From NCBI GenBank assembly GCA_963829055.1, contig CAWHHI010000013.1, positions 26,478 to 90,477 of the forward strand: a stretch of DNA of 64,000 nucleotides, given 5' to 3'. Both the position numbers and the translations under genes were made by a program. The notes under the pieces were generated by a model, which was given only the letters and a program-made list of their open reading frames with translations, did not search any database and had not been told where the DNA came from. Positions 1-64,000 of the stretch are shown one piece after another. Numbering within the stretch: the first letter of the stretch is position 1; each line of letters starts with the position of its first letter. The DNA is from an uncultured Gemmatimonadaceae bacterium. Lineage in GTDB: Bacteria > Gemmatimonadota > Gemmatimonadetes > Gemmatimonadales > Gemmatimonadaceae.

Positions 1-105
1 ACGGAGCTGCCGCTCCTGCTTCGGTCGCCGGTCATTGCCGACGTCCCGGTGCTCGATACAACGGAGTTGCACGTGGCGGCGATCGTCGACCGCCTGCGGC
101 GTTAG
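1..105 (+). CDS. 3' end of an aspartate/glutamate racemase family protein (truncated by window edge)
   Basis: Frame 1 reads TELPLLLRSPVIADVPVLDTTELHVAAIVDRLRR*, matching the racemase C-terminal (C)TELPL...DTT..H pattern. Confidence 0.7.
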   Translation, partial: TELPLLLRSPVIADVPVLDTTELHVAAIVDRLRR

Positions 106-137
106 GCATCACGTCCTTCGGACGCGGAGATAGAGAC

Positions 138-524
138 ATGTGGCGAAACATGCTGAGAGTAGCGGCGACGCTCGCGGTACTTCACGGCGTACTGACGTTC
201 GTCGTCGCGTTCACCGTCTTTCCAGGCAAGCGCGTCGACGTCATGGCGTTCGCCCAGCACGGGTTCACGTTCGTGTTCATCGCGTGCCTGAACGTCGCCA
301 CGTGGCAGTCACCGCGTCGTTCGCGCACCCTCGGCTATGTCGCCCACGCGTGCAACGTGGCGTTCCTCGGGTTCAACCTCGCGTTCAGTGTGGTCAACCC
401 GGAGCCACCCACGATCGTGGCGGCGGTCGTCCTGCTTCTTCTGACGGTGGCCGCCGTTGGGGTAGACACCTCGCTCCGCCGGAACGAGATGAGGCTGGCC
501 TCGATGGGCGTCGCGGCGGCATGA
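138..524 (+). CDS. Hypothetical membrane protein, about 4 TM segments
   Basis: 128 aa ORF with hydrophobic segments; GGAGA upstream. Confidence 0.65.
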   Translation: MWRNMLRVAATLAVLHGVLTFVVAFTVFPGKRVDVMAFAQHGFTFVFIACLNVATWQSPRRSRTLGYVAHACNVAFLGFNLAFSVVNPEPPTIVAAVVLLLLTVAAVGVDTSLRRNEMRLASMGVAAA

Positions 525-543
525 GACGGCACCGAGCCAACAT

Positions 544-984
544 GTGTGCGAAGCGGTGACGTCGAGGGCTCGCGAGACGGGCGCGCGAGGCGTGATCGCG
601 GCCGTCACCATCGGAATTGGCCTCATCGTTCACTGGCACGGAGCCCCGCTCGGGCAAACCGCGCGCGACGTAGCGGGAGACGCGCTGTGGGCGGCGATGA
701 TGTTCTGGCTCGTCTCGATCGTCGCGCCGGGCGTGCGCTGGCGGTGCGCGGCAGTCATCGCGCTCGGCATCTGCTTCGCGGTCGAGGTGAGCCAGCGCTA
801 CCACACGCCGTCGCTCGACGCGCTCCGTGGCACGACCATAGGACACCTCGTGCTCGGGAGCGGATTCGACCCCCGTGACTTCGCGGCATACACGGCGGGA
901 GTGCTCGCTGCGATGCTGCTGGACCGCGGTCTCGAGCGCCGCGGCGAGCAGCGGTCGCGCGCCGTGGCGCAGGACAGAGCCTAA
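544..984 (+). CDS. DUF2809-like membrane protein (start uncertain)
   Basis: GDALWA, EVSQ, LVLGSGFDPRDFAAYTAG motifs. Confidence 0.75.
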   Translation: MCEAVTSRARETGARGVIAAVTIGIGLIVHWHGAPLGQTARDVAGDALWAAMMFWLVSIVAPGVRWRCAAVIALGICFAVEVSQRYHTPSLDALRGTTIGHLVLGSGFDPRDFAAYTAGVLAAMLLDRGLERRGEQRSRAVAQDRA

Positions 985-1138
985 CGGTCGCCGACCAGCC
1001 GGCGCATCGCCTGACGCCATCGTCGACGACGCGATTTCCGGGTGGGGCTCCGCGGCGGAAGAAATGCCCGTCGAAACGGCTGCAGCGCTCGGGCTTTTCT
1101 TCCACCTCACTTGACGCACACGGACGCTCCCGTCCCGG

Positions 1139-1705
1139 TCACGCTGTCGGCGCGTAGGCGAGGACGACGTTGCCGTTCGCAAACGAGCGGACACTCGTGC
1201 GTCTGAGCGTCAGCGGCCCGTTCACGCCGTCGAACATCGTCCGCCCGCCTCCAACCGCGATCGGATTCACGACGACGAAGAACTCGTCGATCAGCCCTGC
1301 CTGCGCGAGCTGAGCCACGATGCTGCCGCTGCCGAGGATCGTCATGTCGCTCCCTGGCGCGTTCTTGAGGGCTCGTACTTCGGAAGCGAGATCGCCCTTG
1401 AGCAGCGTGGTATTCTGCCACGACGCCTCCTTCAGCGTGCGCGAGAACACGATCTTCTGCAGCTCGTTCATGTGCCGGGCGAGGTCCGGGGTATTCTGCA
1501 GCGCGGCGGGTGTCGGCCAGTAGCTCGCCATCATCTGATACGTGACCCGGCCGAACACCAACGTGCCGCCAGAGCTGGCGTTCCCGGCGACGAACTCGTT
1601 CCACTCGGTGTCATCGTTAGGCCGGTGCGCCCAGCTCATGTCGCCCTTGGCGTCCGTGAAGCGGCCGTCGAGTGATATCTGGTTGAATACGGTCAGTTTT
1701 CGCAT
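1139..1705 (-). CDS. Dihydrofolate reductase / RibD C-terminal domain protein
   Basis: MRKLTVFNQISLDG, GRVTYQ, GSGSIV, LIDEF motifs; true start is ATG at 1705, inside ORF 1139..1969. Confidence 0.9.
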   Translation of the reverse strand: MRKLTVFNQISLDGRFTDAKGDMSWAHRPNDDTEWNEFVAGNASSGGTLVFGRVTYQMMASYWPTPAALQNTPDLARHMNELQKIVFSRTLKEASWQNTTLLKGDLASEVRALKNAPGSDMTILGSGSIVAQLAQAGLIDEFFVVVNPIAVGGGRTMFDGVNGPLTLRRTSVRSFANGNVVLAYAPTA

Positions 1706-1814
1706 GGTCGGTTGTCCGTTTGGTTGGTTTTGGCAGCTGCTTGCTGCTGGACAGCAAATCCAAGAATTGTCACCGCGATCGGTACGTCGCAGGTGATCGC
1801 GGATCGGGCGCAAT

Positions 1815-2081
1815 TCCAACAGCGACGCAGAATTCGCAGGCGCGTGTGCGCGCAACGCAGAAGGACGCAGAAAACGGCACCATTCGTTCGGGCAGAGTCC
1901 ATCTCGTCGACGACCGTGAAGACAGGGGAACGGCCTCGGGCGGGCCAACGCGTCCCGGGGTCGTTCCACGATCTCTCAAAGGCCTGGCGCGAACCGCCGT
2001 GTCCCAGCGGCCGTTTTCTGCGTCCTTCTGCGTTGCGGCCGCGGAGCGGGCCGCCTGCGTCGATTCTGCGTCGCTGTTGGA
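1815..2081. repeat. Repeat family R3 copy 1: about 270 bp MITE-like element with long terminal inverted repeats
   Basis: TCCAACAGCGACGCAGAAT...CGCAGAAGGACGCAGAAAAC / GTTTTCTGCGTCCTTCTGCG...ATTCTGCGTCGCTGTTGGA; second copy at about 36033-36369. Confidence 0.85.
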
Positions 2082-3364
2082 CGCCTCGATGAGATCAGCA
2101 GTCGAGGGTCCATGAGCCTGGCCTCGCAACTCAGGAGGCGTTTCTCGAGGAACCGACGCTCCGTCGCGTTTCGTGCGAGGCCGAGGGCCGCCTGGAAGCT
2201 CGCGCGCGCCGCGTCTCTGTTGCCGCGACGCAATTGCATCTCCCCCACCGCCGCTGGATAGAACGGGTAGCTCGCCAGCCGATCGCGGTCGTCGATCGCA
2301 TACAGCGCGTCGAGCCCCTGCTCTGCCCCATCGCGCTCGGCGATCGCGATCGCGCGATTGAGCGCCACCACCGGTGACGGCGCGAGGTCCATGAGCCTGT
2401 CGTACAGCGACACGATCGCCGCCCAGTCCGTGTCTTCGACGCGTCGTGCACTCGCATGGACGGCTGCGATGGCCGCCTCGACGTGATACGGCGTCAGCGT
2501 TAGGCCCGTGGCCGACTGCTCCAGCAGCGAGAGACCATCGGCAATCAGTCGGGCGTCCCACGCCGAACGATCCTGGTCGAGGAGCGGACTCAGGTCCCCG
2601 CCCGAATCGAGACGCGCCGGTAGTCGCGCCGCGTGCAGGCGCATCAACGCCGCGAGTGCGTTCGTGGTCGGCGTCGCCGCTGGCGGATGCTCGCGCAGCA
2701 GGTCCGCCAGCCGCATTGCTTCCGCGCACAGCTCCGCGCGAACCACGGACTTCGACGATGCGCCGTGATAGCCCTCGTTGAATAGCAGGTACAGCGCTTG
2801 TCGCACCGCCGAAAGGCGCGATTCGAATTCGCTGTCCGCGAGGTCGAACAACCGCGTGGAGCCCGCGAGCACCTGCTTCCCGCGCGATACACGCTTCTCG
2901 ATCGCCGCTCGGCCCGTCAGGAATGCGCTCGCGATCTCGTTCGCGCTGAAGCCGCACAGGATGTTGAGGATGAGTGCGACCTGCGTATCCTCCGACAGTC
3001 GCGGATGACAGCACGAGAACATCATCCGCAGCTGTTCGTCGCGAATCGTGTGCGCGGCGAACGCCTCGTCCACGAGTGGAACGATCGTCCATTCGCTCTC
3101 GAGCAGTCGCCCGAGCTCCGGCGCGAACGTGCGAGCCGTGCGCTCGCGCCTCACGACGTCGAGCGCACGATTCTTCGCCGTCGCCATCAGCCACGCTGTC
3201 GGATTCTCCGGGACACCGCGCTCGTTCCACACCTCGAGCGCGCGGGAGAACGCGTCCTGCACGACGTCTTCCGCGAGTGGCAGGTTGTGCACGCCGAAGA
3301 TGCGCGTGACCGCGGCAACCAGGCGGCCCGACTCGCGACGGAACAGCTGATCGTGCAGGTCCAT
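1976..3364 (-). CDS. ECF sigma factor with long C-terminal TPR-like extension (ECF42-like)
   Basis: AEDVVQDAF, CCHPRL, LFNEGY, DQDRSAWD, SPVVALNRAIA; follows a YciI gene; the last ~40 codons run into repeat R3, so the true stop may be earlier. Confidence 0.9.
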   Translation of the reverse strand: MDLHDQLFRRESGRLVAAVTRIFGVHNLPLAEDVVQDAFSRALEVWNERGVPENPTAWLMATAKNRALDVVRRERTARTFAPELGRLLESEWTIVPLVDEAFAAHTIRDEQLRMMFSCCHPRLSEDTQVALILNILCGFSANEIASAFLTGRAAIEKRVSRGKQVLAGSTRLFDLADSEFESRLSAVRQALYLLFNEGYHGASSKSVVRAELCAEAMRLADLLREHPPAATPTTNALAALMRLHAARLPARLDSGGDLSPLLDQDRSAWDARLIADGLSLLEQSATGLTLTPYHVEAAIAAVHASARRVEDTDWAAIVSLYDRLMDLAPSPVVALNRAIAIAERDGAEQGLDALYAIDDRDRLASYPFYPAAVGEMQLRRGNRDAARASFQAALGLARNATERRFLEKRLLSCEARLMDPRLLISSRRPTATQNRRRRPAPRPQRRRTQKTAAGTRRFAPGL

Positions 3365-3368
3365 CCGA

Positions 3369-3725
3369 CTACGCGGGCCTCTGGCCAACGGGCCGCACTT
3401 CGACGGAGCCTTCGCCATAGAGCATCGGGCAACCGCCCGCGAGCTCGACCGCCTCGGCCATGTCCTTCGCCTCGACCACGATGAAGCCAGCGACCATGTC
3501 CTTCACTTCCACATACGGCCCGTCTGTGACCGTCCTGCGCGGTCCACGAATGACTGTGCCCTTTGCGTCGAGCGGCTGGCCGGGATTCTTCAGGTGGCCA
3601 TTCGCTTCCAGTCCGCGAATCCAGTCCAGCCATACCTTCATGCTCTGCGCGGCCTGCTCGGGCGTCCCCATGACCTCGCGCTGCTCCGCACCGCTGACCC
3701 GAAACAGGTAGACGAACTCACTCAT
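3369..3725 (-). CDS. YciI/YCII-related (DGPF-type) protein
   Basis: VTDGPYVEVKDMVAGF, GSVEVRPV; GAGGAG RBS. Confidence 0.9.
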   Translation of the reverse strand: MSEFVYLFRVSGAEQREVMGTPEQAAQSMKVWLDWIRGLEANGHLKNPGQPLDAKGTVIRGPRRTVTDGPYVEVKDMVAGFIVVEAKDMAEAVELAGGCPMLYGEGSVEVRPVGQRPA

Positions 3726-3810
3726 GGTCGTGCTCCTCGTAGGTATCTGATGTATCGGGTTCCGGCGGCCCCACTCGGCCGTGCGCCGCCATCGTCCTGC
3801 TCGGCTATTC

Positions 3811-3837
3811 GACGTGCGAGCGAGTCATCATCGGACA
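3811..3837 (-). promoter_or_regulatory. Putative ECF42-type promoter for the leftward YciI-sigma operon
   Basis: TGTCCG-N17-CGTC; same spacing as the sites at 3956, 10975 and 20120. Confidence 0.55.
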
Positions 3838-3878
3838 TTCGAATTTTTGGACATCGAATTTTCGGACATCGAATTTTT
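3833..3878. repeat. Three tandem copies of a 15-16 bp unit GGACAT(T)CGAATTTT
   Basis: Read directly from the sequence. Confidence 0.9.
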
Positions 3879-3955
3879 CCGCGAGCTCGGATCTTCTGCT
3901 CCGGGGAACCGGTCCCCTAGGTTTCCGGGCGACTTTCCAAGCTGATCCAGAGCGA

Positions 3956-3982
3956 TGTAGAGAACGCGCGGCCGGCTCCGAC
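3956..3982 (+). promoter_or_regulatory. Putative ECF42-type promoter for the rightward YciI-sigma operon
   Basis: TGTAGA-N17-CGAC, about 50 bp upstream of the YciI ATG. Confidence 0.5.
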
Positions 3983-4032
3983 TTCTCTACGAAAGCGCCA
4001 CTACGGCGCGCAACCCGAGAGGAGAACGAACC

Positions 4033-4432
4033 ATGAGGTACATGCTGATGATGAACGCGCCGCGCGGCAACCGGCGACTACCAGATCAACAGCTGGTCGC
4101 CCGACGACCTCAAGGCCCACATCGGCGTTCATGCACCGCTCAACAAGGAGCTCGACGAATGCCGGCGAGCTCGTGGGCGCCGAGGGGCTCGCCGCGCCGG
4201 GCGAGGCGAAGCTCGTGCGCGCCGGCAAGAACGGCGGTCCGCCGGTCACCGACGGGCCTTCCCCGAATCGAAGGAATTCCTCGCCGGCTACTGGATCGTC
4301 GACGTCGACACGCCGGAGCGCGCGTACGAGATCGCCGCGAAAGCGTCGTCGGCGCCCGGACCCGGTGGCGCGCCGCTCGATCATGCCGATCGAAGTGCGT
4401 CAGGTGATGAGCGCACCGCCGCCGACATGTGA
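4033..4432 (+). CDS. YciI/DGPF-type protein (several frameshifts)
   Basis: MRYMLMM, GELVGAEGLA, VTDGP, PIEVRQVM spread across frames; AGGAG RBS. Confidence 0.85.
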
Positions 4433-5754
4433 CGACGCGCGACACGAGCGGACTCCGACGACGCTCACCATCGGGCACCTGCTGCGCGACCTCGCGCCGC
4501 AGGTGCTCGGCGCCGTCGCCCGTCGCCACGGTGACTTCGCTGCGGCGGAAGATGCCGTGCAGGAAGCGCTGATCGCGGCGGCGGCGCAGTGGCCGCACGA
4601 CGGCATTCCCGACAATCCACGCGGCTGGCTCTATCAGGTCGCCATTCGGCGTCTGACGGATCACGTGCGCAGCGAGATCGCGCGCCGCCGTCGCGAGGAC
4701 GTCGTGGCGACCGAATCGTCGGCGATCGAGACCGTCGTGCCACGGTCTTCGGCGAGATCGGCGCCGAGGAGGACGACACGCTCATGCTGCTCTTCATGTG
4801 CTGTCATCCGGCGCTGACGCCGCCGTCGGCGATCGCGCTCACGCTGCGCGCCGTCGGCGGCCTGACGACGGCGGAGATCGCGAACGCGTTCCTCGTCCCC
4901 GAAGCGACGATGGCGCAGCGCATCAGCCGCGCGAAGCAGAGCATCAAGACGTCGAAGGTCGCGTTCCGGCTGCCTAACGACGCCGAGCGCGCCGAGCGAC
5001 TGAGCGCGGTGCTGCACGTGCTGTATCTGATCTTCAGCGAGGGGTACACGAGCAGCGTCGGACCGGATCTGCAGCGCACCGATCTCGTCGAACGAGGCGA
5101 TCCGGCTGACGCGCACTGCTGCACGCGATTGCTGCCGAACGACGGCGAGGTCACCGGACTGCTCGCGCTCATGCTGCTCACCGACGCGCGGCGCGCGGCG
5201 CGCACGGGCCCGAACGGCGAGCTGATTCCGCTCGACGAGCAGGATCGCTCGCTCTGGGATCAGCGAGCTGATCGCCGAGGGAGTCGCGCTCGTCTCGCGC
5301 GCGTTGTCGCGGGGCGCGATCGGCCCGTATCAGCTGCAGGCGGCGATCGCGGCGCGTGCACGACGAGGCCGCGCGCGCCGAGGACACGGACTGGCCGCAG
5401 ATCCTCGCGCTGTACGGGCTGCTCGAGCGCATGTCGGACAATCCGATGGTGACGCTCAACCGCGCGATCGCGGCGGCGATGGTGCACGGTCCGGCGGTGG
5501 GGCTCGAGCTACTTGCAGCCAGCTCGATGCCGACGCGCGCATCGCGGGACACTATCGTCTCGACGCGGTGCGCGGCCATCTCTACGAGATGGCCGGCGAT
5601 CCCGAGCGCGCGATCGGCACACTACCGCGCCGCGGCGGAGCGCACGACGAGCATCCCGGAGCGGAACTACCTCACCACCAAGGCCGCTCGGCTCGCGGCC
5701 GAGCAGCGCAAGGTGGGTGCGAAAGCCGATACGGCCGTAAAGCCTAACGTGTAA
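4429..5754 (+). CDS. ECF42-like sigma factor (several frameshifts; start approximate)
   Basis: AEDAVQEAL, CCHPAL, LIFSEGY, DEQDRSLWD, GPYQLQAAIAA, DWPQI, NPMVTLNRA across ORFs 4131, 4589, 5304 and 5356. Confidence 0.85.
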
Positions 5755-5761
5755 CTGGAGC

Positions 5762-5872
5762 GCCAGCTACGATGACCGTCGAGAAGATCCCTCGCTGTCG
5801 CTCGGGATGACACGCCGTTTCTCCGCCGTCCGCCTCCTCCTCCTCCTTCCTCCTTCCTCCTTCCTCGGACCT
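5762..5872. repeat. Half R1 REP-like element followed by a C-rich short-repeat tract
   Basis: AGATCCCTCGCTGTCGCTCGGGATGAC, then CCTCCT/CCTTCCT repeats. Confidence 0.8.
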
Positions 5873-5875
5873 CCG

Positions 5876-6355
5876 TCAGCGCGTCTTCGCGAGCAACCGA
5901 TCGAGCGCCTCGTAGCTCTGATTGAGGCCGCCCTCCATTCCGGAGTTGAGCATTCCGTCGCGCTCTTCCGTGGTGTGGAATAGCGAGGTGGTGACCACTC
6001 TCGTCCGTCCGTTGCCAATGTCCTCGAGCTCCGTGGATTCGACGATCACGTACCCCGGCATGCCGTCCCACTCGAACGTGCGGACGATGCGTTCCTGCGG
6101 CGTGACTTCGCGATAGCGGCCCTCGAAGCCGTGTGTGCCATCGGGCGCGTGCTCGACGTACCGCCAGTGGCCGCCGCGCTCGACCTCCATCCGCTCGATG
6201 ACGAGCGTGTTGCCGCGCCCCCACCACTCGGCAACGAGCTTGGGGTCGGTGAACGCACGCCAGACTCGGTCGACGGAGGCATCGAACACGCGCTCGACGC
6301 GGATCTGGCGATCGGACGGCTTGGTGATCTTGGACCGTGCGGATGTGGTGGTCAT
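5876..6355 (-). CDS. SRPBCC/AHSA1 domain protein
   Basis: RVFDAS..RVWRAFTDP..VAEWWG, GMEGG..QSYEALD; AAGGAG RBS. Confidence 0.9.
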   Translation of the reverse strand: MTTTSARSKITKPSDRQIRVERVFDASVDRVWRAFTDPKLVAEWWGRGNTLVIERMEVERGGHWRYVEHAPDGTHGFEGRYREVTPQERIVRTFEWDGMPGYVIVESTELEDIGNGRTRVVTTSLFHTTEERDGMLNSGMEGGLNQSYEALDRLLAKTR

Positions 6356-6690
6356 CTGTCATCTCCTTTGGTGCGCTCGAGAAATTCCCCGAGGCTGTCG
6401 AGGCGGGCGTCGAGCATCTTCTGGTACTTTCCGATCCAGGCGGCTTCGTCCGCCAATCGGCGTGGTCCCAGCCGGCACATGCGCACGCGCCCGATCTTCT
6501 CCGTCCTAACGAGGCCGGCATCCTCGAGGAGCCGTACATGCTTCTTCATTCCGGTGAGCGTCATCTCGAACGTTTGCGCGAGCTCGGTGATCGAGGCCTC
6601 TCGACGCCCGAGTCGTTCGAGGATCCCGCGTCGGGTCGAGTCGGCGACGGCGGCGAACGTGGCGTCCAGGTTTCGCTGATACTGAACCAT
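6352..6690 (-). CDS. ArsR/SmtB family transcriptional regulator
   Basis: LDATFAAVADSTRRGIL, KHVRLLEDAGLV..EKIGRVR; overlaps the SRPBCC start by 4 bp. Confidence 0.9.
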   Translation of the reverse strand: MVQYQRNLDATFAAVADSTRRGILERLGRREASITELAQTFEMTLTGMKKHVRLLEDAGLVRTEKIGRVRMCRLGPRRLADEAAWIGKYQKMLDARLDSLGEFLERTKGDDR

Positions 6691-6702
6691 GTGGTTCAGT
6701 AT
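6679..6702. promoter_or_regulatory. Probable ArsR autoregulatory operator
   Basis: ATACTGAACCA-TG-TGGTTCAGTAT inverted repeat covering the ArsR start codon. Confidence 0.7.
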
Positions 6703-6817
6703 ATGTGAGCGCTCGGTTGGGCGCAATGGGTTCGTTCGACGGGCGAGGGACTGCTTCGACAACACTCTCAGACGAAAGATGAAAACGGATTCGTCTGATC
6801 TGACGGATTGACTCCTT

Positions 6818-7060
6818 TGTCATCCCGGGGAGCGCCAGCAGGTTGTCATCCCGAGGAGCGCCAGCGACGAGGGAGTCTTCTGTGATGTCATCGTAGTCAG
6901 ACTGGCCACCATGACGTTCGAGAAGATCCCTCGCTGTCGCTCGGGATGACAAACGCTGGCGCTCGGGATGATACCGTCGTTTCCTCCGCCCTCCGCCCTC
7001 CGCCCTCCGCCTTCCGCCATCCGCCTCCGCCATCCGCCTTCCGCCTTCCTCAAGCCTCCG
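6818..7060. repeat. R1 REP-like palindrome with duplicated ends, then a 7-mer (CTCCGCC-like) tract
   Basis: GTCATCCCGAGGAGCGCCAGCGACGAGGGA ... TCCCTCGCTGTCGCTCGGGATGAC; about 9 CHCCGCC-like units. Confidence 0.85.
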
Positions 7061-7068
7061 TGGCTCCT

Positions 7069-8118
7069 CTACCGGAAAGGCCCCTCGACCTGCCCGCGAA
7101 TCTCGCCCGCCGGAAACGCCGACGTATGCAGGTCGATGTACACCTTGCCCGGCGCGAGCAGCTTGACGAGTGAGTCGAGCGAGATCGCCGGCCGACCACC
7201 CTGCGGGCGAATGTCCGCCGCGCCAAACGATCCGTTCAGCGCACCGAAGCTCGTGGCCTGTGCACCGATGGGAAGATCCACCAACGTGCCAGCGACGTCC
7301 GTCGTGTCGCCCGGGCCGTGCAAATGCGCCTCGACCGCCGGGCCTGAAAGGGCCGACCACGTGATCGTGTAGTTGATCCTGTCACCGGTACGGAAGAAGA
7401 ACGCGACGCCTGCACCGGCCGTCGGAACCGGATTCGGCTTCACGAGATCGCTCAGCATGAGCGCGGCGTGGTCGAAGTTCGCCGGCGACCGGGTGCTGAT
7501 GGCGGCGGTGTCACTCGCTGTCACGCCATCCTTCGTCAGCGTCGCGGTGATGATCGCCGATGGCAATGCAGGGAACGCGAAGATCGCCGTAACGACGCCC
7601 GTGTTCGAGACGATCACGCTTCCCGGATTGCTCGACGTGAACGTGAAACCCGTTAGGCCATTCAACGGATTGCCACGGGCATCGAGGCCCGTCGTCACGA
7701 GCTGCGCGGTGGAGCCGAGCGTGACAACGGGGACAGGGCTCGTGACGACGACGGACGCGAGCGCGCGACGCACCAGGACGGTGGCCGTCCCCTGGACGGA
7801 CCCGGCGCTCGCGGTGATCGTCGCGACGCCGTCCTCGACGGCGGTGATCGTCGCGGTGCTGCCCGTTCCCACGACGGTTGCGACGGCGGGGTCATCGGAC
7901 GTCCACGTCAGCGACGGCGAGGGCACGACCGACTGGTTGGCATCCTTCACCACCGCGGTCACTGTTCGCGTATCGCCGGCGGACGTCATGACGGCATCGG
8001 GCGACAGCGTGAGTCCGACAGAAGCGACGACCGTGTTCGGGTACGCCGGACCATCGTTGTCATAGCCACACCCAGCCAGACCTACACTCGCGCACAGTAC
8101 GACATATGAAAACCGCAT
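7069..8118 (-). CDS. Lipoprotein with two Ig-like (Big_2-type) domains and a C-terminal CHRD domain
   Basis: LAGC lipobox; WTSDDPAVATV and FTSSNPGSV repeats; AHLHGP and YIDLHT..FPAGEIRGQV. Confidence 0.85.
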   Translation of the reverse strand: MRFSYVVLCASVGLAGCGYDNDGPAYPNTVVASVGLTLSPDAVMTSAGDTRTVTAVVKDANQSVVPSPSLTWTSDDPAVATVVGTGSTATITAVEDGVATITASAGSVQGTATVLVRRALASVVVTSPVPVVTLGSTAQLVTTGLDARGNPLNGLTGFTFTSSNPGSVIVSNTGVVTAIFAFPALPSAIITATLTKDGVTASDTAAISTRSPANFDHAALMLSDLVKPNPVPTAGAGVAFFFRTGDRINYTITWSALSGPAVEAHLHGPGDTTDVAGTLVDLPIGAQATSFGALNGSFGAADIRPQGGRPAISLDSLVKLLAPGKVYIDLHTSAFPAGEIRGQVEGPFR

Positions 8119-8530
8119 CGATCCTCCTGAAGGTCCGCATTCGGAGCTCGACGCGACGTGCTATCGACCCATCTTCAGTCGACCGCACGCCGGCGAGCCA
8201 TTGCCTTCAGAAACGTCCCGGCGCGAACTATCCGGACATGCGGTGTCGCCGTTAGGTGCCGCTACGTATTACCGGTCTGACGGTGCGAACGTCAGCTTCG
8301 GCATAGAACGTGTCGTTCCACGCCATGCCCGGCGTCCGCGACTCTCGGGCTGGAAGTCAGGGTATGCTGACTGTCGACAGCGCCGGGTGGGCTGTACCCT
8401 TTACGCGGACCGTAGGCCGCCCAATCGGCCAGACGGGACGATAACGCCCGTGCGTCCCGCTCACCAACCGCCGCCGTCCGTCGGCGCGCGGACGCGGTCT
8501 CACGCTACAGGCGTTAGGTGCAATCCGAAT

Positions 8531-8825
8531 ATGCCGAGACGAAGAACGTACGACAGCCAATTTTCGTATCCATGGAGCGTTCGTGCTGCAATCGCGCGCG
8601 CTGTTCGTGCTGCGCGGAATGGTGACTGCCGGTGCTGTGAGTATCGGACAACACGTCACGCAGCCGGAGGGATTGGACGCGATCGTCGCGGGTGTCGAGG
8701 GTCGCCTCTCGGATCCCGCGGGTGGCGCGTCGCAGACGGCGCTCACGTTCCGTTACAGTGGCCCGGCGCAACTCGCGCGCTGGCAGACGCTGGCCCGAGA
8801 GGGCGTCGAGCTGACACTCTCCTAG
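8531..8825 (+). CDS. Small hypothetical protein (5' end probably frameshifted)
   Basis: ORF 8583..8825 with coding-like codons; ATG at 8531 is out of frame. Confidence 0.35.
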
Positions 8826-9009
8826 TCATTCCGAGCGGGTGATGTCATTCCGAGCGAGCGCGAGCGCAGTCGAGGAATCGAGATCCTGCACGATAGAGAG
8901 CCCTCTACGCGGTACGATCGCGATTCCTCGACTGCGGCCTGCGGCCTCGCTCGGAATGACAACAGATTCCCTCGACTCCGCCGCTTTCGCGGCTCCGCTC
9001 GGAATGACA
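8825..9009. repeat. R2 REP-like palindrome with duplicated ends
   Basis: GTCATTCCGAGC..GTCGAGGAATC..TAGAGAGCCCTCTA..GATTCCTCGAC..GCTCGGAATGAC. Confidence 0.9.
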
Positions 9010-9256
9010 ACCCTCCGCTCGAGCCACCAACGTCAGCCACGCACCGGGCCGCCTCCATACGCCACGTGACGTATGAGGTTGCCGTACACTCGACGACAAG
9101 CCAACCGGCCCGCACGTTAGGCATCATCGAAGCCGAGCTCGCGGCCAAGGTACAGGCCGGTACCATGCTCGCCGACTGGCCAATCAACCACGCGACGTAT
9201 TGGCGTCGGGCGGCTGACCGTACGCTCTGACCCGCCAGCCGTTAGGTTAGGCGGCG

Positions 9257-10084
9257 ATGCCGCCCCGTCACCTCGAAGTCTCCACCGCCAACACCGCGTT
9301 CCAGCGCATCGACGTGCTGCGTCGAAACCGGAACAAGCGGCATCGCTATGGCGAGTTCGTGGTCGAGGGCGTGAGAGCGATCAATGGCGCACTGGCCGCT
9401 GGCTGGACGGTCCGCTCCTTCGCCTACCCGCGTGACCGTCAGCTGTCGCGCTGGGCGACCGACATTCTCGCGACGTCAACGGCAGAGTCGCACCTGGCTG
9501 TTGCCCCTGCCCTGTTCGACACGATCAGCGAGAAGGAAGACTCGTCCGAGCTGCTGGCGGTCGTCGCCATGCGTCCCGACTCCGTCGAACGAATTCCCAC
9601 GGGCCCAGGGATGGCCGTCGTGGTCGTCGATCGTCCCGGCAGCCCCGGCAATCTCGGAACGCTGATCCGCTCGTGCGACGCGTTCGGCGTGGCCGGCGTG
9701 ATCGTGACGGGCCACGGCGTCGACCTCTACGAGCCGGCCACGATCCGCGCGAGTGTCGGCTCCTTCTTCTCCGTCCCGTGCATCGCGCTCGAGTCGCATC
9801 GAGAGGTGGCCGAGTGGGTTGGCGAGCTTCGCGGATCGTACAGCGGACTCACGGTTGTCGGGACGAGTGCGCGGGCGTCATCCGAGCTCCGGGATTTTCA
9901 CTGGGGAACGGAGGTCGTCCTGCTCGTCGGCAACGAGACGAACGGGCTCAGTCATGCCTACCGCGAGATGTGCGACGACATCGTGCGCATCCATATGCGA
10001 GGGACGGCGACGTCGCTGAACGCGGCGGTCGCGACGTCCATCGTGCTTTACGAGCTGGACACCCATCGAAGACGGCTCGACTGA
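9257..10084 (+). CDS. TrmH/SpoU family RNA methyltransferase
   Basis: PGNLGTLIRS, GNETNGL, SLNAAVA SPOUT motifs. Confidence 0.93.
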   Translation: MPPRHLEVSTANTAFQRIDVLRRNRNKRHRYGEFVVEGVRAINGALAAGWTVRSFAYPRDRQLSRWATDILATSTAESHLAVAPALFDTISEKEDSSELLAVVAMRPDSVERIPTGPGMAVVVVDRPGSPGNLGTLIRSCDAFGVAGVIVTGHGVDLYEPATIRASVGSFFSVPCIALESHREVAEWVGELRGSYSGLTVVGTSARASSELRDFHWGTEVVLLVGNETNGLSHAYREMCDDIVRIHMRGTATSLNAAVATSIVLYELDTHRRRLD

Positions 10085-10137
10085 CGACGCCCGTCAGCGC
10101 TGTCCGTTGTCGCGTGCGTTCGACGTAGAATGAAGTC

Positions 10138-10942
10138 ATGAAGACCCATGACGCAGTTGCGCGAGAGACAGTTGCGCGGGCGACGTACATCGGCGGCCCG
10201 ACGATCCTCCTCGAGGTCGACGGGCTCCGTCTGCTCACCGACCCGACGTTCGACCCCGCCGGCTCCGAGTACACGACGCCGGTCTACACGCTTCGCAAGA
10301 CACAGAGCCCCGCGATTCCGGCCGAGAACCTCGGGCGCGTGGACGTGGTGCTGCTGAGCCACGACCATCACTTCGACAATCTCGATCGTGCGGGCCGCAC
10401 CGTCCTCGCGCACGCGCAGCGCGTGATCACGACGCCCGTCGGAGCTGAGCGCCTCGGGTCACCGGCGGTCGGGGTAATGCCATGGCAGACGATCGAGATC
10501 CCGACGCCTAACGAACGGACGCTGCTCGTGACGGGCACGCCAGCCCGACACGGGCCGCCTGACGGAGACCGCGGGCCGGTCACCGGTTTCGTGGTCAGGC
10601 TCGCCGATCGTCCAGATGACGCGATCTACATCTCGGGTGACACGGTGTGGTACGACGGGGTGGCGGATGTCGCGCGACGATTTCGCGTGCGCGTGGCCGT
10701 GCTGTTCATGGGCGCGGCTCGCGTACGCGAAGTCGGTCCGGCGCATTCTGACGTTCGCCGCGGGCGAGGGCCCAACGGCCGCCCGTGCGTTTCCCGACGC
10801 CGCCATCGTGCCGCTTCACTACGAGGGATGGGAGCACTTTTCCGAAGGCCGCCCGCTCATCGAGCGCGCGTTCGCCGAGGCTGGGTTGGCATTGCGTGTT
10901 CGCTGGCTCGAGCCTGGCGTCCCGACCGACCTCCGACCCTGA
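10138..10942 (+). CDS. MBL-fold metallo-hydrolase (frameshift near 10745)
   Basis: LLTDPTF, SHDHHFDNLD, ISGDT, PLHYEGWEHF. Confidence 0.88.
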
Positions 10943-10974
10943 GAGTGCGGCGGACCGCGGAAATTTCACGCGGT

Positions 10975-11004
10975 TGTCGATATCCGATCCGGTCGTTCGA
11001 CGTA
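10975..11004 (+). promoter_or_regulatory. Putative ECF42-type promoter
   Basis: TGTCGA-N17-CGAC upstream of a YciI-sigma operon. Confidence 0.65.
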
Positions 11005-11069
11005 ATCATAGAAGCGGCTCGGTGTGCGAGCCGCCGAGCAAGCCCCAAACCCGCGATGAGGATCCGACA

Positions 11070-11496
11070 ATGCGATTCATGGTGATGATCAAAGCCGACG
11101 CCGAGTCCGAAGCCGGCGTCATGCCCAGCCAGCAATTGCTCACCGAGATGGGGAAGTACAACGAAGAGCTCGTCAGGGCGGGCGTCATGCTCGCCGGCGA
11201 GGGACTTCACCCGAGCTCCAAGGGCGCGCGCGTCAGGTTCTCCGGGTCCAAGCGCACGGTCGTCGATGGCCCGTTCCCCGAGACGAAGGAGCTCGTCGCC
11301 GGATTCTGGCTCATTCAGGTGAAGTCGAAGGAAGAGGCGATCGAGTGGGTGAAGCGCATGCCCGAACCCGACCGGAGCGGAGTCAGAGATCGAGATCCGC
11401 CAGGTCTTCGAGGCCGAGGACTTCGGGGCGGAGTTCACGCCGGAGCTGCGCGAGCAGGAGGAGCGTCTTCGGGCTGAGGTCGCCGCCCGCGGCTAG
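11070..11496 (+). CDS. YciI/DGPF protein (frameshift near 11365)
   Basis: MRFMVMIKA, GEGLHPSSKG, DGPFPETKELVAGFW, EIEIRQVFE. Confidence 0.9.
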
Positions 11497-11679
11497 CAGG
11501 TCGCGTTGGCAGGCGAGCAGGCCGTTTGCAGAATTGGCAAGGAACGCGATGGCGAAGCGCCATGCTTCTGGCAATGAGGCCAGAATCGCCTGCCACCAGC
11601 ATTCGAATTCCAGCACCAGTCGGCGGCCCTCACGACGCGGGACTTGCACCGGACGCTGCGCGTGGTGTGATTGGGAGCC

Positions 11680-12990
11680 GTGACGGCTTCCGACACCCAC
11701 CGCACCATCGACGCGGTCTGGCGCATCGAGTCGGCGAAGCTGATTGCCGGACTCACCCGTATCGTGCACGACGTCGGGCTGGCCGAGGATCTCGCGCAGG
11801 ACGCGCTGGTCGCGGCACTCGAGCAGTGGCCTACGTCGGGCGTGCCCGGATAACCCGGGCGCCTGGCTCATGGCCATTGCCAAGCGCCGAGCGATCGACG
11901 TGTTACGACGAGGCCCGATGCTCGATCGCAAGCACGCGGAGATCGGCCACGAGCTCGAGTCGAAGCAGGAGAGCCCCGAGCCGGAGCTCGCCGAGGCGCT
12001 CGACGATGAGGTCGGCGACGACCTGCTGCGCCTCGTCTTCATCGCGTGCCACCCCGTGCTCTCGACCGAAGCGCGCGTCGCGCTCACGCTGCGCCTGCTC
12101 GGCGGACTGACGACGGACGAGATCGCGCGCGCGTTCCTCGTCCCGGAGTCGACGATCGCGCAGCGCATCGTGCGCGCGAAGCGGACGCTCTCGGACAAGC
12201 AAGGTGCCGTTCGAGGTGCCACGCGGCGCCGAGCTCGCCGCGCGCGTCTCGTCGGTCCTCGAGGTCATCTATCTGATCTTCAACGAGGGCTATTCCGCCA
12301 CGTCGGGCGACGACTGGGTGCGCCCGGAGCTCTGTCAGGACGCGCTGCGGCTCGGCCGCATCGTGGCCGAGCTCGCGCCGAACGAGCCGGAGGTGCACGG
12401 CCTCGTGGCGCTGATGGAGATCCAGGCGTCGCGGCTGCGCGCGCGCGTCGGGCCCGACGGGCGAGCCGATCGTACTGCTCGACCAGAATCGCGCGAAGTG
12501 GGACCGCGTGCTCATCCAGCGCGGGCTCGCCGCACTCGAGCGCGCCGAGTCGTTCGGCGGTGCGCTCGGGCCGTTCGCGCTGCAGGCGGCGATCGCCGCG
12601 TGTCACGCGCGCGCACGAACGGCCGGCCGAGACGGACTGGCCGCGCATCGCGTCGCTGTATCAGGCGCTGGCGCAGGTGACGCCGTCGCCGATCGTGGAG
12701 TTGAATCGCGCGGTGGCGCTGTCGATGGCGTTCGGTCCGGCGGCCGGCCTCGCGCTCGTCGACACGCTGACGTCGGAGCCGTCGCTGGCGAAGTATCACC
12801 TGCTGCCGAGCGTGCGCGGCGATTTCCTGCGGAAGCTGGGTCGATTCGAGGAGGCGCGCGTCGAGCTGGAACGGGCGGCGTCGCTCACGCGAAATGCACG
12901 CGAGCGGGAGCTGCTGCTGGAGCGGGCGCGCGGTTGCGCGGAGAGCGCGAAGGCGGCTGCCGGCGCGAGCGACACGCCTCGCGATGATGC
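11680..12990 (+). CDS. ECF42-like sigma factor (several frameshifts; end approximate)
   Basis: VWRIESAKLIA, AEDLAQDAL, ACHPVL, LIFNEGY, LQAAIAACHA, SPIVELNRAVA. Confidence 0.87.
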
Positions 12991-13029
12991 CGTGGCCGCC
13001 GACCTAACGTCCACGCCGAGGAGGCAATG

Positions 13030-13412
13030 GCGCGGAAGGCGGCGTGGATACGTCTCGATACTGCTGCTGGTCAACACCGGCGGGCTCGGCGTCTACAACG
13101 GCGTGACGGAGCTGTCGGACGCGCAGACGCCGCTTCAGCAAGTCGGTGACGGTCGGCGTGCTGGTCTACGGCGTCCTCGGTCTCGCGGCCGCGGCCGCGC
13201 TGGTCGCGCGGCGGCCGGCCGCGGTGTGGCTGTCGGCCGGGTGGGCGGTCGTCGTGACGTACGTCGCGTCGACGGCGGCGCTGGCGTACGCCGGCGATGA
13301 CGCGACGATCGGCGGGGCCATCGCCGGCGGCATCGGGGCGGGGCTGCTCGGCATCTTCGTGGTGTGGTGCGCGCGCGTCAGTACGCGAGCACCGTGCGCT
13401 GATACAGGCTGA
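13030..13412 (+). CDS. Hypothetical membrane protein (start uncertain, frameshifted)
   Basis: Hydrophobic ORF 13146..13412 plus an upstream hydrophobic segment in another frame. Confidence 0.5.
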
Positions 13413-13610
13413 CAGGATTGAACGACGAACTGCGGGAACTGCGGGAACTGCGGGAACTGCAACTCGACAGGATTAGGCAGGATTGGCAGGAATGCAGGAT
13501 GCTGCCGATCGCATCGTCGATGGCTCGGCAGCTCCTGCATTCCTGTCAATCCTGCCAATCCGTCGTCGTCTTTGTTGTTGTCTTTGTTGTTGTCTTTGTT
13601 GTTTGCGGTT
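13410..13610. repeat. Composite short-repeat / inverted-repeat element
   Basis: (GAACTGCGG)x3, CAGGATT-type 9-10-mers with inverted counterparts, (GTTGTCTTTGTT)x3. Confidence 0.85.
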
Positions 13611-13742
13611 CCCCTGACGTTTCCTGTCCATTGGCTACATCTCAACAGGAGCCCGACTGGCCTGTACATTGTGCCCGGCAAGAGCGAGCAGCGAGCAGCC
13701 ATCCTGTCGCGACGTACTCGGACCGTGGGAAGGAGCGTCGGA

Positions 13743-14577
13743 ATGTTCAGGACACGTAGGGTCGTCGTCACCGTGTGTTCCCTCGTCGCGGCCTGTGCGG
13801 CGCCGGCGTTAGGCCAATCCGTGCAGTACCGGTCGCCCGCGGGCGTCGAGTATCGGTCGCAGGTCGACACCGGACCGATCGCGCGTGCCCAGGCGGCGCT
13901 CACGGCCGATCCGAAGAACGTGCAGCGCTTCATCGATCTCGGTGTCGCGCAGTCGGGCGCGCGGCAGTTCCGCGAGGCGATCCAGACGTTCACGAGCGGG
14001 CTGGCCATCGCGCCTGACAACGCGATGCTCTACCGGTGGCGCGGGCATCGGCATCTCTCGGTGCGCGAGTTCGACCAGGCGACAGGCCGATCTCACGCAC
14101 GGCTACAAACTCGACAGCACGAACTACGGCATCCTGTATCACCTGGGGATCGTCCGCTACATTCGCGGCGATTTCGCCGGCGCGGCGGCCGCGTTCACGC
14201 GCGCGCAGCCGCGCGCGCCGGACGCCGGCGAGCTCGCCGGGTCGACCGACTGGTTGTGGATGTCGCTCATGCGCGCGGGGCGCAAAGCAGAGGCGAAGGC
14301 GATGCTCGCGCGTCGCCCCGATTCGCTCGCGGTCGACAACGCGTACGCGCGACGGCTCAAGCTGTATCGCGGCGAGATCGGCCCCGACGCGGTGTTCACA
14401 CCGGCGGATACGGCGGACGTGCAGATCGCGACGCTCGCGTATGGTCTCGGCAACTGGTACCTCGTGCACGGCGACACGGCGAAGGCGCGCGCGAACTTCG
14501 AGCGATCGGTGAAGTCGGGCGGCTGGCCGGGCTTTGGATTCATCGTGTCCGAAGTCGAGCTGCGTCGGGTGAAGTAG
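13743..14577 (+). CDS. Exported TPR-repeat protein (frameshift near 14085)
   Basis: Signal-like N-terminus; TPR-like helices YRWRGHR, LYHLGI, AYGLGNWY. Confidence 0.75.
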
Positions 14578-14728
14578 TGTCATTCCGAGCAGGTTGTCAT
14601 CCCGAGCGAGCGCAGCGGGGACTGCTTCGGCGTGAGGCATCCGTTGCTCTCGCCGGCTACGAGTGCCCTCTACCGCGCGGAACGAGGATTCCTCGACTCC
14701 GCGCCTTCGGCGCTCCGCTCGGAATGAC
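14578..14728. repeat. R2-type REP-like palindrome (left arm diverged)
   Basis: GTCATTCCGAGC ... GATTCCTCGACT..GCTCGGAATGAC. Confidence 0.8.
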
Positions 14729-15175
14729 AGCACTTCGATACGCGTACTCGGGCAGCGACGAAGTCCCACGTCCTCGACAGCGTCGCGCCCGACGTGTTCG
14801 ACCACGGGATCGATCCGCGCTGGCGCGCCGAGTTCTTCGCGGACCCGCGCCATCATCTCGCGGTCGCCCTCGACGATGACCTCGTCGTCGGCATGGCGTC
14901 CGGCGTGCACTACGTCCACCCCGACAAGGCGCCCGAGCTCTGGATCAACGAAGTCGGCGTGTCGGCGACGCACCAGGGCCAAGGCATCGGACGGCGTCTC
15001 CTCGCGCGCTCTGCTCGAGCATGGCGAGTCGCTCGGATGCGATGAAGCGTGGGTCCTGACGAGTCCCAACAACGCGCCGGCCGTGCGCATGTATACGGCC
15101 GCGGGTGGCGTCGTCGGAGACGAACCAACCGTGATGTTCACATTCCCCCTTCGCCAACGCGAGCGTGACGGCTGA
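14724..15175 (+). CDS. GNAT acetyltransferase (frameshifted; start uncertain)
   Basis: VVGMASGVHYVHPDK, INEVGV..HQGQGIG, AWVLT..NN..A..MY. Confidence 0.82.
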
Positions 15176-16841
15176 GGCGCGGGCCGAAGCGGATGTCATC
15201 GTCGTCGGAGCGGGACTCGCGGGACTCGTCGCCGCCGCGGAGAGTCGCGGACGCCGGCCGCCGCGTCATCATCGTCGAGCAGGAACCCGAGCAGTCGCTC
15301 GGCGGGCAGGCGTTCTGGTCGCTCGGCGGACTCTTTCTCGTGAACTCGCCGGAGCAGCGCCGCCTCCGCATTCGCGACTCGTACGAGCTCGCGCTGCAGG
15401 ACTGGATGGGCTCCGCGGGGTTCGACCGCGACGAAGACACGTGGCCGCGTCGATGGGCCGAGGCGTATGTCGACTGGGCGCGGGCGAGAAGCGTGCGTGG
15501 CTTCGCGCGCAAGGCATTCGCTTCTTCCCTGTCGTCGGCTGGGCGGAGCGCGGCGGATATCTCGCGACGGATCACGGCAATTCGGTCCCGCGCTTTCACG
15601 TCACGTGGGGTACAGGACCCGGAGTCCTCGAGCCGTTCGTGCGCCGCGTTAGGAACGCCGAGGCCCGTGGCCTCGTTGCGTTCCGCTTTCGTCATCGCGT
15701 CAGCGAGCTGACACTTTCCGGTGGCACGGTGACCGGCGTGCGCGGAGAAGTCCTCGAGTCGAGCACCGCGGAGCGCGGCGAGGGCAGCTCCCGCGTGGCC
15801 GTCGGCGAGCCTTCGAGATGAAGTCGGACGCGGTGATCGTCACGTCGGGCGGCATCGGCGGCAACCACGACCTCGTGCGTCGCAATTGGCCCGCACGACT
15901 CGGCGATCCGCCCGAAGCACATGCTCTCGGGAGTGCCCGAGCACGTGGACGGTCGCATGCTTGGGCATCGCCGAGCGTGCGGGAGGCCACGTGATCAACG
16001 CCGACCGGATGTGGCACTACGTGGAGGGAGTCGAGAACTGGAATCCGATCTGGAGCCGCCACGGGATTCGCATTCTGCCCGGGCCATCGTCGGTCTGGCT
16101 CGACGCGCGCGGCAATCGCCTCCCCGGCCCGCTCTTCCCGGGCTTCGACACACTCGGCACGCTCGCTCATCTGAGGCGCACGGGCCACGACCATTCGTGG
16201 TTCGTGCTCACACAGCGGATCATCGCGAAGGAATTCGCGCTGTCGGGCTCCGAGCAGAATCCTGACCTGACGAGTCGCAGTTGGCGACAGGTGATTGGCC
16301 GCGCGCGCGGCGGGAACGCGCCGGCGCCGGTCGAGGCGTTCAAGCAGCATGGCGCGGACTTCATCGTCGAGCGAACGCTCCCCGAGCCTCGTCCGACGGA
16401 TGAATGCGCTCGTCGGCGAGCCGCTGCTCGATGCGGCACGAGGTCGAGCGCGTGATCGTCGCGCGCGATCGCGAGATGACGAACGAGTACACGAAGGACG
16501 CGCAGGTCATGGCGATCCGCAGCGCGCGCCGCTACCTCGGCGACCGGCTCATTCGCACGGCGGTCGCCGCATCGCATTCTCGATCCCGACGCCGGGCCGC
16601 TCATTGCCGTTAGGCTGCACGTGCTCACGCGAAAATCGCTCGGCGGTCTGGAGACGGATCTCTCCGCGCGCGTGCTGACGGCATAGCGGCGAGCCACTCG
16701 CGGGCCTGTACGCGGCAGGCGAGGTGGCGGGCTTCGGCGGCGGCGGCATGCACGGCTACCGTGCGCTCGAGGGGACGTTCCTCGGCGGCTGTCTGCTTCT
16801 CGGGCCGAATCGCAGGGCGGCAAGCGGTCGCTCCTAGCTGA
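15165..16841 (+). CDS. FAD-binding dehydrogenase (many frameshifts; end approximate)
   Basis: VIVVGAGLAGL, LGGQAFWSLGGLF, GNSVPRFHVTWGTG, MWHYVEG, GLYAAGE..GFGGGGMHGY. Confidence 0.85.
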
Positions 16842-16885
16842 GAGCCGCTCGCTGCTCAACTGCATTCAGAGCATCTGGCAAGGCT

Positions 16886-17049
16886 TGGCCAGTACCAAGC
16901 TTGTCAGCGTACTACTCAGTACGAGGTATCAGGCATCAGGTCCCGTATCCGCCGGCTTGGGAGTCGCAGGGCTGCTCGCTGACGACTGGGTGGTGTCACC
17001 CTGATGCCTGAAACCTCCTCCTAAGAACTGAAGTGCTCAGTACTGGCCA
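16886..17049. repeat. R4 long-hairpin element copy A (reverse orientation relative to B and C)
   Basis: TGGCCAGTAC..GAGGTATCAGGCATCAGG..CCTGATGCCTGAAACCTC..GTACTGGCCA. Confidence 0.88.
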
Positions 17050-17186
17050 GGACGCTACGCGATGTCGCCGTAACCACCGTTCCCGTTCGCCGTTCCCGCG
17101 GCCTTCCGGCCGCCGCCCCTTCCTACGACCTCGATCGCGGTGGAGTATCAAGGACCGATTGCCCTTGGCTCTTTCGCGGAGGTCGT

Positions 17187-19959
17187 ATGCGGATTTGGTA
17201 CCCGGCACGCCTCGCAGCTTTCCGTCCTCACCGTCGCGACCGCGACCACTGCCGTGCACGCGCAGGTCGGCACGATCCGCGGTAGCGTCGTCGATTCGAC
17301 CGGCGCGCCCATTGCGGGCGCGCTGCTCGCGGTCGATCGCACGGCCGTTCGCGCTCAGGCGACTTCCGCCGGCAACTACGCTCTCCTCGGCGTCCCGGCC
17401 GGTGCGCGAACCATCCGCGCGCAGATCATCGGCTACACGCCGGTGACGATCGAGGTGACCGTCAAGGCAGAACGAGACCGTCACGCAGGACATCACGCTC
17501 ATTCGCTCCACCGTGCAGCTCGCGGCGGTCGACGTTGTCGTCGGCTCGCGCGCGTCGCACAAGGCGGCCGACGAGATCGCGGTACCCGTCGACATCATTC
17601 CGGCGGAGGTGATCTCGCAGCAGGGGACGTCAGAGCTGTCGTCGATTCTTCAGAACGTCTCGCCGTCCGTGAACTTCCCGCGTCAGAGCGTCACCGACGC
17701 CGACGATATCGTGCGGCCGTTCACGATGCGCGGGCTCTCGCCGGATCATACGCTCGTGCTCGTGAACGGCGTCCGTCGTCACCGCAGCGCGCTGGTGCAC
17801 ACGTTCGCGTTCGGCGAGCCCGCTGGCGCGACCGGGCGTCGATCTCAACGCGATGCCGGCCAGCGCCATCGGGCGCATGGAAGTGCTGCGCGACGGCGCG
17901 TCCGCGCAGTACGGCTCCGAGGCGATCGCCGGCGTGCTCAACCTCGTCATCAAGGAGGGCGAGTTCTCGCCGTTCGTGAACGCCGACTTCGGTCGCTACA
18001 TGCTCAATGACTTTCCCGACGATGGCGAGACGTTCAACGTCAACGGGGGCTGGGGACTCAAGCTCGGACGCGGCTCGTTAGGCCTGTTCGCGGAGTACGG
18101 AATCGCCAGCCGACGAATCGCGCGTGGCCCGAGGCCGCCGACCAGATCGTGGAGGGCGACGCCGACGAGGTCGACGCCAACGGCAACATCATCAAGAAGA
18201 ACAACGCCGTCGGCCAGCCGAACCACCATCTGGGTGACGGGCTCGCGAATGACGCTGCTCTCGTTCGCCAACCTGCGCTTGCCGATCAACGCCGCCGGCA
18301 CGAGTGAGCTGTACGGGTTCGGCGGCTACACGCACCGCATTGGCACCGGCAACGGCTTCTATCGCCAGGGGCTCTCCGACCGGAACTGGCCAACGATCTA
18401 CCCGCAGGGCTTCCTGCCGGAGTTCAAGCCGACGGTCGTGGATTGGTCTGCGGCCGGCGGCGTACGCGGAGTGGCGGGTGGATGGAACTACGACGGTTCG
18501 GTCTCGTACGGGCACAACTTGTTCGACTATCAGCTGCGCAACACGCTGAACGCATCGCTCGGCCCATGTCTGGACGTGCCGTGCGCGCCGGGGCTCGACG
18601 GCATCCTCGGCAACGCCGACGACCCGGGCATTCCCAACAGCACGCACTTCTTCGCCGGCGGGCTTCGCGCCGGAGAGTTGGGGTTGAACGTGACGCTGGC
18701 GAAACCGATTCAGATCGGCCTGCCTAACGCGCTCAACGTCGCGGTGGGCGCAGCGTTCCGCGACGAGACGTTCACGCTGGTGCCGGGCGAGACAGGCTCG
18801 TGGATTCAGGGCGGCCATGTGAACCAGTACGGCGACCCGGCCCCGCCGGGCTCGCAGGTGTTCAGCGGGTTCCTGCCCACCACGGCCGCCGACGAATCCC
18901 GCACCAACACCGGCGCCTACGTCGATCTCGAGACCGATCTCACGAAGCAGCTGCTCGTGAACGCGGCGGCGCGCTTCGAGGACTACAGCGACTTCGGGTC
19001 GAAGGTGAGCACGAAGCTCGCGCTCCGTTTCCAGCCCGCGACGCAGCTCGTGCTGCGCGGCGCGTTCAGCACCGGATTCCGCGCGCCCTCACTGGCCCAG
19101 AGCTTCTACGGGAGCCGGATCACGAACTTCCGGCTCGATCCGGTCACCGGCAAACAGGCTCCGTTCGAGGTCGGCATCTTCCCGGTGCAGAGCGACGTCG
19201 CAGTGACGTTAGGCGCCAAGCCGCTCAAGGCGGAGACGTCGATCAACTACAGTGCGGGATTCGCGTGGAGCCCCACGGACCAGTTCAACCTCACGGTCGA
19301 CGGCTACCTCATCGACCTGAACGATCGCATCCTGCTCACGAGCTCCATTGGCGGCGACAGCGTGGAGGCGATCCTCGCGTCGAAGGGACTCTTTCTCACG
19401 TCCGCGCAGTACTTCACGAACATCATCGACACGCGCACGAAGGGCGTCGACCTCACCGCGTACTATCGTACGATCATCGGCTCGACGAGCGCCCTGACGC
19501 TCTCGACGGGCATGAACTTCACGACGAACGCGCATCGCCGACCAGCGTCCGTTGCCGCCGGAGCTCGAGGGAACAGGCGCGGAGCTCGTGGACAAGTTCG
19601 CGATGATCCAGATCGAGAAGGAGCGCCCGGACTGGCGAGGCACGTTGACGGCGGACTACTCGCGCGGCCAGAACAACGCGCTGATCCGGACATCGTACTA
19701 CGGCAAGTTCCACTCGGCCCCCGGGCTCTGCGACACGTGCGACCAGGAGTTCGGCGGGAAGACGCTGGTGGACGTCGAGGTCGGCCACCGGTTCAGCGGC
19801 GTGCGCTGGTCGCTGGGCGCGCGTAACCTGTTCGACACGTTCCCGGACAAGAACACGCTCGACAACGGCTACGGGATCTTCCCGTGGGCGGGCGCGTCAC
19901 CGTTCGGCTATAATGGCCGGTTCGTGTACACGCGGGCGGAGATCGTCATCGGGCGGTAG
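17187..19959 (+). CDS. TonB-dependent receptor with N-terminal carboxypeptidase-regulatory-like domain (frameshifted)
   Basis: GGAGGT RBS; RGLSPDHTLVLVNG, EVLRDGASAQYGSEAIAGV, TGFRAPSL, GARNLFD, SPFGYNGRF. Confidence 0.9.
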
Positions 19960-19969
19960 AGATTCCAGG

Positions 19970-20074
19970 GTCATCCCGAGGAGCAATCGCGACGAGGGAC
20001 CTATTGTGAGGCAATTGTGGCTAGGCCGGCCACGAGGACATTACACAAGGTCCCTCGCTGACGCTCGGGATGAC
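19970..20074. repeat. R1 REP-like palindrome
   Basis: GTCATCCCGAG..GAGGGACCT / AGGTCCCTC..CTCGGGATGAC. Confidence 0.88.
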
Positions 20075-20119
20075 ACGCTACTGGAAATCGCAACTTTGTT
20101 GAAAGAGAAGCAGTCGCGC

Positions 20120-20149
20120 TGTCGATTTCGCATCCGTTGCTTCGACGTA
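20120..20149 (+). promoter_or_regulatory. Putative ECF42-type promoter upstream of an ADOP permease
   Basis: TGTCGAT-N14-TTCGACGTA, the same core as 10975-11004. Confidence 0.55.
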
Positions 20150-20195
20150 CAGGTGAGAGCAGTCAGGTAGACCAGGACACCGACGGACCCCACCA

Positions 20196-22640
20196 ATGCT
20201 CATCTCCAACATCCGCTACGCCTTCCGCACCCTGGCCCGCGCCCCCGGCTTCACCCTGGCCGTGGTCCTCACCCTCGGGCTCGGCATTGGCGCCAACACC
20301 GCGATTTTCAGCGTCGTCCGCGGCGTTCTGCTCAAGCCACTGCCCAACAAGGACGGGGACCGACTGGTCTACCTGCGCCAGTCCATCAAGGGGCCCGGCG
20401 GCGAGGACATCAACTTCTCCGTCCCCGAGATCAACGACCTTCGGACCGGTGCGAAGAGCCTGGGCGCCATCGCGGAGTACTCCTCGATCATCTACACGCT
20501 CGACAAGGGCCAGGACGCCGTGCGGATGAACGTCGCGCTCGTGAGCGGCAACTATTTCAAGGTCATGGGACTGTCGGCGATCGCCGGCCGCCTGCTGAAC
20601 GAGGGCGACGATGGCGTGAACGTGCCGCCGGTCATGGTGCTCACGGAGGACTACTGGATGAAGGCGTTCGGCGGCGACCGGTCGATCATCGGCAAGCCGG
20701 TCCGCTTCGGCGGCAAGTCCGTGATGGTCGTGGGCGTCGTGCAGTCGGCGCCGAACTTCCCGCGCCCGATGGACGCGCTGCTCAACCTCGTCATGAGCGA
20801 GCACCACACGAGCGCACTCATGGTGCAGGGTCGTACGCATCGCATGACACAGGTCATCGGGCGACTCGCGCCGGGCGCGACGATCGAACAGGTCAAGTCC
20901 GAAGTCGCCACCGTGCGCGCTCGCGTGCAGAAGGAATTCGTCGAGTCGTACGACCCGGGCTCCGAATATCGCGTGACCGTGATTCCCTTCCACGAGGTCC
21001 TCGGTGAGAAGGCGCGCCTCACGCTGTGGCTCCTCATGGGCGCGGCCGCGTTCGTGATGATCATCTCGTGCGCGAACGTCGCGAACCTGACGCTCATGCG
21101 CTCGGTGCGCCGCGAGCACGAGCTCGTGGTCCGCGCGGCGCTCGGCGCCGGAGCAGGTCGGCTGCGTGGCCTGCTGCTGGTCGAGAACCTGGTGCTGGCC
21201 TTCATGGGCGCCACGTTAGGCCTGGTCCTGGCCGTCGGCGGCGTCAAGCTCCTCACCTCGCTCGCGGCGCGCTATTCGACACGTGCCAACGAGATCAAGC
21301 TCGACGGCGTCGTCCTCGGATTCACCGCGTTGTTGGCGGTCGTCGTTGCGGTCCTCCTCTCCTACGCTCCGAAGCTCGCGAAGGAAGGTTCACTCGCGGC
21401 GTGGGTCGCGGCCGGCGTGAACCGCATGAGCGCGGGCGTGAAACGGCAGCGGCTTCAGCGCGGACTCGTCGTCGCGCAGATCGCCGTATCGGTCATCCTG
21501 TTGACGGGTGCGGGACTCCTCACACGCACGATGCTGCAGCTCTCCGAGGTGAAGACCGGACTCAACACCGAGCAGATCCTCACGATGGAAGTGCCGTTCG
21601 ACTACGGCTCGCGGAAGGACGCGGACGCGAAGGCACTGTTCGACCGCATGCGTCGCGAGGTCGCGGCCATTCCTGGCGTGAGCGAGGTCGGAGTCGGGTC
21701 GACGATGCCGCTGCGTTCCGCGGACGTGCAGCTCGAGGTGAAGGCCGAAGGGCGTCCGCTCGCATCAGGCGAAGCGATGCCGCGCGCGGAGTTCCGCACG
21801 GTGGGTCCCGCATTCTTCCGTGCGGCGGGCGTTCCGCTCGTCAAAGGGCGTGAGTTCTCCGAGACGGATCGGAAGGAGTCGGGGATGGTCGTGATCCTGA
21901 ACAAGACGCTCGCGGATCAGCTCTTCCCCGACCGCGATCCGATCGGTCAGCGTGTGGCCTGGACGGGCGATGTACTGCGGTTCATCGGCGTGAGCGATGA
22001 GTGGCGCACGGTCGTCGGTGTCGTCGGCAACACGAAGGACGGTGGGCTCGACGCCGAGCCGCGTGGCATCGTCTTTCAGCCGCTCGAGCAGGAGCAGCTG
22101 TTCGGCGGCGGCCTCGTGATCCGCGCGCAGCGTGACCCGGCCTCGCTCATCCCGGCGGCAACGCGTCTCGTCCGGAGCATCGTACCTAACGACCCGATCG
22201 AGAACGTGCTCACGATCCCGCAGATCAAGGATCAGAGCGTCGCGCCGAGGCGGCTGAACGCGGTGCTGGTGTCGTCGTTCGGCATGCTGGCGGTGATCAT
22301 CGCGGCGGTCGGCATTGCCGGCGTGCTCGCATTCTCGGTCAGCGCACGCACGAACGAGATCGGTATCCGCATGAGCCTCGGCGCCGACAGCGCGCGCGTC
22401 CAGCGGATGGTACTGGCGGAGGGCGGGATCCTTCTGGTGTATGGCCTGTTGCTCGGCGTCGTCGGCGCGCTCATCGGCACGCGACTCATGCGCGGCCTGC
22501 TGTTCGGTGTGACGCCTAACGATCCGCTCACGCTCGTGGGTGTGGCGGCGATGATGGTCGTGGTCGGTATCGCGGCGTGCTGGCTGCCGGCGCTGCGCGC
22601 GGCGAGGATCGATCCGGCGGTCGCGATCAGAAGGCAGTAG
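20196..22640 (+). CDS. ADOP-family (MacB/FtsX-like, duplicated) ABC permease
   Basis: LGLGIGANTAIFS, SCANVANL, RAALGA, EIGIRMSLGA, AARIDP; 814 aa, intact. Confidence 0.93.
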   Translation: MLISNIRYAFRTLARAPGFTLAVVLTLGLGIGANTAIFSVVRGVLLKPLPNKDGDRLVYLRQSIKGPGGEDINFSVPEINDLRTGAKSLGAIAEYSSIIYTLDKGQDAVRMNVALVSGNYFKVMGLSAIAGRLLNEGDDGVNVPPVMVLTEDYWMKAFGGDRSIIGKPVRFGGKSVMVVGVVQSAPNFPRPMDALLNLVMSEHHTSALMVQGRTHRMTQVIGRLAPGATIEQVKSEVATVRARVQKEFVESYDPGSEYRVTVIPFHEVLGEKARLTLWLLMGAAAFVMIISCANVANLTLMRSVRREHELVVRAALGAGAGRLRGLLLVENLVLAFMGATLGLVLAVGGVKLLTSLAARYSTRANEIKLDGVVLGFTALLAVVVAVLLSYAPKLAKEGSLAAWVAAGVNRMSAGVKRQRLQRGLVVAQIAVSVILLTGAGLLTRTMLQLSEVKTGLNTEQILTMEVPFDYGSRKDADAKALFDRMRREVAAIPGVSEVGVGSTMPLRSADVQLEVKAEGRPLASGEAMPRAEFRTVGPAFFRAAGVPLVKGREFSETDRKESGMVVILNKTLADQLFPDRDPIGQRVAWTGDVLRFIGVSDEWRTVVGVVGNTKDGGLDAEPRGIVFQPLEQEQLFGGGLVIRAQRDPASLIPAATRLVRSIVPNDPIENVLTIPQIKDQSVAPRRLNAVLVSSFGMLAVIIAAVGIAGVLAFSVSARTNEIGIRMSLGADSARVQRMVLAEGGILLVYGLLLGVVGALIGTRLMRGLLFGVTPNDPLTLVGVAAMMVVVGIAACWLPALRAARIDPAVAIRRQ

Positions 22641-22751
22641 GAAGAAACACCTTCAGCTGTCGGGCATTGGCAAAGCAACAGCGACAACAACGACGACAGC
22701 ACTTGCAGCGGGCCGCGTTCTCCCTGTGAGACGCGGCTCGCTGCGTACCGC

Positions 22752-23249
22752 CTAGCTGTTGGGACCGACCAGGTCTCCCTGAGCGGCCGCGCACCACTGG
22801 CTGTTGACGAGCGTTGCGAGCCCGAGCACGTCCGTCGGAGCGCCGGGGACCGGAGGCGGGAACGTCAAGGCGGGAAGCTGCCCGCTCGAGATGAGCACGT
22901 TCAGCTCGCTGAGGAGTGCGCCGGAGAGGCCGCAGGCCGCGTCGAAGTTCCGAGGTGTCTGGTCGAGCGATTTCGCAATGGTTTCCATCTTCGCGTCGAG
23001 CGATCTCGTCTGACCGCAATTCACACTCGACCCGGCGGCGTCGAGTGATTCGTTGATCCACTCTTCCAGGCCGTGGAGCGCGGGAAGCGGACTCACAGTC
23101 GTGCCGATGTCGATCGCGCAGCTCGCGCCGGTCTTGGCGAACGACACGGTCGGAATGTTGGCCGATGGTGACGTCGGCTCGGTCCGCTCACAGGCTGCCG
23201 TGAACAGTGCGGCGGCTCCTGCGACGGCAATCAGTCGTGCTCGGTTCAT
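22752..23249 (-). CDS. Hypothetical lipoprotein
   Basis: GGAGGAG RBS; MNRARLIAVAGAAALFTAAC lipobox; four further Cys. Confidence 0.7.
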   Translation of the reverse strand: MNRARLIAVAGAAALFTAACERTEPTSPSANIPTVSFAKTGASCAIDIGTTVSPLPALHGLEEWINESLDAAGSSVNCGQTRSLDAKMETIAKSLDQTPRNFDAACGLSGALLSELNVLISSGQLPALTFPPPVPGAPTDVLGLATLVNSQWCAAAQGDLVGPNS

Positions 23250-23426
23250 GTGCTCCTCCAACTTCAGGGTGTCTCGATTGCTTCGGATCAAGAGCACGCA
23301 ATCTGACCGTGCTCACCACGAGCTTCAAGCTGAGCCACACAGATGGTAGCGCCTAACGTGCTGTGAGCGCGTGATGCCTCCTTCACATCGAGGTACAGCT
23401 ACGATGACGCTGTCGCGCGGCTCGAC

Positions 23427-25205
23427 CTAGGCGAAGAAGTCCGCCAGCTCGCGGTACGGTATGCCGAGTCGCTGCGCCATCGTGCGGTCGGCAGCTGAGC
23501 GGCCGACGACGACGCTCTCAGCGAGTGCGACCTGCTCGCGGAGCGCGAACTCCAGCAGCAATCCCGGCAGCGGCTTGCGACACCAGCAGATCGGCGGACC
23601 CGCATCGTGCGGGCAACACGCGATCGTGATGTCGACTTCGAGCGCCCTGCGCGTGCGCTCGAAGTGATCACGTACGCTGTCGAGTGTCGCCTTGCCTCGC
23701 GCGATGTCCGGACGCCATGCGTGCGCGAACAACACCCAGCCATCCGCCAGGGACTGCGGGAGTATGCGCTGGCGGTCGGCGGCGCCGGCGTCGCCGATCA
23801 GGTCATCGTAGTCGAGCACGATCGCGCGCTTCGTCGCATGAGTCGTCGGCTGGCGCGCGAATCCGATCTCCTCGACGCGCGTGAAGCCTTCATCCGCCAC
23901 GGGCGGCTCGACGGTCCGTTCGTAGCGGAACTGAGCCTCGGGCCCGAAGTACCGAGGGTCGGTCTTTCCACGCTCGCGGATCTCCTCCGGGCTCGGCAAC
24001 GAACCATGGACGTCGACGAGTCGCGTGATGGCGTTGATCTGCGCATCGGCAACGGTCGTGGCCACCCAGACACAGCGAACCGGAACGCCGTACAGCCAGG
24101 CAGCTTCAATGACCTCGTTGCGTGACTTGCGCGACGGGTACGTGTTGTCGAGGACCCAGCGTCTGCGACCACCCGCGAGTCCGGCGTCGAGCTCACGCAC
24201 GAGATCCGACAGCGAGCCGCCGCGCTCGTCTCGATTGAGACGCCCGTAGCCGGATGCCTCGAGCGCTCGTGCCGTCGTGCTCTTGCCTGCTCCAGGCATA
24301 CCCATGACCAGCACGACCTCGCCCGCCGCGTCGTCAGGCGGTCGCCGCTCTGAGCGCGGCACGCGAAGGAGACGCCCCGAAAAACGATCATCCAGCTGCC
24401 GGCGGTCGTCGTCCGAGAGCCTAACGCGCAATACCCTCGCGATCGACTGGGCGGTTTCGACGCGCGTCGCCCCAGGAATCGGCGTGACGAGTGGGCTCAG
24501 GTCCATGAGCCACGCGAGCGCCACTTCCGCCGGCGTGGCGTCGTGGCGGGACGCAACCTCGGCCAGCACCGCGTCGCGTGCGAGCCGATTCACGCGTTCT
24601 CCGCCTAACGGCCGATACGCGATGAGACGAATGCCGTGATCCCGGCAGTACTCCGCTACGCCGTTGCGGAGGTTCTCGTCGTCGAGCGGGGACAGGCTCA
24701 CCTGTACCGACGCGATCTCGGCGATCCGCCGCGCCGCCTCGATCTGACCGACGGTCACGTTGCAGAGGCCAATGCGACGGATCTTCCCTTCCGCCTGAAG
24801 CGCGGCCAGCGCCCGCACGCTCGTCTCGAGCGAGGTGCGTGGGTCGACGGCATGGAGCTGGTAGAGGTCGATCGCATCCACCTCGAGCGCCCGCCGGCTC
24901 GCCTCGCACGCGGCGCGAAGAGACTTGGCCTTTCCGTCCGCGACCCACTGGCCGCCGGGTCGGCGCAGACCGCCCTTGGTCGCAACCTCGATTCTCGTCC
25001 GATCCCCAGACCACCCGCGAAGCGCCTCGGCGATCAACCGCTCGTTGTGGCCGGTCTCGGTGTCGTCATGACAGTACGCGTCCGAGGTGTCGAGCAGCGT
25101 CGCGCCGGCGTCCAGGGCAGCACGGATCACCTCGATGGACCGCGCGTCATCGCGGTCCGCCGAGGTGGACAGGCGCATACAGCCGAGGCCGACTTGTACT
25201 GTCAT
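23427..25205 (-). CDS. Aldo/keto reductase fused to a P-loop (polynucleotide kinase-like) domain and a HAD-like domain
   Basis: GLGCMRLS, DTSDAY, IDLYQLH, PIPGA; GMPGAGKST, LDNTYPSRKSR; CPH...CWCRKPLPG. Confidence 0.85.
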   Translation of the reverse strand: MTVQVGLGCMRLSTSADRDDARSIEVIRAALDAGATLLDTSDAYCHDDTETGHNERLIAEALRGWSGDRTRIEVATKGGLRRPGGQWVADGKAKSLRAACEASRRALEVDAIDLYQLHAVDPRTSLETSVRALAALQAEGKIRRIGLCNVTVGQIEAARRIAEIASVQVSLSPLDDENLRNGVAEYCRDHGIRLIAYRPLGGERVNRLARDAVLAEVASRHDATPAEVALAWLMDLSPLVTPIPGATRVETAQSIARVLRVRLSDDDRRQLDDRFSGRLLRVPRSERRPPDDAAGEVVLVMGMPGAGKSTTARALEASGYGRLNRDERGGSLSDLVRELDAGLAGGRRRWVLDNTYPSRKSRNEVIEAAWLYGVPVRCVWVATTVADAQINAITRLVDVHGSLPSPEEIRERGKTDPRYFGPEAQFRYERTVEPPVADEGFTRVEEIGFARQPTTHATKRAIVLDYDDLIGDAGAADRQRILPQSLADGWVLFAHAWRPDIARGKATLDSVRDHFERTRRALEVDITIACCPHDAGPPICWCRKPLPGLLLEFALREQVALAESVVVGRSAADRTMAQRLGIPYRELADFFA

Positions 25206-25520
25206 CCCGAGGAGCGGCAGCGACGAGGGACCTTCTTTGATCTCATCGTAGCCTGTTTCCGGCTGGCTTTCTGCGACTCCGGCACTACGGAACGCAGAGC
25301 GCTCTGAACGCTCAGAAGACCCAGAAAAAGAAAATTGAACAATCGGAATTGCCGTTTCTGCGTGATCTGAGCGATCTGAGCCTTCTGCGTTCCGTAGTCC
25401 GGAGCGGCGTGCGGCGACTTCGGGCCGCCCGGGAATAGGCTACGAGCATCACGAAGATCCTCGCTGCGCTCGGATGACAGCTGGACGCTCGGGTGACAGC
25501 TGCTGACGCTCGGGATGACA
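25200..25520. repeat. R1 palindrome containing a second inverted-repeat element, with a triplicated right end
   Basis: Outer GTCATCCCGAG/CTCGG(G)ATGAC; inner CTACGGAACGCAGA/TCTGCGTTCCGTAG. Confidence 0.82.
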
Positions 25521-25540
25521 ACTCCTGCAAACCATCTCGA

Positions 25541-25559
25541 CCTTTAGCCCGTCTAAAGG
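25541..25559. promoter_or_regulatory. Candidate PadR operator
   Basis: CCTTTAG-CCCGT-CTAAAGG inverted repeat overlapping the padR RBS. Confidence 0.55.
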
Positions 25560-25562
25560 AGC

Positions 25563-25919
25563 ATGACCGACGCCGACACGCCGTCACGCTCCGAGGTACT
25601 CCAGGGCACCCTGGAGATGCTCACCCTCAAAGCCCTCACGCTCCAGCCCATGCACGGCTGGGGCATCTCCATCCGGCTCCGCCAGATCTCCGGCGACGTC
25701 TTCGACGTCAACCAGGGGTCGCTCTACCCGGCGCTCCAGCGGATGCTGCGCCGCGGCTGGATCCGCGCCTACTACGCCGACAGCGAGAACAACCGCAAGG
25801 CGCGCTACTACGAGATCACCCGGGAAGGCCAGCGCCAGCTCGCGGTGCAGATGGCCGAGTGGGAGCAGTCGTCGCGGGCGGTGAATCGCGTGCTGCGGTT
25901 CGCGACGCAGGGAGCGTAG
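25563..25919 (+). CDS. PadR family regulator (Acidobacteria-type)
   Basis: LQGTLEML.LK, MHGWGI, QGSLYPAL, SENNRKARYY. Confidence 0.93.
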   Translation: MTDADTPSRSEVLQGTLEMLTLKALTLQPMHGWGISIRLRQISGDVFDVNQGSLYPALQRMLRRGWIRAYYADSENNRKARYYEITREGQRQLAVQMAEWEQSSRAVNRVLRFATQGA

Positions 25920-25923
25920 ACGC

Positions 25924-28629
25924 GTGGCCTGGTACCATGAGATCCTGACGGCGTTCGACGCACTCACGCGACGCGGACGCGCGAAGAGCGTCGCATGGAC
26001 GATGAGATGCAATTTCACCTGGACATGGAGGCTCGTCGACTGATGAGCGAACACGGCATGTCGGAAGACGAGGCGCGTCAGGCAGCGAAGCGCGCGTTCG
26101 GCGGCGTCGAGCGTCACAAGGACGCCGTGCGCGACGAGCGCGGAACGTCGTGGCTCGAAGAACTGGCGCAGGATGCGCGCTTCGGACTGCGCACGCTGAG
26201 CCGTCGACCCGGCTTCACCACCGTCGCGTCGCTCACGCTCGCGCTCGGAATCGGCGCGAGCACCGCGCTCTTCGGTGTCGTGAAGGCCGTGCTTCTCACG
26301 CCACTACCGTATAGTCGTCCCGAAGGCATCGCCGTGCTCTGGAGCGCCTGGAAGGGGTTCGACCAGACGTGGCTCTCCTACGACGAGTACGAGGGGTGGA
26401 AGTCCGACATTCCGGCATTCGCGAACGTCGGGATCTTCAGCGACGGCGCCGTGAACCTCACGGAGAACGGCGAGTCCGACCGACTGCGCGCCGGGTTCAT
26501 CGACCGCGACATCCTCCCGATTCTCGGCGTGACGCCGGCGTTAGGTCGCGGATTCACGGCCGAGGAGGATATTCCGAACGGGCCTAACGTCGTGATCATC
26601 GGGAACGACGTCTGGCAGCGACGGTTCGGGGCGGATCCGTCAGTGGTCGGCCGATCCATTCAGATCAACGGGCAGGCGAGCGCTCGTCGTGGGCGTGATG
26701 CCGGCGGGGTTCAGGCTTCCGCTCGACTTCGGCGCCGACGGGGCGACGCAGGTCTGGATCCCGTTAGGCACGGACGCCGCGAACAACGGGGCCGTGCCCG
26801 GACCGGCCTTCGCCAAGGGCGGTTCGAGTCACGGCTACTACGGCCTCGCGCGACTGCGGGCCGGCGCGACCATCGAGCAGGCGAACAAGCAGCTCGCCGA
26901 TCGCGTCGCACGCCTCGTCGCGGAGGGTGACTATCCGAAGGAGCAGGAATTCCGCGCGTTCGCCGTCGGCGTCGAGGAACAGGTTGCCGGGCGGCTCAAG
27001 CCGGTGCTGCTCGTGGTGTTCGCGGCGGTCGGGTTCGTGCTGCTCATCGCCTGTGCCAACGTCGCGGGGCTGCTGCTCGTGCGCGGCGAGCAGCGACGAC
27101 GCGAAATGGCGCTGCGGGTCGCGCTCGGAGCCGGCAGCCGGCGGATCTCGCGGCAACTGCTCACCGAGACGGTCGTCCTTGCCGGGCTGGGTGGAACGCT
27201 AGGCGTGCTGTTGGCGGCCGGCGGCGTCTGGCTCCTCCGGAACACGGCGCCGGCGTCGTTGCCGCGCGTCGCCGAGACGCGACTCGATCCGGTCGTGCTG
27301 GGATTCGCGTTAGGTATCGCGGTCATCGCGGCGCTGATCGCCGGGCTCCTGCCGGCGCTGCAGGCGACGTCCGTCACGCCGCAGACCGAGCTGAGAGAAG
27401 GCGGACGCTCGGCCACCGCCGGACCCGGCCGACTCCGTTGGCGTCAGACGCTCGTGGCGGCCGAGGTCGCGCTCGCGGTGGTGCTCGTGATGGGCGCTGG
27501 GCTGATGATCCGCAGCGTGTCGAACCTGTTCGCGATCGACGCGGGCATTCGTCCCGAAGGCGTGTTGACGATGCGTCTGTCGACGCCGGCCGCGTGGTAT
27601 CCGGATTCGTTGCGCGTCGGCGCATTCCACGACGAGCTGCGACGGCGCGTCGCGGCGTTGCCGGGCGTGAAGGCGGTGGGCCTCGTGCGGATTCTGCCGC
27701 TCGCGACGGAGGCTGGGCGATTGGGGGTTGCAGGTCGAGGGCTACACGCCGCCGCCTAACCAGGGGACGCCGGCCGACTGGCAGGTCGTGACACCCGGCT
27801 ACTTCGAGGCGATGGGCATCCACCTCGTGCAGGGTCGCTTCTTCGACGAGCGCGACCGCATGGACGCGCCACTCGCGATGATCATCAACCGCCGATTCGT
27901 GGAGCTGTATCTCCAGGGCCGTCCGCCACTCGGCGCGCAGGTCGCGCATTGGCGGCGGCAACGCGACCGGGCCGAAGTACACGGTCGTGGGCGTCGTGGA
28001 CAACGTGAAGCACAACGGCCTGACGCGCGAGGTGAAAGCCCAGTTCTACGCGCCGCAGCCGCAGTTCGCGACGAATCCGGGCAACACCAGTCGCACCATG
28101 ACGCTCGTCGTCAGAGGCAACGTCGACCCGAAGCAGCTCATCAACCCGGTGCGGTCCGTCGTGAAGGAGCTCGACCCGCGACTTCCGATCTCGGACGTGC
28201 GCTCGATGAACGAGGTCGTGGAGCAACGCGATCGCTGCACCTCGCTTCGCGATGCAGCTCCTCGGCCTGTTCGGGGTGCTCGCGCTCGTGCTGTCGGCGA
28301 TCGGGATCTTCGGGATCGTGTCGCAGGTCGTTGCGTCACGCACCCAGGAGTTCGGCATTCGCGCCGCGCTGGGCGCGACGCCGAGGAATCTGCTGATACT
28401 GAGCCTCGGCAGCGGCGTGCGTCAGGCGGGCGCGGGCCTCGTCGTTGGCGTCGCGGCGGCGCTCGTGCTCACGCGCACGATGACGTCGATGCTGCAGGGC
28501 GTGACGGCGACGGATCCGGTGACGTTCGTGACGGTGGTGGTGGTGACCGCGGTGGTGGCGGTCGGCGCGAGCATGATCCCGGCGCGCCGCGCAGCGAAGA
28601 CCGACCTGGCAAAAGTAATGACAGGCTGA
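25924..28629 (+). CDS. ADOP-family ABC permease with N-terminal extension (frameshifted)
   Basis: DEMQFHL..AKRAFGG, LALGIGASTALF, IACANVAGL, EFGIRAALGA across ORFs 25995, 26689, 27728, 27987 and 28252. Confidence 0.88.
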
Positions 28630-28689
28630 ACCGGCACTCGGCGCTGCCGAACGATGGCGAGAGTCGGAGTCTGTCAGTCGGTTGTCATT

Positions 28690-28785
28690 CCGCGCGAAGC
28701 CGGCGTCTACGGGGACTGAGACCTGATGACTCCTACTGACGTGACTGGCACGCTTGGTACTGGGAGTGCCGCCGCCGGATGCCGT
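28690..28785. repeat. Degenerate R4 copy D (right arm only recognisable)
   Basis: AAGCCGGCG..ACGGGGAC, CCTGATG, CTTGGTACTGG..TGCCGCCGCCGGATGCC resemble the right ends of B and C. Confidence 0.5.
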
Positions 28786-28991
28786 GCGGTGCGCATGGCA
28801 TCAACCCTCGCGACAGTCCTCGACCACCTCCCACCGAAATGCGTGATGTGGTCGTGCGAGCCGGGCAGGTTCTGGCAGAAGATGCAGGTGGTCTGCAAGG
28901 GGACCGTCCGGCGAGTCAATTGGCACTACATTTCCGTCCACCAAATTTCCCGGTTTTCGCGGGCGACTCAACCCTCACCGGAGATTCCCAG

Positions 28992-29477
28992 TTGCCTAAC
29001 GCCTACAACCCCGCCGCCACCGCGGTCACCGCGGACGCGTTGCTCGACCACTGGCAGGGCCACCGCCGCCTGACGCGGCGCATGATCGAAGCGTTCCCCG
29101 ATGACAAGCTGTTCACGTATTCGCTCGGCGGAATGCGCACGTTCGGCGAGCTCGCGCTCGAGATGCTCACGATGGGCGCGCCGATGGTGCGTGGGACGGT
29201 GACGAACAAGTGGGATTCGTCGATGGACCGCTCGCCACGTGCGCGCGCCGAGCTGCTGAAGCAGTGGGACGAGGCGACGGAGCAGATCAACGCGCTGTGG
29301 AAGCAGATTCCGCCCGAGCGCTTTCACGAGACGATCAAGGCGTTCGGTCAGTATGAAGGCCGCGTGTCGGATCTACTGCTCTACGTCATCGACAACGAGA
29401 TTCATCATCGCGGGCAGGGGTACGTATACCTTCGAACCCTCGGGATCGACCCGCCACCGTTTTACGAGCGGCAATAG
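28992..29477 (+). CDS. DinB family protein
   Basis: HWQGHRRLT, GMRTFGEL, DNEIHHRGQGYVYLR; GGAG followed by a TTG start. Confidence 0.88.
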   Translation: MPNAYNPAATAVTADALLDHWQGHRRLTRRMIEAFPDDKLFTYSLGGMRTFGELALEMLTMGAPMVRGTVTNKWDSSMDRSPRARAELLKQWDEATEQINALWKQIPPERFHETIKAFGQYEGRVSDLLLYVIDNEIHHRGQGYVYLRTLGIDPPPFYERQ

Positions 29478-29532
29478 AGCTCGACTGGCGTTGGTCTTGT
29501 TGGACCGGAATGCCAAGCATCGCTTCAGAGCT

Positions 29533-29695
29533 TGGCCAGTGACTCAGCACGCCAGCCTTCAGTAGGAGGTGTCAGGCATCAGTCTCCGAGCCCAGTCGGC
29601 AGTCCGCGCCCAAGCGCGACCCAAGCCGGCGGATACGGGACCTGATGCCTGATACCTCGCTGCTGAGCAGTCGCTGACGCACTTGGTACTGGCCA
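29533..29695. repeat. R4 long-hairpin element copy B
   Basis: TGGCCAGT..GAGGTGTCAGGCATCAG..CTGATGCCTGATACCTC..GTACTGGCCA. Confidence 0.88.
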
Positions 29696-29736
29696 TGCCG
29701 CCGCCAGAGATCCTGACGCGTTTGCGCCGTTCTGGA

Positions 29737-32168
29737 TCAGCCGTCAGCTCGCAGCGCAATCACTGGATCGATCCGCGTAGTCGATCGTGCCGGGATGATG
29801 GTCGCGATCGCCGCGATCCCGAGCAGCAGCACAGCCACGACGGCCAGCGTTAGGCCGTCGGTTGGGCTGACCTCGTAGAGCATCGCTACGAGGAGTCGGT
29901 TGCCGAGTGCCGCACCGACCAATCCGAGCGACGGCCCCAGAGGCCGCGATGACGAGGCCGCGACGCATGACCATGCCTTGCAGGTTCTGCGACGTCGCGC
30001 CGAGCGCCATGCGGATCCCGAGCTCCCGCGTGCGCTGACGCACCATCGTCGTCATCACGCCAAGTAACCCAACCGCGGCCAGCGCGACCGCCGCAATCGC
30101 GAACACCGCCAGCAGGATCGCGTTGAGGCGCGGCAGCGCGCGCGGCCCCTCGAGCAGCGTCTCGAACGGCGCGGCACTCGCCACCGCTACGCGCGGATCG
30201 ACCTCGCGTACGGCTCGGCGAATCGCCGGGATGAGATCGGCCGGACGGCCGGCCGCGCGAATCACGAGCGTCGTTGGCGCAACGGGATACGCCGTTTGGC
30301 GAAGCGGGAAGTAGAGCGTCCTGCGCGGGTCCCGAAGATCCCGGTAGCGCGTCTCCGGGACGACGCCCACGATCGTGATCAGGCTGTCGCCCTCACCGGA
30401 CTTGAGACGCTTGCCGATCGGATCCGCGTTAGGCCAGTAGTATCGCGCCGCCGACTCGCTGATGAGCGCGACGCGCGGCGCACCCTCGCGATCCGCGTCC
30501 GTGAAGCTCCGCCCGCGCAAGACCCGAATGCCGAACGTCGAGAAATAGTCGGGCGTCACCGGCTCGAAGATCAACGTGGGATTCTTCGCCGCCTCGTCAG
30601 CTGTCTGCCCCTCGGCCGCGATCTGCCCGAACACTCCGCCGACGGCAACGAACGGGGGCGTGAGCACCGGGGTCACCGCGCGCACGCCCGGAACGGCGGC
30701 GAGACGCGGAACCAGCACGTTGACCAGGGCGAGCTGCCGCAGGGTTGTCCGAGAAGACCTCGCCGGGAGTTGCCAGCTCGGCAATCAGGAGATTCGCTGG
30801 GTTCATCGCGAGCTCGACGCGCTCGAGCTTCAAGAAGCTGCGCGTGATGATACCCGCGGCGGACAGCACGAGCAGCGCGAGCGCGACCTGTCCAACGACG
30901 AGCGCCTCGGTCCCGAGACGGAACCGCCGGCTCGCGGTTGCCTGACGCGAGCCCGAGCGCAGCACGTCCTGCAACTCGACGCGCGACGTCACGAGCGCCG
31001 GCGCCAACGCGAACAACAGCGTCACGACACCCGCGATCACGATGGCCCCACCGACGACGGTGGCGTTGAGGTGAATCTCGCCGATCCGCGGCGTGCCAAC
31101 GGGCGCAAAGTGGACGAACGCGCGCACGGCTCCAATCGCGAATACGACGCCCACGGCCGCGCCAACGACCCCGAGCAGCGCGCTCTCGGTGACGAGTTGG
31201 CCGACGATCCGTGCCCGCCCTGCCCCGAGCGCCGACCGCACCGCGATTTCCCTCGTGCGGGCGAGCCCGCGGACGAGCAGCAGGTTGGCGACGTTGATGC
31301 ACGTGATCAGCAACAACAATCCAGCGGCTGCCGCGAACGCGATCACCGCCGGCTTCACGTCGCCGACGATGGCGTTCGTCAGCGAGTGAACGACCCCGAC
31401 GACATCGCGGTGCCAGCGCGGCGCACCGGGACGCGCGAAGTAGCTCGTCAGCTCGGCGCGCGCGGCAACGGCTGACGCGTTAGGCCTGAGCCGCCCAATG
31501 ACATTGAGCTCCGCGTAGACGCGCTGACTATCGAGCGAAGGCGAGTTCGGAATGACCGGCGCCCAGAAGTCGACCCCCGTCGGGTAGTCCATGCCTTCGG
31601 GCATCACGCCGACGATCGACTGTGCCGCGCCCGTCCAGTGCAGCACGAGCCGCCGTCCAAGGACGCCCGGATCGCCGCCGAAGTACCGCTGCCACGCGCC
31701 ATAGCTCAGCACCGCCACCGGCGCCGCGCCTTTGACATCGTCCTCGGGTCGGAGCGCTCGGCCGAGCACCGGCTTCACGCCGAGTAGGTCGAAGTAGCCT
31801 CCGGTGACAAGTGACCGGTGGAGACGATACACGTTGCCACCGTCACGGATGGGCACGAGCTGCGCGCCACCGTAGGCGAAGAACTCGATGCGCTCCAGCG
31901 ATTGCGTGCGCGCCGCGAACGCATGGGCATCGTCGAGCAGGAGCGGAAAGTTGTCGAAGCGGCCATCCCGCGTGGCGCCCCACAGCACCACTACACGATC
32001 CTGGTCCCGGATCGGCAGCGGGCGCAGCAGAAACGCTTCGGCCACTGTGAACACGGCCGTCGACAGGCCGATCCCTAACGCGAGTGTGAGAATCGCGGTG
32101 GCCGAGAAGCCGGGGGTCCGACGAAGGCTCCGGACGCCGAGGCGTGCGTTCTGCAGGACGCTCATCAT
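29737..32168 (-). CDS. ADOP-family ABC permease (frameshifted)
   Basis: LALGIGLSTAVF, TCINVANL, ELGIRMALGA, RIDPVIALRAD across ORFs 30597, 29744 and 29737. Confidence 0.88.
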
Positions 32169-32240
32169 TGACTCTTCTCCGCGACACTCTGTGAACCGAG
32201 CTGTTTCGCGAGATCGTCTACACGGGCCAGCAAGCGTGGT

Positions 32241-33024
32241 TCACCTAATTTCTCCGCGACCGCGGGAAACGATGGGGTCGCACCGGTCCAGCGGAGCTCG
32301 CTCGACGTCGGTGAACAGTGGCGCGTCCGTCCGCAGGGTCGCGAGCGTCTTGAAGAGCAGCGCGATCTCGCGATTCGGTCCGAGTACGTCAGGCGGAAAC
32401 GCCTCGATGGTCCCGTAGCGATTGACGAGGCTCGCCGCCGTCTTCGTCCCGATGCCAGCGATGCCAGGATAGCCGTCCGCCGTGTCGCCGACGAGCGCGA
32501 GATAATCCGGGATGTGCTCCGGGGCGACGCCGTACTTGGTCTTGATGACGTCCGCGTTGCGCACCTGGCCGCTGCGTCGGTCCACCTGCACGACGCGGTC
32601 GCCGACGACGCACTGCGCGAGATCCTTGTCTGGCGTCCGAGATGCTCACCTTCTCGACGCGCGGGTCGAGCGCCGCGAGGTGCGCGGCGGACGCGAGGCC
32701 GTCGTCCGCCTCGAGCTCGACCATGGGCCAGACAGCGACGCCCATGGATGCGAGCATCTCCTCGAGTGGATGGAACTGCGCGTGCAGTGCGGGCTCGATC
32801 CCCTCGCCCGTCTTGTAGCCGTCGTAGAGTGCGTTACGGAACGACTCGATCACGTGATCGGTGGCCACGCCAATGTGGGTCGCGCCCCCCTCGAGCATCT
32901 GGACGACCGTGCGCAGCACGCCCAGCGCCGCGCCTAACGGCGGGTCGACCGCCTGTTTCGCGCGACGGAGTCCGTAGAAGTGGCGGAACAGTTCATAGGT
33001 CCCATCGATCAGGTGGACGATCAT
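32241..33024 (-). CDS. Stand-alone 5'-3' exonuclease / flap endonuclease (frameshift near 32635)
   Basis: VHLIDGTYELFR, SFRNALYDGYK, EADD, DYLALVGDTADGYPGIAGIG.KTA. Confidence 0.9.
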
Positions 33025-34375
33025 TCAGCCTCGGGCGAGCAGCGCATCGATGTGCTCTCTGGTCTTCGGGTAGACGTCGGTTCGTGCGCCTGCGTCGATC
33101 AATGCCCTGATGACCGCGGGGTAGTCGACGCCGTCCACGGGTCCGTTGTAGGCATACCACAAGGTGCCTGTCAGCACGGTGCCTCCGTAACTGTTCAGCG
33201 TCTCCAATTGTGCGCCGCGCGCCAACAGGAGATTGACAATATCCATGTGTCCGTGGGCGGCCGCAAAGTGGAGCGCGGTCGCGTCCACATCCCTCGACGC
33301 CGGGTTGACGCCCTTCTCGAGCATGAGCTTGACGACGTCGGCGCGGCCGAACGTGGCAGCCTTCGTCATCGCGTACTCCAGATGCACCTGCGGATCCCGG
33401 GGCAGCCTCGGCCAACGAACCGTGGTCAACGGCGCGTCCGGCTTCAGGTGGCCGTCGTCACCGACCAGCGACGCGACGATATCGAGCCGACCTAACGCGG
33501 CGGCCGAGATGATGTTGTCGACGCGCGCACCGCGTCGGACGAGTGCTTCCGCTGCGTCCGGGTAGTGGAACGCGATCGCCGTCATCACCGGCGAGCCGTT
33601 GTCTTCCACGCCGTTGACCGCGGCGCCATGGTCCACGAGCACGTCGACGAGCGCGACCTGCACACCGGCGAGCTTCGGGTGCACGCTCGAGACGAGCATG
33701 TCCATCGTCGTGGCGTCGCCACCGTACATGTGCGCGAGGGCGTCGGCTTCTGCTCCCGCATCGAGCAGCGCACGCGCAATCTCCACGGCGTTCGTCGGCG
33801 TTTTCTGTCGATAGCCTTCGTGCCCGTTCGCGGCGGTGTAGTGGAGTAGCGTCGCGCGATGGTCTCGTGCAGACCGTGCGCGGACCAGCGCTGGATTTGC
33901 GCGCAGCATCGAGGTCAGCGCGGTGAGGTCGCCGGTGACGACCGCGTCGGCGGCCGCTTCGAACTCGGAGTCCGGCGAGCTCGCGGCTGCGAGCGCCTCG
34001 ACGTGCTGCGCGAACTTCGGCCAGCTCGCAAAGTCGTGCAATCGCGCGAGAAAGAGTTGCGCGTCGCTGAGCGTACAGGACGCTCCGGCACCGTCGTCCG
34101 TCAACAAGCGGCTGGCCCGCGCGTCGCGTATGATGTCTTCGACTTCGCGTTCGACCTGCGACCAGCGGAGGTGCCTCACATGGACGGCGGCGTCGGCACT
34201 CGATTCGTCGCCGTCGTGGAGGGCCGCGAGTGCCTCGAGCCACTGCCTGGCCCAGGTACGTACCGCGGCTTCGCCTGACGTGCACGCCTTGGCGAGACTC
34301 TTCGCGCGGTTGCGGTACTGCTCAATGTTCGGACGCGGCGGGAAGCGGGATCGCGTCGGTGCCACGGGGTTCCAT
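33025..34375 (-). CDS. Ankyrin repeat protein (likely ATG at 34375; frameshift near 34340)
   Basis: PPRPNIEQYR..AK, LSDAQ..LAR..FASW; ankyrin motifs TLLHY, TALHFAAAHGH; AAAGGAGA RBS. Confidence 0.87.
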
Positions 34376-34395
34376 ACGAATCTCCTTTCACGAGA

Positions 34396-34500
34396 TCGCC
34401 TGGAGTCCGCACGCGTCAGGCAGAAAGAAGGTTCGTACCTTCGGATTTGGACTGACGGGTGGGCATGGCCCTTTCCGCGGACTGGATGCGCCCCTGGCGC
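34396..34500 (-). ncRNA. Candidate structured 5' leader RNA
   Basis: Nested complementary segments AGTCCGC/GCGGACT, CGTCAG/CTGACG, GAAGGT/ACCTTC just upstream of the RBS. Confidence 0.4.
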
Positions 34501-34591
34501 TGCGCTCACGTTATGTCGGAACCCGCGTTGAGGCAACCGGAATTGCTCGGCTCGTTGACGCGAACGGGTGGGGTGCTGCATTGTGATCGGA

Positions 34592-34725
34592 TGTCATTCC
34601 GAGCGAAGGTCGAATTCCGAGGGAGGCCGCAGGCCGCAGTCGAGGAATCGTGATCGTCCCGATAGAGGGGCCTCTCTACCGAGATGATCGCGATTCCTCG
34701 ACTCGCGTGCGCTCGTCGGAATGAC
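34592..34725. repeat. R2 REP-like palindrome
   Basis: GTCATTCCGA..GTCGAGGAATC..TAGAGGGGCCTCTCTA..GATTCCTCGAC..TCGGAATGAC. Confidence 0.9.
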
Positions 34726-35950
34726 AGCGCTGCGCCGTTTCGCGGCTGCGCTCGGCGTGACCGCGCTTCTCGCCGCGTGCAGCCATGCGCCCCGCCCCGC
34801 CGCCGTGCCCGAGGTCGCGCCACCGCGCATCGTCGGGTACCTGGCGTCGTGGGGCGTTCGCTCCAAGGGGACGAAGATCGCCGATCTGCCCGGGAACGAG
34901 CTGACGCACATCATCTACGCGTTCGCGCGCGTGACCGAGGACGGGCGCCTGGCGTTAGGCGACCCGTGCCTCGACATCGGACAGTGCGACTCCACCGCCG
35001 CGCCACCGGCGAAAGACGGCGGCAACTTCGCCGAGCTCCGGCGTCTCAAGGACCGCTATCCGCGCCTCAAGCTGCTCGTCGCGGCCGGCGGCTGGTCGGG
35101 CTCCGGGCGGTTCTCCGACGTCGCACTCACTCCGGAATCGCGCCAGAAGTTCGCGCAGTCGGCTGTCGATGTGATCATCCGTCGATCGCCGGGCCTGTTC
35201 GACGGCATCGACATCGACTGGGAGTATCCCGTTCGCGGCGGCCTCGCGACCAACGTTACGCGCCCGGAGGACCGGCAGAACTGTACGCTGCTGCTTCAGG
35301 CGTTGCGGCAGGAGTTGGACGCGCAGGGCAAGCGAGACGGCCGTCAGTACCTGTTGACCATCGCAACCATTGCCGGCCCCGGCGTGTTCACGCAACTCGA
35401 GCTCGGGCCCGTCGCCGCGGCGGTCGACTGGTTCAACGTCATGACGTACGACTTCCACTCCGGCTCGAAGATCGCGCACTTCAACGCGCCGCTCTACACG
35501 GCCACAGGCGATCCCACACCTGGCTACACAGTCGACTCGACCATGCGTCGCTACATTGCCGGCGGCGTGAGCCCGTCGAAGCTCGTGGTCGGCGTTCCAT
35601 TCTACGGCCGTGTATACGGCGGCATCGGCGCGGCGAACGACGGGTTGTTCCAGCCAGTGACGGGGCCGGTGCCGAACGAGTGGAAGACCGGCACGGACTA
35701 CAAGGCGATCGTTCGGCGCGACCCGGAGTCACTCGGCTTCCGCCGCGTTATGCACCCAGAGGCGCGCGTGCCGTTCCTCTACAACGCGACGACGGGTACG
35801 TGGATCACGTACGACGACGCGGAGTCGGTGGCCGAGAAGGCGGCTTACGTGCGCACGCACGGGCTTGGCGGCGTGATGGCGTGGGAGATCGGCGGCGACG
35901 ACGGAACGCTGCTGCGAACGATGTACGAGGAGCTGCGGGCGAAACCGTAG
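34721..35950 (+). CDS. GH18 chitinase, lipoprotein
   Basis: LAAC lipobox; LTHIIYAFA, GGW, FDGIDIDWEYP, VMTYDF, GVMAWE. Confidence 0.95.
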   Translation: MTALRRFAAALGVTALLAACSHAPRPAAVPEVAPPRIVGYLASWGVRSKGTKIADLPGNELTHIIYAFARVTEDGRLALGDPCLDIGQCDSTAAPPAKDGGNFAELRRLKDRYPRLKLLVAAGGWSGSGRFSDVALTPESRQKFAQSAVDVIIRRSPGLFDGIDIDWEYPVRGGLATNVTRPEDRQNCTLLLQALRQELDAQGKRDGRQYLLTIATIAGPGVFTQLELGPVAAAVDWFNVMTYDFHSGSKIAHFNAPLYTATGDPTPGYTVDSTMRRYIAGGVSPSKLVVGVPFYGRVYGGIGAANDGLFQPVTGPVPNEWKTGTDYKAIVRRDPESLGFRRVMHPEARVPFLYNATTGTWITYDDAESVAEKAAYVRTHGLGGVMAWEIGGDDGTLLRTMYEELRAKP

Positions 35951-36369
35951 TGTCATCCCGAGCGTCAGCGAGGGATCTGCTGTGAAGGTCCTGTCGCCCG
36001 TCCGGCGCCGTGGACTGAGTCGAACGCGCAATTCCAACAGCGACGCAGAATTCGCAGGCGCGCTGGGAGCGCGCAACGCAGAAGGACGCAGAAAACTGCA
36101 ACACCCCTAACGGGACAAGCTCCGTTCCGCCAAGGCCGTGAAGAAAGGGGGACTGCCTCGGGACGCATTGGCCACGCCCGAGGCCGTGTGTCATCCCGAG
36201 CGCCAGCGAGGGACCTTCTCGAACGTCATCGTGGCACTTCTCGCCACGAGTACTTCACAGAAGGTCCCTCGTCGCTGCCGCTCCTCGGGATGACAGCATT
36301 GCAGTTTTCTGCGTCCCTCTGCGCTGCGGCCGCGGAGCGGCCGCCTGCGAATTCTGCGTCGCTGTTGGA
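35951..36369. repeat. Half R1, then R3 copy 2 (about 36033-36369) containing a full R1 (about 36189-36294)
   Basis: Arms match 1815-2081 and the other R1 copies. Confidence 0.85.
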
Positions 36370-36395
36370 CCGCGCGATATTGCCGGCTGGAAGCG

Positions 36396-37238
36396 TTAGG
36401 CATGACTTCGGACACCAGCGACGGCCGCTAAGGCACCCGGATCCAGCGCGACGGCCGTCATCACCGGCAGCGCGAAGTCGAGCAATCCCCGAGCACTCAA
36501 CAGGTAGCTCGAGGCATTCCCGACGAGCCCACCATCATTGCCGGTGGCCCGCAGATACGCATCGACAACGTCCGCGAAGAATCGCTCCGACCAGTTCGCG
36601 TGCACGCCGGCACTCGCTGTGTCGAACTCCTCCACCTCCCGCCACACGCGCTCGCCGTTCTCGAGCCATGGCACCTTGAACCGCGCCACGCGCTTGCCCG
36701 GAAAGTCCCCGATGTGCTCCGCGTAATGGAGGAACGTCACCGTGTCGTGATCGGAGCCGAGCATCAGGATCTTGCCGTCGAGCGCGACGAAGCGCTCGAG
36801 CAACGAGCCGCGGCCGAATGCGTAGTTCCACGGCTGATGTGACATCAGATAGTCGGCATGCGTGCCCCAGACGACGAACCGCACCACGTGTGGGTTCACG
36901 CGCGACCCCGGGTACGTGCGCAGCAGCTCCACCAACGCACCGTTGTCGCGACTCGAGCGCGCCGTGTACGGGTCGAACGGCGGCAGCTTCTCCTCGAGCT
37001 CCGCCTCCTGCTCCGGCGTCAGCTCCCCGCGGCCGATCTCGTCGACGTACGCGGGACAGCTCGCATACATGATGAGCGCACCGTCCTCGCTCACGACATC
37101 CTTGATGGCGAGATGAACCTCATCCGGTCCGCCCGCCACCTCGCCAATGGCGCGCAACGATGCGTGGACCATCACCACGTCGCCGCGCGTGAGGCCGAGT
37201 GCGCGAAGGTCGGCGGCGAGTTGCTGTCGGGAATGCAT
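36396..37238 (-). CDS. Aminoglycoside N(3)-acetyltransferase family protein
   Basis: GDVVMVHASLRAIG.V.GG, LPPFDP, TFLHYAEH; true start at MHSRQQ. Confidence 0.88.
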   Translation of the reverse strand: MHSRQQLAADLRALGLTRGDVVMVHASLRAIGEVAGGPDEVHLAIKDVVSEDGALIMYASCPAYVDEIGRGELTPEQEAELEEKLPPFDPYTARSSRDNGALVELLRTYPGSRVNPHVVRFVVWGTHADYLMSHQPWNYAFGRGSLLERFVALDGKILMLGSDHDTVTFLHYAEHIGDFPGKRVARFKVPWLENGERVWREVEEFDTASAGVHANWSERFFADVVDAYLRATGNDGGLVGNASSYLLSARGLLDFALPVMTAVALDPGALAAVAGVRSHA

Positions 37239-37416
37239 GCTATCGCGTCGTCCAGTGACCGGGTGAGGCGAGGCCCGCAACGTATGTGGCCGCGCAGAGC
37301 TCGAGCGACGCGATTGCCGCCTCGAGCGGCTCGCCTGCGCGATTGCGCAGACCAGGCGCTGGCGCGCATGATTCCCGCACGCTGACCCGCAGATCCGATC
37401 TCCTCCCACGATTTCA

Positions 37417-39169
37417 ATGCCCTGCTCTCGATCGCACCACTCGTCTCGCGTCGTCGCGCCAGCACGACGCTCATCGCCGCGCTCGCGCTCACCGCCTGCG
37501 CGCATCCATCGCAAACCGGCTCGCCGACGGTGGACCACGGCGACTACGACGTCGTGATCGAGAACGGGCGCATCGTCGACGGGACCGGAAATCCCTGGAC
37601 GTACGGCGACGTCGGCATTCGCGGCGAACGCATCATCGCTGTCACTCCCCGCGGCGCGCTCCGCACCGCCTCGGCCAAGCAACGCGTCGACGCGCGCGGA
37701 CACATCGTCGTCGCCCGGGTTCATCGATATCCAGGCGCACTCGTGGGAAGAGCTCCTGTGGCGCGATGGACGCGTCGTCAGCAAGGTCACCCAGGGCGTC
37801 ACCAGCGAGATCCTCGGCGAAGCGACCACGCCCGCGCCGTCGAACGCCGCGATGGACTCGCTCTCCGATATCGGCGGCATGGAGCCCGAGCGAGCCGCGC
37901 TCCAGCGGTCGTTCCACGGCGACCGCGGATTCGGCGCAGTGGCTCGACGCGTTCGCCCGACACAAGAAATCCGTGAACGTCGGCTCGTACCTCGGCGCAA
38001 CGACCGTTCGCGCGTACGCGATGGGTCAGGCGCCGGGCGCGCCTAACGCCGCACAGCTCGACACCATGCGGTCCGTCGTCAGGCGGTCCATGCGCGACGG
38101 TGCGTTCGGCATCTCGTCCGCGCTGATCTACCCGCCGGGCTCGTATGCGGCGACGCCAGAGCTCGATCGAGATGGCGAAAGCGATGGCGCCGTACCACGG
38201 CGGCTACATCACGCACATGCGGTCCGAGGACGACTCGCTGTTCGAGGCGATCGACGAGGCGTTTCGCATCGGCGCGAGGGCGGCGTGCGCGTGGACATCT
38301 ACCACCTCAAGGCGTCGAACCGGAAGAACTGGGGCAAGGCGCCGGCGATGGTCGCGAAGATCGACTCCGCGCGCGCGCCGCGGGACTCGACGTCGGTGCG
38401 ACGATGTACCCGTATCCGTTCTCCGGCAACAACCTCGGCGAGTGCTTCCCGGATTGGGCGGCCGAGAACGGGAAGCTGATGGACAACCTCAAGAATCCGG
38501 AGACGCGCACGCGCATCCTGCGCGAGATGGCCGACCCGAACGGCGCGCCGCTCTGCCAGATCGAGGGACCGTCGGCCTACATGGTCGCCGACTTCCGGAA
38601 GCCGGAGCACGCGAAGTACGAGGGCAAGCGCTTGAGCGAGATCGCGACGGACATGGGAAAGCCGTGGCCCGAAGCCGTCGTCGATCTGATCGTCAGCGAG
38701 GGCCGCGACCTGTCGAAGATCAACTTCACGATGTCCGAGGACAACGTGCGGATGCAGATCAAGTATCCGTGGGTGATCATCGGCACAGACGCCGGCGGCG
38801 TGCGATCCGGACAGCACGAAGAACGTCGTGCACCCGCGCTCGTACGGCACCTATCCGCGCATCCTCGGACGCTACGTGCGCGAGCAGCACCTGTTCACGC
38901 TCGAGGAAGCGGTGCGCAAGATGAGCGGTGCGGTCGCGGCGCGACTTGCCCTGCGCGATCGCGGGCTGCTGCGCGAGGGCATGTACGCGGACGTCGTCGT
39001 GTTCGACGACAGCACGATCATCGACCTCGCGACGCCGGAGAAGCCGCATCAGATCAGTCGCGGCGTCGAGCAGGTGTTCGTGAACGGCGTGCAGGTCGTG
39101 CGCGACGGCAAGCACACGGGTGCGACGCCGGGACGCGTGCTCAAGGGCGCCGGCGCGGGGATGCGTTAG
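37417..39169 (+). CDS. N-acyl-D-amino-acid deacylase / amidohydrolase (frameshifted; start approximate)
   Basis: GRIVDGTGNP, THMRSE, HPRSYGTYPRILG, RGLLREGMYADVVVFD. Confidence 0.87.
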
Positions 39170-39191
39170 GCGTGAGCGGCACCTGACGCGA

Positions 39192-39954
39192 ATGCGCACA
39201 GCGACGAAGATCTTCGTCGTCCTGTTCATCATGCTGGAGGCCGTCGCGGCGCTCGGCATGGTCGCGATCAGTGTGCATGGCCCAGCCGGCCTACCCATCG
39301 CCGCGGCCGTGTATTTCGTGGCCGCGGCATCGATCACCTCGTGGGCTGCTCGGCGTCTCGGCAGCCCATGGCACCTCGGCGGTGTGGGCCTCGCGCTTCT
39401 GGCCCTGACACCGGCTATCGTGTCGGTGCTCAGCGAGGCCGAGAGCCGCGCGTACAAACGAGACGTTGCCGCTACGCTGATCGGCAACGTTCGCGACGAA
39501 CCGATACTCTCGGACAGCGGCAGGCCGATCGGCGTACGTCTTTCGTATACGGTGACGGCTCCAAAGCGTGGGTACTATGGGGTTCTGCCGTCGCTCGATG
39601 AACGAGAGCCGTCACCGAAGTCCGACAGGCGGCTGGGGCTCAGCGCGGCGCGGTGGACGAACGACGGCAGCAGCGTTCCGATCAGGTTCGAGGCACGGGC
39701 GACGCACGAGATGATGGTCGAGCTCTATCCGCCTATCCTGTTCTTTGGTCAGAAGGGGCGATGCGTTACCGCGAGTCTCCTTCCACCACCGCTGGCGACC
39801 GCCGTCAATCTGCGCCACTCCGCGTGTCGATCTCGGGAGAGTACGGGACACCTATGAGGGTGACACCGAGCGCCTGACGCGCGGTTCCTACGACGTGGCC
39901 GAGATGTATCGAGGCGTGCTGGACGAGGGGCTGCCGCACTGTAGCACCCCGTAA
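39192..39954 (+). CDS. Hypothetical membrane-anchored protein (frameshift near 39810)
   Basis: Three hydrophobic N-terminal segments followed by a soluble domain. Confidence 0.55.
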
Positions 39955-39958
39955 CGCT

Positions 39959-40030
39959 GTGTCATTCCGAGCGAAACGCCGGAGGCACGCAGTCGAGGAA
40001 TCCTTGCTGTCCGGATAGAGAGGCCCTGAG
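39959..40030. repeat. Half R2 element
   Basis: GTCATTCCGAGC..AGTCGAGGAATC..GATAGAGAGGCCC. Confidence 0.75.
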
Positions 40031-40168
40031 GCTCGTCGTCGGCCAGAGCGAGTGCTTCGCGGTCGCTGGATCGACGAGGACGCGCCGCGATCTCCAGTGG
40101 GAGATCACCGCGCCCACCATGCACATGATCGGCATCACCAAGTAGAGCGCGCAGCGCCCGGCGTGTGG

Positions 40169-40665
40169 TCAGAGCCGACCGAGCGCGAGGACCGCGAGCG
40201 CTTTCTCGGCGTCGAGCTCCTTCGCGCCACCGCCGCGCGCCTGCCCGACGTCCACGATGAGCTGCGTCTCGCCCTTCCGAACCGTGAGCTGGCCCTTGGC
40301 GGCGAATGCTTCGTCGCCAAGGCCTTTCACATCCTGGTAGCCGGATTTGCCGGCGAGCGATTGCCGGTACTGCGTGAAGTACGCCTCCGCTGTGCTCCCT
40401 AACGCGTAACGGGTCACGCTTACTTCCGATCCGTAGAAGCACATTCGGCCTTGACCGAACGTCCCTGAAGCGGAAGCGTCATTGCCTTCTCGGTCCCAGC
40501 CGGCACGGCCGCACCGAGCGCCTTTGCGGCTTCCTGCTGCGTAATAAGACCGCAGGCGCCGAGCGGGGCGGCAGACATTGTGTTGACGCGATGGGCACCT
40601 CCCGCCATCCCGGCGAGGCTCAAGACGAACGCGGCGGGACCAAGCAGTCGGGAGTGGACGTTCAT
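40169..40665 (-). CDS. Hypothetical exported protein (frameshift near 40440)
   Basis: Signal-like start; ACGLITQQEAAKALG, VKGLGDEAF. Confidence 0.6.
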
Positions 40666-40830
40666 GCAGAGCCCTCGAGGCGGTAGCACAGCGCTTGGCG
40701 AATGAGCACGGGCCATGCGCTCAGGAAGAAACAGCTTGGCCTCGTAACGCTCGCGTCGGATCCCCGAATGCGCAAGCCATTGGCTCGCAGGCAGGCCACC
40801 TCGCCAGAGCGGCCTGCCCCGTGAGCGCGG

Positions 40831-42483
40831 CTATCCGAGCGCGTACTTGACGAACCGACGCAGGTCGAAGTCGCGTCCGCCTAACGCCTTGTTCGGCTCC
40901 CACTTCGGCCACAGGTTCCAGAACGAGTTCCGATCATCGAGCATCATCCCGGCGAACGTCTCGGCCACGATCGTCCCGCCGACGTCGCCGAGCTTGGGCG
41001 TATCGATCTTCTTGTCGCCGTCGGACGTGTGCACGGTCTCGGATTCCGGCTTCGTCCGGAAGCCGTGCGCAGCTTCCGCGAGCACATACGCCCAGAGCGG
41101 GCAGTTGTCCCTGAACCGCGGGAAGTCCTTGGCAATCGAGGGCAGGTCGGCGGCGTCATCCGATGAGCTGCCGATGAGAATCTCCTCGTTATGCAATGGC
41201 TCGACCCCCATCACGCGCGCGATCGACTGACCCGACGGCAGGCGCATGCGCCAGCCGCGAACGAGGTTTCGCGCCGCGAGCGACTTGAACGCGCCAGGAT
41301 TCGAGCCCGTCACGTTCGCCGGCAGGTTCGAGAGCGGATCGACGAGCGACGGATCGATCTTGTAGGCCAATTGCGTGCGCTTCGCCTGCGCGTCCGCGGC
41401 GTCGTCTTCCAAACCAGCGGGCCGCTTCTCGATATCGATGAACCGCGCCCAATCGATGGCCCACTGTGGATTCATCTCACGGAATCCGCGAAGATCATCG
41501 ACCGGCGCGACGCAGCCCTCGGGAAGCCGCGAGAGCGAGAAGATCGGGATCGACGCGACGCGGTCGTTCAGGCGATACCCGGGCCGCACCATGGAGTGGC
41601 CGAAGCGATACGCGGCGGCCGCGAACTCGAGCGGCATGAACGCCGAGTGCACCGGCTTGTAGTATCGCAGGCGCGGTGGCCTGTCGATGACGTTGCCCTT
41701 CCTCGACTCGAACAGATGCGGCAGGATGTCTTCCAGCACACGCCCCGAGACGACGCGCCGCAGAAAGTCGTGCGTGACGACCCACTGATAGTGGAAGCGC
41801 ACCTGCTGCTGCACCTGCTCGAACGTCAGCGATGGGTTGTCCTTCCGGAAGTTGTTGTGGAAGCGCAGCACGAGCCCCTGGAACTGCGACACGATCACGT
41901 TCTCGTCGTTCCGCGGGTCGCCGATCATCGCGCGCTGATTCGAGGCGCGCGCGAGGTCCTGCGCCTTCTGGATCGGCCTGCCTAACGCTTCGCCGCTGAG
42001 CGGCTTGCCGAGCAGCAGCTGCTTGTCGTCGCCGTAGAGGTACGGCTGATCGTCCGGCCCTCGCCCGTAGACGGAGTCCAGATCGAGCCGAGGCGTGCGG
42101 AAGTCGATGAGCGCGTCGGGGTCGTTCTGCCGCATCAAGCTGCTGCTCGGGTCGAACGTGATATCGTGGTCGATGAACTGGCCCAGGTACGTGTACGCTG
42201 ATGGAATGCCGCTCTCTTCGTCATCCGCGCCGTCTTTCGGGCAGTCCGGCTCGTGGATCATCGCCGCCGCGAGCGTCTCGAGCAGTTGCTCCGCTTCGGT
42301 GTCGTTGCTGCCGAAGTCGGCGGGGGCGAGCGCGCGGAAGATTCGACCGAAGCGGCCCTCGAACAGCCGGCTTCGCGTGTCCATGTCGATGCCGCGCGGA
42401 GGAATGCCGTGCGGTCGTACCATTGGCGGCTTGATGACCGCCTTGTTACGGATTTCGAGTCCCATGAATGCATGTCCTGGCAA
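40831..42483 (-). CDS. Heme peroxidase (peroxidase-cyclooxygenase superfamily); start may be up to ~60 bp downstream
   Basis: YTYLGQFIDHDIT, LDLDSVYG, IGDPRNDEN, AYRFGHSMVR, PLWAYVLAEA. Confidence 0.92.
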   Translation of the reverse strand: MPGHAFMGLEIRNKAVIKPPMVRPHGIPPRGIDMDTRSRLFEGRFGRIFRALAPADFGSNDTEAEQLLETLAAAMIHEPDCPKDGADDEESGIPSAYTYLGQFIDHDITFDPSSSLMRQNDPDALIDFRTPRLDLDSVYGRGPDDQPYLYGDDKQLLLGKPLSGEALGRPIQKAQDLARASNQRAMIGDPRNDENVIVSQFQGLVLRFHNNFRKDNPSLTFEQVQQQVRFHYQWVVTHDFLRRVVSGRVLEDILPHLFESRKGNVIDRPPRLRYYKPVHSAFMPLEFAAAAYRFGHSMVRPGYRLNDRVASIPIFSLSRLPEGCVAPVDDLRGFREMNPQWAIDWARFIDIEKRPAGLEDDAADAQAKRTQLAYKIDPSLVDPLSNLPANVTGSNPGAFKSLAARNLVRGWRMRLPSGQSIARVMGVEPLHNEEILIGSSSDDAADLPSIAKDFPRFRDNCPLWAYVLAEAAHGFRTKPESETVHTSDGDKKIDTPKLGDVGGTIVAETFAGMMLDDRNSFWNLWPKWEPNKALGGRDFDLRRFVKYALG

Positions 42484-42684
42484 GAGTCGCCCATCGGCTG
42501 TAACCAGCCGAGCGCCAGGCGGCGCACGAAATGCCGCCGCCTCGGCGAAGCAAGGAGGAACGGACGCGCTATGGTACGCCGGAAGGTGGTATCGGGCAAT
42601 GTCGGGAGCCTAACGGCGCAAACGCCCGAGCTTGCTTGCCGTTACAATCGAGTGCGCGCCGCACCTAACGCGTCTACCCGGACG

Positions 42685-43227
42685 TCAGGCTCGCTGCACC
42701 GCCGCGGCCGCCTCGCGAATCTGCGCCGTGTGGCGGCCTTCGTGTCCAGCGAGAAAGAGCAGCCACTGGTAGATATTCAGATCGCCGAGTCGTGGGTGCG
42801 GAAGTTGGACGCTGCTGAGCGCGAGACCATCGGCGGCGACGATCGCATCGCGCAGCACGCGGCGATGCTCCGCCAGCGCCTTCCACGCGGCCTCCGTGCT
42901 CAGTCCCGCAGTCGGCCGCGATGCCTCGCTCGCCGTCAGTGCGTTCGACCTGTCGAGCAACCGTGTCACGTCGAGCGTCGGCGTGACCGGACTTGTCTCG
43001 GTCTCCGGCCCGAGCCCCTCGGCGCGCGCTGCCGCGAGCTTCGTCACGAGCATCGGTGCGATACGGCCTTCGACCAACGAGAGATGCTCGAGGACCTCGG
43101 ACACCGACCACTGTTCGGAGCCTGGCCGAGTGCGTTGGAGTGACGCCGGAACCTGCGCGACTGCGTGTTCGAGCGCGGACCGGTAGCTATCGAGCACACT
43201 GAGAACTTCCTGGGTACGTGGATGCAT
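42685..43227 (-). CDS. DinB family protein
   Basis: WSVSEVLEHL, HPRLG, HEGRHTAQI. Confidence 0.88.
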   Translation of the reverse strand: MHPRTQEVLSVLDSYRSALEHAVAQVPASLQRTRPGSEQWSVSEVLEHLSLVEGRIAPMLVTKLAAARAEGLGPETETSPVTPTLDVTRLLDRSNALTASEASRPTAGLSTEAAWKALAEHRRVLRDAIVAADGLALSSVQLPHPRLGDLNIYQWLLFLAGHEGRHTAQIREAAAAVQRA

Positions 43228-43304
43228 GCGAGAACCTCTCGAGATGTGGCGCGACGATCGCTCGTGGTCGAGTCTAATCGCGGCGGAGCGAACGGCCAAC
43301 GCCA

Positions 43305-43530
43305 TGTCATCCCGTGTCATCCCGAGCGTCAGCCGTGTCATCCCGAGCGTCAGCTTTGTCATCCCGAGCGGCAGCGAGGGATCTTCTCGACCGTCATTGT
43401 AGCTCGGCCAGCTACGATGAACCGTACAGAAGATCCCTCGCTGACGCTCGGGATGACACCGCTGTTTCTCCGCCTCCGCCGTCCGCCATCCGCCCTCCGC
43501 CTTCCTAAGGCCTCCTTCCTCCGGCCTCGC
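43305..43530. repeat. R1 palindrome with four left-end copies, then a CTCCGCC-type tract
   Basis: (TGTCATCCCG..)x4 ... AGATCCCTCGCTGACGCTCGGGATGAC. Confidence 0.88.
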
Positions 43531-43534
43531 CCAT

Positions 43535-43951
43535 TCAGTCGACGAACACGATCCGCGAGCGATCGTCCGCGTTATCGAGGATCAGCCGCCCACGATCCAG
43601 CACGATCACGAGCCGCGCGCAGCCAGGATCGGGCTGCGTGAAGTAGACACGCGAGATGCGGCGCCCCATGACGTTGAATCGCTCGGTCAAGTCCGTCAGG
43701 CGATACTCGAATGCAGGTTCGCCACCCGTCACCTGCTCGGGCGCGCCCGTCCGCCAGAAGAACACGCCAGCATCGAAGAAGAACCGCACCCACGTTCCGC
43801 CTTTCACCTCGAGGAACACCACGTTCACGAGGTCCGACGGCACGCCGTGATGCCAGAATTCCTGCGCGACCATGCCGCGGCACTCGCGCCCCTCGAGCAT
43901 GCGCACAAACTCGTCGGGTTCGTTCATGCCAGACGGCGCGACGGGCGTCAT
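43535..43951 (-). CDS. Hypothetical protein
   Basis: 138 aa ORF overlapping the upstream peptidase stop by 4 bp; protein-like composition. Confidence 0.65.
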   Translation of the reverse strand: MTPVAPSGMNEPDEFVRMLEGRECRGMVAQEFWHHGVPSDLVNVVFLEVKGGTWVRFFFDAGVFFWRTGAPEQVTGGEPAFEYRLTDLTERFNVMGRRISRVYFTQPDPGCARLVIVLDRGRLILDNADDRSRIVFVD

Positions 43952-46389
43952 TGCACCACGGACGGTGAGACCGGCTCGAGCAAAGCGTTGAAGAACATCT
44001 TGAACGTCCCGTACGATTGCCCACGATAGAGCGGGCGGAAGCCGAACATCGTCACCCGGCCCTTGCCTAACGCGATATCCGCTGCCGCCGCCTTTCCCGC
44101 GAGCTTCGCCGGCCCCTGCAGGAATCCACTCAGCAGGATCGACTCGGGGCGATCCGGATATCGGGCGATGACGCGCGCCTGCGAGCCAGCCGGCAGTTCG
44201 AGCGACGTCGAGTTCACGAAGTAGATGGCGGACGAATCACTCATCCCTCGGCCCACCGGATGCGTACCGTCGACCACCACGCGCAGAATCGAGCCCGGCG
44301 CGTAGATCTGTTCCGCGTCGGCCGCGGCATTGCGATTGCCCCCGCCACCTCCAGCGCGCACGAGCTTCACATCGACGCCGAGCGCGGCAGGCGCGAGCTC
44401 GGTCGCGCCGTCGATCAGCACGAGATGACCGCCGTCCTCGGCGAACTGCTTGAGCGCCGCGAGCCCCTCCGCGCCGATGCCACCAGCGTACTGGGGCGGC
44501 ACCTGGGCATCCGTCATCCCGTCGCGCACTTCGCGGAGCGACAGGTCGGGGATGACGATGACATCGAATTTCTTTCGTAGACCGCCGGCGCGCGCCACCG
44601 AATCGCCGAACGAGATGTACGGGAACTTGAAGTCGTCCATCACCCACCGGGTCCAACCCTCGTCCATGCTCGCCGTCCACGACTTGTACAGGCCCACGCG
44701 TGGCTGGCGCGTTAGGCACGCGTACTGCCGCGTGTCGCGAGCGACGGCGGCGTCCGTGAGCGTCGATCCGGCGCGAGGGGTACAGCGCGTGCGCGGCGTC
44801 GCATCGGTCACGGGCGTCGTCTCCACCGAGAGCGGCTGATCGATCTGCACCGCGGTCACGCCCATCTGGAGCGGCAACGTCCAGCCGGCGACGTCGTACG
44901 GCCGCTCCGGCGGACCGCCCGGGTACTGCTCCATGCGCGGGAACCGCTGCACCTCCAGCAGGTCCTTCGCGTGGGCCCGGTATGGCTGATTCATCCGCAC
45001 GACGTACGACCCGGCGCCGTACGTGGTACCACCGGCCGAGAATGACGTCTTTGCCTGACCGACTTCCACGCGTCCGACGCGAAGCACGTCCACCAGGCGC
45101 TCGACGGCGCCGGCGTCGGCCTGCCCCGCGGGAATGACGAACGCATACGGCGGCTTCGACCCCGCCTCGATGGCGCGACGTCCCATCGCGACGAAGCTCC
45201 GCACGTAGTCCTCCCGCTGCTCGGACGCGAGCCTAACGAGCGACTCGGCCGCAATGAGCTCGTACTCGATGATGTCGCGCAGATGCCATTCACCGCCCGG
45301 CCACGGGTTCGGGAAGTTGATCCGTCGCTCGTACTTGGGCAGACCACGGGCGTGACCGCGCAACTGCGACGTGTCCTGCACGATCGGCGTCGCGATGCGA
45401 ACGCTCGCCGCCTCCGTGATGACACCGACCATGTTGTGCCGAGTGGGCGTGGAGCGCGCGCCGCCGTGCCACCAGAGGTCGTAGATCACACTGTTCGCCA
45501 CGCCGCTCTTCCCGCGCTCCTCGAGCGCGAACGCCATCTCCGCGCCGACGTGCGCGATGCCGCGCACGATCATCGGGTCGAGGTTCGGGTTCACGGGATC
45601 GACGAGCGGCGGCACGAAGATGCGCGCGCCCTCGGCGCCCATCTGATGGACGTCGTAGAAGATCTCGGGGAACCACGCGCCGTACAGATAGTCCGTCACG
45701 AGACGCGTTTCCTTCTGCGTCACCATGAACCAGTCGCGATTGTTGTCGTGCCCGACGTACGGATGGTAGAGCCACGGGATAGGTCCGCCCTCCCACTTCG
45801 TACCGAGGTTCTTGCGGTACCACTCGGTGATCATGCGCTGACCGTCGGGGTTCATCGACGGCGCGATGAGCACGATCTCCTTCGCGAGGTAGCGCTGGAG
45901 CGTGTCGTTCGTCACGAGGCGATAGGCCAGCTCCATGGCCATCTGCGATCCGCCGATCTCCGATCCGTGGATGTTGTTGGAGATGAAGATGACGCTCGGT
46001 TGCGCCGCGACGAGCCGGCGTTCCTCGTCGGGCGTTAGGCGGCGCGGGTCCGCGAGCTTGGCCTGGGCTGCGCGAAACTCGGACAGACGCGCGATGTTCG
46101 CCGGCGTCGAGACCGCTGCGACGATGAACGGCTGCCCGTTGGTCGTGGGCCCGAGGGTGTCAATGTGGACGGCACGGGAGACCGTCGCGAGCCGCTGGAA
46201 GTAGCCGGTGATCTGTCCCCAGTCGGCGAGCGTGCGATCAGCGCCGACGGTGAAGCCGAGGTGCTGGCTTGGCGTCGGGACGGCTGCGCTCCGCGCGGGA
46301 ACCGGCGCGGGGGTTTGCGCGCGAACGACCATGGGCGACAGCGCGGTGATGCAGACAGCGACGGCTCGGCGGGTGCGCATGACGTTCAC
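43948..46389 (-). CDS. M14 zinc carboxypeptidase family protein, exported
   Basis: IHGSE, NPDG, HDNNRDW, DVHQMG, YDVAGWTLP, DEGWTRW. Confidence 0.92.
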   Translation of the reverse strand: MNVMRTRRAVAVCITALSPMVVRAQTPAPVPARSAAVPTPSQHLGFTVGADRTLADWGQITGYFQRLATVSRAVHIDTLGPTTNGQPFIVAAVSTPANIARLSEFRAAQAKLADPRRLTPDEERRLVAAQPSVIFISNNIHGSEIGGSQMAMELAYRLVTNDTLQRYLAKEIVLIAPSMNPDGQRMITEWYRKNLGTKWEGGPIPWLYHPYVGHDNNRDWFMVTQKETRLVTDYLYGAWFPEIFYDVHQMGAEGARIFVPPLVDPVNPNLDPMIVRGIAHVGAEMAFALEERGKSGVANSVIYDLWWHGGARSTPTRHNMVGVITEAASVRIATPIVQDTSQLRGHARGLPKYERRINFPNPWPGGEWHLRDIIEYELIAAESLVRLASEQREDYVRSFVAMGRRAIEAGSKPPYAFVIPAGQADAGAVERLVDVLRVGRVEVGQAKTSFSAGGTTYGAGSYVVRMNQPYRAHAKDLLEVQRFPRMEQYPGGPPERPYDVAGWTLPLQMGVTAVQIDQPLSVETTPVTDATPRTRCTPRAGSTLTDAAVARDTRQYACLTRQPRVGLYKSWTASMDEGWTRWVMDDFKFPYISFGDSVARAGGLRKKFDVIVIPDLSLREVRDGMTDAQVPPQYAGGIGAEGLAALKQFAEDGGHLVLIDGATELAPAALGVDVKLVRAGGGGGNRNAAADAEQIYAPGSILRVVVDGTHPVGRGMSDSSAIYFVNSTSLELPAGSQARVIARYPDRPESILLSGFLQGPAKLAGKAAAADIALGKGRVTMFGFRPLYRGQSYGTFKMFFNALLEPVSPSVVQ

Positions 46390-46464
46390 GGGTCCGGTCG
46401 TAGGTGACCGATCTTGGTTCCCGTGCGGATACCTCGCAAGCGTGCCGGGAGTGCCCCCGCGGTT

Positions 46465-46564
46465 GGGTCAGACTCGAGTCTGACCCCAGCGTTCAAACGC
46501 ACCGAGCCTGCGGTGGAACGCCCCAATTCGGAGTCAGACTCGAGTCTGACTCGAGTCTGACTCC
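46465..46564. repeat. Pair of perfect palindromes built on GTCAGACTCGAGTCTGAC
   Basis: 46465-46486 GGGTCAGACTCGAGTCTGACCC; 46530-46564 has an extra half unit. Confidence 0.9.
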
Positions 46565-46593
46565 AAGTCCCAAGTCCCGTCTAATGGGCAGCT

Positions 46594-47691
46594 CTACCGC
46601 GCGGCCAGGCGGGCCTTCTTTGTCACTGGCGCGCGGGCCACGAAGGAGCGGTGCTCCACCCAGCCCTGCAGTCCCTTCGCCTTGACCCGCCGCCATTCGC
46701 CCCGCGATTCACCGAGTTGCACACGGGTGTTGGGGCCGATCGACGCGATGATCCGGGAGCGGCGATTGGGGTCTGCGCGCACGACCACCCAGCTTCGCGC
46801 GACAGTCGTCGTCCAACGCCCTGGCTTGCTCGATCGCGCCGACGCCTTCGGCGCTGCCGCCACTTTCGGTGCGGCCTTGGCCGGGGCGCGAACGTCAGCA
46901 CGCGCCGTCGCGCGAGCGGGCGGCTTGGGAGCCGGGCGCGTCGACGCACGAGCGGCAGCGGGACTGGGAGCGGGAGCGCGAACGACGTCACGCGTAGTCG
47001 TTGGCGCTGCCCGTACAGGCGCGCGAGCGACCGCCACCACCTCTGGCGCCGAGTCGGCGGCGGTGGGCTCGGGCTCTGCGATGGTGCCCGCCGACTGCAC
47101 AGACACGATCGAATCCTGCGTGGCAACCCCAGCGAGCATCGGCAACACGGTGCTGTCCGCCGCTACGATACTCATCGGGATGTCCCGAACCATCGTATCG
47201 GCTGTACCAATGGCGTTGGTGTCGATCGCGTTCGCGGCCCTGCCACTCGTGTCGACGCCGTTCGCGCTCGCGAGCGTCTGCAGCGCACGCGCCGAGTCGG
47301 GCGACAGCGCAGTCGATTCAGGCTTGAGGAGGTCCTGCAACCTCGAGGCTTTCGCGGCCGTCGCGGGCTTGTCGTCGTGGACCATCCACGCGCCCCACGC
47401 CATCCCGACGAACGCGACGATGCCGACGCCCTTCCACATGCGCGCGCCGATGGGTGCGCGCTCGGGCATCGTGCCGCACCACTTGCACGAGCCGATGCTC
47501 GCCGGGTAGTCCGAGTCACATGCCGAGCAATGCGATAGCGGCAACAGATCGCCGAATCCGTCGCGCACGGCGAACGGATGCCCGCACTTCGGACATTGGG
47601 ACGCGGCCATCAGCGCCTTGGTGCCACAGTCATCGCAACGTACGGAGCGCATTCGGACCACCTCGTTGAGGGCGCTCGACTGCTCTGCCAC
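46594..47691 (-). CDS. Zinc-ribbon / TM / low-complexity linker / SH3b domain protein
   Basis: CDDC, CPKC, CSAC, CKWC; one TM segment; Ala/Pro linker; VRADP...GEWRRV...GWVE. Confidence 0.75.
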   Translation of the reverse strand: MAEQSSALNEVVRMRSVRCDDCGTKALMAASQCPKCGHPFAVRDGFGDLLPLSHCSACDSDYPASIGSCKWCGTMPERAPIGARMWKGVGIVAFVGMAWGAWMVHDDKPATAAKASRLQDLLKPESTALSPDSARALQTLASANGVDTSGRAANAIDTNAIGTADTMVRDIPMSIVAADSTVLPMLAGVATQDSIVSVQSAGTIAEPEPTAADSAPEVVAVARAPVRAAPTTTRDVVRAPAPSPAAARASTRPAPKPPARATARADVRAPAKAAPKVAAAPKASARSSKPGRWTTTVARSWVVVRADPNRRSRIIASIGPNTRVQLGESRGEWRRVKAKGLQGWVEHRSFVARAPVTKKARLAAR

Positions 47692-47875
47692 GTTCGGCGG
47701 TCTGTCCGGCGGGGCAGCAACCTACATCTTTGACACCTTCAGCGGCGCCAGCGGCGATACCAGTTTTCCCAGCCCATCCATGACTCGGCGCTGCGACTCG
47801 GCGCTGCGCCGTCGATCACTCGGTACGCGTGGCAGGTCCAGTACTACCGTCGTACCTCCTAAAGGTTGCCGACGT

Positions 47876-48050
47876 TGCCATTCCGAGCGAGCACCGGCGA
47901 GTCGACGAATCGCACGCATATTGGTCGACGGGCCAGTCCCTCTATCGGGAAGGTCGCGCTTCGTCATCTGCCCACATTCCGTAGGCTCCCGCCCACCCGC
48001 GGTGGCACCCGCGCGCCTTCGCCGCTACGCTCGGAATGACTCGGAATGAC
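47876..48050. repeat. Degenerate R2 element
   Basis: GCCATTCCGAGCG..AGTCGACGAATC ... GCTCGGAATGACTCGGAATGAC. Confidence 0.65.
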
Positions 48051-48054
48051 ATAG

Positions 48055-49671
48055 TCACCTCGCGCGACGCGGGGCCGGTGTCTCAGAGTAACTCCGGCGC
48101 GCTTTCCCGCAAGTCGGCCACGCCCGCGGATTGCCGTTAGGCAGCGCCGGAAGCGTGGAAAGATCGCGCGACGTGCGCTCCGGATCCTCCGACGCCGCGT
48201 ACGCCAGCATCGCCGCCATCGTCGCGTTGTTCTTGAGATCGTCGAACACGATCTTGTCGTACGTGTCCCGGTTCGTGTGCCACGTATACTGGCGATACTC
48301 CGAGTAGCTCGACTGTAGGCGGAACGCCGGCGCCGGACGACACAGGAACGACGTGTGATCACTGCCTGAGTTCGCCTGCGGACCCGGCAGCTGCAGCCGC
48401 ACGCTATCCGTCATCTCCGCCGGCAGTTGCGCGACCCACTTCGCCAGGTTCGCGCTCGCCTTGAGGAAGCCCTGCCCCTCGAGGATCTCCACCCGCCACG
48501 TGCCGTTGTCCTGGTTGAACGCCACCTGCAACCCGCTGATCACCTCCGGATGATCCTCGGCGAACGCCAGCGAGCCGATGGTCCCCTGCTCCTCACCACC
48601 CCAGTGCCCGGCGATGATCGTGCGGCGCGGGTTCGGGTACGTCTCCTTCAGGATCCGCATCGCCTCGAGCATGGTCAGCGTGCCGGTGCCGTTGTCGGTC
48701 GCGCCGGTCGCCCCATGCCAACTGTCGAGGTGGGCCGACAGGAGCACGTATTCGTTAGGCAGCTCCTTGCCCTCGATCCGGGCGACGACGTCGAACATCG
48801 GCACCTCGGCCGGCGTCGCCTGCGATTCGGCCGTGAGGCGAACGCGCGGGCCCCACTTGTTCGTCGCGAGCCTGTGTAGCAGCCCGTAGTCCTCGCACGA
48901 GATGTCCACCGTCGGCGCACGCTCGGCGTTCGCGCCAAAGATCTTGTCCACGCCCCAGCCACCCGACCACGTCAGCGTCCCGATCCCGATCACGCCCGCC
49001 GAGTCGAGGCGCATCTGCACCACTCGATCGAGCGCCTGGACCGGTGTGTTCGCCGGCGCGAAGGGGCGGAGGCGAGCCGCTGCAATCCGTAGCGCCTCGA
49101 CGCGCTGGGCGTTGATCTTCGTCACTGTCGCCGCCCGCGCGAACCGCTCGAGCTCCTGCGGCGCGCGACACATGATCTGGGGCGCCGACACCAGCACGAA
49201 TTTCCCGCGCACGGTACCCAGCCACTGTTTGACTGCGGCAGAGTCGGCGAGCTCGGGGATGACGACCACCTCGCCTTCGACGGGTCCGTTCTTCGGCGTG
49301 GGCGGACTCCACGCGAGCAGCTCGACCTCCAGGTTCTGCACCCGGGGCGCGGTCATCTCCATGTGGACGGTCCCCTGCTTCCACCCGCGCCACGTACCGT
49401 ACTGCTCGCGCTTCGCGGTAATGCCGAACGCCTTGTACTGGTTCTCGATCCAGTCGACGGCGGCGGCGAAGCCCGGAGTCCCGGAGAGTCGGGGCCCGAT
49501 GGAGTCGATGAGGACCTGGGCCATGGCCTCGGTCTTCGACTGCTCGATGCCGGCCGTCCACATCTTCCGGATGACGGAGTCCGCGGAGCGGAACGTCTGC
49601 GCTGCGGCTGTGGCTGGCTGAGCAGCGAGCGTGACGGCTGCGATGAGCGCGAAGCGATTCAGGTAGCGCAT
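48055..49671 (-). CDS. M28/M20-clan metallopeptidase, exported
   Basis: DSIGPRLSG, AHLDSW, GATDNGTG, GEEQG, SDH, WHTNRDTYD. Confidence 0.92.
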   Translation of the reverse strand: MRYLNRFALIAAVTLAAQPATAAAQTFRSADSVIRKMWTAGIEQSKTEAMAQVLIDSIGPRLSGTPGFAAAVDWIENQYKAFGITAKREQYGTWRGWKQGTVHMEMTAPRVQNLEVELLAWSPPTPKNGPVEGEVVVIPELADSAAVKQWLGTVRGKFVLVSAPQIMCRAPQELERFARAATVTKINAQRVEALRIAAARLRPFAPANTPVQALDRVVQMRLDSAGVIGIGTLTWSGGWGVDKIFGANAERAPTVDISCEDYGLLHRLATNKWGPRVRLTAESQATPAEVPMFDVVARIEGKELPNEYVLLSAHLDSWHGATGATDNGTGTLTMLEAMRILKETYPNPRRTIIAGHWGGEEQGTIGSLAFAEDHPEVISGLQVAFNQDNGTWRVEILEGQGFLKASANLAKWVAQLPAEMTDSVRLQLPGPQANSGSDHTSFLCRPAPAFRLQSSYSEYRQYTWHTNRDTYDKIVFDDLKNNATMAAMLAYAASEDPERTSRDLSTLPALPNGNPRAWPTCGKARRSYSETPAPRRAR

Positions 49672-49865
49672 GCTGGGTGGAATGGAGTTCTGGGTGAGCC
49701 CGGCGTCTATCGTAAGTAACCACAGGGCTTCGCGCTACACGAGAGCCCGAGCCTAACGTGGCGCGATCGACTGGCGGGGACGGCCGGCGCGCTGCATCGT
49801 GGAGGCGACGCTCGCTTCGTCCCATCGCGCGAACGATTATCCGCCTCCCCGCCCAGCGATCTCCA

Positions 49866-50860
49866 TGAAGACGCTCATTCTGACCCTCGCGCTCGTCCCA
49901 TCACTCCTGGCCGCGCAGTCGCAGCCCGTTCCGGTGACCACCGCGAAACCCGGCTGGCAGTGGACGCTGGACAGCGCGATGACCGTCGTGAACACGGTGC
50001 GCGCGGGCCGCTCGCTCCAACCCGCCGCCTGGCCGAACGGCGCGAAAGTGGCCGTCGCGCTGTCGTTCGACGTCGACAACGAGACCATCGCCCTCCGCTT
50101 CGGTGAGCCGAACGCCGGGTCGCTGTCAATGGGTCAGTACGGGTCGCGGCAGGGCCTGCGGCGCGTCGTCCAGCTGCTCGACAAGAATCGCATTCCGGCC
50201 ACGTTCTTCATTCCGTCCGTGAGCCTCCAGATCGCCCCGGAGATGGCCGGCGTGATCAAGAAGAGCGGGCGCCACGAGTTCGGCGTGCACGGGTGGATCC
50301 ACGAGATGAACACGAGCCTTCCCGATTCCGCGGAGAGGGCCTTGCTCACGAAGGCGTTGGCGGACCTGACGCGGCTCACGGGCACGAAGCCCACGGGGTA
50401 CCGCGCGCCGAGCTGGAACTTCAGCCCCAATACGCTGTCGATCCTGCGCGACCTGGGCTTCCGCTACGAGAGCTCGCTCATGGCGGACGAGAGTCCGTAC
50501 GAGCTGCTGCAGAACGGAGCGCCGACGGGGATGGTCGAGCTGCCGGTGGAGTGGATCATGGACGACGCGCCGCTCTTCGACCCGCGGGGCGAGCGCTACA
50601 GCCCGCCGCGCGAGGTCGCGCAGGTCTGGATGGACGAATTCGACAAGGCGTACGAAGAAGGCACGATGTTCCTGCTCACGATGCACCCGCACATCTCGGG
50701 GCATCGCTCGCGCATCGTGGCGCTCGAGCAGCTCATCGCGCACATCCAGGCCAAGGCGGGAGGCAAGGTCTGGTTCGCGACCCATGGCGAGATCGCCGAG
50801 TACGTACGGAAAACGGCGAAGCTCGGTGAGCCGAAGGCTCGCGGCGGGCCGACGAGCTAG
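49866..50860 (+). CDS. Polysaccharide deacetylase family protein with signal peptide
   Basis: SFDVD, ATFFIP, HGWIHE, GYRAPSW, TMHPH. Confidence 0.9.
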
Positions 50861-50900
50861 TCGCTCACGTTAGGTCGCGACCGGTATCATCTCGGCGTCT

Positions 50901-51070
50901 TGGCCAGTACTGAGCACTTCAGTTCTTAGGAGGAGGTTTCAGGCATCAGGGTGAGCACGGCGGTCACGGTCTCTGCCGTCGTTCTGCCATTGCGCACCAA
51001 CTCCGTGTCGACGCGGACCTGATGCCTGAAACCTCACCCTGAGTAGTTGCTGACGACTTGGTACTGGCCA
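50901..51070. repeat. R4 long-hairpin element copy C
   Basis: TGGCCAGTAC..GAGGTTTCAGGCATCAGG..CCTGATGCCTGAAACCTC..GTACTGGCCA. Confidence 0.88.
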
Positions 51071-51100
51071 TGCCCTGCCGGATGCCATGACCAAGCCAGC

Positions 51101-53613
51101 TTATTCGCTGCGCAACGCGACGATCGGATCAACTCGTCGCCGCTCTCCGCGCCGGGATGTATACAGCCACAACCCCAATGGCGATGAGAAGCAGCGGCAC
51201 GCCACTGAGCACCACGATGTCCGTCGGCTCCGTGTTGTACAGCAACTGCTGAATGAGCCGGACCAGTGCCAGTGCCCCGCCCAGTCCCACGGCACAGCCA
51301 ACGACCGCCAGCGTGATGCCCCAGACGAGCACCGACCGCACGATCTGCCGCCCGCTCGCCCCTAACGCGATGCGAATCCCGAACTCGTGCGACCGTCGCG
51401 TCACCGCGTAGCTCGCGACGCCATAGAGTCCCACCGCCGCCAGAACGAGCGCGCACAGGCTGAACGCCCCGATCAGGCCTAACACATAACGCCGAGGAGC
51501 CAGTGAGGCCGACAACGAGCGCTCGACCGACGTGAACGTCACCGCCGGTCCCGGGCCGACCGGCATCATGCTCGGCTCCACGTCCAGCACCGCTCGCCGG
51601 AGCGCCGCCGTCGGTACTGCTCTCGCGTCGCGCAGGCGCACGGCGAACGACACCCATGGCCACGTTTCGGCCGCGAGCGGCACGTACACCGCCGGAGCGG
51701 GGTCGTTCTCGCGCCCGTACTGCCTAACGTCTCCGACGACCCCGACCACGACCGACGGCACGGGCCGCCCGAAGTCGGCCCGTGCCTGCGATGAGCGGAA
51801 AATCGTGAGCGGCTTCCCGAGCGCGCTCTCGCCGGGCCAGTAACGCTTCGCCACCGATTCGCTCACGACCACGCCGTCTCCGGGCGAGCGCATCTCGTCA
51901 GCCGAGAACCAGCGGCCGTTGACCAGCGGGATGCGCATGGTGCGCAGATATCCCTCGGACGCCGTGATGTACGATGGCGAGGTCCTCGCTGTTCACTGGC
52001 CGCCCGGGGATCTCGATGCGGGTCGGGACGCCGGCGCGGCCGGACGGCAGGAAGTTGACCACGGCCACTTCCTCGACCCCGGGCTCACTGCGCAGCCGGT
52101 CGATGACGCGCTGGTAGAGCGCGAGCGCAGGCGCCGGATCACGGTATCGATCGTTAGGCGGCGCGGCAGCGGCCGCGACGACGCCATGGGGGTCGAACCC
52201 GATCCGGGCCGTGAGCAGCCGTCGGTAGCTCTGCGCCAGCAGGCCCGCGCCGACGAGGAGCACGAGCGCGAGCGCGAACTGCGCGCTCGTGAGCACCGCC
52301 CGTCCACGCGCTTCGCGCCGCGTGCCTCCCGCACCGGACCGTCCACTCAACAGCACGCCGAACGTACCGCCGGCCATCGCCGCGCGAAGCGCCGGGACCA
52401 CACCGAAGAGCAGCGTCGTGACGAGCGTGAGGATCGCGGCGACCGCCACCGCTCGCGCGTCGAGCGTGATCTCCTGCGCGCGAGGGAGATCGAACGGAGC
52501 ATTCGCGCGTAGCCATGATACGGCTCGCCATGCGAGCACGACGCCGGCGGCGCCTCCGACCACCGCGAGCATGCCGCTCTCCATGGCGAGCTGTCGCGCG
52601 ACCTGCGCCGGGTTTGCGCCCAGCGCCAGGCGGATCGCGACTTCCCTGCCGCGGGATGAGCCTCGCACCGCGGCGAGGTTCGCGATGTTCACGCACGCCA
52701 CGAGCAGGATCAACGCGACCGCGCCGAGCAGTGTGAGGAGGGCGCTGCGCACGTCGCCGACGAGCTCCTCCTGCAGCGGCGTTACCCGAACGCCCGTCCA
52801 GTCGCGCTCATCGGCCGTGGGACTGTCGCTCGCGATGCGCTGCTGCACGACGGACAGCAACCGTTCGGCCTGCGCGGCATCGACGCCCGGCGCCAGCCGT
52901 CCGACAGCCCGGCTGTCCACGTGGAAGTCGCGGCGCTCGATGACCGGATCCCGTCCGACGAGTGCGTTGAGTGGACGCCAGGTGTCGGCCCACGTCGGGT
53001 ACGAGAAGCCCGGCGGCATCACGCCAACCACGACGACGCTGGCGCTGTCGATGCGAAGGACTCGGCCGATGATGGTCGCGTCGCCGCCGAACGTTCGCTG
53101 CCAGACGTCGTGGGACAGCACGACGACATCCTGTCCTCCCGGCGCCTCCTCCTCGCTGGCGAACGTTCGGCCTAACGCGGCGCGCTGACCCAGGATGGAG
53201 AAGAACCCGGGCGACACGAAGCCGGTCGTGATGCGCTGCGGCCCGTCCGGGCGCTGGAGCATCGCACCGTCGCCACGAATCCACGCGAGCCCCGTGAATC
53301 CCACGCCGGCCTGTGCCCAGTCCCGAAGCGTGGGATTCGACACGAGCCGGGTGTTGCCGGCTTTCGCGCGCTCGTACAGCGAGACGATCCGGTCGGCGTT
53401 GGGGTAGGCGAGCGGCCGGATGAGTACGTGGTCGACGACGCTGAAGATCGTCGCCGCCGCACCGATTCCAAGCGCGAGCGTCGCGATGACCGCGAAGGCG
53501 AAGCCCTTGGCGTTGCGTATGGCGCGCCAGGCCGCGCGAGCTTCTCGCGCAGCCGCGTCGGCGACGTCATGGAACGTGGGAGTGCGTGCGGCGGATCGTT
53601 GGTCGGAGCTCAT
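51101..53613 (-). CDS. ADOP-family ABC permease (frameshifted)
   Basis: LALGIGAAATIFS, ACVNIANL, EFGIRIALGA, RVDPIVALRSE. Confidence 0.88.
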
Positions 53614-53671
53614 CTCGTGGCCGGTTGGTCGCTACAACAACCAACTTCGCTCCGAGCCCGCGAGTCACTCG

Positions 53672-53838
53672 TGTCATTCCGAGCAGCCTTGTCATTCCGA
53701 GCGAGCGAAGCGAGTCGAGGAATCCCGATTGTCCCGGTAGAGGGGCCCCTCTACCGGGATGATCAGCGATTCCTCGACTGCGGCCTTCGGCCTCCGCTCG
53801 GAATGACACGGCGTCGCGGGCGCTCCGCTCGGAATGAC
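53672..53838. repeat. R2 palindrome with duplicated ends
   Basis: GTCATTCCGAGC x2 .. GTAGAGGGGCCCCTCTAC .. GCTCGGAATGAC x2. Confidence 0.9.
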
Positions 53839-53843
53839 ACTCG

Positions 53844-54413
53844 TCAGGTCGCGCGTTGCGCGGGGAGCGCAGGCCCGAAGATATCGGCCAACGAGATCAC
53901 GAGCGGCGCCGCGACGCCCGCCGGATGCCAGTGAAGCGATTCACGCACGGTGACGTCCTCGACGCCCGGTCGAACGATGCGGACCGTTCGATCCTCACCA
54001 TCGACCATCCAGTACTGCTCTATGCCTTCGTCGACGTACAGACTGCGCTTGTACATCCGGTCTCGACGACGCGTGCTGTCCGATGCGATCTCCACCACCA
54101 GAATCGGGAGCGGCGCACCGGCCCAACTGGCCTGCGGGACATCCTGCGGTTGGCGAACCATCAGATCCGGCTCGACCTCCGTATCGTCAGCGATACGGAC
54201 GACCGCACGGGGGCGATAGATGAGACCAAGCCCGTTCGCCGCGACGTACGGATCGAGCAGGCGATGCAACCGAGCGGCGATCGTCTCGTGCGCGTCGGTG
54301 GGCGGGGGCGTCACGAACAACTGACCCCGGATGATCTCGTACTTGTTGCCGTCATCCGGGAGGCTGTACAGATCTTCGATCGTCCATCGGCGAATGGGAC
54401 TGACCATATGCAT
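53844..54413 (-). CDS. Uma2 family PD-(D/E)XK endonuclease
   Basis: LPDDGNKYEII.G, EPDL, LVVEIAS, DR..KR.LY...GI..YWMVD; GAGGAGGA RBS. Confidence 0.92.
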   Translation of the reverse strand: MHMVSPIRRWTIEDLYSLPDDGNKYEIIRGQLFVTPPPTDAHETIAARLHRLLDPYVAANGLGLIYRPRAVVRIADDTEVEPDLMVRQPQDVPQASWAGAPLPILVVEIASDSTRRRDRMYKRSLYVDEGIEQYWMVDGEDRTVRIVRPGVEDVTVRESLHWHPAGVAAPLVISLADIFGPALPAQRAT

Positions 54414-54579
54414 GTGGCAATCCTCCTCGGACTTTTCGGTGGCGGGCGCATGACCCGAGGGTATGCATGCGTGCCGTTTTGATATCATCGATCGGCCGAG
54501 CTTCGCATCACTGCATTTCGCGCGACGCCTCGCCGAGCGTACGCTCGGCCACCAGGCCGAGTCAAGCGGCGAGCGAGCG

Positions 54580-54731
54580 TGTCATTCCGGGCAGCTTGTC
54601 ATTCCGAGCGGAGGCCGAAGGCCGCAGTCGAGGAATCGAGCCGCCTGTCAGGTAGAGGGCTCTCTACCGGGACGACGAGGATTCCTCGACTCGCTCCGCT
54701 CGCTCGGAATGACAACACCGCTCGGAATGAC
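54580..54731. repeat. R2 palindrome with duplicated ends
   Basis: GTCATTCCG x2 .. GTAGAGGGCTCTCTAC .. GCTCGGAATGAC x2. Confidence 0.9.
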
Positions 54732-54801
54732 ATCGCCGAGCCGAGCCGTTCGGTAGATTTCTCGCACGTCTGAACACACCCGCGAACACGCCCATCACGA
54801 A

Positions 54802-55527
54802 ATGAGCACCCTTGCGATCACCGCTCCAGTCAGCCGGAGCCTCTACGTCAGCGACCCCGCCCGGAGCATCGCATTCTACCGCGACGTGCTCGGCTTCGAC
54901 GTTCGTCCCGGCCCGAGCGGCGGGATCGAGATGACCCTCGGCCCGGCGCGCATCACGTTAGGCAGGCGTGATCCCGCCACCGACCCGGGCCGAAGCATCC
55001 TGTTCTTCGAGATCGACGACGTCGCGGCGACCTACGACACCCTCGGCGCTCGCGGCGCCAATCCGACCGTGCCGGAAGACGTCAACTGGATCAAGATGCG
55101 GATGATCGAGGTCCGCGATCCGGACGGCAACACGCTGTGGTTCGGAAATGGCTTCGGTGGACCGAACAAGCCCACCGCGCAGCGGCTGCTCCGCAAAGTC
55201 ATGCCTGAGCTTCCGCTCGACGACGTGGCCGCCGGAGTCGCGCATTACCGCGACGTGTTAGGCTTCGAGGTCAACTACCAGCAGGGCGACCTGGGCGTCA
55301 TGGATCGCGACGGCATGCGCCTCCTGCTGATCGAGCGAACCGCGCGGCACACCGGGATCGGATCGTGCAGCTTCTACGTGACCGACGCCGATGCACTCCA
55401 CGCGGAGCTCGTCGCGAAGGGCGCGAACGTGCAGGGCGAGCCGGTGAGTCAGCCCTGGGGTCTGCGCGAGTTCAAGGTGCTGGACCTCGAGGGCAACCGG
55501 CTGTCCTTCGCGCAGACGTTCGAGTGA
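54802..55527 (+). CDS. Tandem VOC/glyoxalase domain protein
   Basis: FYRDVLGF and HYRDVLGF; VRDPDGN; QPWGLREF..DLEGN. Confidence 0.88.
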   Translation: MSTLAITAPVSRSLYVSDPARSIAFYRDVLGFDVRPGPSGGIEMTLGPARITLGRRDPATDPGRSILFFEIDDVAATYDTLGARGANPTVPEDVNWIKMRMIEVRDPDGNTLWFGNGFGGPNKPTAQRLLRKVMPELPLDDVAAGVAHYRDVLGFEVNYQQGDLGVMDRDGMRLLLIERTARHTGIGSCSFYVTDADALHAELVAKGANVQGEPVSQPWGLREFKVLDLEGNRLSFAQTFE

Positions 55528-55546
55528 CCTTACCCTCTTCCGACAC

Positions 55547-56038
55547 ATGACCGTTCGCGTCTTCGTCACCGGCGGCACGTTCGACAAGGAATACGACGAG
55601 CTCACCGGCAAGCTCTACTTTCGAAACACCCACGTCGACGAGATGCTGCGGCGCGGACGATGCGGGTTGGACGTCGATGTCGAGACGCTCATGATGGTGG
55701 ACAGCCTCGAGATGACCGGCGAGCAGCGCGCGCGCATCGTCCAGGCATGCCGCGATTGCGAGGAGGACCAGATCGTCATCACCCACGGCACCGACACGAT
55801 GGTCGAAACCGCGCGCGCGATTGCCGATGGGATGGACGGCAAGACCGTCGTGCTCACGGGCGCCATGGTGCCGTACGCGTTCGGCAGCTCGGACGGACTC
55901 TTCAACCTCGGCAGCGCGCTCTCGTTCGTGCAGTCGCTCCCACCTGGCGTGTACATCGCGATGAACGGCCGCAGCTTCCCGTGGGATGACGTGCGCAAGA
56001 ACCGCGACGCTGGCGTGTTCGAGCGACTCCCGGCATAA
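55547..56038 (+). CDS. Short asparaginase-domain protein (N-terminal domain only)
   Basis: TGGTFDK, DSLEM, HGTDTM, VLTGAM. Confidence 0.9.
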   Translation: MTVRVFVTGGTFDKEYDELTGKLYFRNTHVDEMLRRGRCGLDVDVETLMMVDSLEMTGEQRARIVQACRDCEEDQIVITHGTDTMVETARAIADGMDGKTVVLTGAMVPYAFGSSDGLFNLGSALSFVQSLPPGVYIAMNGRSFPWDDVRKNRDAGVFERLPA

Positions 56039-56072
56039 CCCGGTTGCTCCGCGCAACAGTTGTCCGCCGCTC

Positions 56073-58479
56073 GTGACCACCGAAGTTCGACCACGCTCGA
56101 TCGAGGAAGACTGGCTCTGGGGGTGGGATCTCACGCCCGGCATCGTGTCCGTGTGGGCGGAGAACACCGGGCACGCGATCGTCTGGCGTCGCATTCCGGA
56201 GACCGGCGCGCTCGTGCGCGAAGTCGAGCGCTTTCGACCGTGGCTGCTCCTCGATCGTCTGGATGACCTGACGCATCTCGGCTCCGCGCTCGTGCGCGAG
56301 GATGCGGAAGACGGGCCCGCCGCGGCGGACGCACGCGTCACGTTTCGCGAGCTGCACGGACCGGGAGAGTTGCGGTATCTCGTTCGCGCCAACGACACGC
56401 GCACCCTAACGAGTGCCGTGCTCGACGGCGCGAGCCGTCGGCTGGGGAAGCGCGTCGGCCACATCCGCGATCTGGAAGACGACAGCGTGCTCGCCCTTCC
56501 AGCCGAGGAGCAGTATCTCGTCGCTACGGGTCGCACGTACTTCCGCGGGCTGACGTTCGATGATCTGCGGCGCCTGCAGTTCGACCTCGAGACCACGGGC
56601 CTCAATCCGGAGCACAGCCGGATGTTCATGGTCTCGGTGCGCTATCCGGACGGGTCGACCGAGGTGCTCGAGGCTCCCCAGCGCGGCGATGCCGGGGAAG
56701 CCGAGCTCATTCGGCAACTCATGGCGCGCATCGAGGCTGCCGATCCGGATGTGATCGAGAACCACAACCTGCACGGGTTCGATCTCCCCTTCCTCGATCA
56801 CCGCGCGCGGCGAGTCGGCGTCCCACTCACGTTAGGCCGCACCGGACCCCCGGGGTTGCGTCAGCGTGCGGCGCGCCGCGGTGTCGCCGGCAGCGACGGA
56901 AGCCGGCGACGCGTCCGATTCATCGTCCCGGGCCGCGAGCTGATCGATACGATGGATGCGGTGATCGCGTACGACTTCTCCACGCGATCGCTGCCGGGCC
57001 ACGGCCTCAAGGCCGTCGCGCGTCACCTCGGCTTCGCGTCGCCCGATCGCGAGTACATCAAGGGCAGTCAGATCTACGCGACGTATCGCACGGATCCGGA
57101 TCGCGTCAGGCGTTATGCAACGGACGACGTCATTGAAGTCGCGCATCTGTCGCGCATGCTCGGCGGCGCTGCCTTCGCGCTCGCGCAGATGGCGCCGCGC
57201 CGCTACGAGCGACTGTCCGACGCGGGCGCCGCCACGGGCGTCATCGACCCGATGCTCGTGCGCGCGTACCTGCGGTCCGACACGGCACTGCCGAAGCACG
57301 AGCCGAGCGACGGCACGCCGCACAGTGGCGCAGCGCTTCACCTGTTCGCGTCAGGCGTCGCGCAGCGCGTCGTCAAGGTGGACGTGGCCAGTCTGTACCC
57401 GTCGCTCATGCGGTCGTTTCGCATCGGCCCGGCGCGCGATGAGCTGGGTGCGTTGCTCGCGCTCGTCGACGGCCTGGTGCAGCGCCGCCTGCAGGCGAAG
57501 GCGGACGCGCGCGCGGCACCCGCTGGCTCGGCCGAGCGCCACACGCACGAGGCGCTCTCGGCGGCGATGAAGATCGTCGTCAACTCCGCGTACGGGTATC
57601 TCGCGGCGGGCGGCGACCTGACGCGCTTCGCCGACGTGCACGCGGCGAACGAGGTGACGCGACGCGGCCGCGAGACGCTCGAGCTGATCTGCCGAGCGTT
57701 GGCGGAGCGCGGCGTGACGTTGATCGAGGCCGACACGGATGGCGTGTACTTCGCTGTACCGGAGTCGTGGACCGAGGATGATGAGCGCCGCATCGTCGCC
57801 GAGGTAGCCGAGTTGCTGCCGTCGCTCGTGCATCTGGAGCTCGAGGGGCGTTATGCAGCAATGCTCTCGCACGAGCCGAAGAACTACGCCCTGCTCGGCT
57901 ACGACGGCACGCTCGTGCTTCGAGGCGTGGCGTTCCGGTCGAGTCGTGCGGAACCGTTCGGCGAGACGTTCCTGCGTCGGGCGATCGCGAAACTGCTCGT
58001 CGGCGACGTCGCGGGTGTACACGCGGTGTACGTCGCGACGGTGAGCGCGCTGCGCCAGCGCGAGCTGTCCACGCGCGAGGTGTCGTCGCGCGTGCGTCTC
58101 GACGAAGCCGCCGGCGCGCTATCTCGAAAGCCGCGAGCGTCGTCGAGAGCTGCCGTACGAGGCGATGCTCCTGAGCGGCCGAACGACGTGGAGCGTTGGT
58201 GATCGCGTGCGCGTGTATCGCACGCAGGGAGGCGGGGCCGGCATCGTGGATCTCGATGACCCCGACGCCGAGTCGCATGATCCGCGCGACTACGACGTCG
58301 AGCACTACGTTCGGCTGCTGCGCGAGACGTACTCGGCCCGCCTCGCTCGGGCGCTCACACCGGCGGACTTCACGGCGGTGTTCTCGGACCCGGATCAGTT
58401 CTCGCTGTTGCCGCCGTCGTTCGAGACGATGCGACCTATCCTGACGGTTTTGGGCGGCGCTCGTTACGGGGCTCGTTAG
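56073..58479 (+). CDS. Family B DNA polymerase with 3'-5' exonuclease domain (frameshift near 58100)
   Basis: Exo motifs FDLETTG, HNLHGFDLPFL, YATDD; pol motifs DVASLYPS, KIVVNSAYG, ADTDG, KNYA. Confidence 0.9.
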
Positions 58480-59117
58480 GTCGTCTCGTCCAGCAGGTCG
58501 CGTTCGGCGAGCTCCGCGATCCACTCCTCGTGTCGGCGTCGGCTCCACCCGAGCTCCTCGATCGTCAGGTGGTACAGCTCGGGACTCGTCAGGGCGCAGA
58601 ACCGCTCGGCGGCCTGGCGCGGTGTGAGTCCGGCCGGAAGCTCGAGACAGACGTGCTGCGCGAAGTGTCGCTTCTGATTCGCGAGACGCTCACTCAGGAG
58701 CCGAGCGCGCAGTTCGATCGCGAACGCCTCGCTGTCGGCGGCGCCGCGGATGACCTTGTGCACGGGGCTCGTCTGCGCGAGCACGCCGCAGCAGAACGTC
58801 ACGAACGCCCGGAGTCGGGCGCGGGCCGACGGGAGACGTCCAATCGCCTCGAGCGCGGCGTCCTGCTCCGGCTTCAGGGGGATGGCGGCGTCGATCACGC
58901 CTTCGAGCAGGCCGCGCTTACCGCCGAACGTGGCGTAGATCGTCTCCTGCGAAATGCCCGCCGCATTGGCGACCGCCGCGATCGTCGTGCTGGCATAGCC
59001 CCGGTCGATGAACAACGCTCTGGCCGCATCGAGGGCCCGTTGCCGCGTCGAGAGGGCCTGCTCCGAGCGCACTGCGGAGCGGTACTGTCGGCGTTGGGGA
59101 TTGACAGGCTGACTCAT
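58476..59117 (-). CDS. TetR family regulator
   Basis: AARALF..RGYASTTIAAVA..AGIS.ETIY..FGGK HTH. Confidence 0.92.
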   Translation of the reverse strand: MSQPVNPQRRQYRSAVRSEQALSTRQRALDAARALFIDRGYASTTIAAVANAAGISQETIYATFGGKRGLLEGVIDAAIPLKPEQDAALEAIGRLPSARARLRAFVTFCCGVLAQTSPVHKVIRGAADSEAFAIELRARLLSERLANQKRHFAQHVCLELPAGLTPRQAAERFCALTSPELYHLTIEELGWSRRRHEEWIAELAERDLLDETT

Positions 59118-59177
59118 TTGCGTACTGTAGCGCTGTATTGATTTGAGTGCAACTGTACCGAATCAAGAGAGGCGGCC

Positions 59178-60026
59178 ATGGCACGCACCGGCACGACGCA
59201 GGCACTTCGCGTGGACGGCGAGCAGATCGAGTATGAAGACGCGGGCGCTGGCGAGCCAATCCTGCTCGTGCATGCCGGGGCGTTCAGCGACTGGTTCGCG
59301 CCGGTGGCGGCCACCGCGGAGCTGAACGGATTCCGCGTCATCCGTCTCCGCCGCGCCGGGTACGTGAATGGCAGCGTCCCGTCTCGTCATCTGTCGATCG
59401 CCGACCATGCGCGACACTGTGGCTTGCTGCTCGATGCGCTCGGGCTCTCGAGGGCGCACGTGTGTGGTCATTCGAGTGGCGCACTCGTTGGGCTGCAACT
59501 CGCGCTCGACCGACCGGCGCTCGTGCACAGCCTCGTGCTCCTCGATCCCGCACCGGGCGGCGAGCTCCTGGGACCGATCAATGCTCCGACGGTCGGTGGG
59601 GTGCTCGGCCCTGTCATGGAAGCGTATGCCGGTGGTGACACGGCAGTCGCGTTCGATCGCTTCATGACTGCCGTGTGCGGCTCGCATCATCGGTCCGTCA
59701 TGGAACAGGCGCTTGGCATCGATGGATATGAGCAGGCCGTGCGCGAGTCCGCGTTCTTCCCGGATGAAGTGGCCGCCGTTGGTGAATGGCAGTTCGGCGT
59801 CACCGAGGCGAGCAGGATCCGCGCGCCGATGCTTCTCGTGGACGGCGGGACGACCGCGGACGTCGCCGCCGTGCTACCCGAGTCAGTCTCGCGACTCGCG
59901 GCGATGGTGCCGCAGGCCGAGGTCGCCGTGCTGGCGGGCGCTAGTCACCTCATGCCGCTCGAGGACCCCGGCGGCGTCGCCCGGCTCATCGCGGATTTCG
60001 TCCGCACGCACGCGATCACTGCCTAA
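59178..60026 (+). CDS. Alpha/beta hydrolase
   Basis: GHSSG nucleophile elbow, SHLMPLEDP; divergent from TetR. Confidence 0.9.
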   Translation: MARTGTTQALRVDGEQIEYEDAGAGEPILLVHAGAFSDWFAPVAATAELNGFRVIRLRRAGYVNGSVPSRHLSIADHARHCGLLLDALGLSRAHVCGHSSGALVGLQLALDRPALVHSLVLLDPAPGGELLGPINAPTVGGVLGPVMEAYAGGDTAVAFDRFMTAVCGSHHRSVMEQALGIDGYEQAVRESAFFPDEVAAVGEWQFGVTEASRIRAPMLLVDGGTTADVAAVLPESVSRLAAMVPQAEVAVLAGASHLMPLEDPGGVARLIADFVRTHAITA

Positions 60027-60119
60027 CGTCGATCATCGACCATGACTCACTCGCATTGTCAGGTGGCCATGACGCAATGGTGACACAACCGGCTGCGCTC
60101 GCGGACCTGCTCCTCGACC

Positions 60120-62505
60120 TTACGTAGGGTCCGGCTGCACGAACATGCCCACGCGCTCGCACGAGCTCGCGCCACCGTGGGTCATCGACAATGGCGCGAT
60201 CATGGCCCGGGGCCACGACGCGGAAAATCGCTTCGACCGGCAGCACGACACAGAGGAAGTCTCGAGTCTCGTAGGCGCGTTCGAGCCACCGGAATGCTGC
60301 GTCGTAGTTGCCGAGCGCCTGCTCCACGACCGCGATGGCGCTCGGAGGGAGCCAGCCGTGCTCGCTTCGCTCGAATGAGCTCGTCGCGGATGCGTCGCGC
60401 CTCGTCGTGGTTCCCCGTTAGGCATTCTGCGACTGCGACCTCGGCCGCAAGAAATGGAAGCGTGCTGCCGAGCGCAGCCGCGTGCTTCAAGTCTGCCAGT
60501 CCGCCCTCGACGTCGCCGACCGCGCAGCGCGACTTGCCTCGCCAGCGAAACGCGTCCGGATATCGTGGCTCCTGAGCAATCACGCGTTCCGCCGCGGCGA
60601 TTGCCTGGTGATAGTCGCCGACCAGTGAACGCAACGACCACAGCGTACCACTGTGTACCGAGAGAGACGGGGTCAGCCTCGATCGCCGCATTGCAATCCG
60701 CGACCGCCTGCTGACGCCTTCCACGTAACGCGTTCAGGCGAGCCGACAATTGAAGCGCCTCGGCGCTCCTCGGCTCTAGTGCGAGCGCGTGTTGGATGTG
60801 GCGCTCCGTGGCGTCAGGATCCCACTCGTGATAGAACGCGATCTCGCCGAGCATGCAGTGGGCCTCGGCCAGGCTTGGATCGAGTGCCAGGGCGTCCTGC
60901 GCGTAGCGACGCGTGCGCGTGAACGCTTCGGCCGGAGGAACCACCATGGAAATCGCGAGCCAGAGGTTCGCGTCCGCGAGCCCTACGAGTGCCGGCGCGA
61001 AATCCGGGTCCAGTGCCAGCGCCTGCTGAAAATGGATGATCGCCTCGCGATGCCCCTCGCCGCGACGGTGGTTCAGGTATCGTCCCTTGAGGTACGCGTC
61101 GTACGCCTCCACGTTCGCGGCCGGCCGCGTGCGTCGTGCGGTCCGAGCGTTCGCGACCGCCACGTGACGTTAGGCGCCGAGCGAACCTTCGTGCAAGGTG
61201 CTCCGCAGCATGTCCGCGATGGCGCTCGCGATTTCATCCTGCACGGCGAAGATGTCCGTCAGCTCCCGATCGAAGCGCTCACTCCAGAGCTGGAAGCCGT
61301 CGGATGCGTTGACGAGTTGTGCCGCGATGCGCACGCGGTTGCCGGCCCGGCGTACACTCCCTTCCAGCAGCGTGCGGACACTGAGCTGTTCGGCGATGAC
61401 GCGCGGGTCCGTCGGCTTGCCCTTGAACGCGAAGCTCGACGAGCGTGCCGCCACACGGAGCGAGCGGTCCTGGGCGAGGAGATTCCGGATCTCTTCGGCG
61501 ATGCCGTCGGAGAAGTATTCGTTTTCGGGGTCGGCGCTCAGATTCGCGAACGGCAACACCGCGATCGACGGGCTCTCGTCCATCGATACGCGCGGTCTCT
61601 CGTCGCCCGACAGTGCTCCGGCGGGCGAAGTCGGTTCGGACACCGAGAGCGACGACTCCAGAGCGTCCACGAGTGCACGTGCCGAAGTCGGGCGGGCCTC
61701 GCGGTCCTTCTCCAGGCATTGCATCACGATTGTCGCGACAGACGGTAGACAGCGATGGGCTTCGTTCGCCGACGGGTGCCGGTCGCTCGATCATGTGGGC
61801 GGTGATGTACGCGTGACTCGTGCGCTTGCCCGCAAATGGATGCGCGCCCGCCAGGCATTCATAGGCAACCACGCCCCATGCGTACAGGTCCGCGCGGAGA
61901 TCGGCGTCCGGATCGCCGGCCGCCTGCTCCGGCGCCATGTAGGCCGGCGTGCCTAACGCCATACCCAGCTGCGTCAGGGCATCGCCCGGCTGGCGCAACC
62001 GTGCCATGTCGAGCGCCTTGCTGATACCGAAATCAGTCACGACCGCGATGCCATCGGCGAGCAGCACGTTCTCCGGCTTGATGTCGCGATGGACCACACC
62101 CTCCGCATGCGCGTACGCAAGCGCATGTGCGACGTCGCCGAGAAGCCGAATGGCAGTTCGCGGCGCCAACGTTCCGGCGTTGAGCCGAGCGCGGAGCGAC
62201 TCACCGCGGACGAACGGCATGGTGTAGTAGGGCAGCCCGTCGCTGTCGCCGGCGGCGAGGAGGGGAACGATGTTGGGGTGCTGCAGACGCGCGGCGATGC
62301 GCAGTTCGCGCTCGAACCGTTCCATCGAGACGCCCTCAGCCAGCTCAGGCGAGAGCACCTTCACGACGACTTCTCGGCCCAGCCGAACGTCCCGCGCGAG
62401 AAAGACTCGGGACATGCCACCGCCGCCCAGCTCCCGGTCCAGCGAATAGCCGGTGCCGAGCGCCGACTGGAGTCGTCCGCGGAGGTCAGGAATGTCGATG
62501 CTCAC
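60120..62505 (-). CDS. Ser/Thr protein kinase with TolB-like and TPR domains (frameshifted; ends approximate)
   Basis: ELGGGGMSRVF, HRDIKPEN, DFG, GTPAYMAPEQ; SIAVLPFANLS..NEYFSDG; AYDAYLKGR. Confidence 0.88.
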
Positions 62506-62601
62506 GTCTGTCTCATATACCAAGAGCCGGGTTGGCTAAGCTATGGTGCCACCGGGACAACGCTAGCGGACACCGACGTCCGAGGTAGATACTCTTACCC
62601 C

Positions 62602-64000
62602 ATGAGCTCCGAGCTTCGGGACCAGCTGCAAACGACACTGGGCAACGCGTACACACTCGAGCGCGAGCTCGGGGGCGGCGGCATGTCCCGCGTGTTCGTG
62701 GCCGTCGACACGGCGCTCAGGCGATCGGTCGTCGTGAAGGTGCTGCCGCCGGAGATGTCCTCTGGCGTCTCGATCGATCGGTTCAAGCGGGAGATCTCGC
62801 TCGCGGCGCGGCTGCAGCATCCGCACATCGTGCCGCTGCTCTCGGCCGGCGAGGCGGGCGGGCTGCCGTACTTCACGATGCCGTTGATCGAAGGCGAGTC
62901 GCTCCGCGCGCGCCTGACGCGCTCCGGCGAGCTCCCGATCACCGAGGCCGTGCATCTCCTCCGTGAGGTCGCGTCGGCGCTGGCCTACGCGCACCGGAAA
63001 GGCGTCGTCCATCGCGACATCAAGCCCGAGAACATTCTCGTGACCGAGCAGCACGCGGTCGTCACGGACTTCGGCGTCGCCAAGGCGATTCACGACGCCG
63101 CGAGCGCCGTGGATCGTCATGGGAATCCGTCCGGGCCGACGGACACTGTCCGCCGGCCTTGACCGAGATCGGATTGGCGTTAGGCACGCCGCGCCTACAT
63201 GGCTCCCGAGCAGGTCGCCGGCGATCCGGCGACCGATCATCGCGCGGATATCTACGCCTTCGGCGTCGTCGCCTACGAGTTGCTGACCGGACGCACACCG
63301 TTCGCCGGACGATCCGCCGCAGGCGATCGATGGCCGCACACATCGTCGAAGCGCCGGAACCGATGGCGAGCCGTCGGCCAGCGAATCCCCGCGGCACTCG
63401 CCGCGCTCGTCATGCGGTGCCTCGAGAAGCGGCCGGCGGATCGGCCACAGCACGCCGACGACGTACTCCGCGAGCTCGACGATGTGTCCGCTGCCGCGCG
63501 TGAGACGAGCGACTCCGGCCGGCCGTCGGTCGCCGTGCTCCCGATGGTGAACACCAGCGGCGATCCGGACAACGAGCATTTCAGCGACGGCCTGACCGAC
63601 GAGTTGATCGGCGCGCTGAGCAAGGTGGCGGAGCTGACCGTGTCGGGCCGCACGTCGGTGTTCGCGCTCAAGGGCAAGGGTCTGAGCGTGCGCGCCATCG
63701 CGGACACGCTGCACGTCGCGAACGTACTCGAAGGCAGCGTGCGGCGCGCGGGGGATCGGCTCAAGGTTCGCGTGCAGCTCGTCGACGCCGACGGGACCGT
63801 GGTATGGTCGGAGGCGTACGACCGGACGCTCACGGACGTCTTCGCCGTTCAGGAGGAGATCGCGCAGGCGGTGGTGCGCGCACTGGAGATCAGGCTCGGC
63901 GCCTCACGCGGTCCGCTGGTTCGTCCGTCGACCGTAAACCTGGCGGCGTACGAGCTGTTTCTAAGGGGACGATTGCTTCGCCGTCGATTCAACCCTGCCG
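62602..64000 (+). CDS. Ser/Thr protein kinase with TolB-like domain (frameshifted; truncated by window end)
   Basis: ELGGGGMSRVF, HRDIKPEN, DFGVAK; SVAVLP..N.SGD.DNEHFSDG; AYELFLRGR. Confidence 0.88.

Follow-up and report, generated by a model that had tools for sequence, protein, structure and literature searches.

The closest described systems are the uptake sequences known as DUS in Neisseriaceae and USS in Pasteurellaceae. In a recent preprint (10.1101/2025.10.24.684340), both are characterized by their density, use of both strands, reading frame constraints, and amino acid costs, and about half of the copies are placed in terminators, frequently in inverted pairs. Here, we describe CGTTAGGC, an 8-letter DNA word found in thousands of copies across the genes of a soil-dwelling bacterium and of certain related bacteria, consisting of CGTTAGG with C as the eighth base in 78% of cases. 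No published description of the word was found in the literature searched, in agreement with the preliminary description, which had known of none.

Copies in the window

An exact search of the window, the whole 64-kb stretch of DNA analyzed, returned 68 matches to CGTTAGG/CCTAACG (35 on the + strand and 33 on the - strand), the same number and places counted in the preliminary description. Base composition (GC 0.669) predicts 7.3 copies, where about 7 had been estimated, and 100 dinucleotide-preserving shuffles of the window gave a mean of 2.56 and a maximum of 8, none reaching 68. Other early counts proved equally accurate: 50 of the 68 copies show the usual extension to CGTTAGGC, most TTAG/CTAA tetramers (68 of 85, or 80%) belong to the word, and the largest gap, given as about 2.5 kb, measures 2,496 bases and follows the copy at 10507. 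In the coordinates below, which are those of the 7-mer, the eighth base is C unless another follows the strand; frames and placements outside ORF calls rest on crude ORF calling.

Copies outside ORF calls lie at 100-106(+), 980-986(-), 8250-8256(+, T), 8512-8518(+, T), 9115-9121(+), 9240-9246(+, T), 10507-10513(-), 13003-13009(-, T), 13807-13813(+), 16608-16614(+), 23352-23358(-), 26539-26545(+, T), 26583-26589(-), which is 44 bases from the preceding copy and opposite in sense, 36106-36112(-, G), 40398-40404(-, G), and 60416-60422(+). Others sit at gene boundaries. Copies mark the ends of ORFs 5332-5751(+) (5743-5749(-), read CCT-AAC-G), 32647-32934(+) (32933-32939(-), outside the ORF call), 38777-39166(+) (39164-39170(+)), and 59142-60023(+) (60022-60028(-)), as well as both the 3' edge (36394-36400(+)) and the 5' edge (38042-38048(-)) of ORF 36399-38042(-). 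Small ORF 58201-58476(+) ends in a copy, 58474-58480(+, T), that is matched by one at the same gene end in relative G002 and by an opposite-sense copy in G003. Intergenic copies at 42609-42615(-), upstream of ORF 40834-42609(-), and 42664-42670(-, T) have counterparts at matching places in G001 and G005. One copy (49752-49758(-)) separates ORFs 48058-49734(-) and 49757-50857(+), another (50868-50874(+, T), kept in G002) lies just past the latter, and kinase ORF 61957-63159(+) has copies just upstream (61952-61958(-)) and just past it (63178-63184(+)).

Within ORFs, the reading xCG-TTA-GG occurs at 15647-15653(+, A) in ORF 15169-15708(+), 18076-18082(+) and 19207-19213(+) in TonB-dependent receptor ORF 17766-19823(+), 21214-21220(+) in MacB/FtsX permease ORF 20157-22637(+), 24604-24610(-) in ORF 23430-25439(-), 26762-26768(+) and 27308-27314(+, T) in ORF 26596-27756(+), 32074-32080(-, G) in ORF 30600-32240(-), 33491-33497(-, T) in ORF 33028-34593(-), 34953-34959(+) in GH18 ORF 34688-35947(+), and 61168-61174(+) in ORF 60780-61745(+). 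The same frame is used at 40880-40886(-) and 41981-41987(-) in ORF 40834-42609(-), both kept in G001 and G005, and, with the fraction of covered relatives keeping the copy, at 44066-44072(-) in M14 peptidase ORF 43951-46467(-) (1/3), 51361-51367(-, G) in ORF 51132-51899(-) (3/3), 53171-53177(-) in MacB/FtsX ORF 51901-53631(-) (3/3), 54956-54962(+) in ORF 54757-55524(+) (2/3), and 56830-56836(+) in family-B polymerase-like ORF 55965-58199(+) (0/5).

The reading CCT-AAC-G is found at 1615-1621(+) in ORF 1142-1975(-), 18723-18729(-) in the TonB-dependent receptor ORF, 22185-22191(-, T) and 22515-22521(-) in permease ORF 20157-22637(+), 28995-29001(-) in ORF 28740-29474(+), 29848-29854(+) and 30427-30433(+) in ORF 29747-30598(-), 31478-31484(+) in ORF 30600-32240(-), 48135-48141(+) and 48753-48759(+) in M28 peptidase ORF 48058-49734(-) (5/5 each), and 52152-52158(+) in ORF 51901-53631(-) (0/3). 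As xxC-CTA-ACG, the word is read at 2498-2504(+) in sigma-70-like ORF 1979-3502(-), 7651-7657(+) in ORF 7072-8160(-), 44710-44716(+) and 46033-46039(+) in the M14 peptidase ORF (3/3 and 2/4), and 56405-56411(-, G) in the polymerase-like ORF (4/5). The frame xxC-GTT-AGG is used at 4973-4979(-) in ORF 4664-5329(-), 6505-6511(-, A) in ORF 6355-6819(-), 24420-24426(-) in ORF 23430-25439(-), 45232-45238(-) in the M14 peptidase ORF (0/4, with CGTCAGG in two), and 51723-51729(-) in ORF 51132-51899(-) (3/3). Codon readings assigned earlier at 19207, 21214, 22185, and 56405 were correct; that at 15647 had been given as GTT-AGG and reads xCG-TTA-GG in the ORF call used here.

A DNA word independent of codon usage

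The 7.78-Mb assembly contains 6,391 copies of the word, against 249 predicted by an order-2 Markov model and 891 by base composition; when all 7-mers of the assembly were counted, as had been suggested, the word ranked first under models of order 1 and order 2 alike, and it accounts for 71.5% of TTAG tetramers genome-wide. Enrichment persisted under the codon-preserving null that had been named as the means of refuting it: crude gene calling yielded 5,446 coding regions, covering 67% of the genome, which hold 3,629 copies, while 20 protein-preserving synonymous shuffles within genes gave 299 +/- 14 (range, 273 to 325). The word is independent of codon usage, and it is costly to proteins. All four of its open frames are in use across these coding regions, where 1,368 of 2,558 TTA codons sit in the word, and its two closed frames act as real stops, supplying 200 of 1,556 TAG and 241 of 698 TAA codons, or 441 in total. 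P-N-[ADEGV] tripeptides number 1,775, compared to an expectation of 900 and a count of 1,028 for the reversed tripeptide; 60% of them are encoded by the word, which roughly doubles Pro-Asn-X tripeptides. For [APST]-L-G, the count is 4,966 versus 4,057 and 3,961.

Copies are evenly spaced, at a density of about one per 1.2 kb. Across the genome, gaps shorter than 200 bases are scarce (408 observed versus 978 expected), gaps of 400 to 1,500 bases are in excess, and gaps of 3 to 10 kb are depleted. Both strands are used equally genome-wide, and no replication polarity was detected (r = 0.13 with GC skew over 145 bins), which disfavors Chi- and KOPS-like readings, as the preliminary description had argued from the window. 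Its broader proposal of a genome-wide cis signal acting at the DNA level also held, with codon habits overridden and no polarity of the Chi or KOPS kind. Since the word recurs in independent assemblies of six congeners and in a cultured relative whose genome was finished with PacBio sequencing, it is no assembly artifact. Conservation of the flanks reaches no further than a single base in either direction, so the word does not belong to a larger repeat. It is a free-standing, double-stranded DNA word.

Word sites are conserved, and their spread is patchy within one order. Across species with 73 to 84% nucleotide identity, 36 of 54 orthologous word sites are kept, versus 21 to 24% (about 22%) of all 7-mers. 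Word-rich genomes span 13 genera of this order, and none occurred among 136 genomes sampled from the rest of the phylum. One genus is mixed, with 66 copies in G289 versus 3,479 to 4,141 in G236, G293, and G397. Every rich lineage carries the same word, and no alternative word was found in four word-poor relatives. In rich genomes, one-mismatch variants are 2 to 4 times commoner (ratios to a reversed control of 0.94 and 1.27) than they are in word-poor genomes (0.29 to 0.46), as expected from a balance between mutation and drive.

Integron core identity and candidate readers

Integrons are common in the same order, and their core (R-box) site, including that of this genome's own integron, has exactly the sequence of the word. 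In the R box of these integrons, a C precedes the core site G|TTAGGC on its 5' side; CGTTAGGC is also their crossover site. Cultured Gemmatirosa kalamazoonensis KBS708 carries an integron of this kind as well as the word. The preliminary description had missed this identity. It had correctly seen no cognate gene in the window; the integron integrase lies on another contig.

We propose that selection or molecular drive on the DNA itself would keep the word at its density by way of a sequence-specific reader, most likely acting at DNA uptake or at subsequent recombination. Fragments carrying the word would be favored, as with DUS and USS, and substitutions could create it in genes, spacers, and stop codons alike, up to about one copy per kilobase. 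Drive, rather than a function at each site, would maintain the copies, with the reader acting in DNA acquisition. This reading, an uptake-sequence-like tag with a putative reader, is one we put forward tentatively, at somewhat less than even chances. The genome encodes ComEC, type IV pilins, and a secretin, and gives only a partial match to ComEA; the correlation with competence genes that had been suggested did not emerge, as word-rich and word-poor genomes both carry ComEC, pilins, and secretin, whose presence thus does not track the word. A partial comparison revealed no pilin specific to word-rich genomes, and neither competence nor an uptake bias is known in this phylum, which no paper in the literature searched mentions together with uptake sequences.

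The main rival holds that the word is the docking site of an integrase-type recombinase. If the word were an uptake tag and nothing else, its exact match to the integron core site would be fortuitous unless a further assumption were made. Because the word is the R box, a reader favoring tagged DNA would also favor cassette arrays from relatives. Alternatively, the word may be a site for a nucleoid protein. The third option raised at the outset, the target of an asymmetric methyltransferase, is disfavored: no member of the N6_N4, C5, or N6_Mtase families was matched in this genome, which gave a single partial match to an Eco57I-type enzyme, and the published SMRT methylome of KBS708 lists only RGATCY, ATGCAC, and CCAGN7TCA motifs, none of which is the word (PMC3974934).

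Comparison with uptake sequences

Among the three options originally proposed, the uptake sequence stays the best analogue. The word differs from DUS and USS in its uneven occurrence among members of a family, and even of a single genus, and in the rarity of close inverted pairs (<60 bases), of which there are only 42 among approximately 7,100 GTTAGG hexamers, set against the pairing reported in the preprint cited above (10.1101/2025.10.24.684340). It resembles them, as far as they are portrayed there, in its density near 0.8 per kb, its use of both strands, its frame constraints, and its amino acid costs.

Abundance of the word and its cost to genes

In a search of both strands of the window for the heptamer CGTTAGG/CCTAACG (hereafter, the word), we recovered 68 exact copies, the number and positions that the preliminary description had claimed, and its other counts held as well: 35 copies lie on the plus strand and 33 on the minus strand, the largest gap, given as about 2.5 kb, measures 2,496 bases, and the usual extension to CGTTAGGC is reached by 50 of 68 copies. 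The claim that most TTAG and CTAA tetramers in the window belong to the word was likewise accurate, as 68 of 85 fall inside it. Composition alone, said to predict about 7 copies at about 68% GC, gives 7.3 at the computed GC of 0.669, and dinucleotide-preserving shuffles give a mean of 2.56 (100 shuffles; largest, 8).

The whole assembly (20 contigs and 7,784,024 bases, 85.9% complete with 3.95% contamination), in which the window occupies C13:26478-90477, carries 6,391 copies in its 7.78 Mb, with the word on every contig and the strands near-even on each of the 20. Markov models, a null proposed in the preliminary description, leave this enrichment standing, predicting 353 copies at order 1 and 249 at order 2; expectations from composition (891) and from order 3 (720) are also far exceeded, the latter being high because an order-3 model already takes in part of the signal. 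Both the order-1 and the order-2 model rank the word first among the genome's 7-mers, with a z-score above 320, and it contains 71.5% of the genome's TTAG tetramers. A maximal-order Markov model does not see the word, since its sub-words are enriched along with it.

In a logo of all copies in the genome, the eighth base is C (0.78) or T (0.13), the base before the word shows a weak preference (G, 0.41; T, 0.28; C, 0.13), and the farther flanks hold at most 0.07 bits. Such uninformative flanks indicate that the unit is the bare 8-mer and not a piece of a longer repeat, and they rule out a larger repeat or mobile element as the source of the word. The window does contain a separate palindromic, MITE-like element of about 170 bases, in two inverted copies (53660-53850 and 54570-54745) that flank an ORF at 53847-54581. 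The ends of this element are built on GTCATTCCGAGC, it has 398 BLAST matches in the genome and many in congeners, and other over-represented 9- and 10-mers (TCGGAATGA, AGTCGAGGAA, and TCCGAGCGGA) come from it, separate from the word.

The preliminary description had named a codon-preserving null as a test that could overturn its claim, and the enrichment survives it. Across 5,446 coding regions called by GC3 contrast, which make up 67% of the genome, shuffling synonymous codons within each gene (20 shuffles) leaves 299 ± 14 copies, compared to 3,629 observed. Dinucleotide, Markov, and synonymous shuffles together rule out a compositional or codon artifact. All four open frames are occupied (xCG-TTA-GG, 1,368; CCT-AAC-G, 1,058; xxC-CTA-ACG, 679; xxC-GTT-AGG, 524), and the scarce codons that the word was said to use in several frames are indeed drawn into it, as 1,368 of the genome's 2,558 TTA codons sit in the word. 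The two closed frames act as real stops: the word holds 200 of 1,556 TAG and 241 of 698 TAA stop codons, and stops embedded in it end 441 of 5,445 called ORFs. Encoded proteins are affected as well. The tripeptide P-N-[ADEGV] was seen 1,775 times, where composition predicts 900 and its reversed form occurs 1,028 times; the word encodes 60% of the P-N-[ADEGV] occurrences. For [APST]-L-G, the count is 4,966, compared to 4,057 predicted and 3,961 for the reversed form. The pressure for the word extends to protein sequence.

Along the genome, the word has no polarity and is spaced more evenly than a Poisson process would place it, which answers two further checks that had been proposed. In 50-kb bins (145 in all), orientation does not correlate with GC skew (r = 0.13, p = 0.12); polarity averages 0.09 where the skew is positive and -0.01 where it is negative, and adjacent copies share the same sense in 3,293 cases and have opposite senses in 3,078. 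Gaps shorter than 200 bases number 408, compared to 978 expected; those of 400 to 1,500 bases are over-represented, and those of 3 to 10 kb are depleted. The signal resides in the DNA itself and is read regardless of strand, transcription, or replication; about one copy per kilobase is needed or driven, strongly enough to override codon and amino acid preferences.

A few word deserts break the even spacing, the largest (49.6 kb) lying on contig C6 at 5440-55038. This region has 0 copies, compared to about 41 expected, and a GC content of 0.699. Genes for an OLD-family nuclease and a D5_N primase lie at its left edge, and within it are genes of the tryptophan pathway and others for peptide deformylase, a CDP-alcohol transferase, and a BamD-like protein. 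The region could have been imported recently or could reflect a chimeric join in the assembly. Dense clusters were also sought in the genome as the mark of a regulator's own gene, and none was found, the maximum being 7 copies in 1.5 kb.

Patchy spread among relatives and conservation of sites

The comparison with related genomes that the preliminary description had called for shows the word throughout the genus, where 7 of 7 genomes hold 2,501 to 5,112 copies of the 8-mer. We then counted it in a phylum sample of 401 genomes (265 in the window's order and 136 outside), scoring a genome as rich when the word reached at least twice its reversed-word control. All 16 rich genomes belong to the window's order: family f1 accounts for 13, and the other 3 share one genus (g73) of family f2. 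In none of the 136 sampled genomes outside the order does the word rise above the control. With genomes G014, G010, and G030 added, the rich genomes represent 13 genera in three families of one order; four others flagged as unpublished (G013, G079, G118, and G199) enter the phylum tallies only, and none is rich. Most other genomes are depleted in the word, as in G011, with 6 copies compared to 107 of the control. The contrast can fall within one genus: in g40, genomes G236, G293, and G397 hold 3,479 to 4,141 copies, and G289 holds 66.

Poor genomes do not appear to use another word in its place, as no alternative with a comparable z-score emerged from the 40 to 100 kb surveyed in each of G289, G016, G008, and G007. 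In G289, CTGCTTTCT/AGAAAGCAG is mildly over-represented (14 to 16 copies in 67 kb) and may be a repeat element. Scaled to the reversed control, one-mismatch variants of the word come to 0.94 and 1.27 in two rich genomes (the window's own and G236) and at 0.46, 0.36, and 0.29 in poor G289, G016, and G007. A "ghost" of decayed copies in G289 was considered and rejected, its ratio being barely above those of the other poor genomes.

Individual sites are conserved within the genus. When window positions 40,001 to 60,000 were aligned to five same-genus species at 73 to 84% nucleotide identity, 36 of 54 covered copies were retained exactly, compared to 21 to 24% for all 7-mers. Intergenic copies at 42609 and 42664 have counterparts at matching places in two of these species (G001 and G005) despite diverged flanks; this pair (42609-42670), 55 bases apart, lies upstream of a haem-peroxidase-like gene. 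At one gene end, the word stands in one sense in the window's genome and in G002 and in the other sense in G003, which suggests repeated gain. The synteny breakpoints examined in the window, with block ends at 40,831-40,838, 42,466-42,479, and 58,446-58,448, miss the copies by 26 to 185 bases. All five congeners keep the gene at 55965-58199, which resembles family-B DNA polymerases and includes an RNase-H-like exonuclease domain; downstream of it, gene order varies between species.

Two gene-family correlations suggested in the preliminary description showed no link to richness in the genomes compared. Profiles PF01555, PF00145, and PF02384 (N6_N4, C5, and N6_Mtase) had no match in the window's genome and PF07669 (Eco57I-type) had one partial match, and none of these four methyltransferase families follows richness across the five genomes compared (the window's own, G236, G289, G014, and G016). 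Among competence families, ComEC, pilins, and the secretin are encoded in rich and poor genomes alike; ComEA, too, is present whatever the richness, with a partial match in the window's genome. Pilin loci, compared in a partial sample of 10 regions from five genomes, revealed shared major pilins only, none specific to rich genomes.

A cultured carrier came to light through a window protein whose best match in a plasmid database, at 52% identity, lies on plasmid 1 of Gemmatirosa kalamazoonensis KBS708. That plasmid has 39 copies in 50 kb, compared to 1.3 expected, every one the full 8-mer, and plasmid 2 has 32 copies in 50 kb, so that density on the two megaplasmids is 0.64 to 0.78 per kb. SMRT base-modification analysis of KBS708 reported three m6A motifs (RGATCY, ATGCAC, and CCAGN7TCA), and the word is absent from that list (PMC3974934; kinetics deposited under GEO GSE55390). 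As KBS708 is cultured, is fully sequenced, and carries both the word and an integron, a reader can be sought in it by experiment.

Identity of the word with the integron core

The few copies in poor relatives have a specific location. They cluster on one strand every 500 to 650 bases, with 40 of the 65 copies in G021 in three such arrays, and they form the 3' ends of repeats of 85 to 95 bases. These repeats fold as canonical integron attC sites: the R'' box complements the word, the L boxes pair but leave some bases bulged, the loop varies, a spacer stays unpaired, and the R' box is the word itself. Small ORFs separate the repeats, and remnants of the integrase gene intI adjoin the arrays. Published work puts the attC core at GTTRRRY/RYYYAAC, with crossover within a conserved triplet (PMC5027507), and a class 1 attI1 oligonucleotide carries the same 7-mer, GTTAGGC, on its complement (PMC2811028). 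Six relatives have a presumed attI next to intI, and it reads [A/T]GTTAGGC. The 8-mer includes GTTAGGC, the core of the local attC R' box and of attI, and its 5' C is that of the local R' box.

The window's genome has an integron of its own. An integron integrase (IntI) is encoded at C20:208041-208958 (265.7 bits; Phage_integrase and SAM-like domains), attC-like hairpins ending in the word lie on the same strand at C20:205102, 205717, and 207189, and cassette-like ORFs by the integron include DUF4440, DUF1801, and DUF1990 proteins and a BrnT fragment. A truncated second intI lies at C4:2862-3170. Within C20:199001-213000, intI and the cassettes read the same way, as they do in G021 and on G. 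kalamazoonensis plasmid 1. Only at C20 (200 to 208 kb) is there a one-stranded array by intI in this genome; orientation is mixed elsewhere. Plasmid 1 of KBS708 has an IntI that shares 47% identity with the one in the window's genome; after it comes a same-strand array of at least 17.7 kb in which several attC sites have the full 8-mer in both arms, 88 to 90 bases apart.

Integrases are common in the order, where 170 of 265 sampled genomes have an IntI match, and rare elsewhere in the phylum (16 of 136). Their presence fails to track richness, and IntI as a necessary or sufficient reader is not supported. Among rich genomes, 14 of 16 have a match, and so do 156 of the 249 others in the order, poor G289 among them with three. 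No match was found in rich G002, G004, G010, G125, and G397, though incomplete assemblies could hide one, and the intI of rich G014 is broken over three frames. Several poor genomes have large one-stranded arrays, as in G146 (6 copies versus 62) and G326 (42 versus 3).

Among the thousands of free copies in the window's genome, attC-like pairs are not in excess, and a search for solo cassettes yielded just 7 hairpins by a strict filter and 13 L'-R' signatures among 6,391 copies. The free copies are not attC sites, and neither the hairpin filter, the L'-R' signatures, nor the synteny breakpoints revealed a trace of recombination at them.

What the word may be for, and comparison with known systems

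The word is one 8-mer among about 32,000, so it is unlikely to coincide by chance with the core of integrons in an order where these are unusually plentiful, and the identity would explain why the same word appears in independent lineages. Our best reading, which we hold tentatively, is that the word may be a tag recognized by a putative reader while DNA is acquired, whose specificity would coincide with the integron R box. This acquisition tag is preferred over direct integrase sites because IntI does not track the word and we found no recombination trace at free copies. One alternative, which we consider unlikely, is that the copies are docking sites, bare R boxes akin to attI or attG, for a tyrosine recombinase of the integron integrase type. 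IntI or a relative with the same specificity would bind them, and the whole chromosome could capture cassettes or swap segments of about 1 kb. The identity of word and core fits this proposal, as do the attC ends, the attI sites, the integron of the window's genome, and the paired full 8-mers on KBS708 plasmid 1; IntI is concentrated in the order to which rich genomes are confined and occurs in 14 of 16 of them, a fixed outside reference would explain one word in all rich lineages, and integrases can use double-stranded genomic attG sites, according to a preprint (10.1101/2022.09.11.507474). However, IntI is neither sufficient, given the 156 non-rich genomes that match, nor clearly necessary, given the five rich genomes without a match. 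Free copies have no attC fold, flank information, or excess of pairs, the breakpoints examined miss them, the reported attG consensus is just GWT with weak flanks, and thousands of strong recombinase sites within genes should be hazardous. A broader form of the idea, which we regard as rather improbable, is that R boxes stand genome-wide and that the chromosome is handled as cassette-sized modules of about 1 kb, either by a recombinase of the integrase type or by an uptake receptor whose specificity matches the ends of attC sites. If so, ordinary genes would be exchanged or captured by the integron route, the resulting drive would spread the word, and the finding would bear on where integron cassettes come from.

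Other proposals leave the integron aside. A site for an abundant chromosome-organizing or nucleoid-associated protein, with copies weakly selected for compaction, loading, or segregation, would account for the even spacing with few very short or very long gaps, the independence from strand and transcription direction, and the intergenic copies kept amid diverged flanks. We think it rather improbable: we found no candidate protein, the sites of known nucleoid proteins are looser or AT-rich, and the proposal would not explain why several lineages gained one identical 8-mer in patches or why that 8-mer equals the integron core. Still less probable is a functionless word left as the end product of biased repair or gene conversion, possibly coupled to modification as proposed for HIP1. 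In its favor, the commonest alternative at non-conserved orthologous sites is CGTCAGG (3 of 18), one transition away, and a patchy distribution is expected of a mobile enzyme gene. Against it, none of the four methyltransferase families tracks the word in the five genomes compared, and the word is not among the three KBS708 SMRT motifs, SMRT being weak at detecting 5mC; one-mismatch variants are enriched rather than depleted in rich genomes, and the most used frames require two or three substitutions from common codons plus amino acid changes, which single-step conversion does not give. A polar signal like Chi or KOPS, guiding recombination or translocases along the replichore, would likewise be short, asymmetric, and over-represented, but with 35 plus and 33 minus copies in the window and no co-orientation with replication genome-wide, this reading is effectively refuted. 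A modest share of probability we assign to none of these readings.

To our knowledge, there are only two bacterial families in which hyper-abundant identity words have been firmly tied to a reader. The word would be such a signal in a different, poorly studied soil phylum, strong enough to remodel codon use, stop codons, and protein sequence, and its rich/poor contrast within one genus offers a direct comparative route to the responsible gene. The preliminary description knew of no account of it, and we found no paper describing it in the searchable literature, subscription journals lying outside; among the matches listed, CGTTAGGC occurs in primers and unrelated matters. A search of the same scope found no report of competence or uptake sequences in the Gemmatimonad literature.

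The closest likeness is to the uptake sequences of Neisseriaceae (DUS), whose reader is the minor pilin ComP, and of Pasteurellaceae (USS). What a preprint (10.1101/2025.10.24.684340) describes for them matches the word: they too are short asymmetric words present about once per kilobase on both strands, written into genes in several frames at codon and amino acid cost, kept at orthologous sites, and surrounded by many one-off variants. In contrast to DUS and USS, the word is 8 bases without an extended flank and is used as a real stop codon, and it shows a single dialect across rich lineages yet is patchy within a family and within one genus, whereas uptake sequences run through an entire family in lineage-specific dialects. 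Inverted pairs, which that preprint places in terminators in large numbers, are also few, with 42 closer than 60 bases among about 7,100 GTTAGG hexamers in the window's genome, and copies are hardly ever associated with terminators.

Cyanobacterial HIP1 is palindromic and linked to cognate methyltransferases. Like it, the word is a hyper-abundant octamer forced onto coding sequence genome-wide; unlike it, the word is not palindromic, and we found no methyltransferase or methylation that fits. In sequence, the word is the crossover site of a mobile gene-capture system, which joins the usually separate fields of uptake signals and integrons. With attC and attI, the word shares the GTTAGGC core, found in class 1 attI1 as well, but over 99% of copies in the window's genome are bare 8-mers in ordinary genes, with no hairpin partner, L boxes, neighboring intI, or one-stranded array. 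It also resembles attG, a double-stranded genomic sequence with a GTT triplet where cassettes can insert; yet where attG has a GWT consensus with weak flanks and no reported enrichment, the word is one exact 8-mer enriched about 25-fold.
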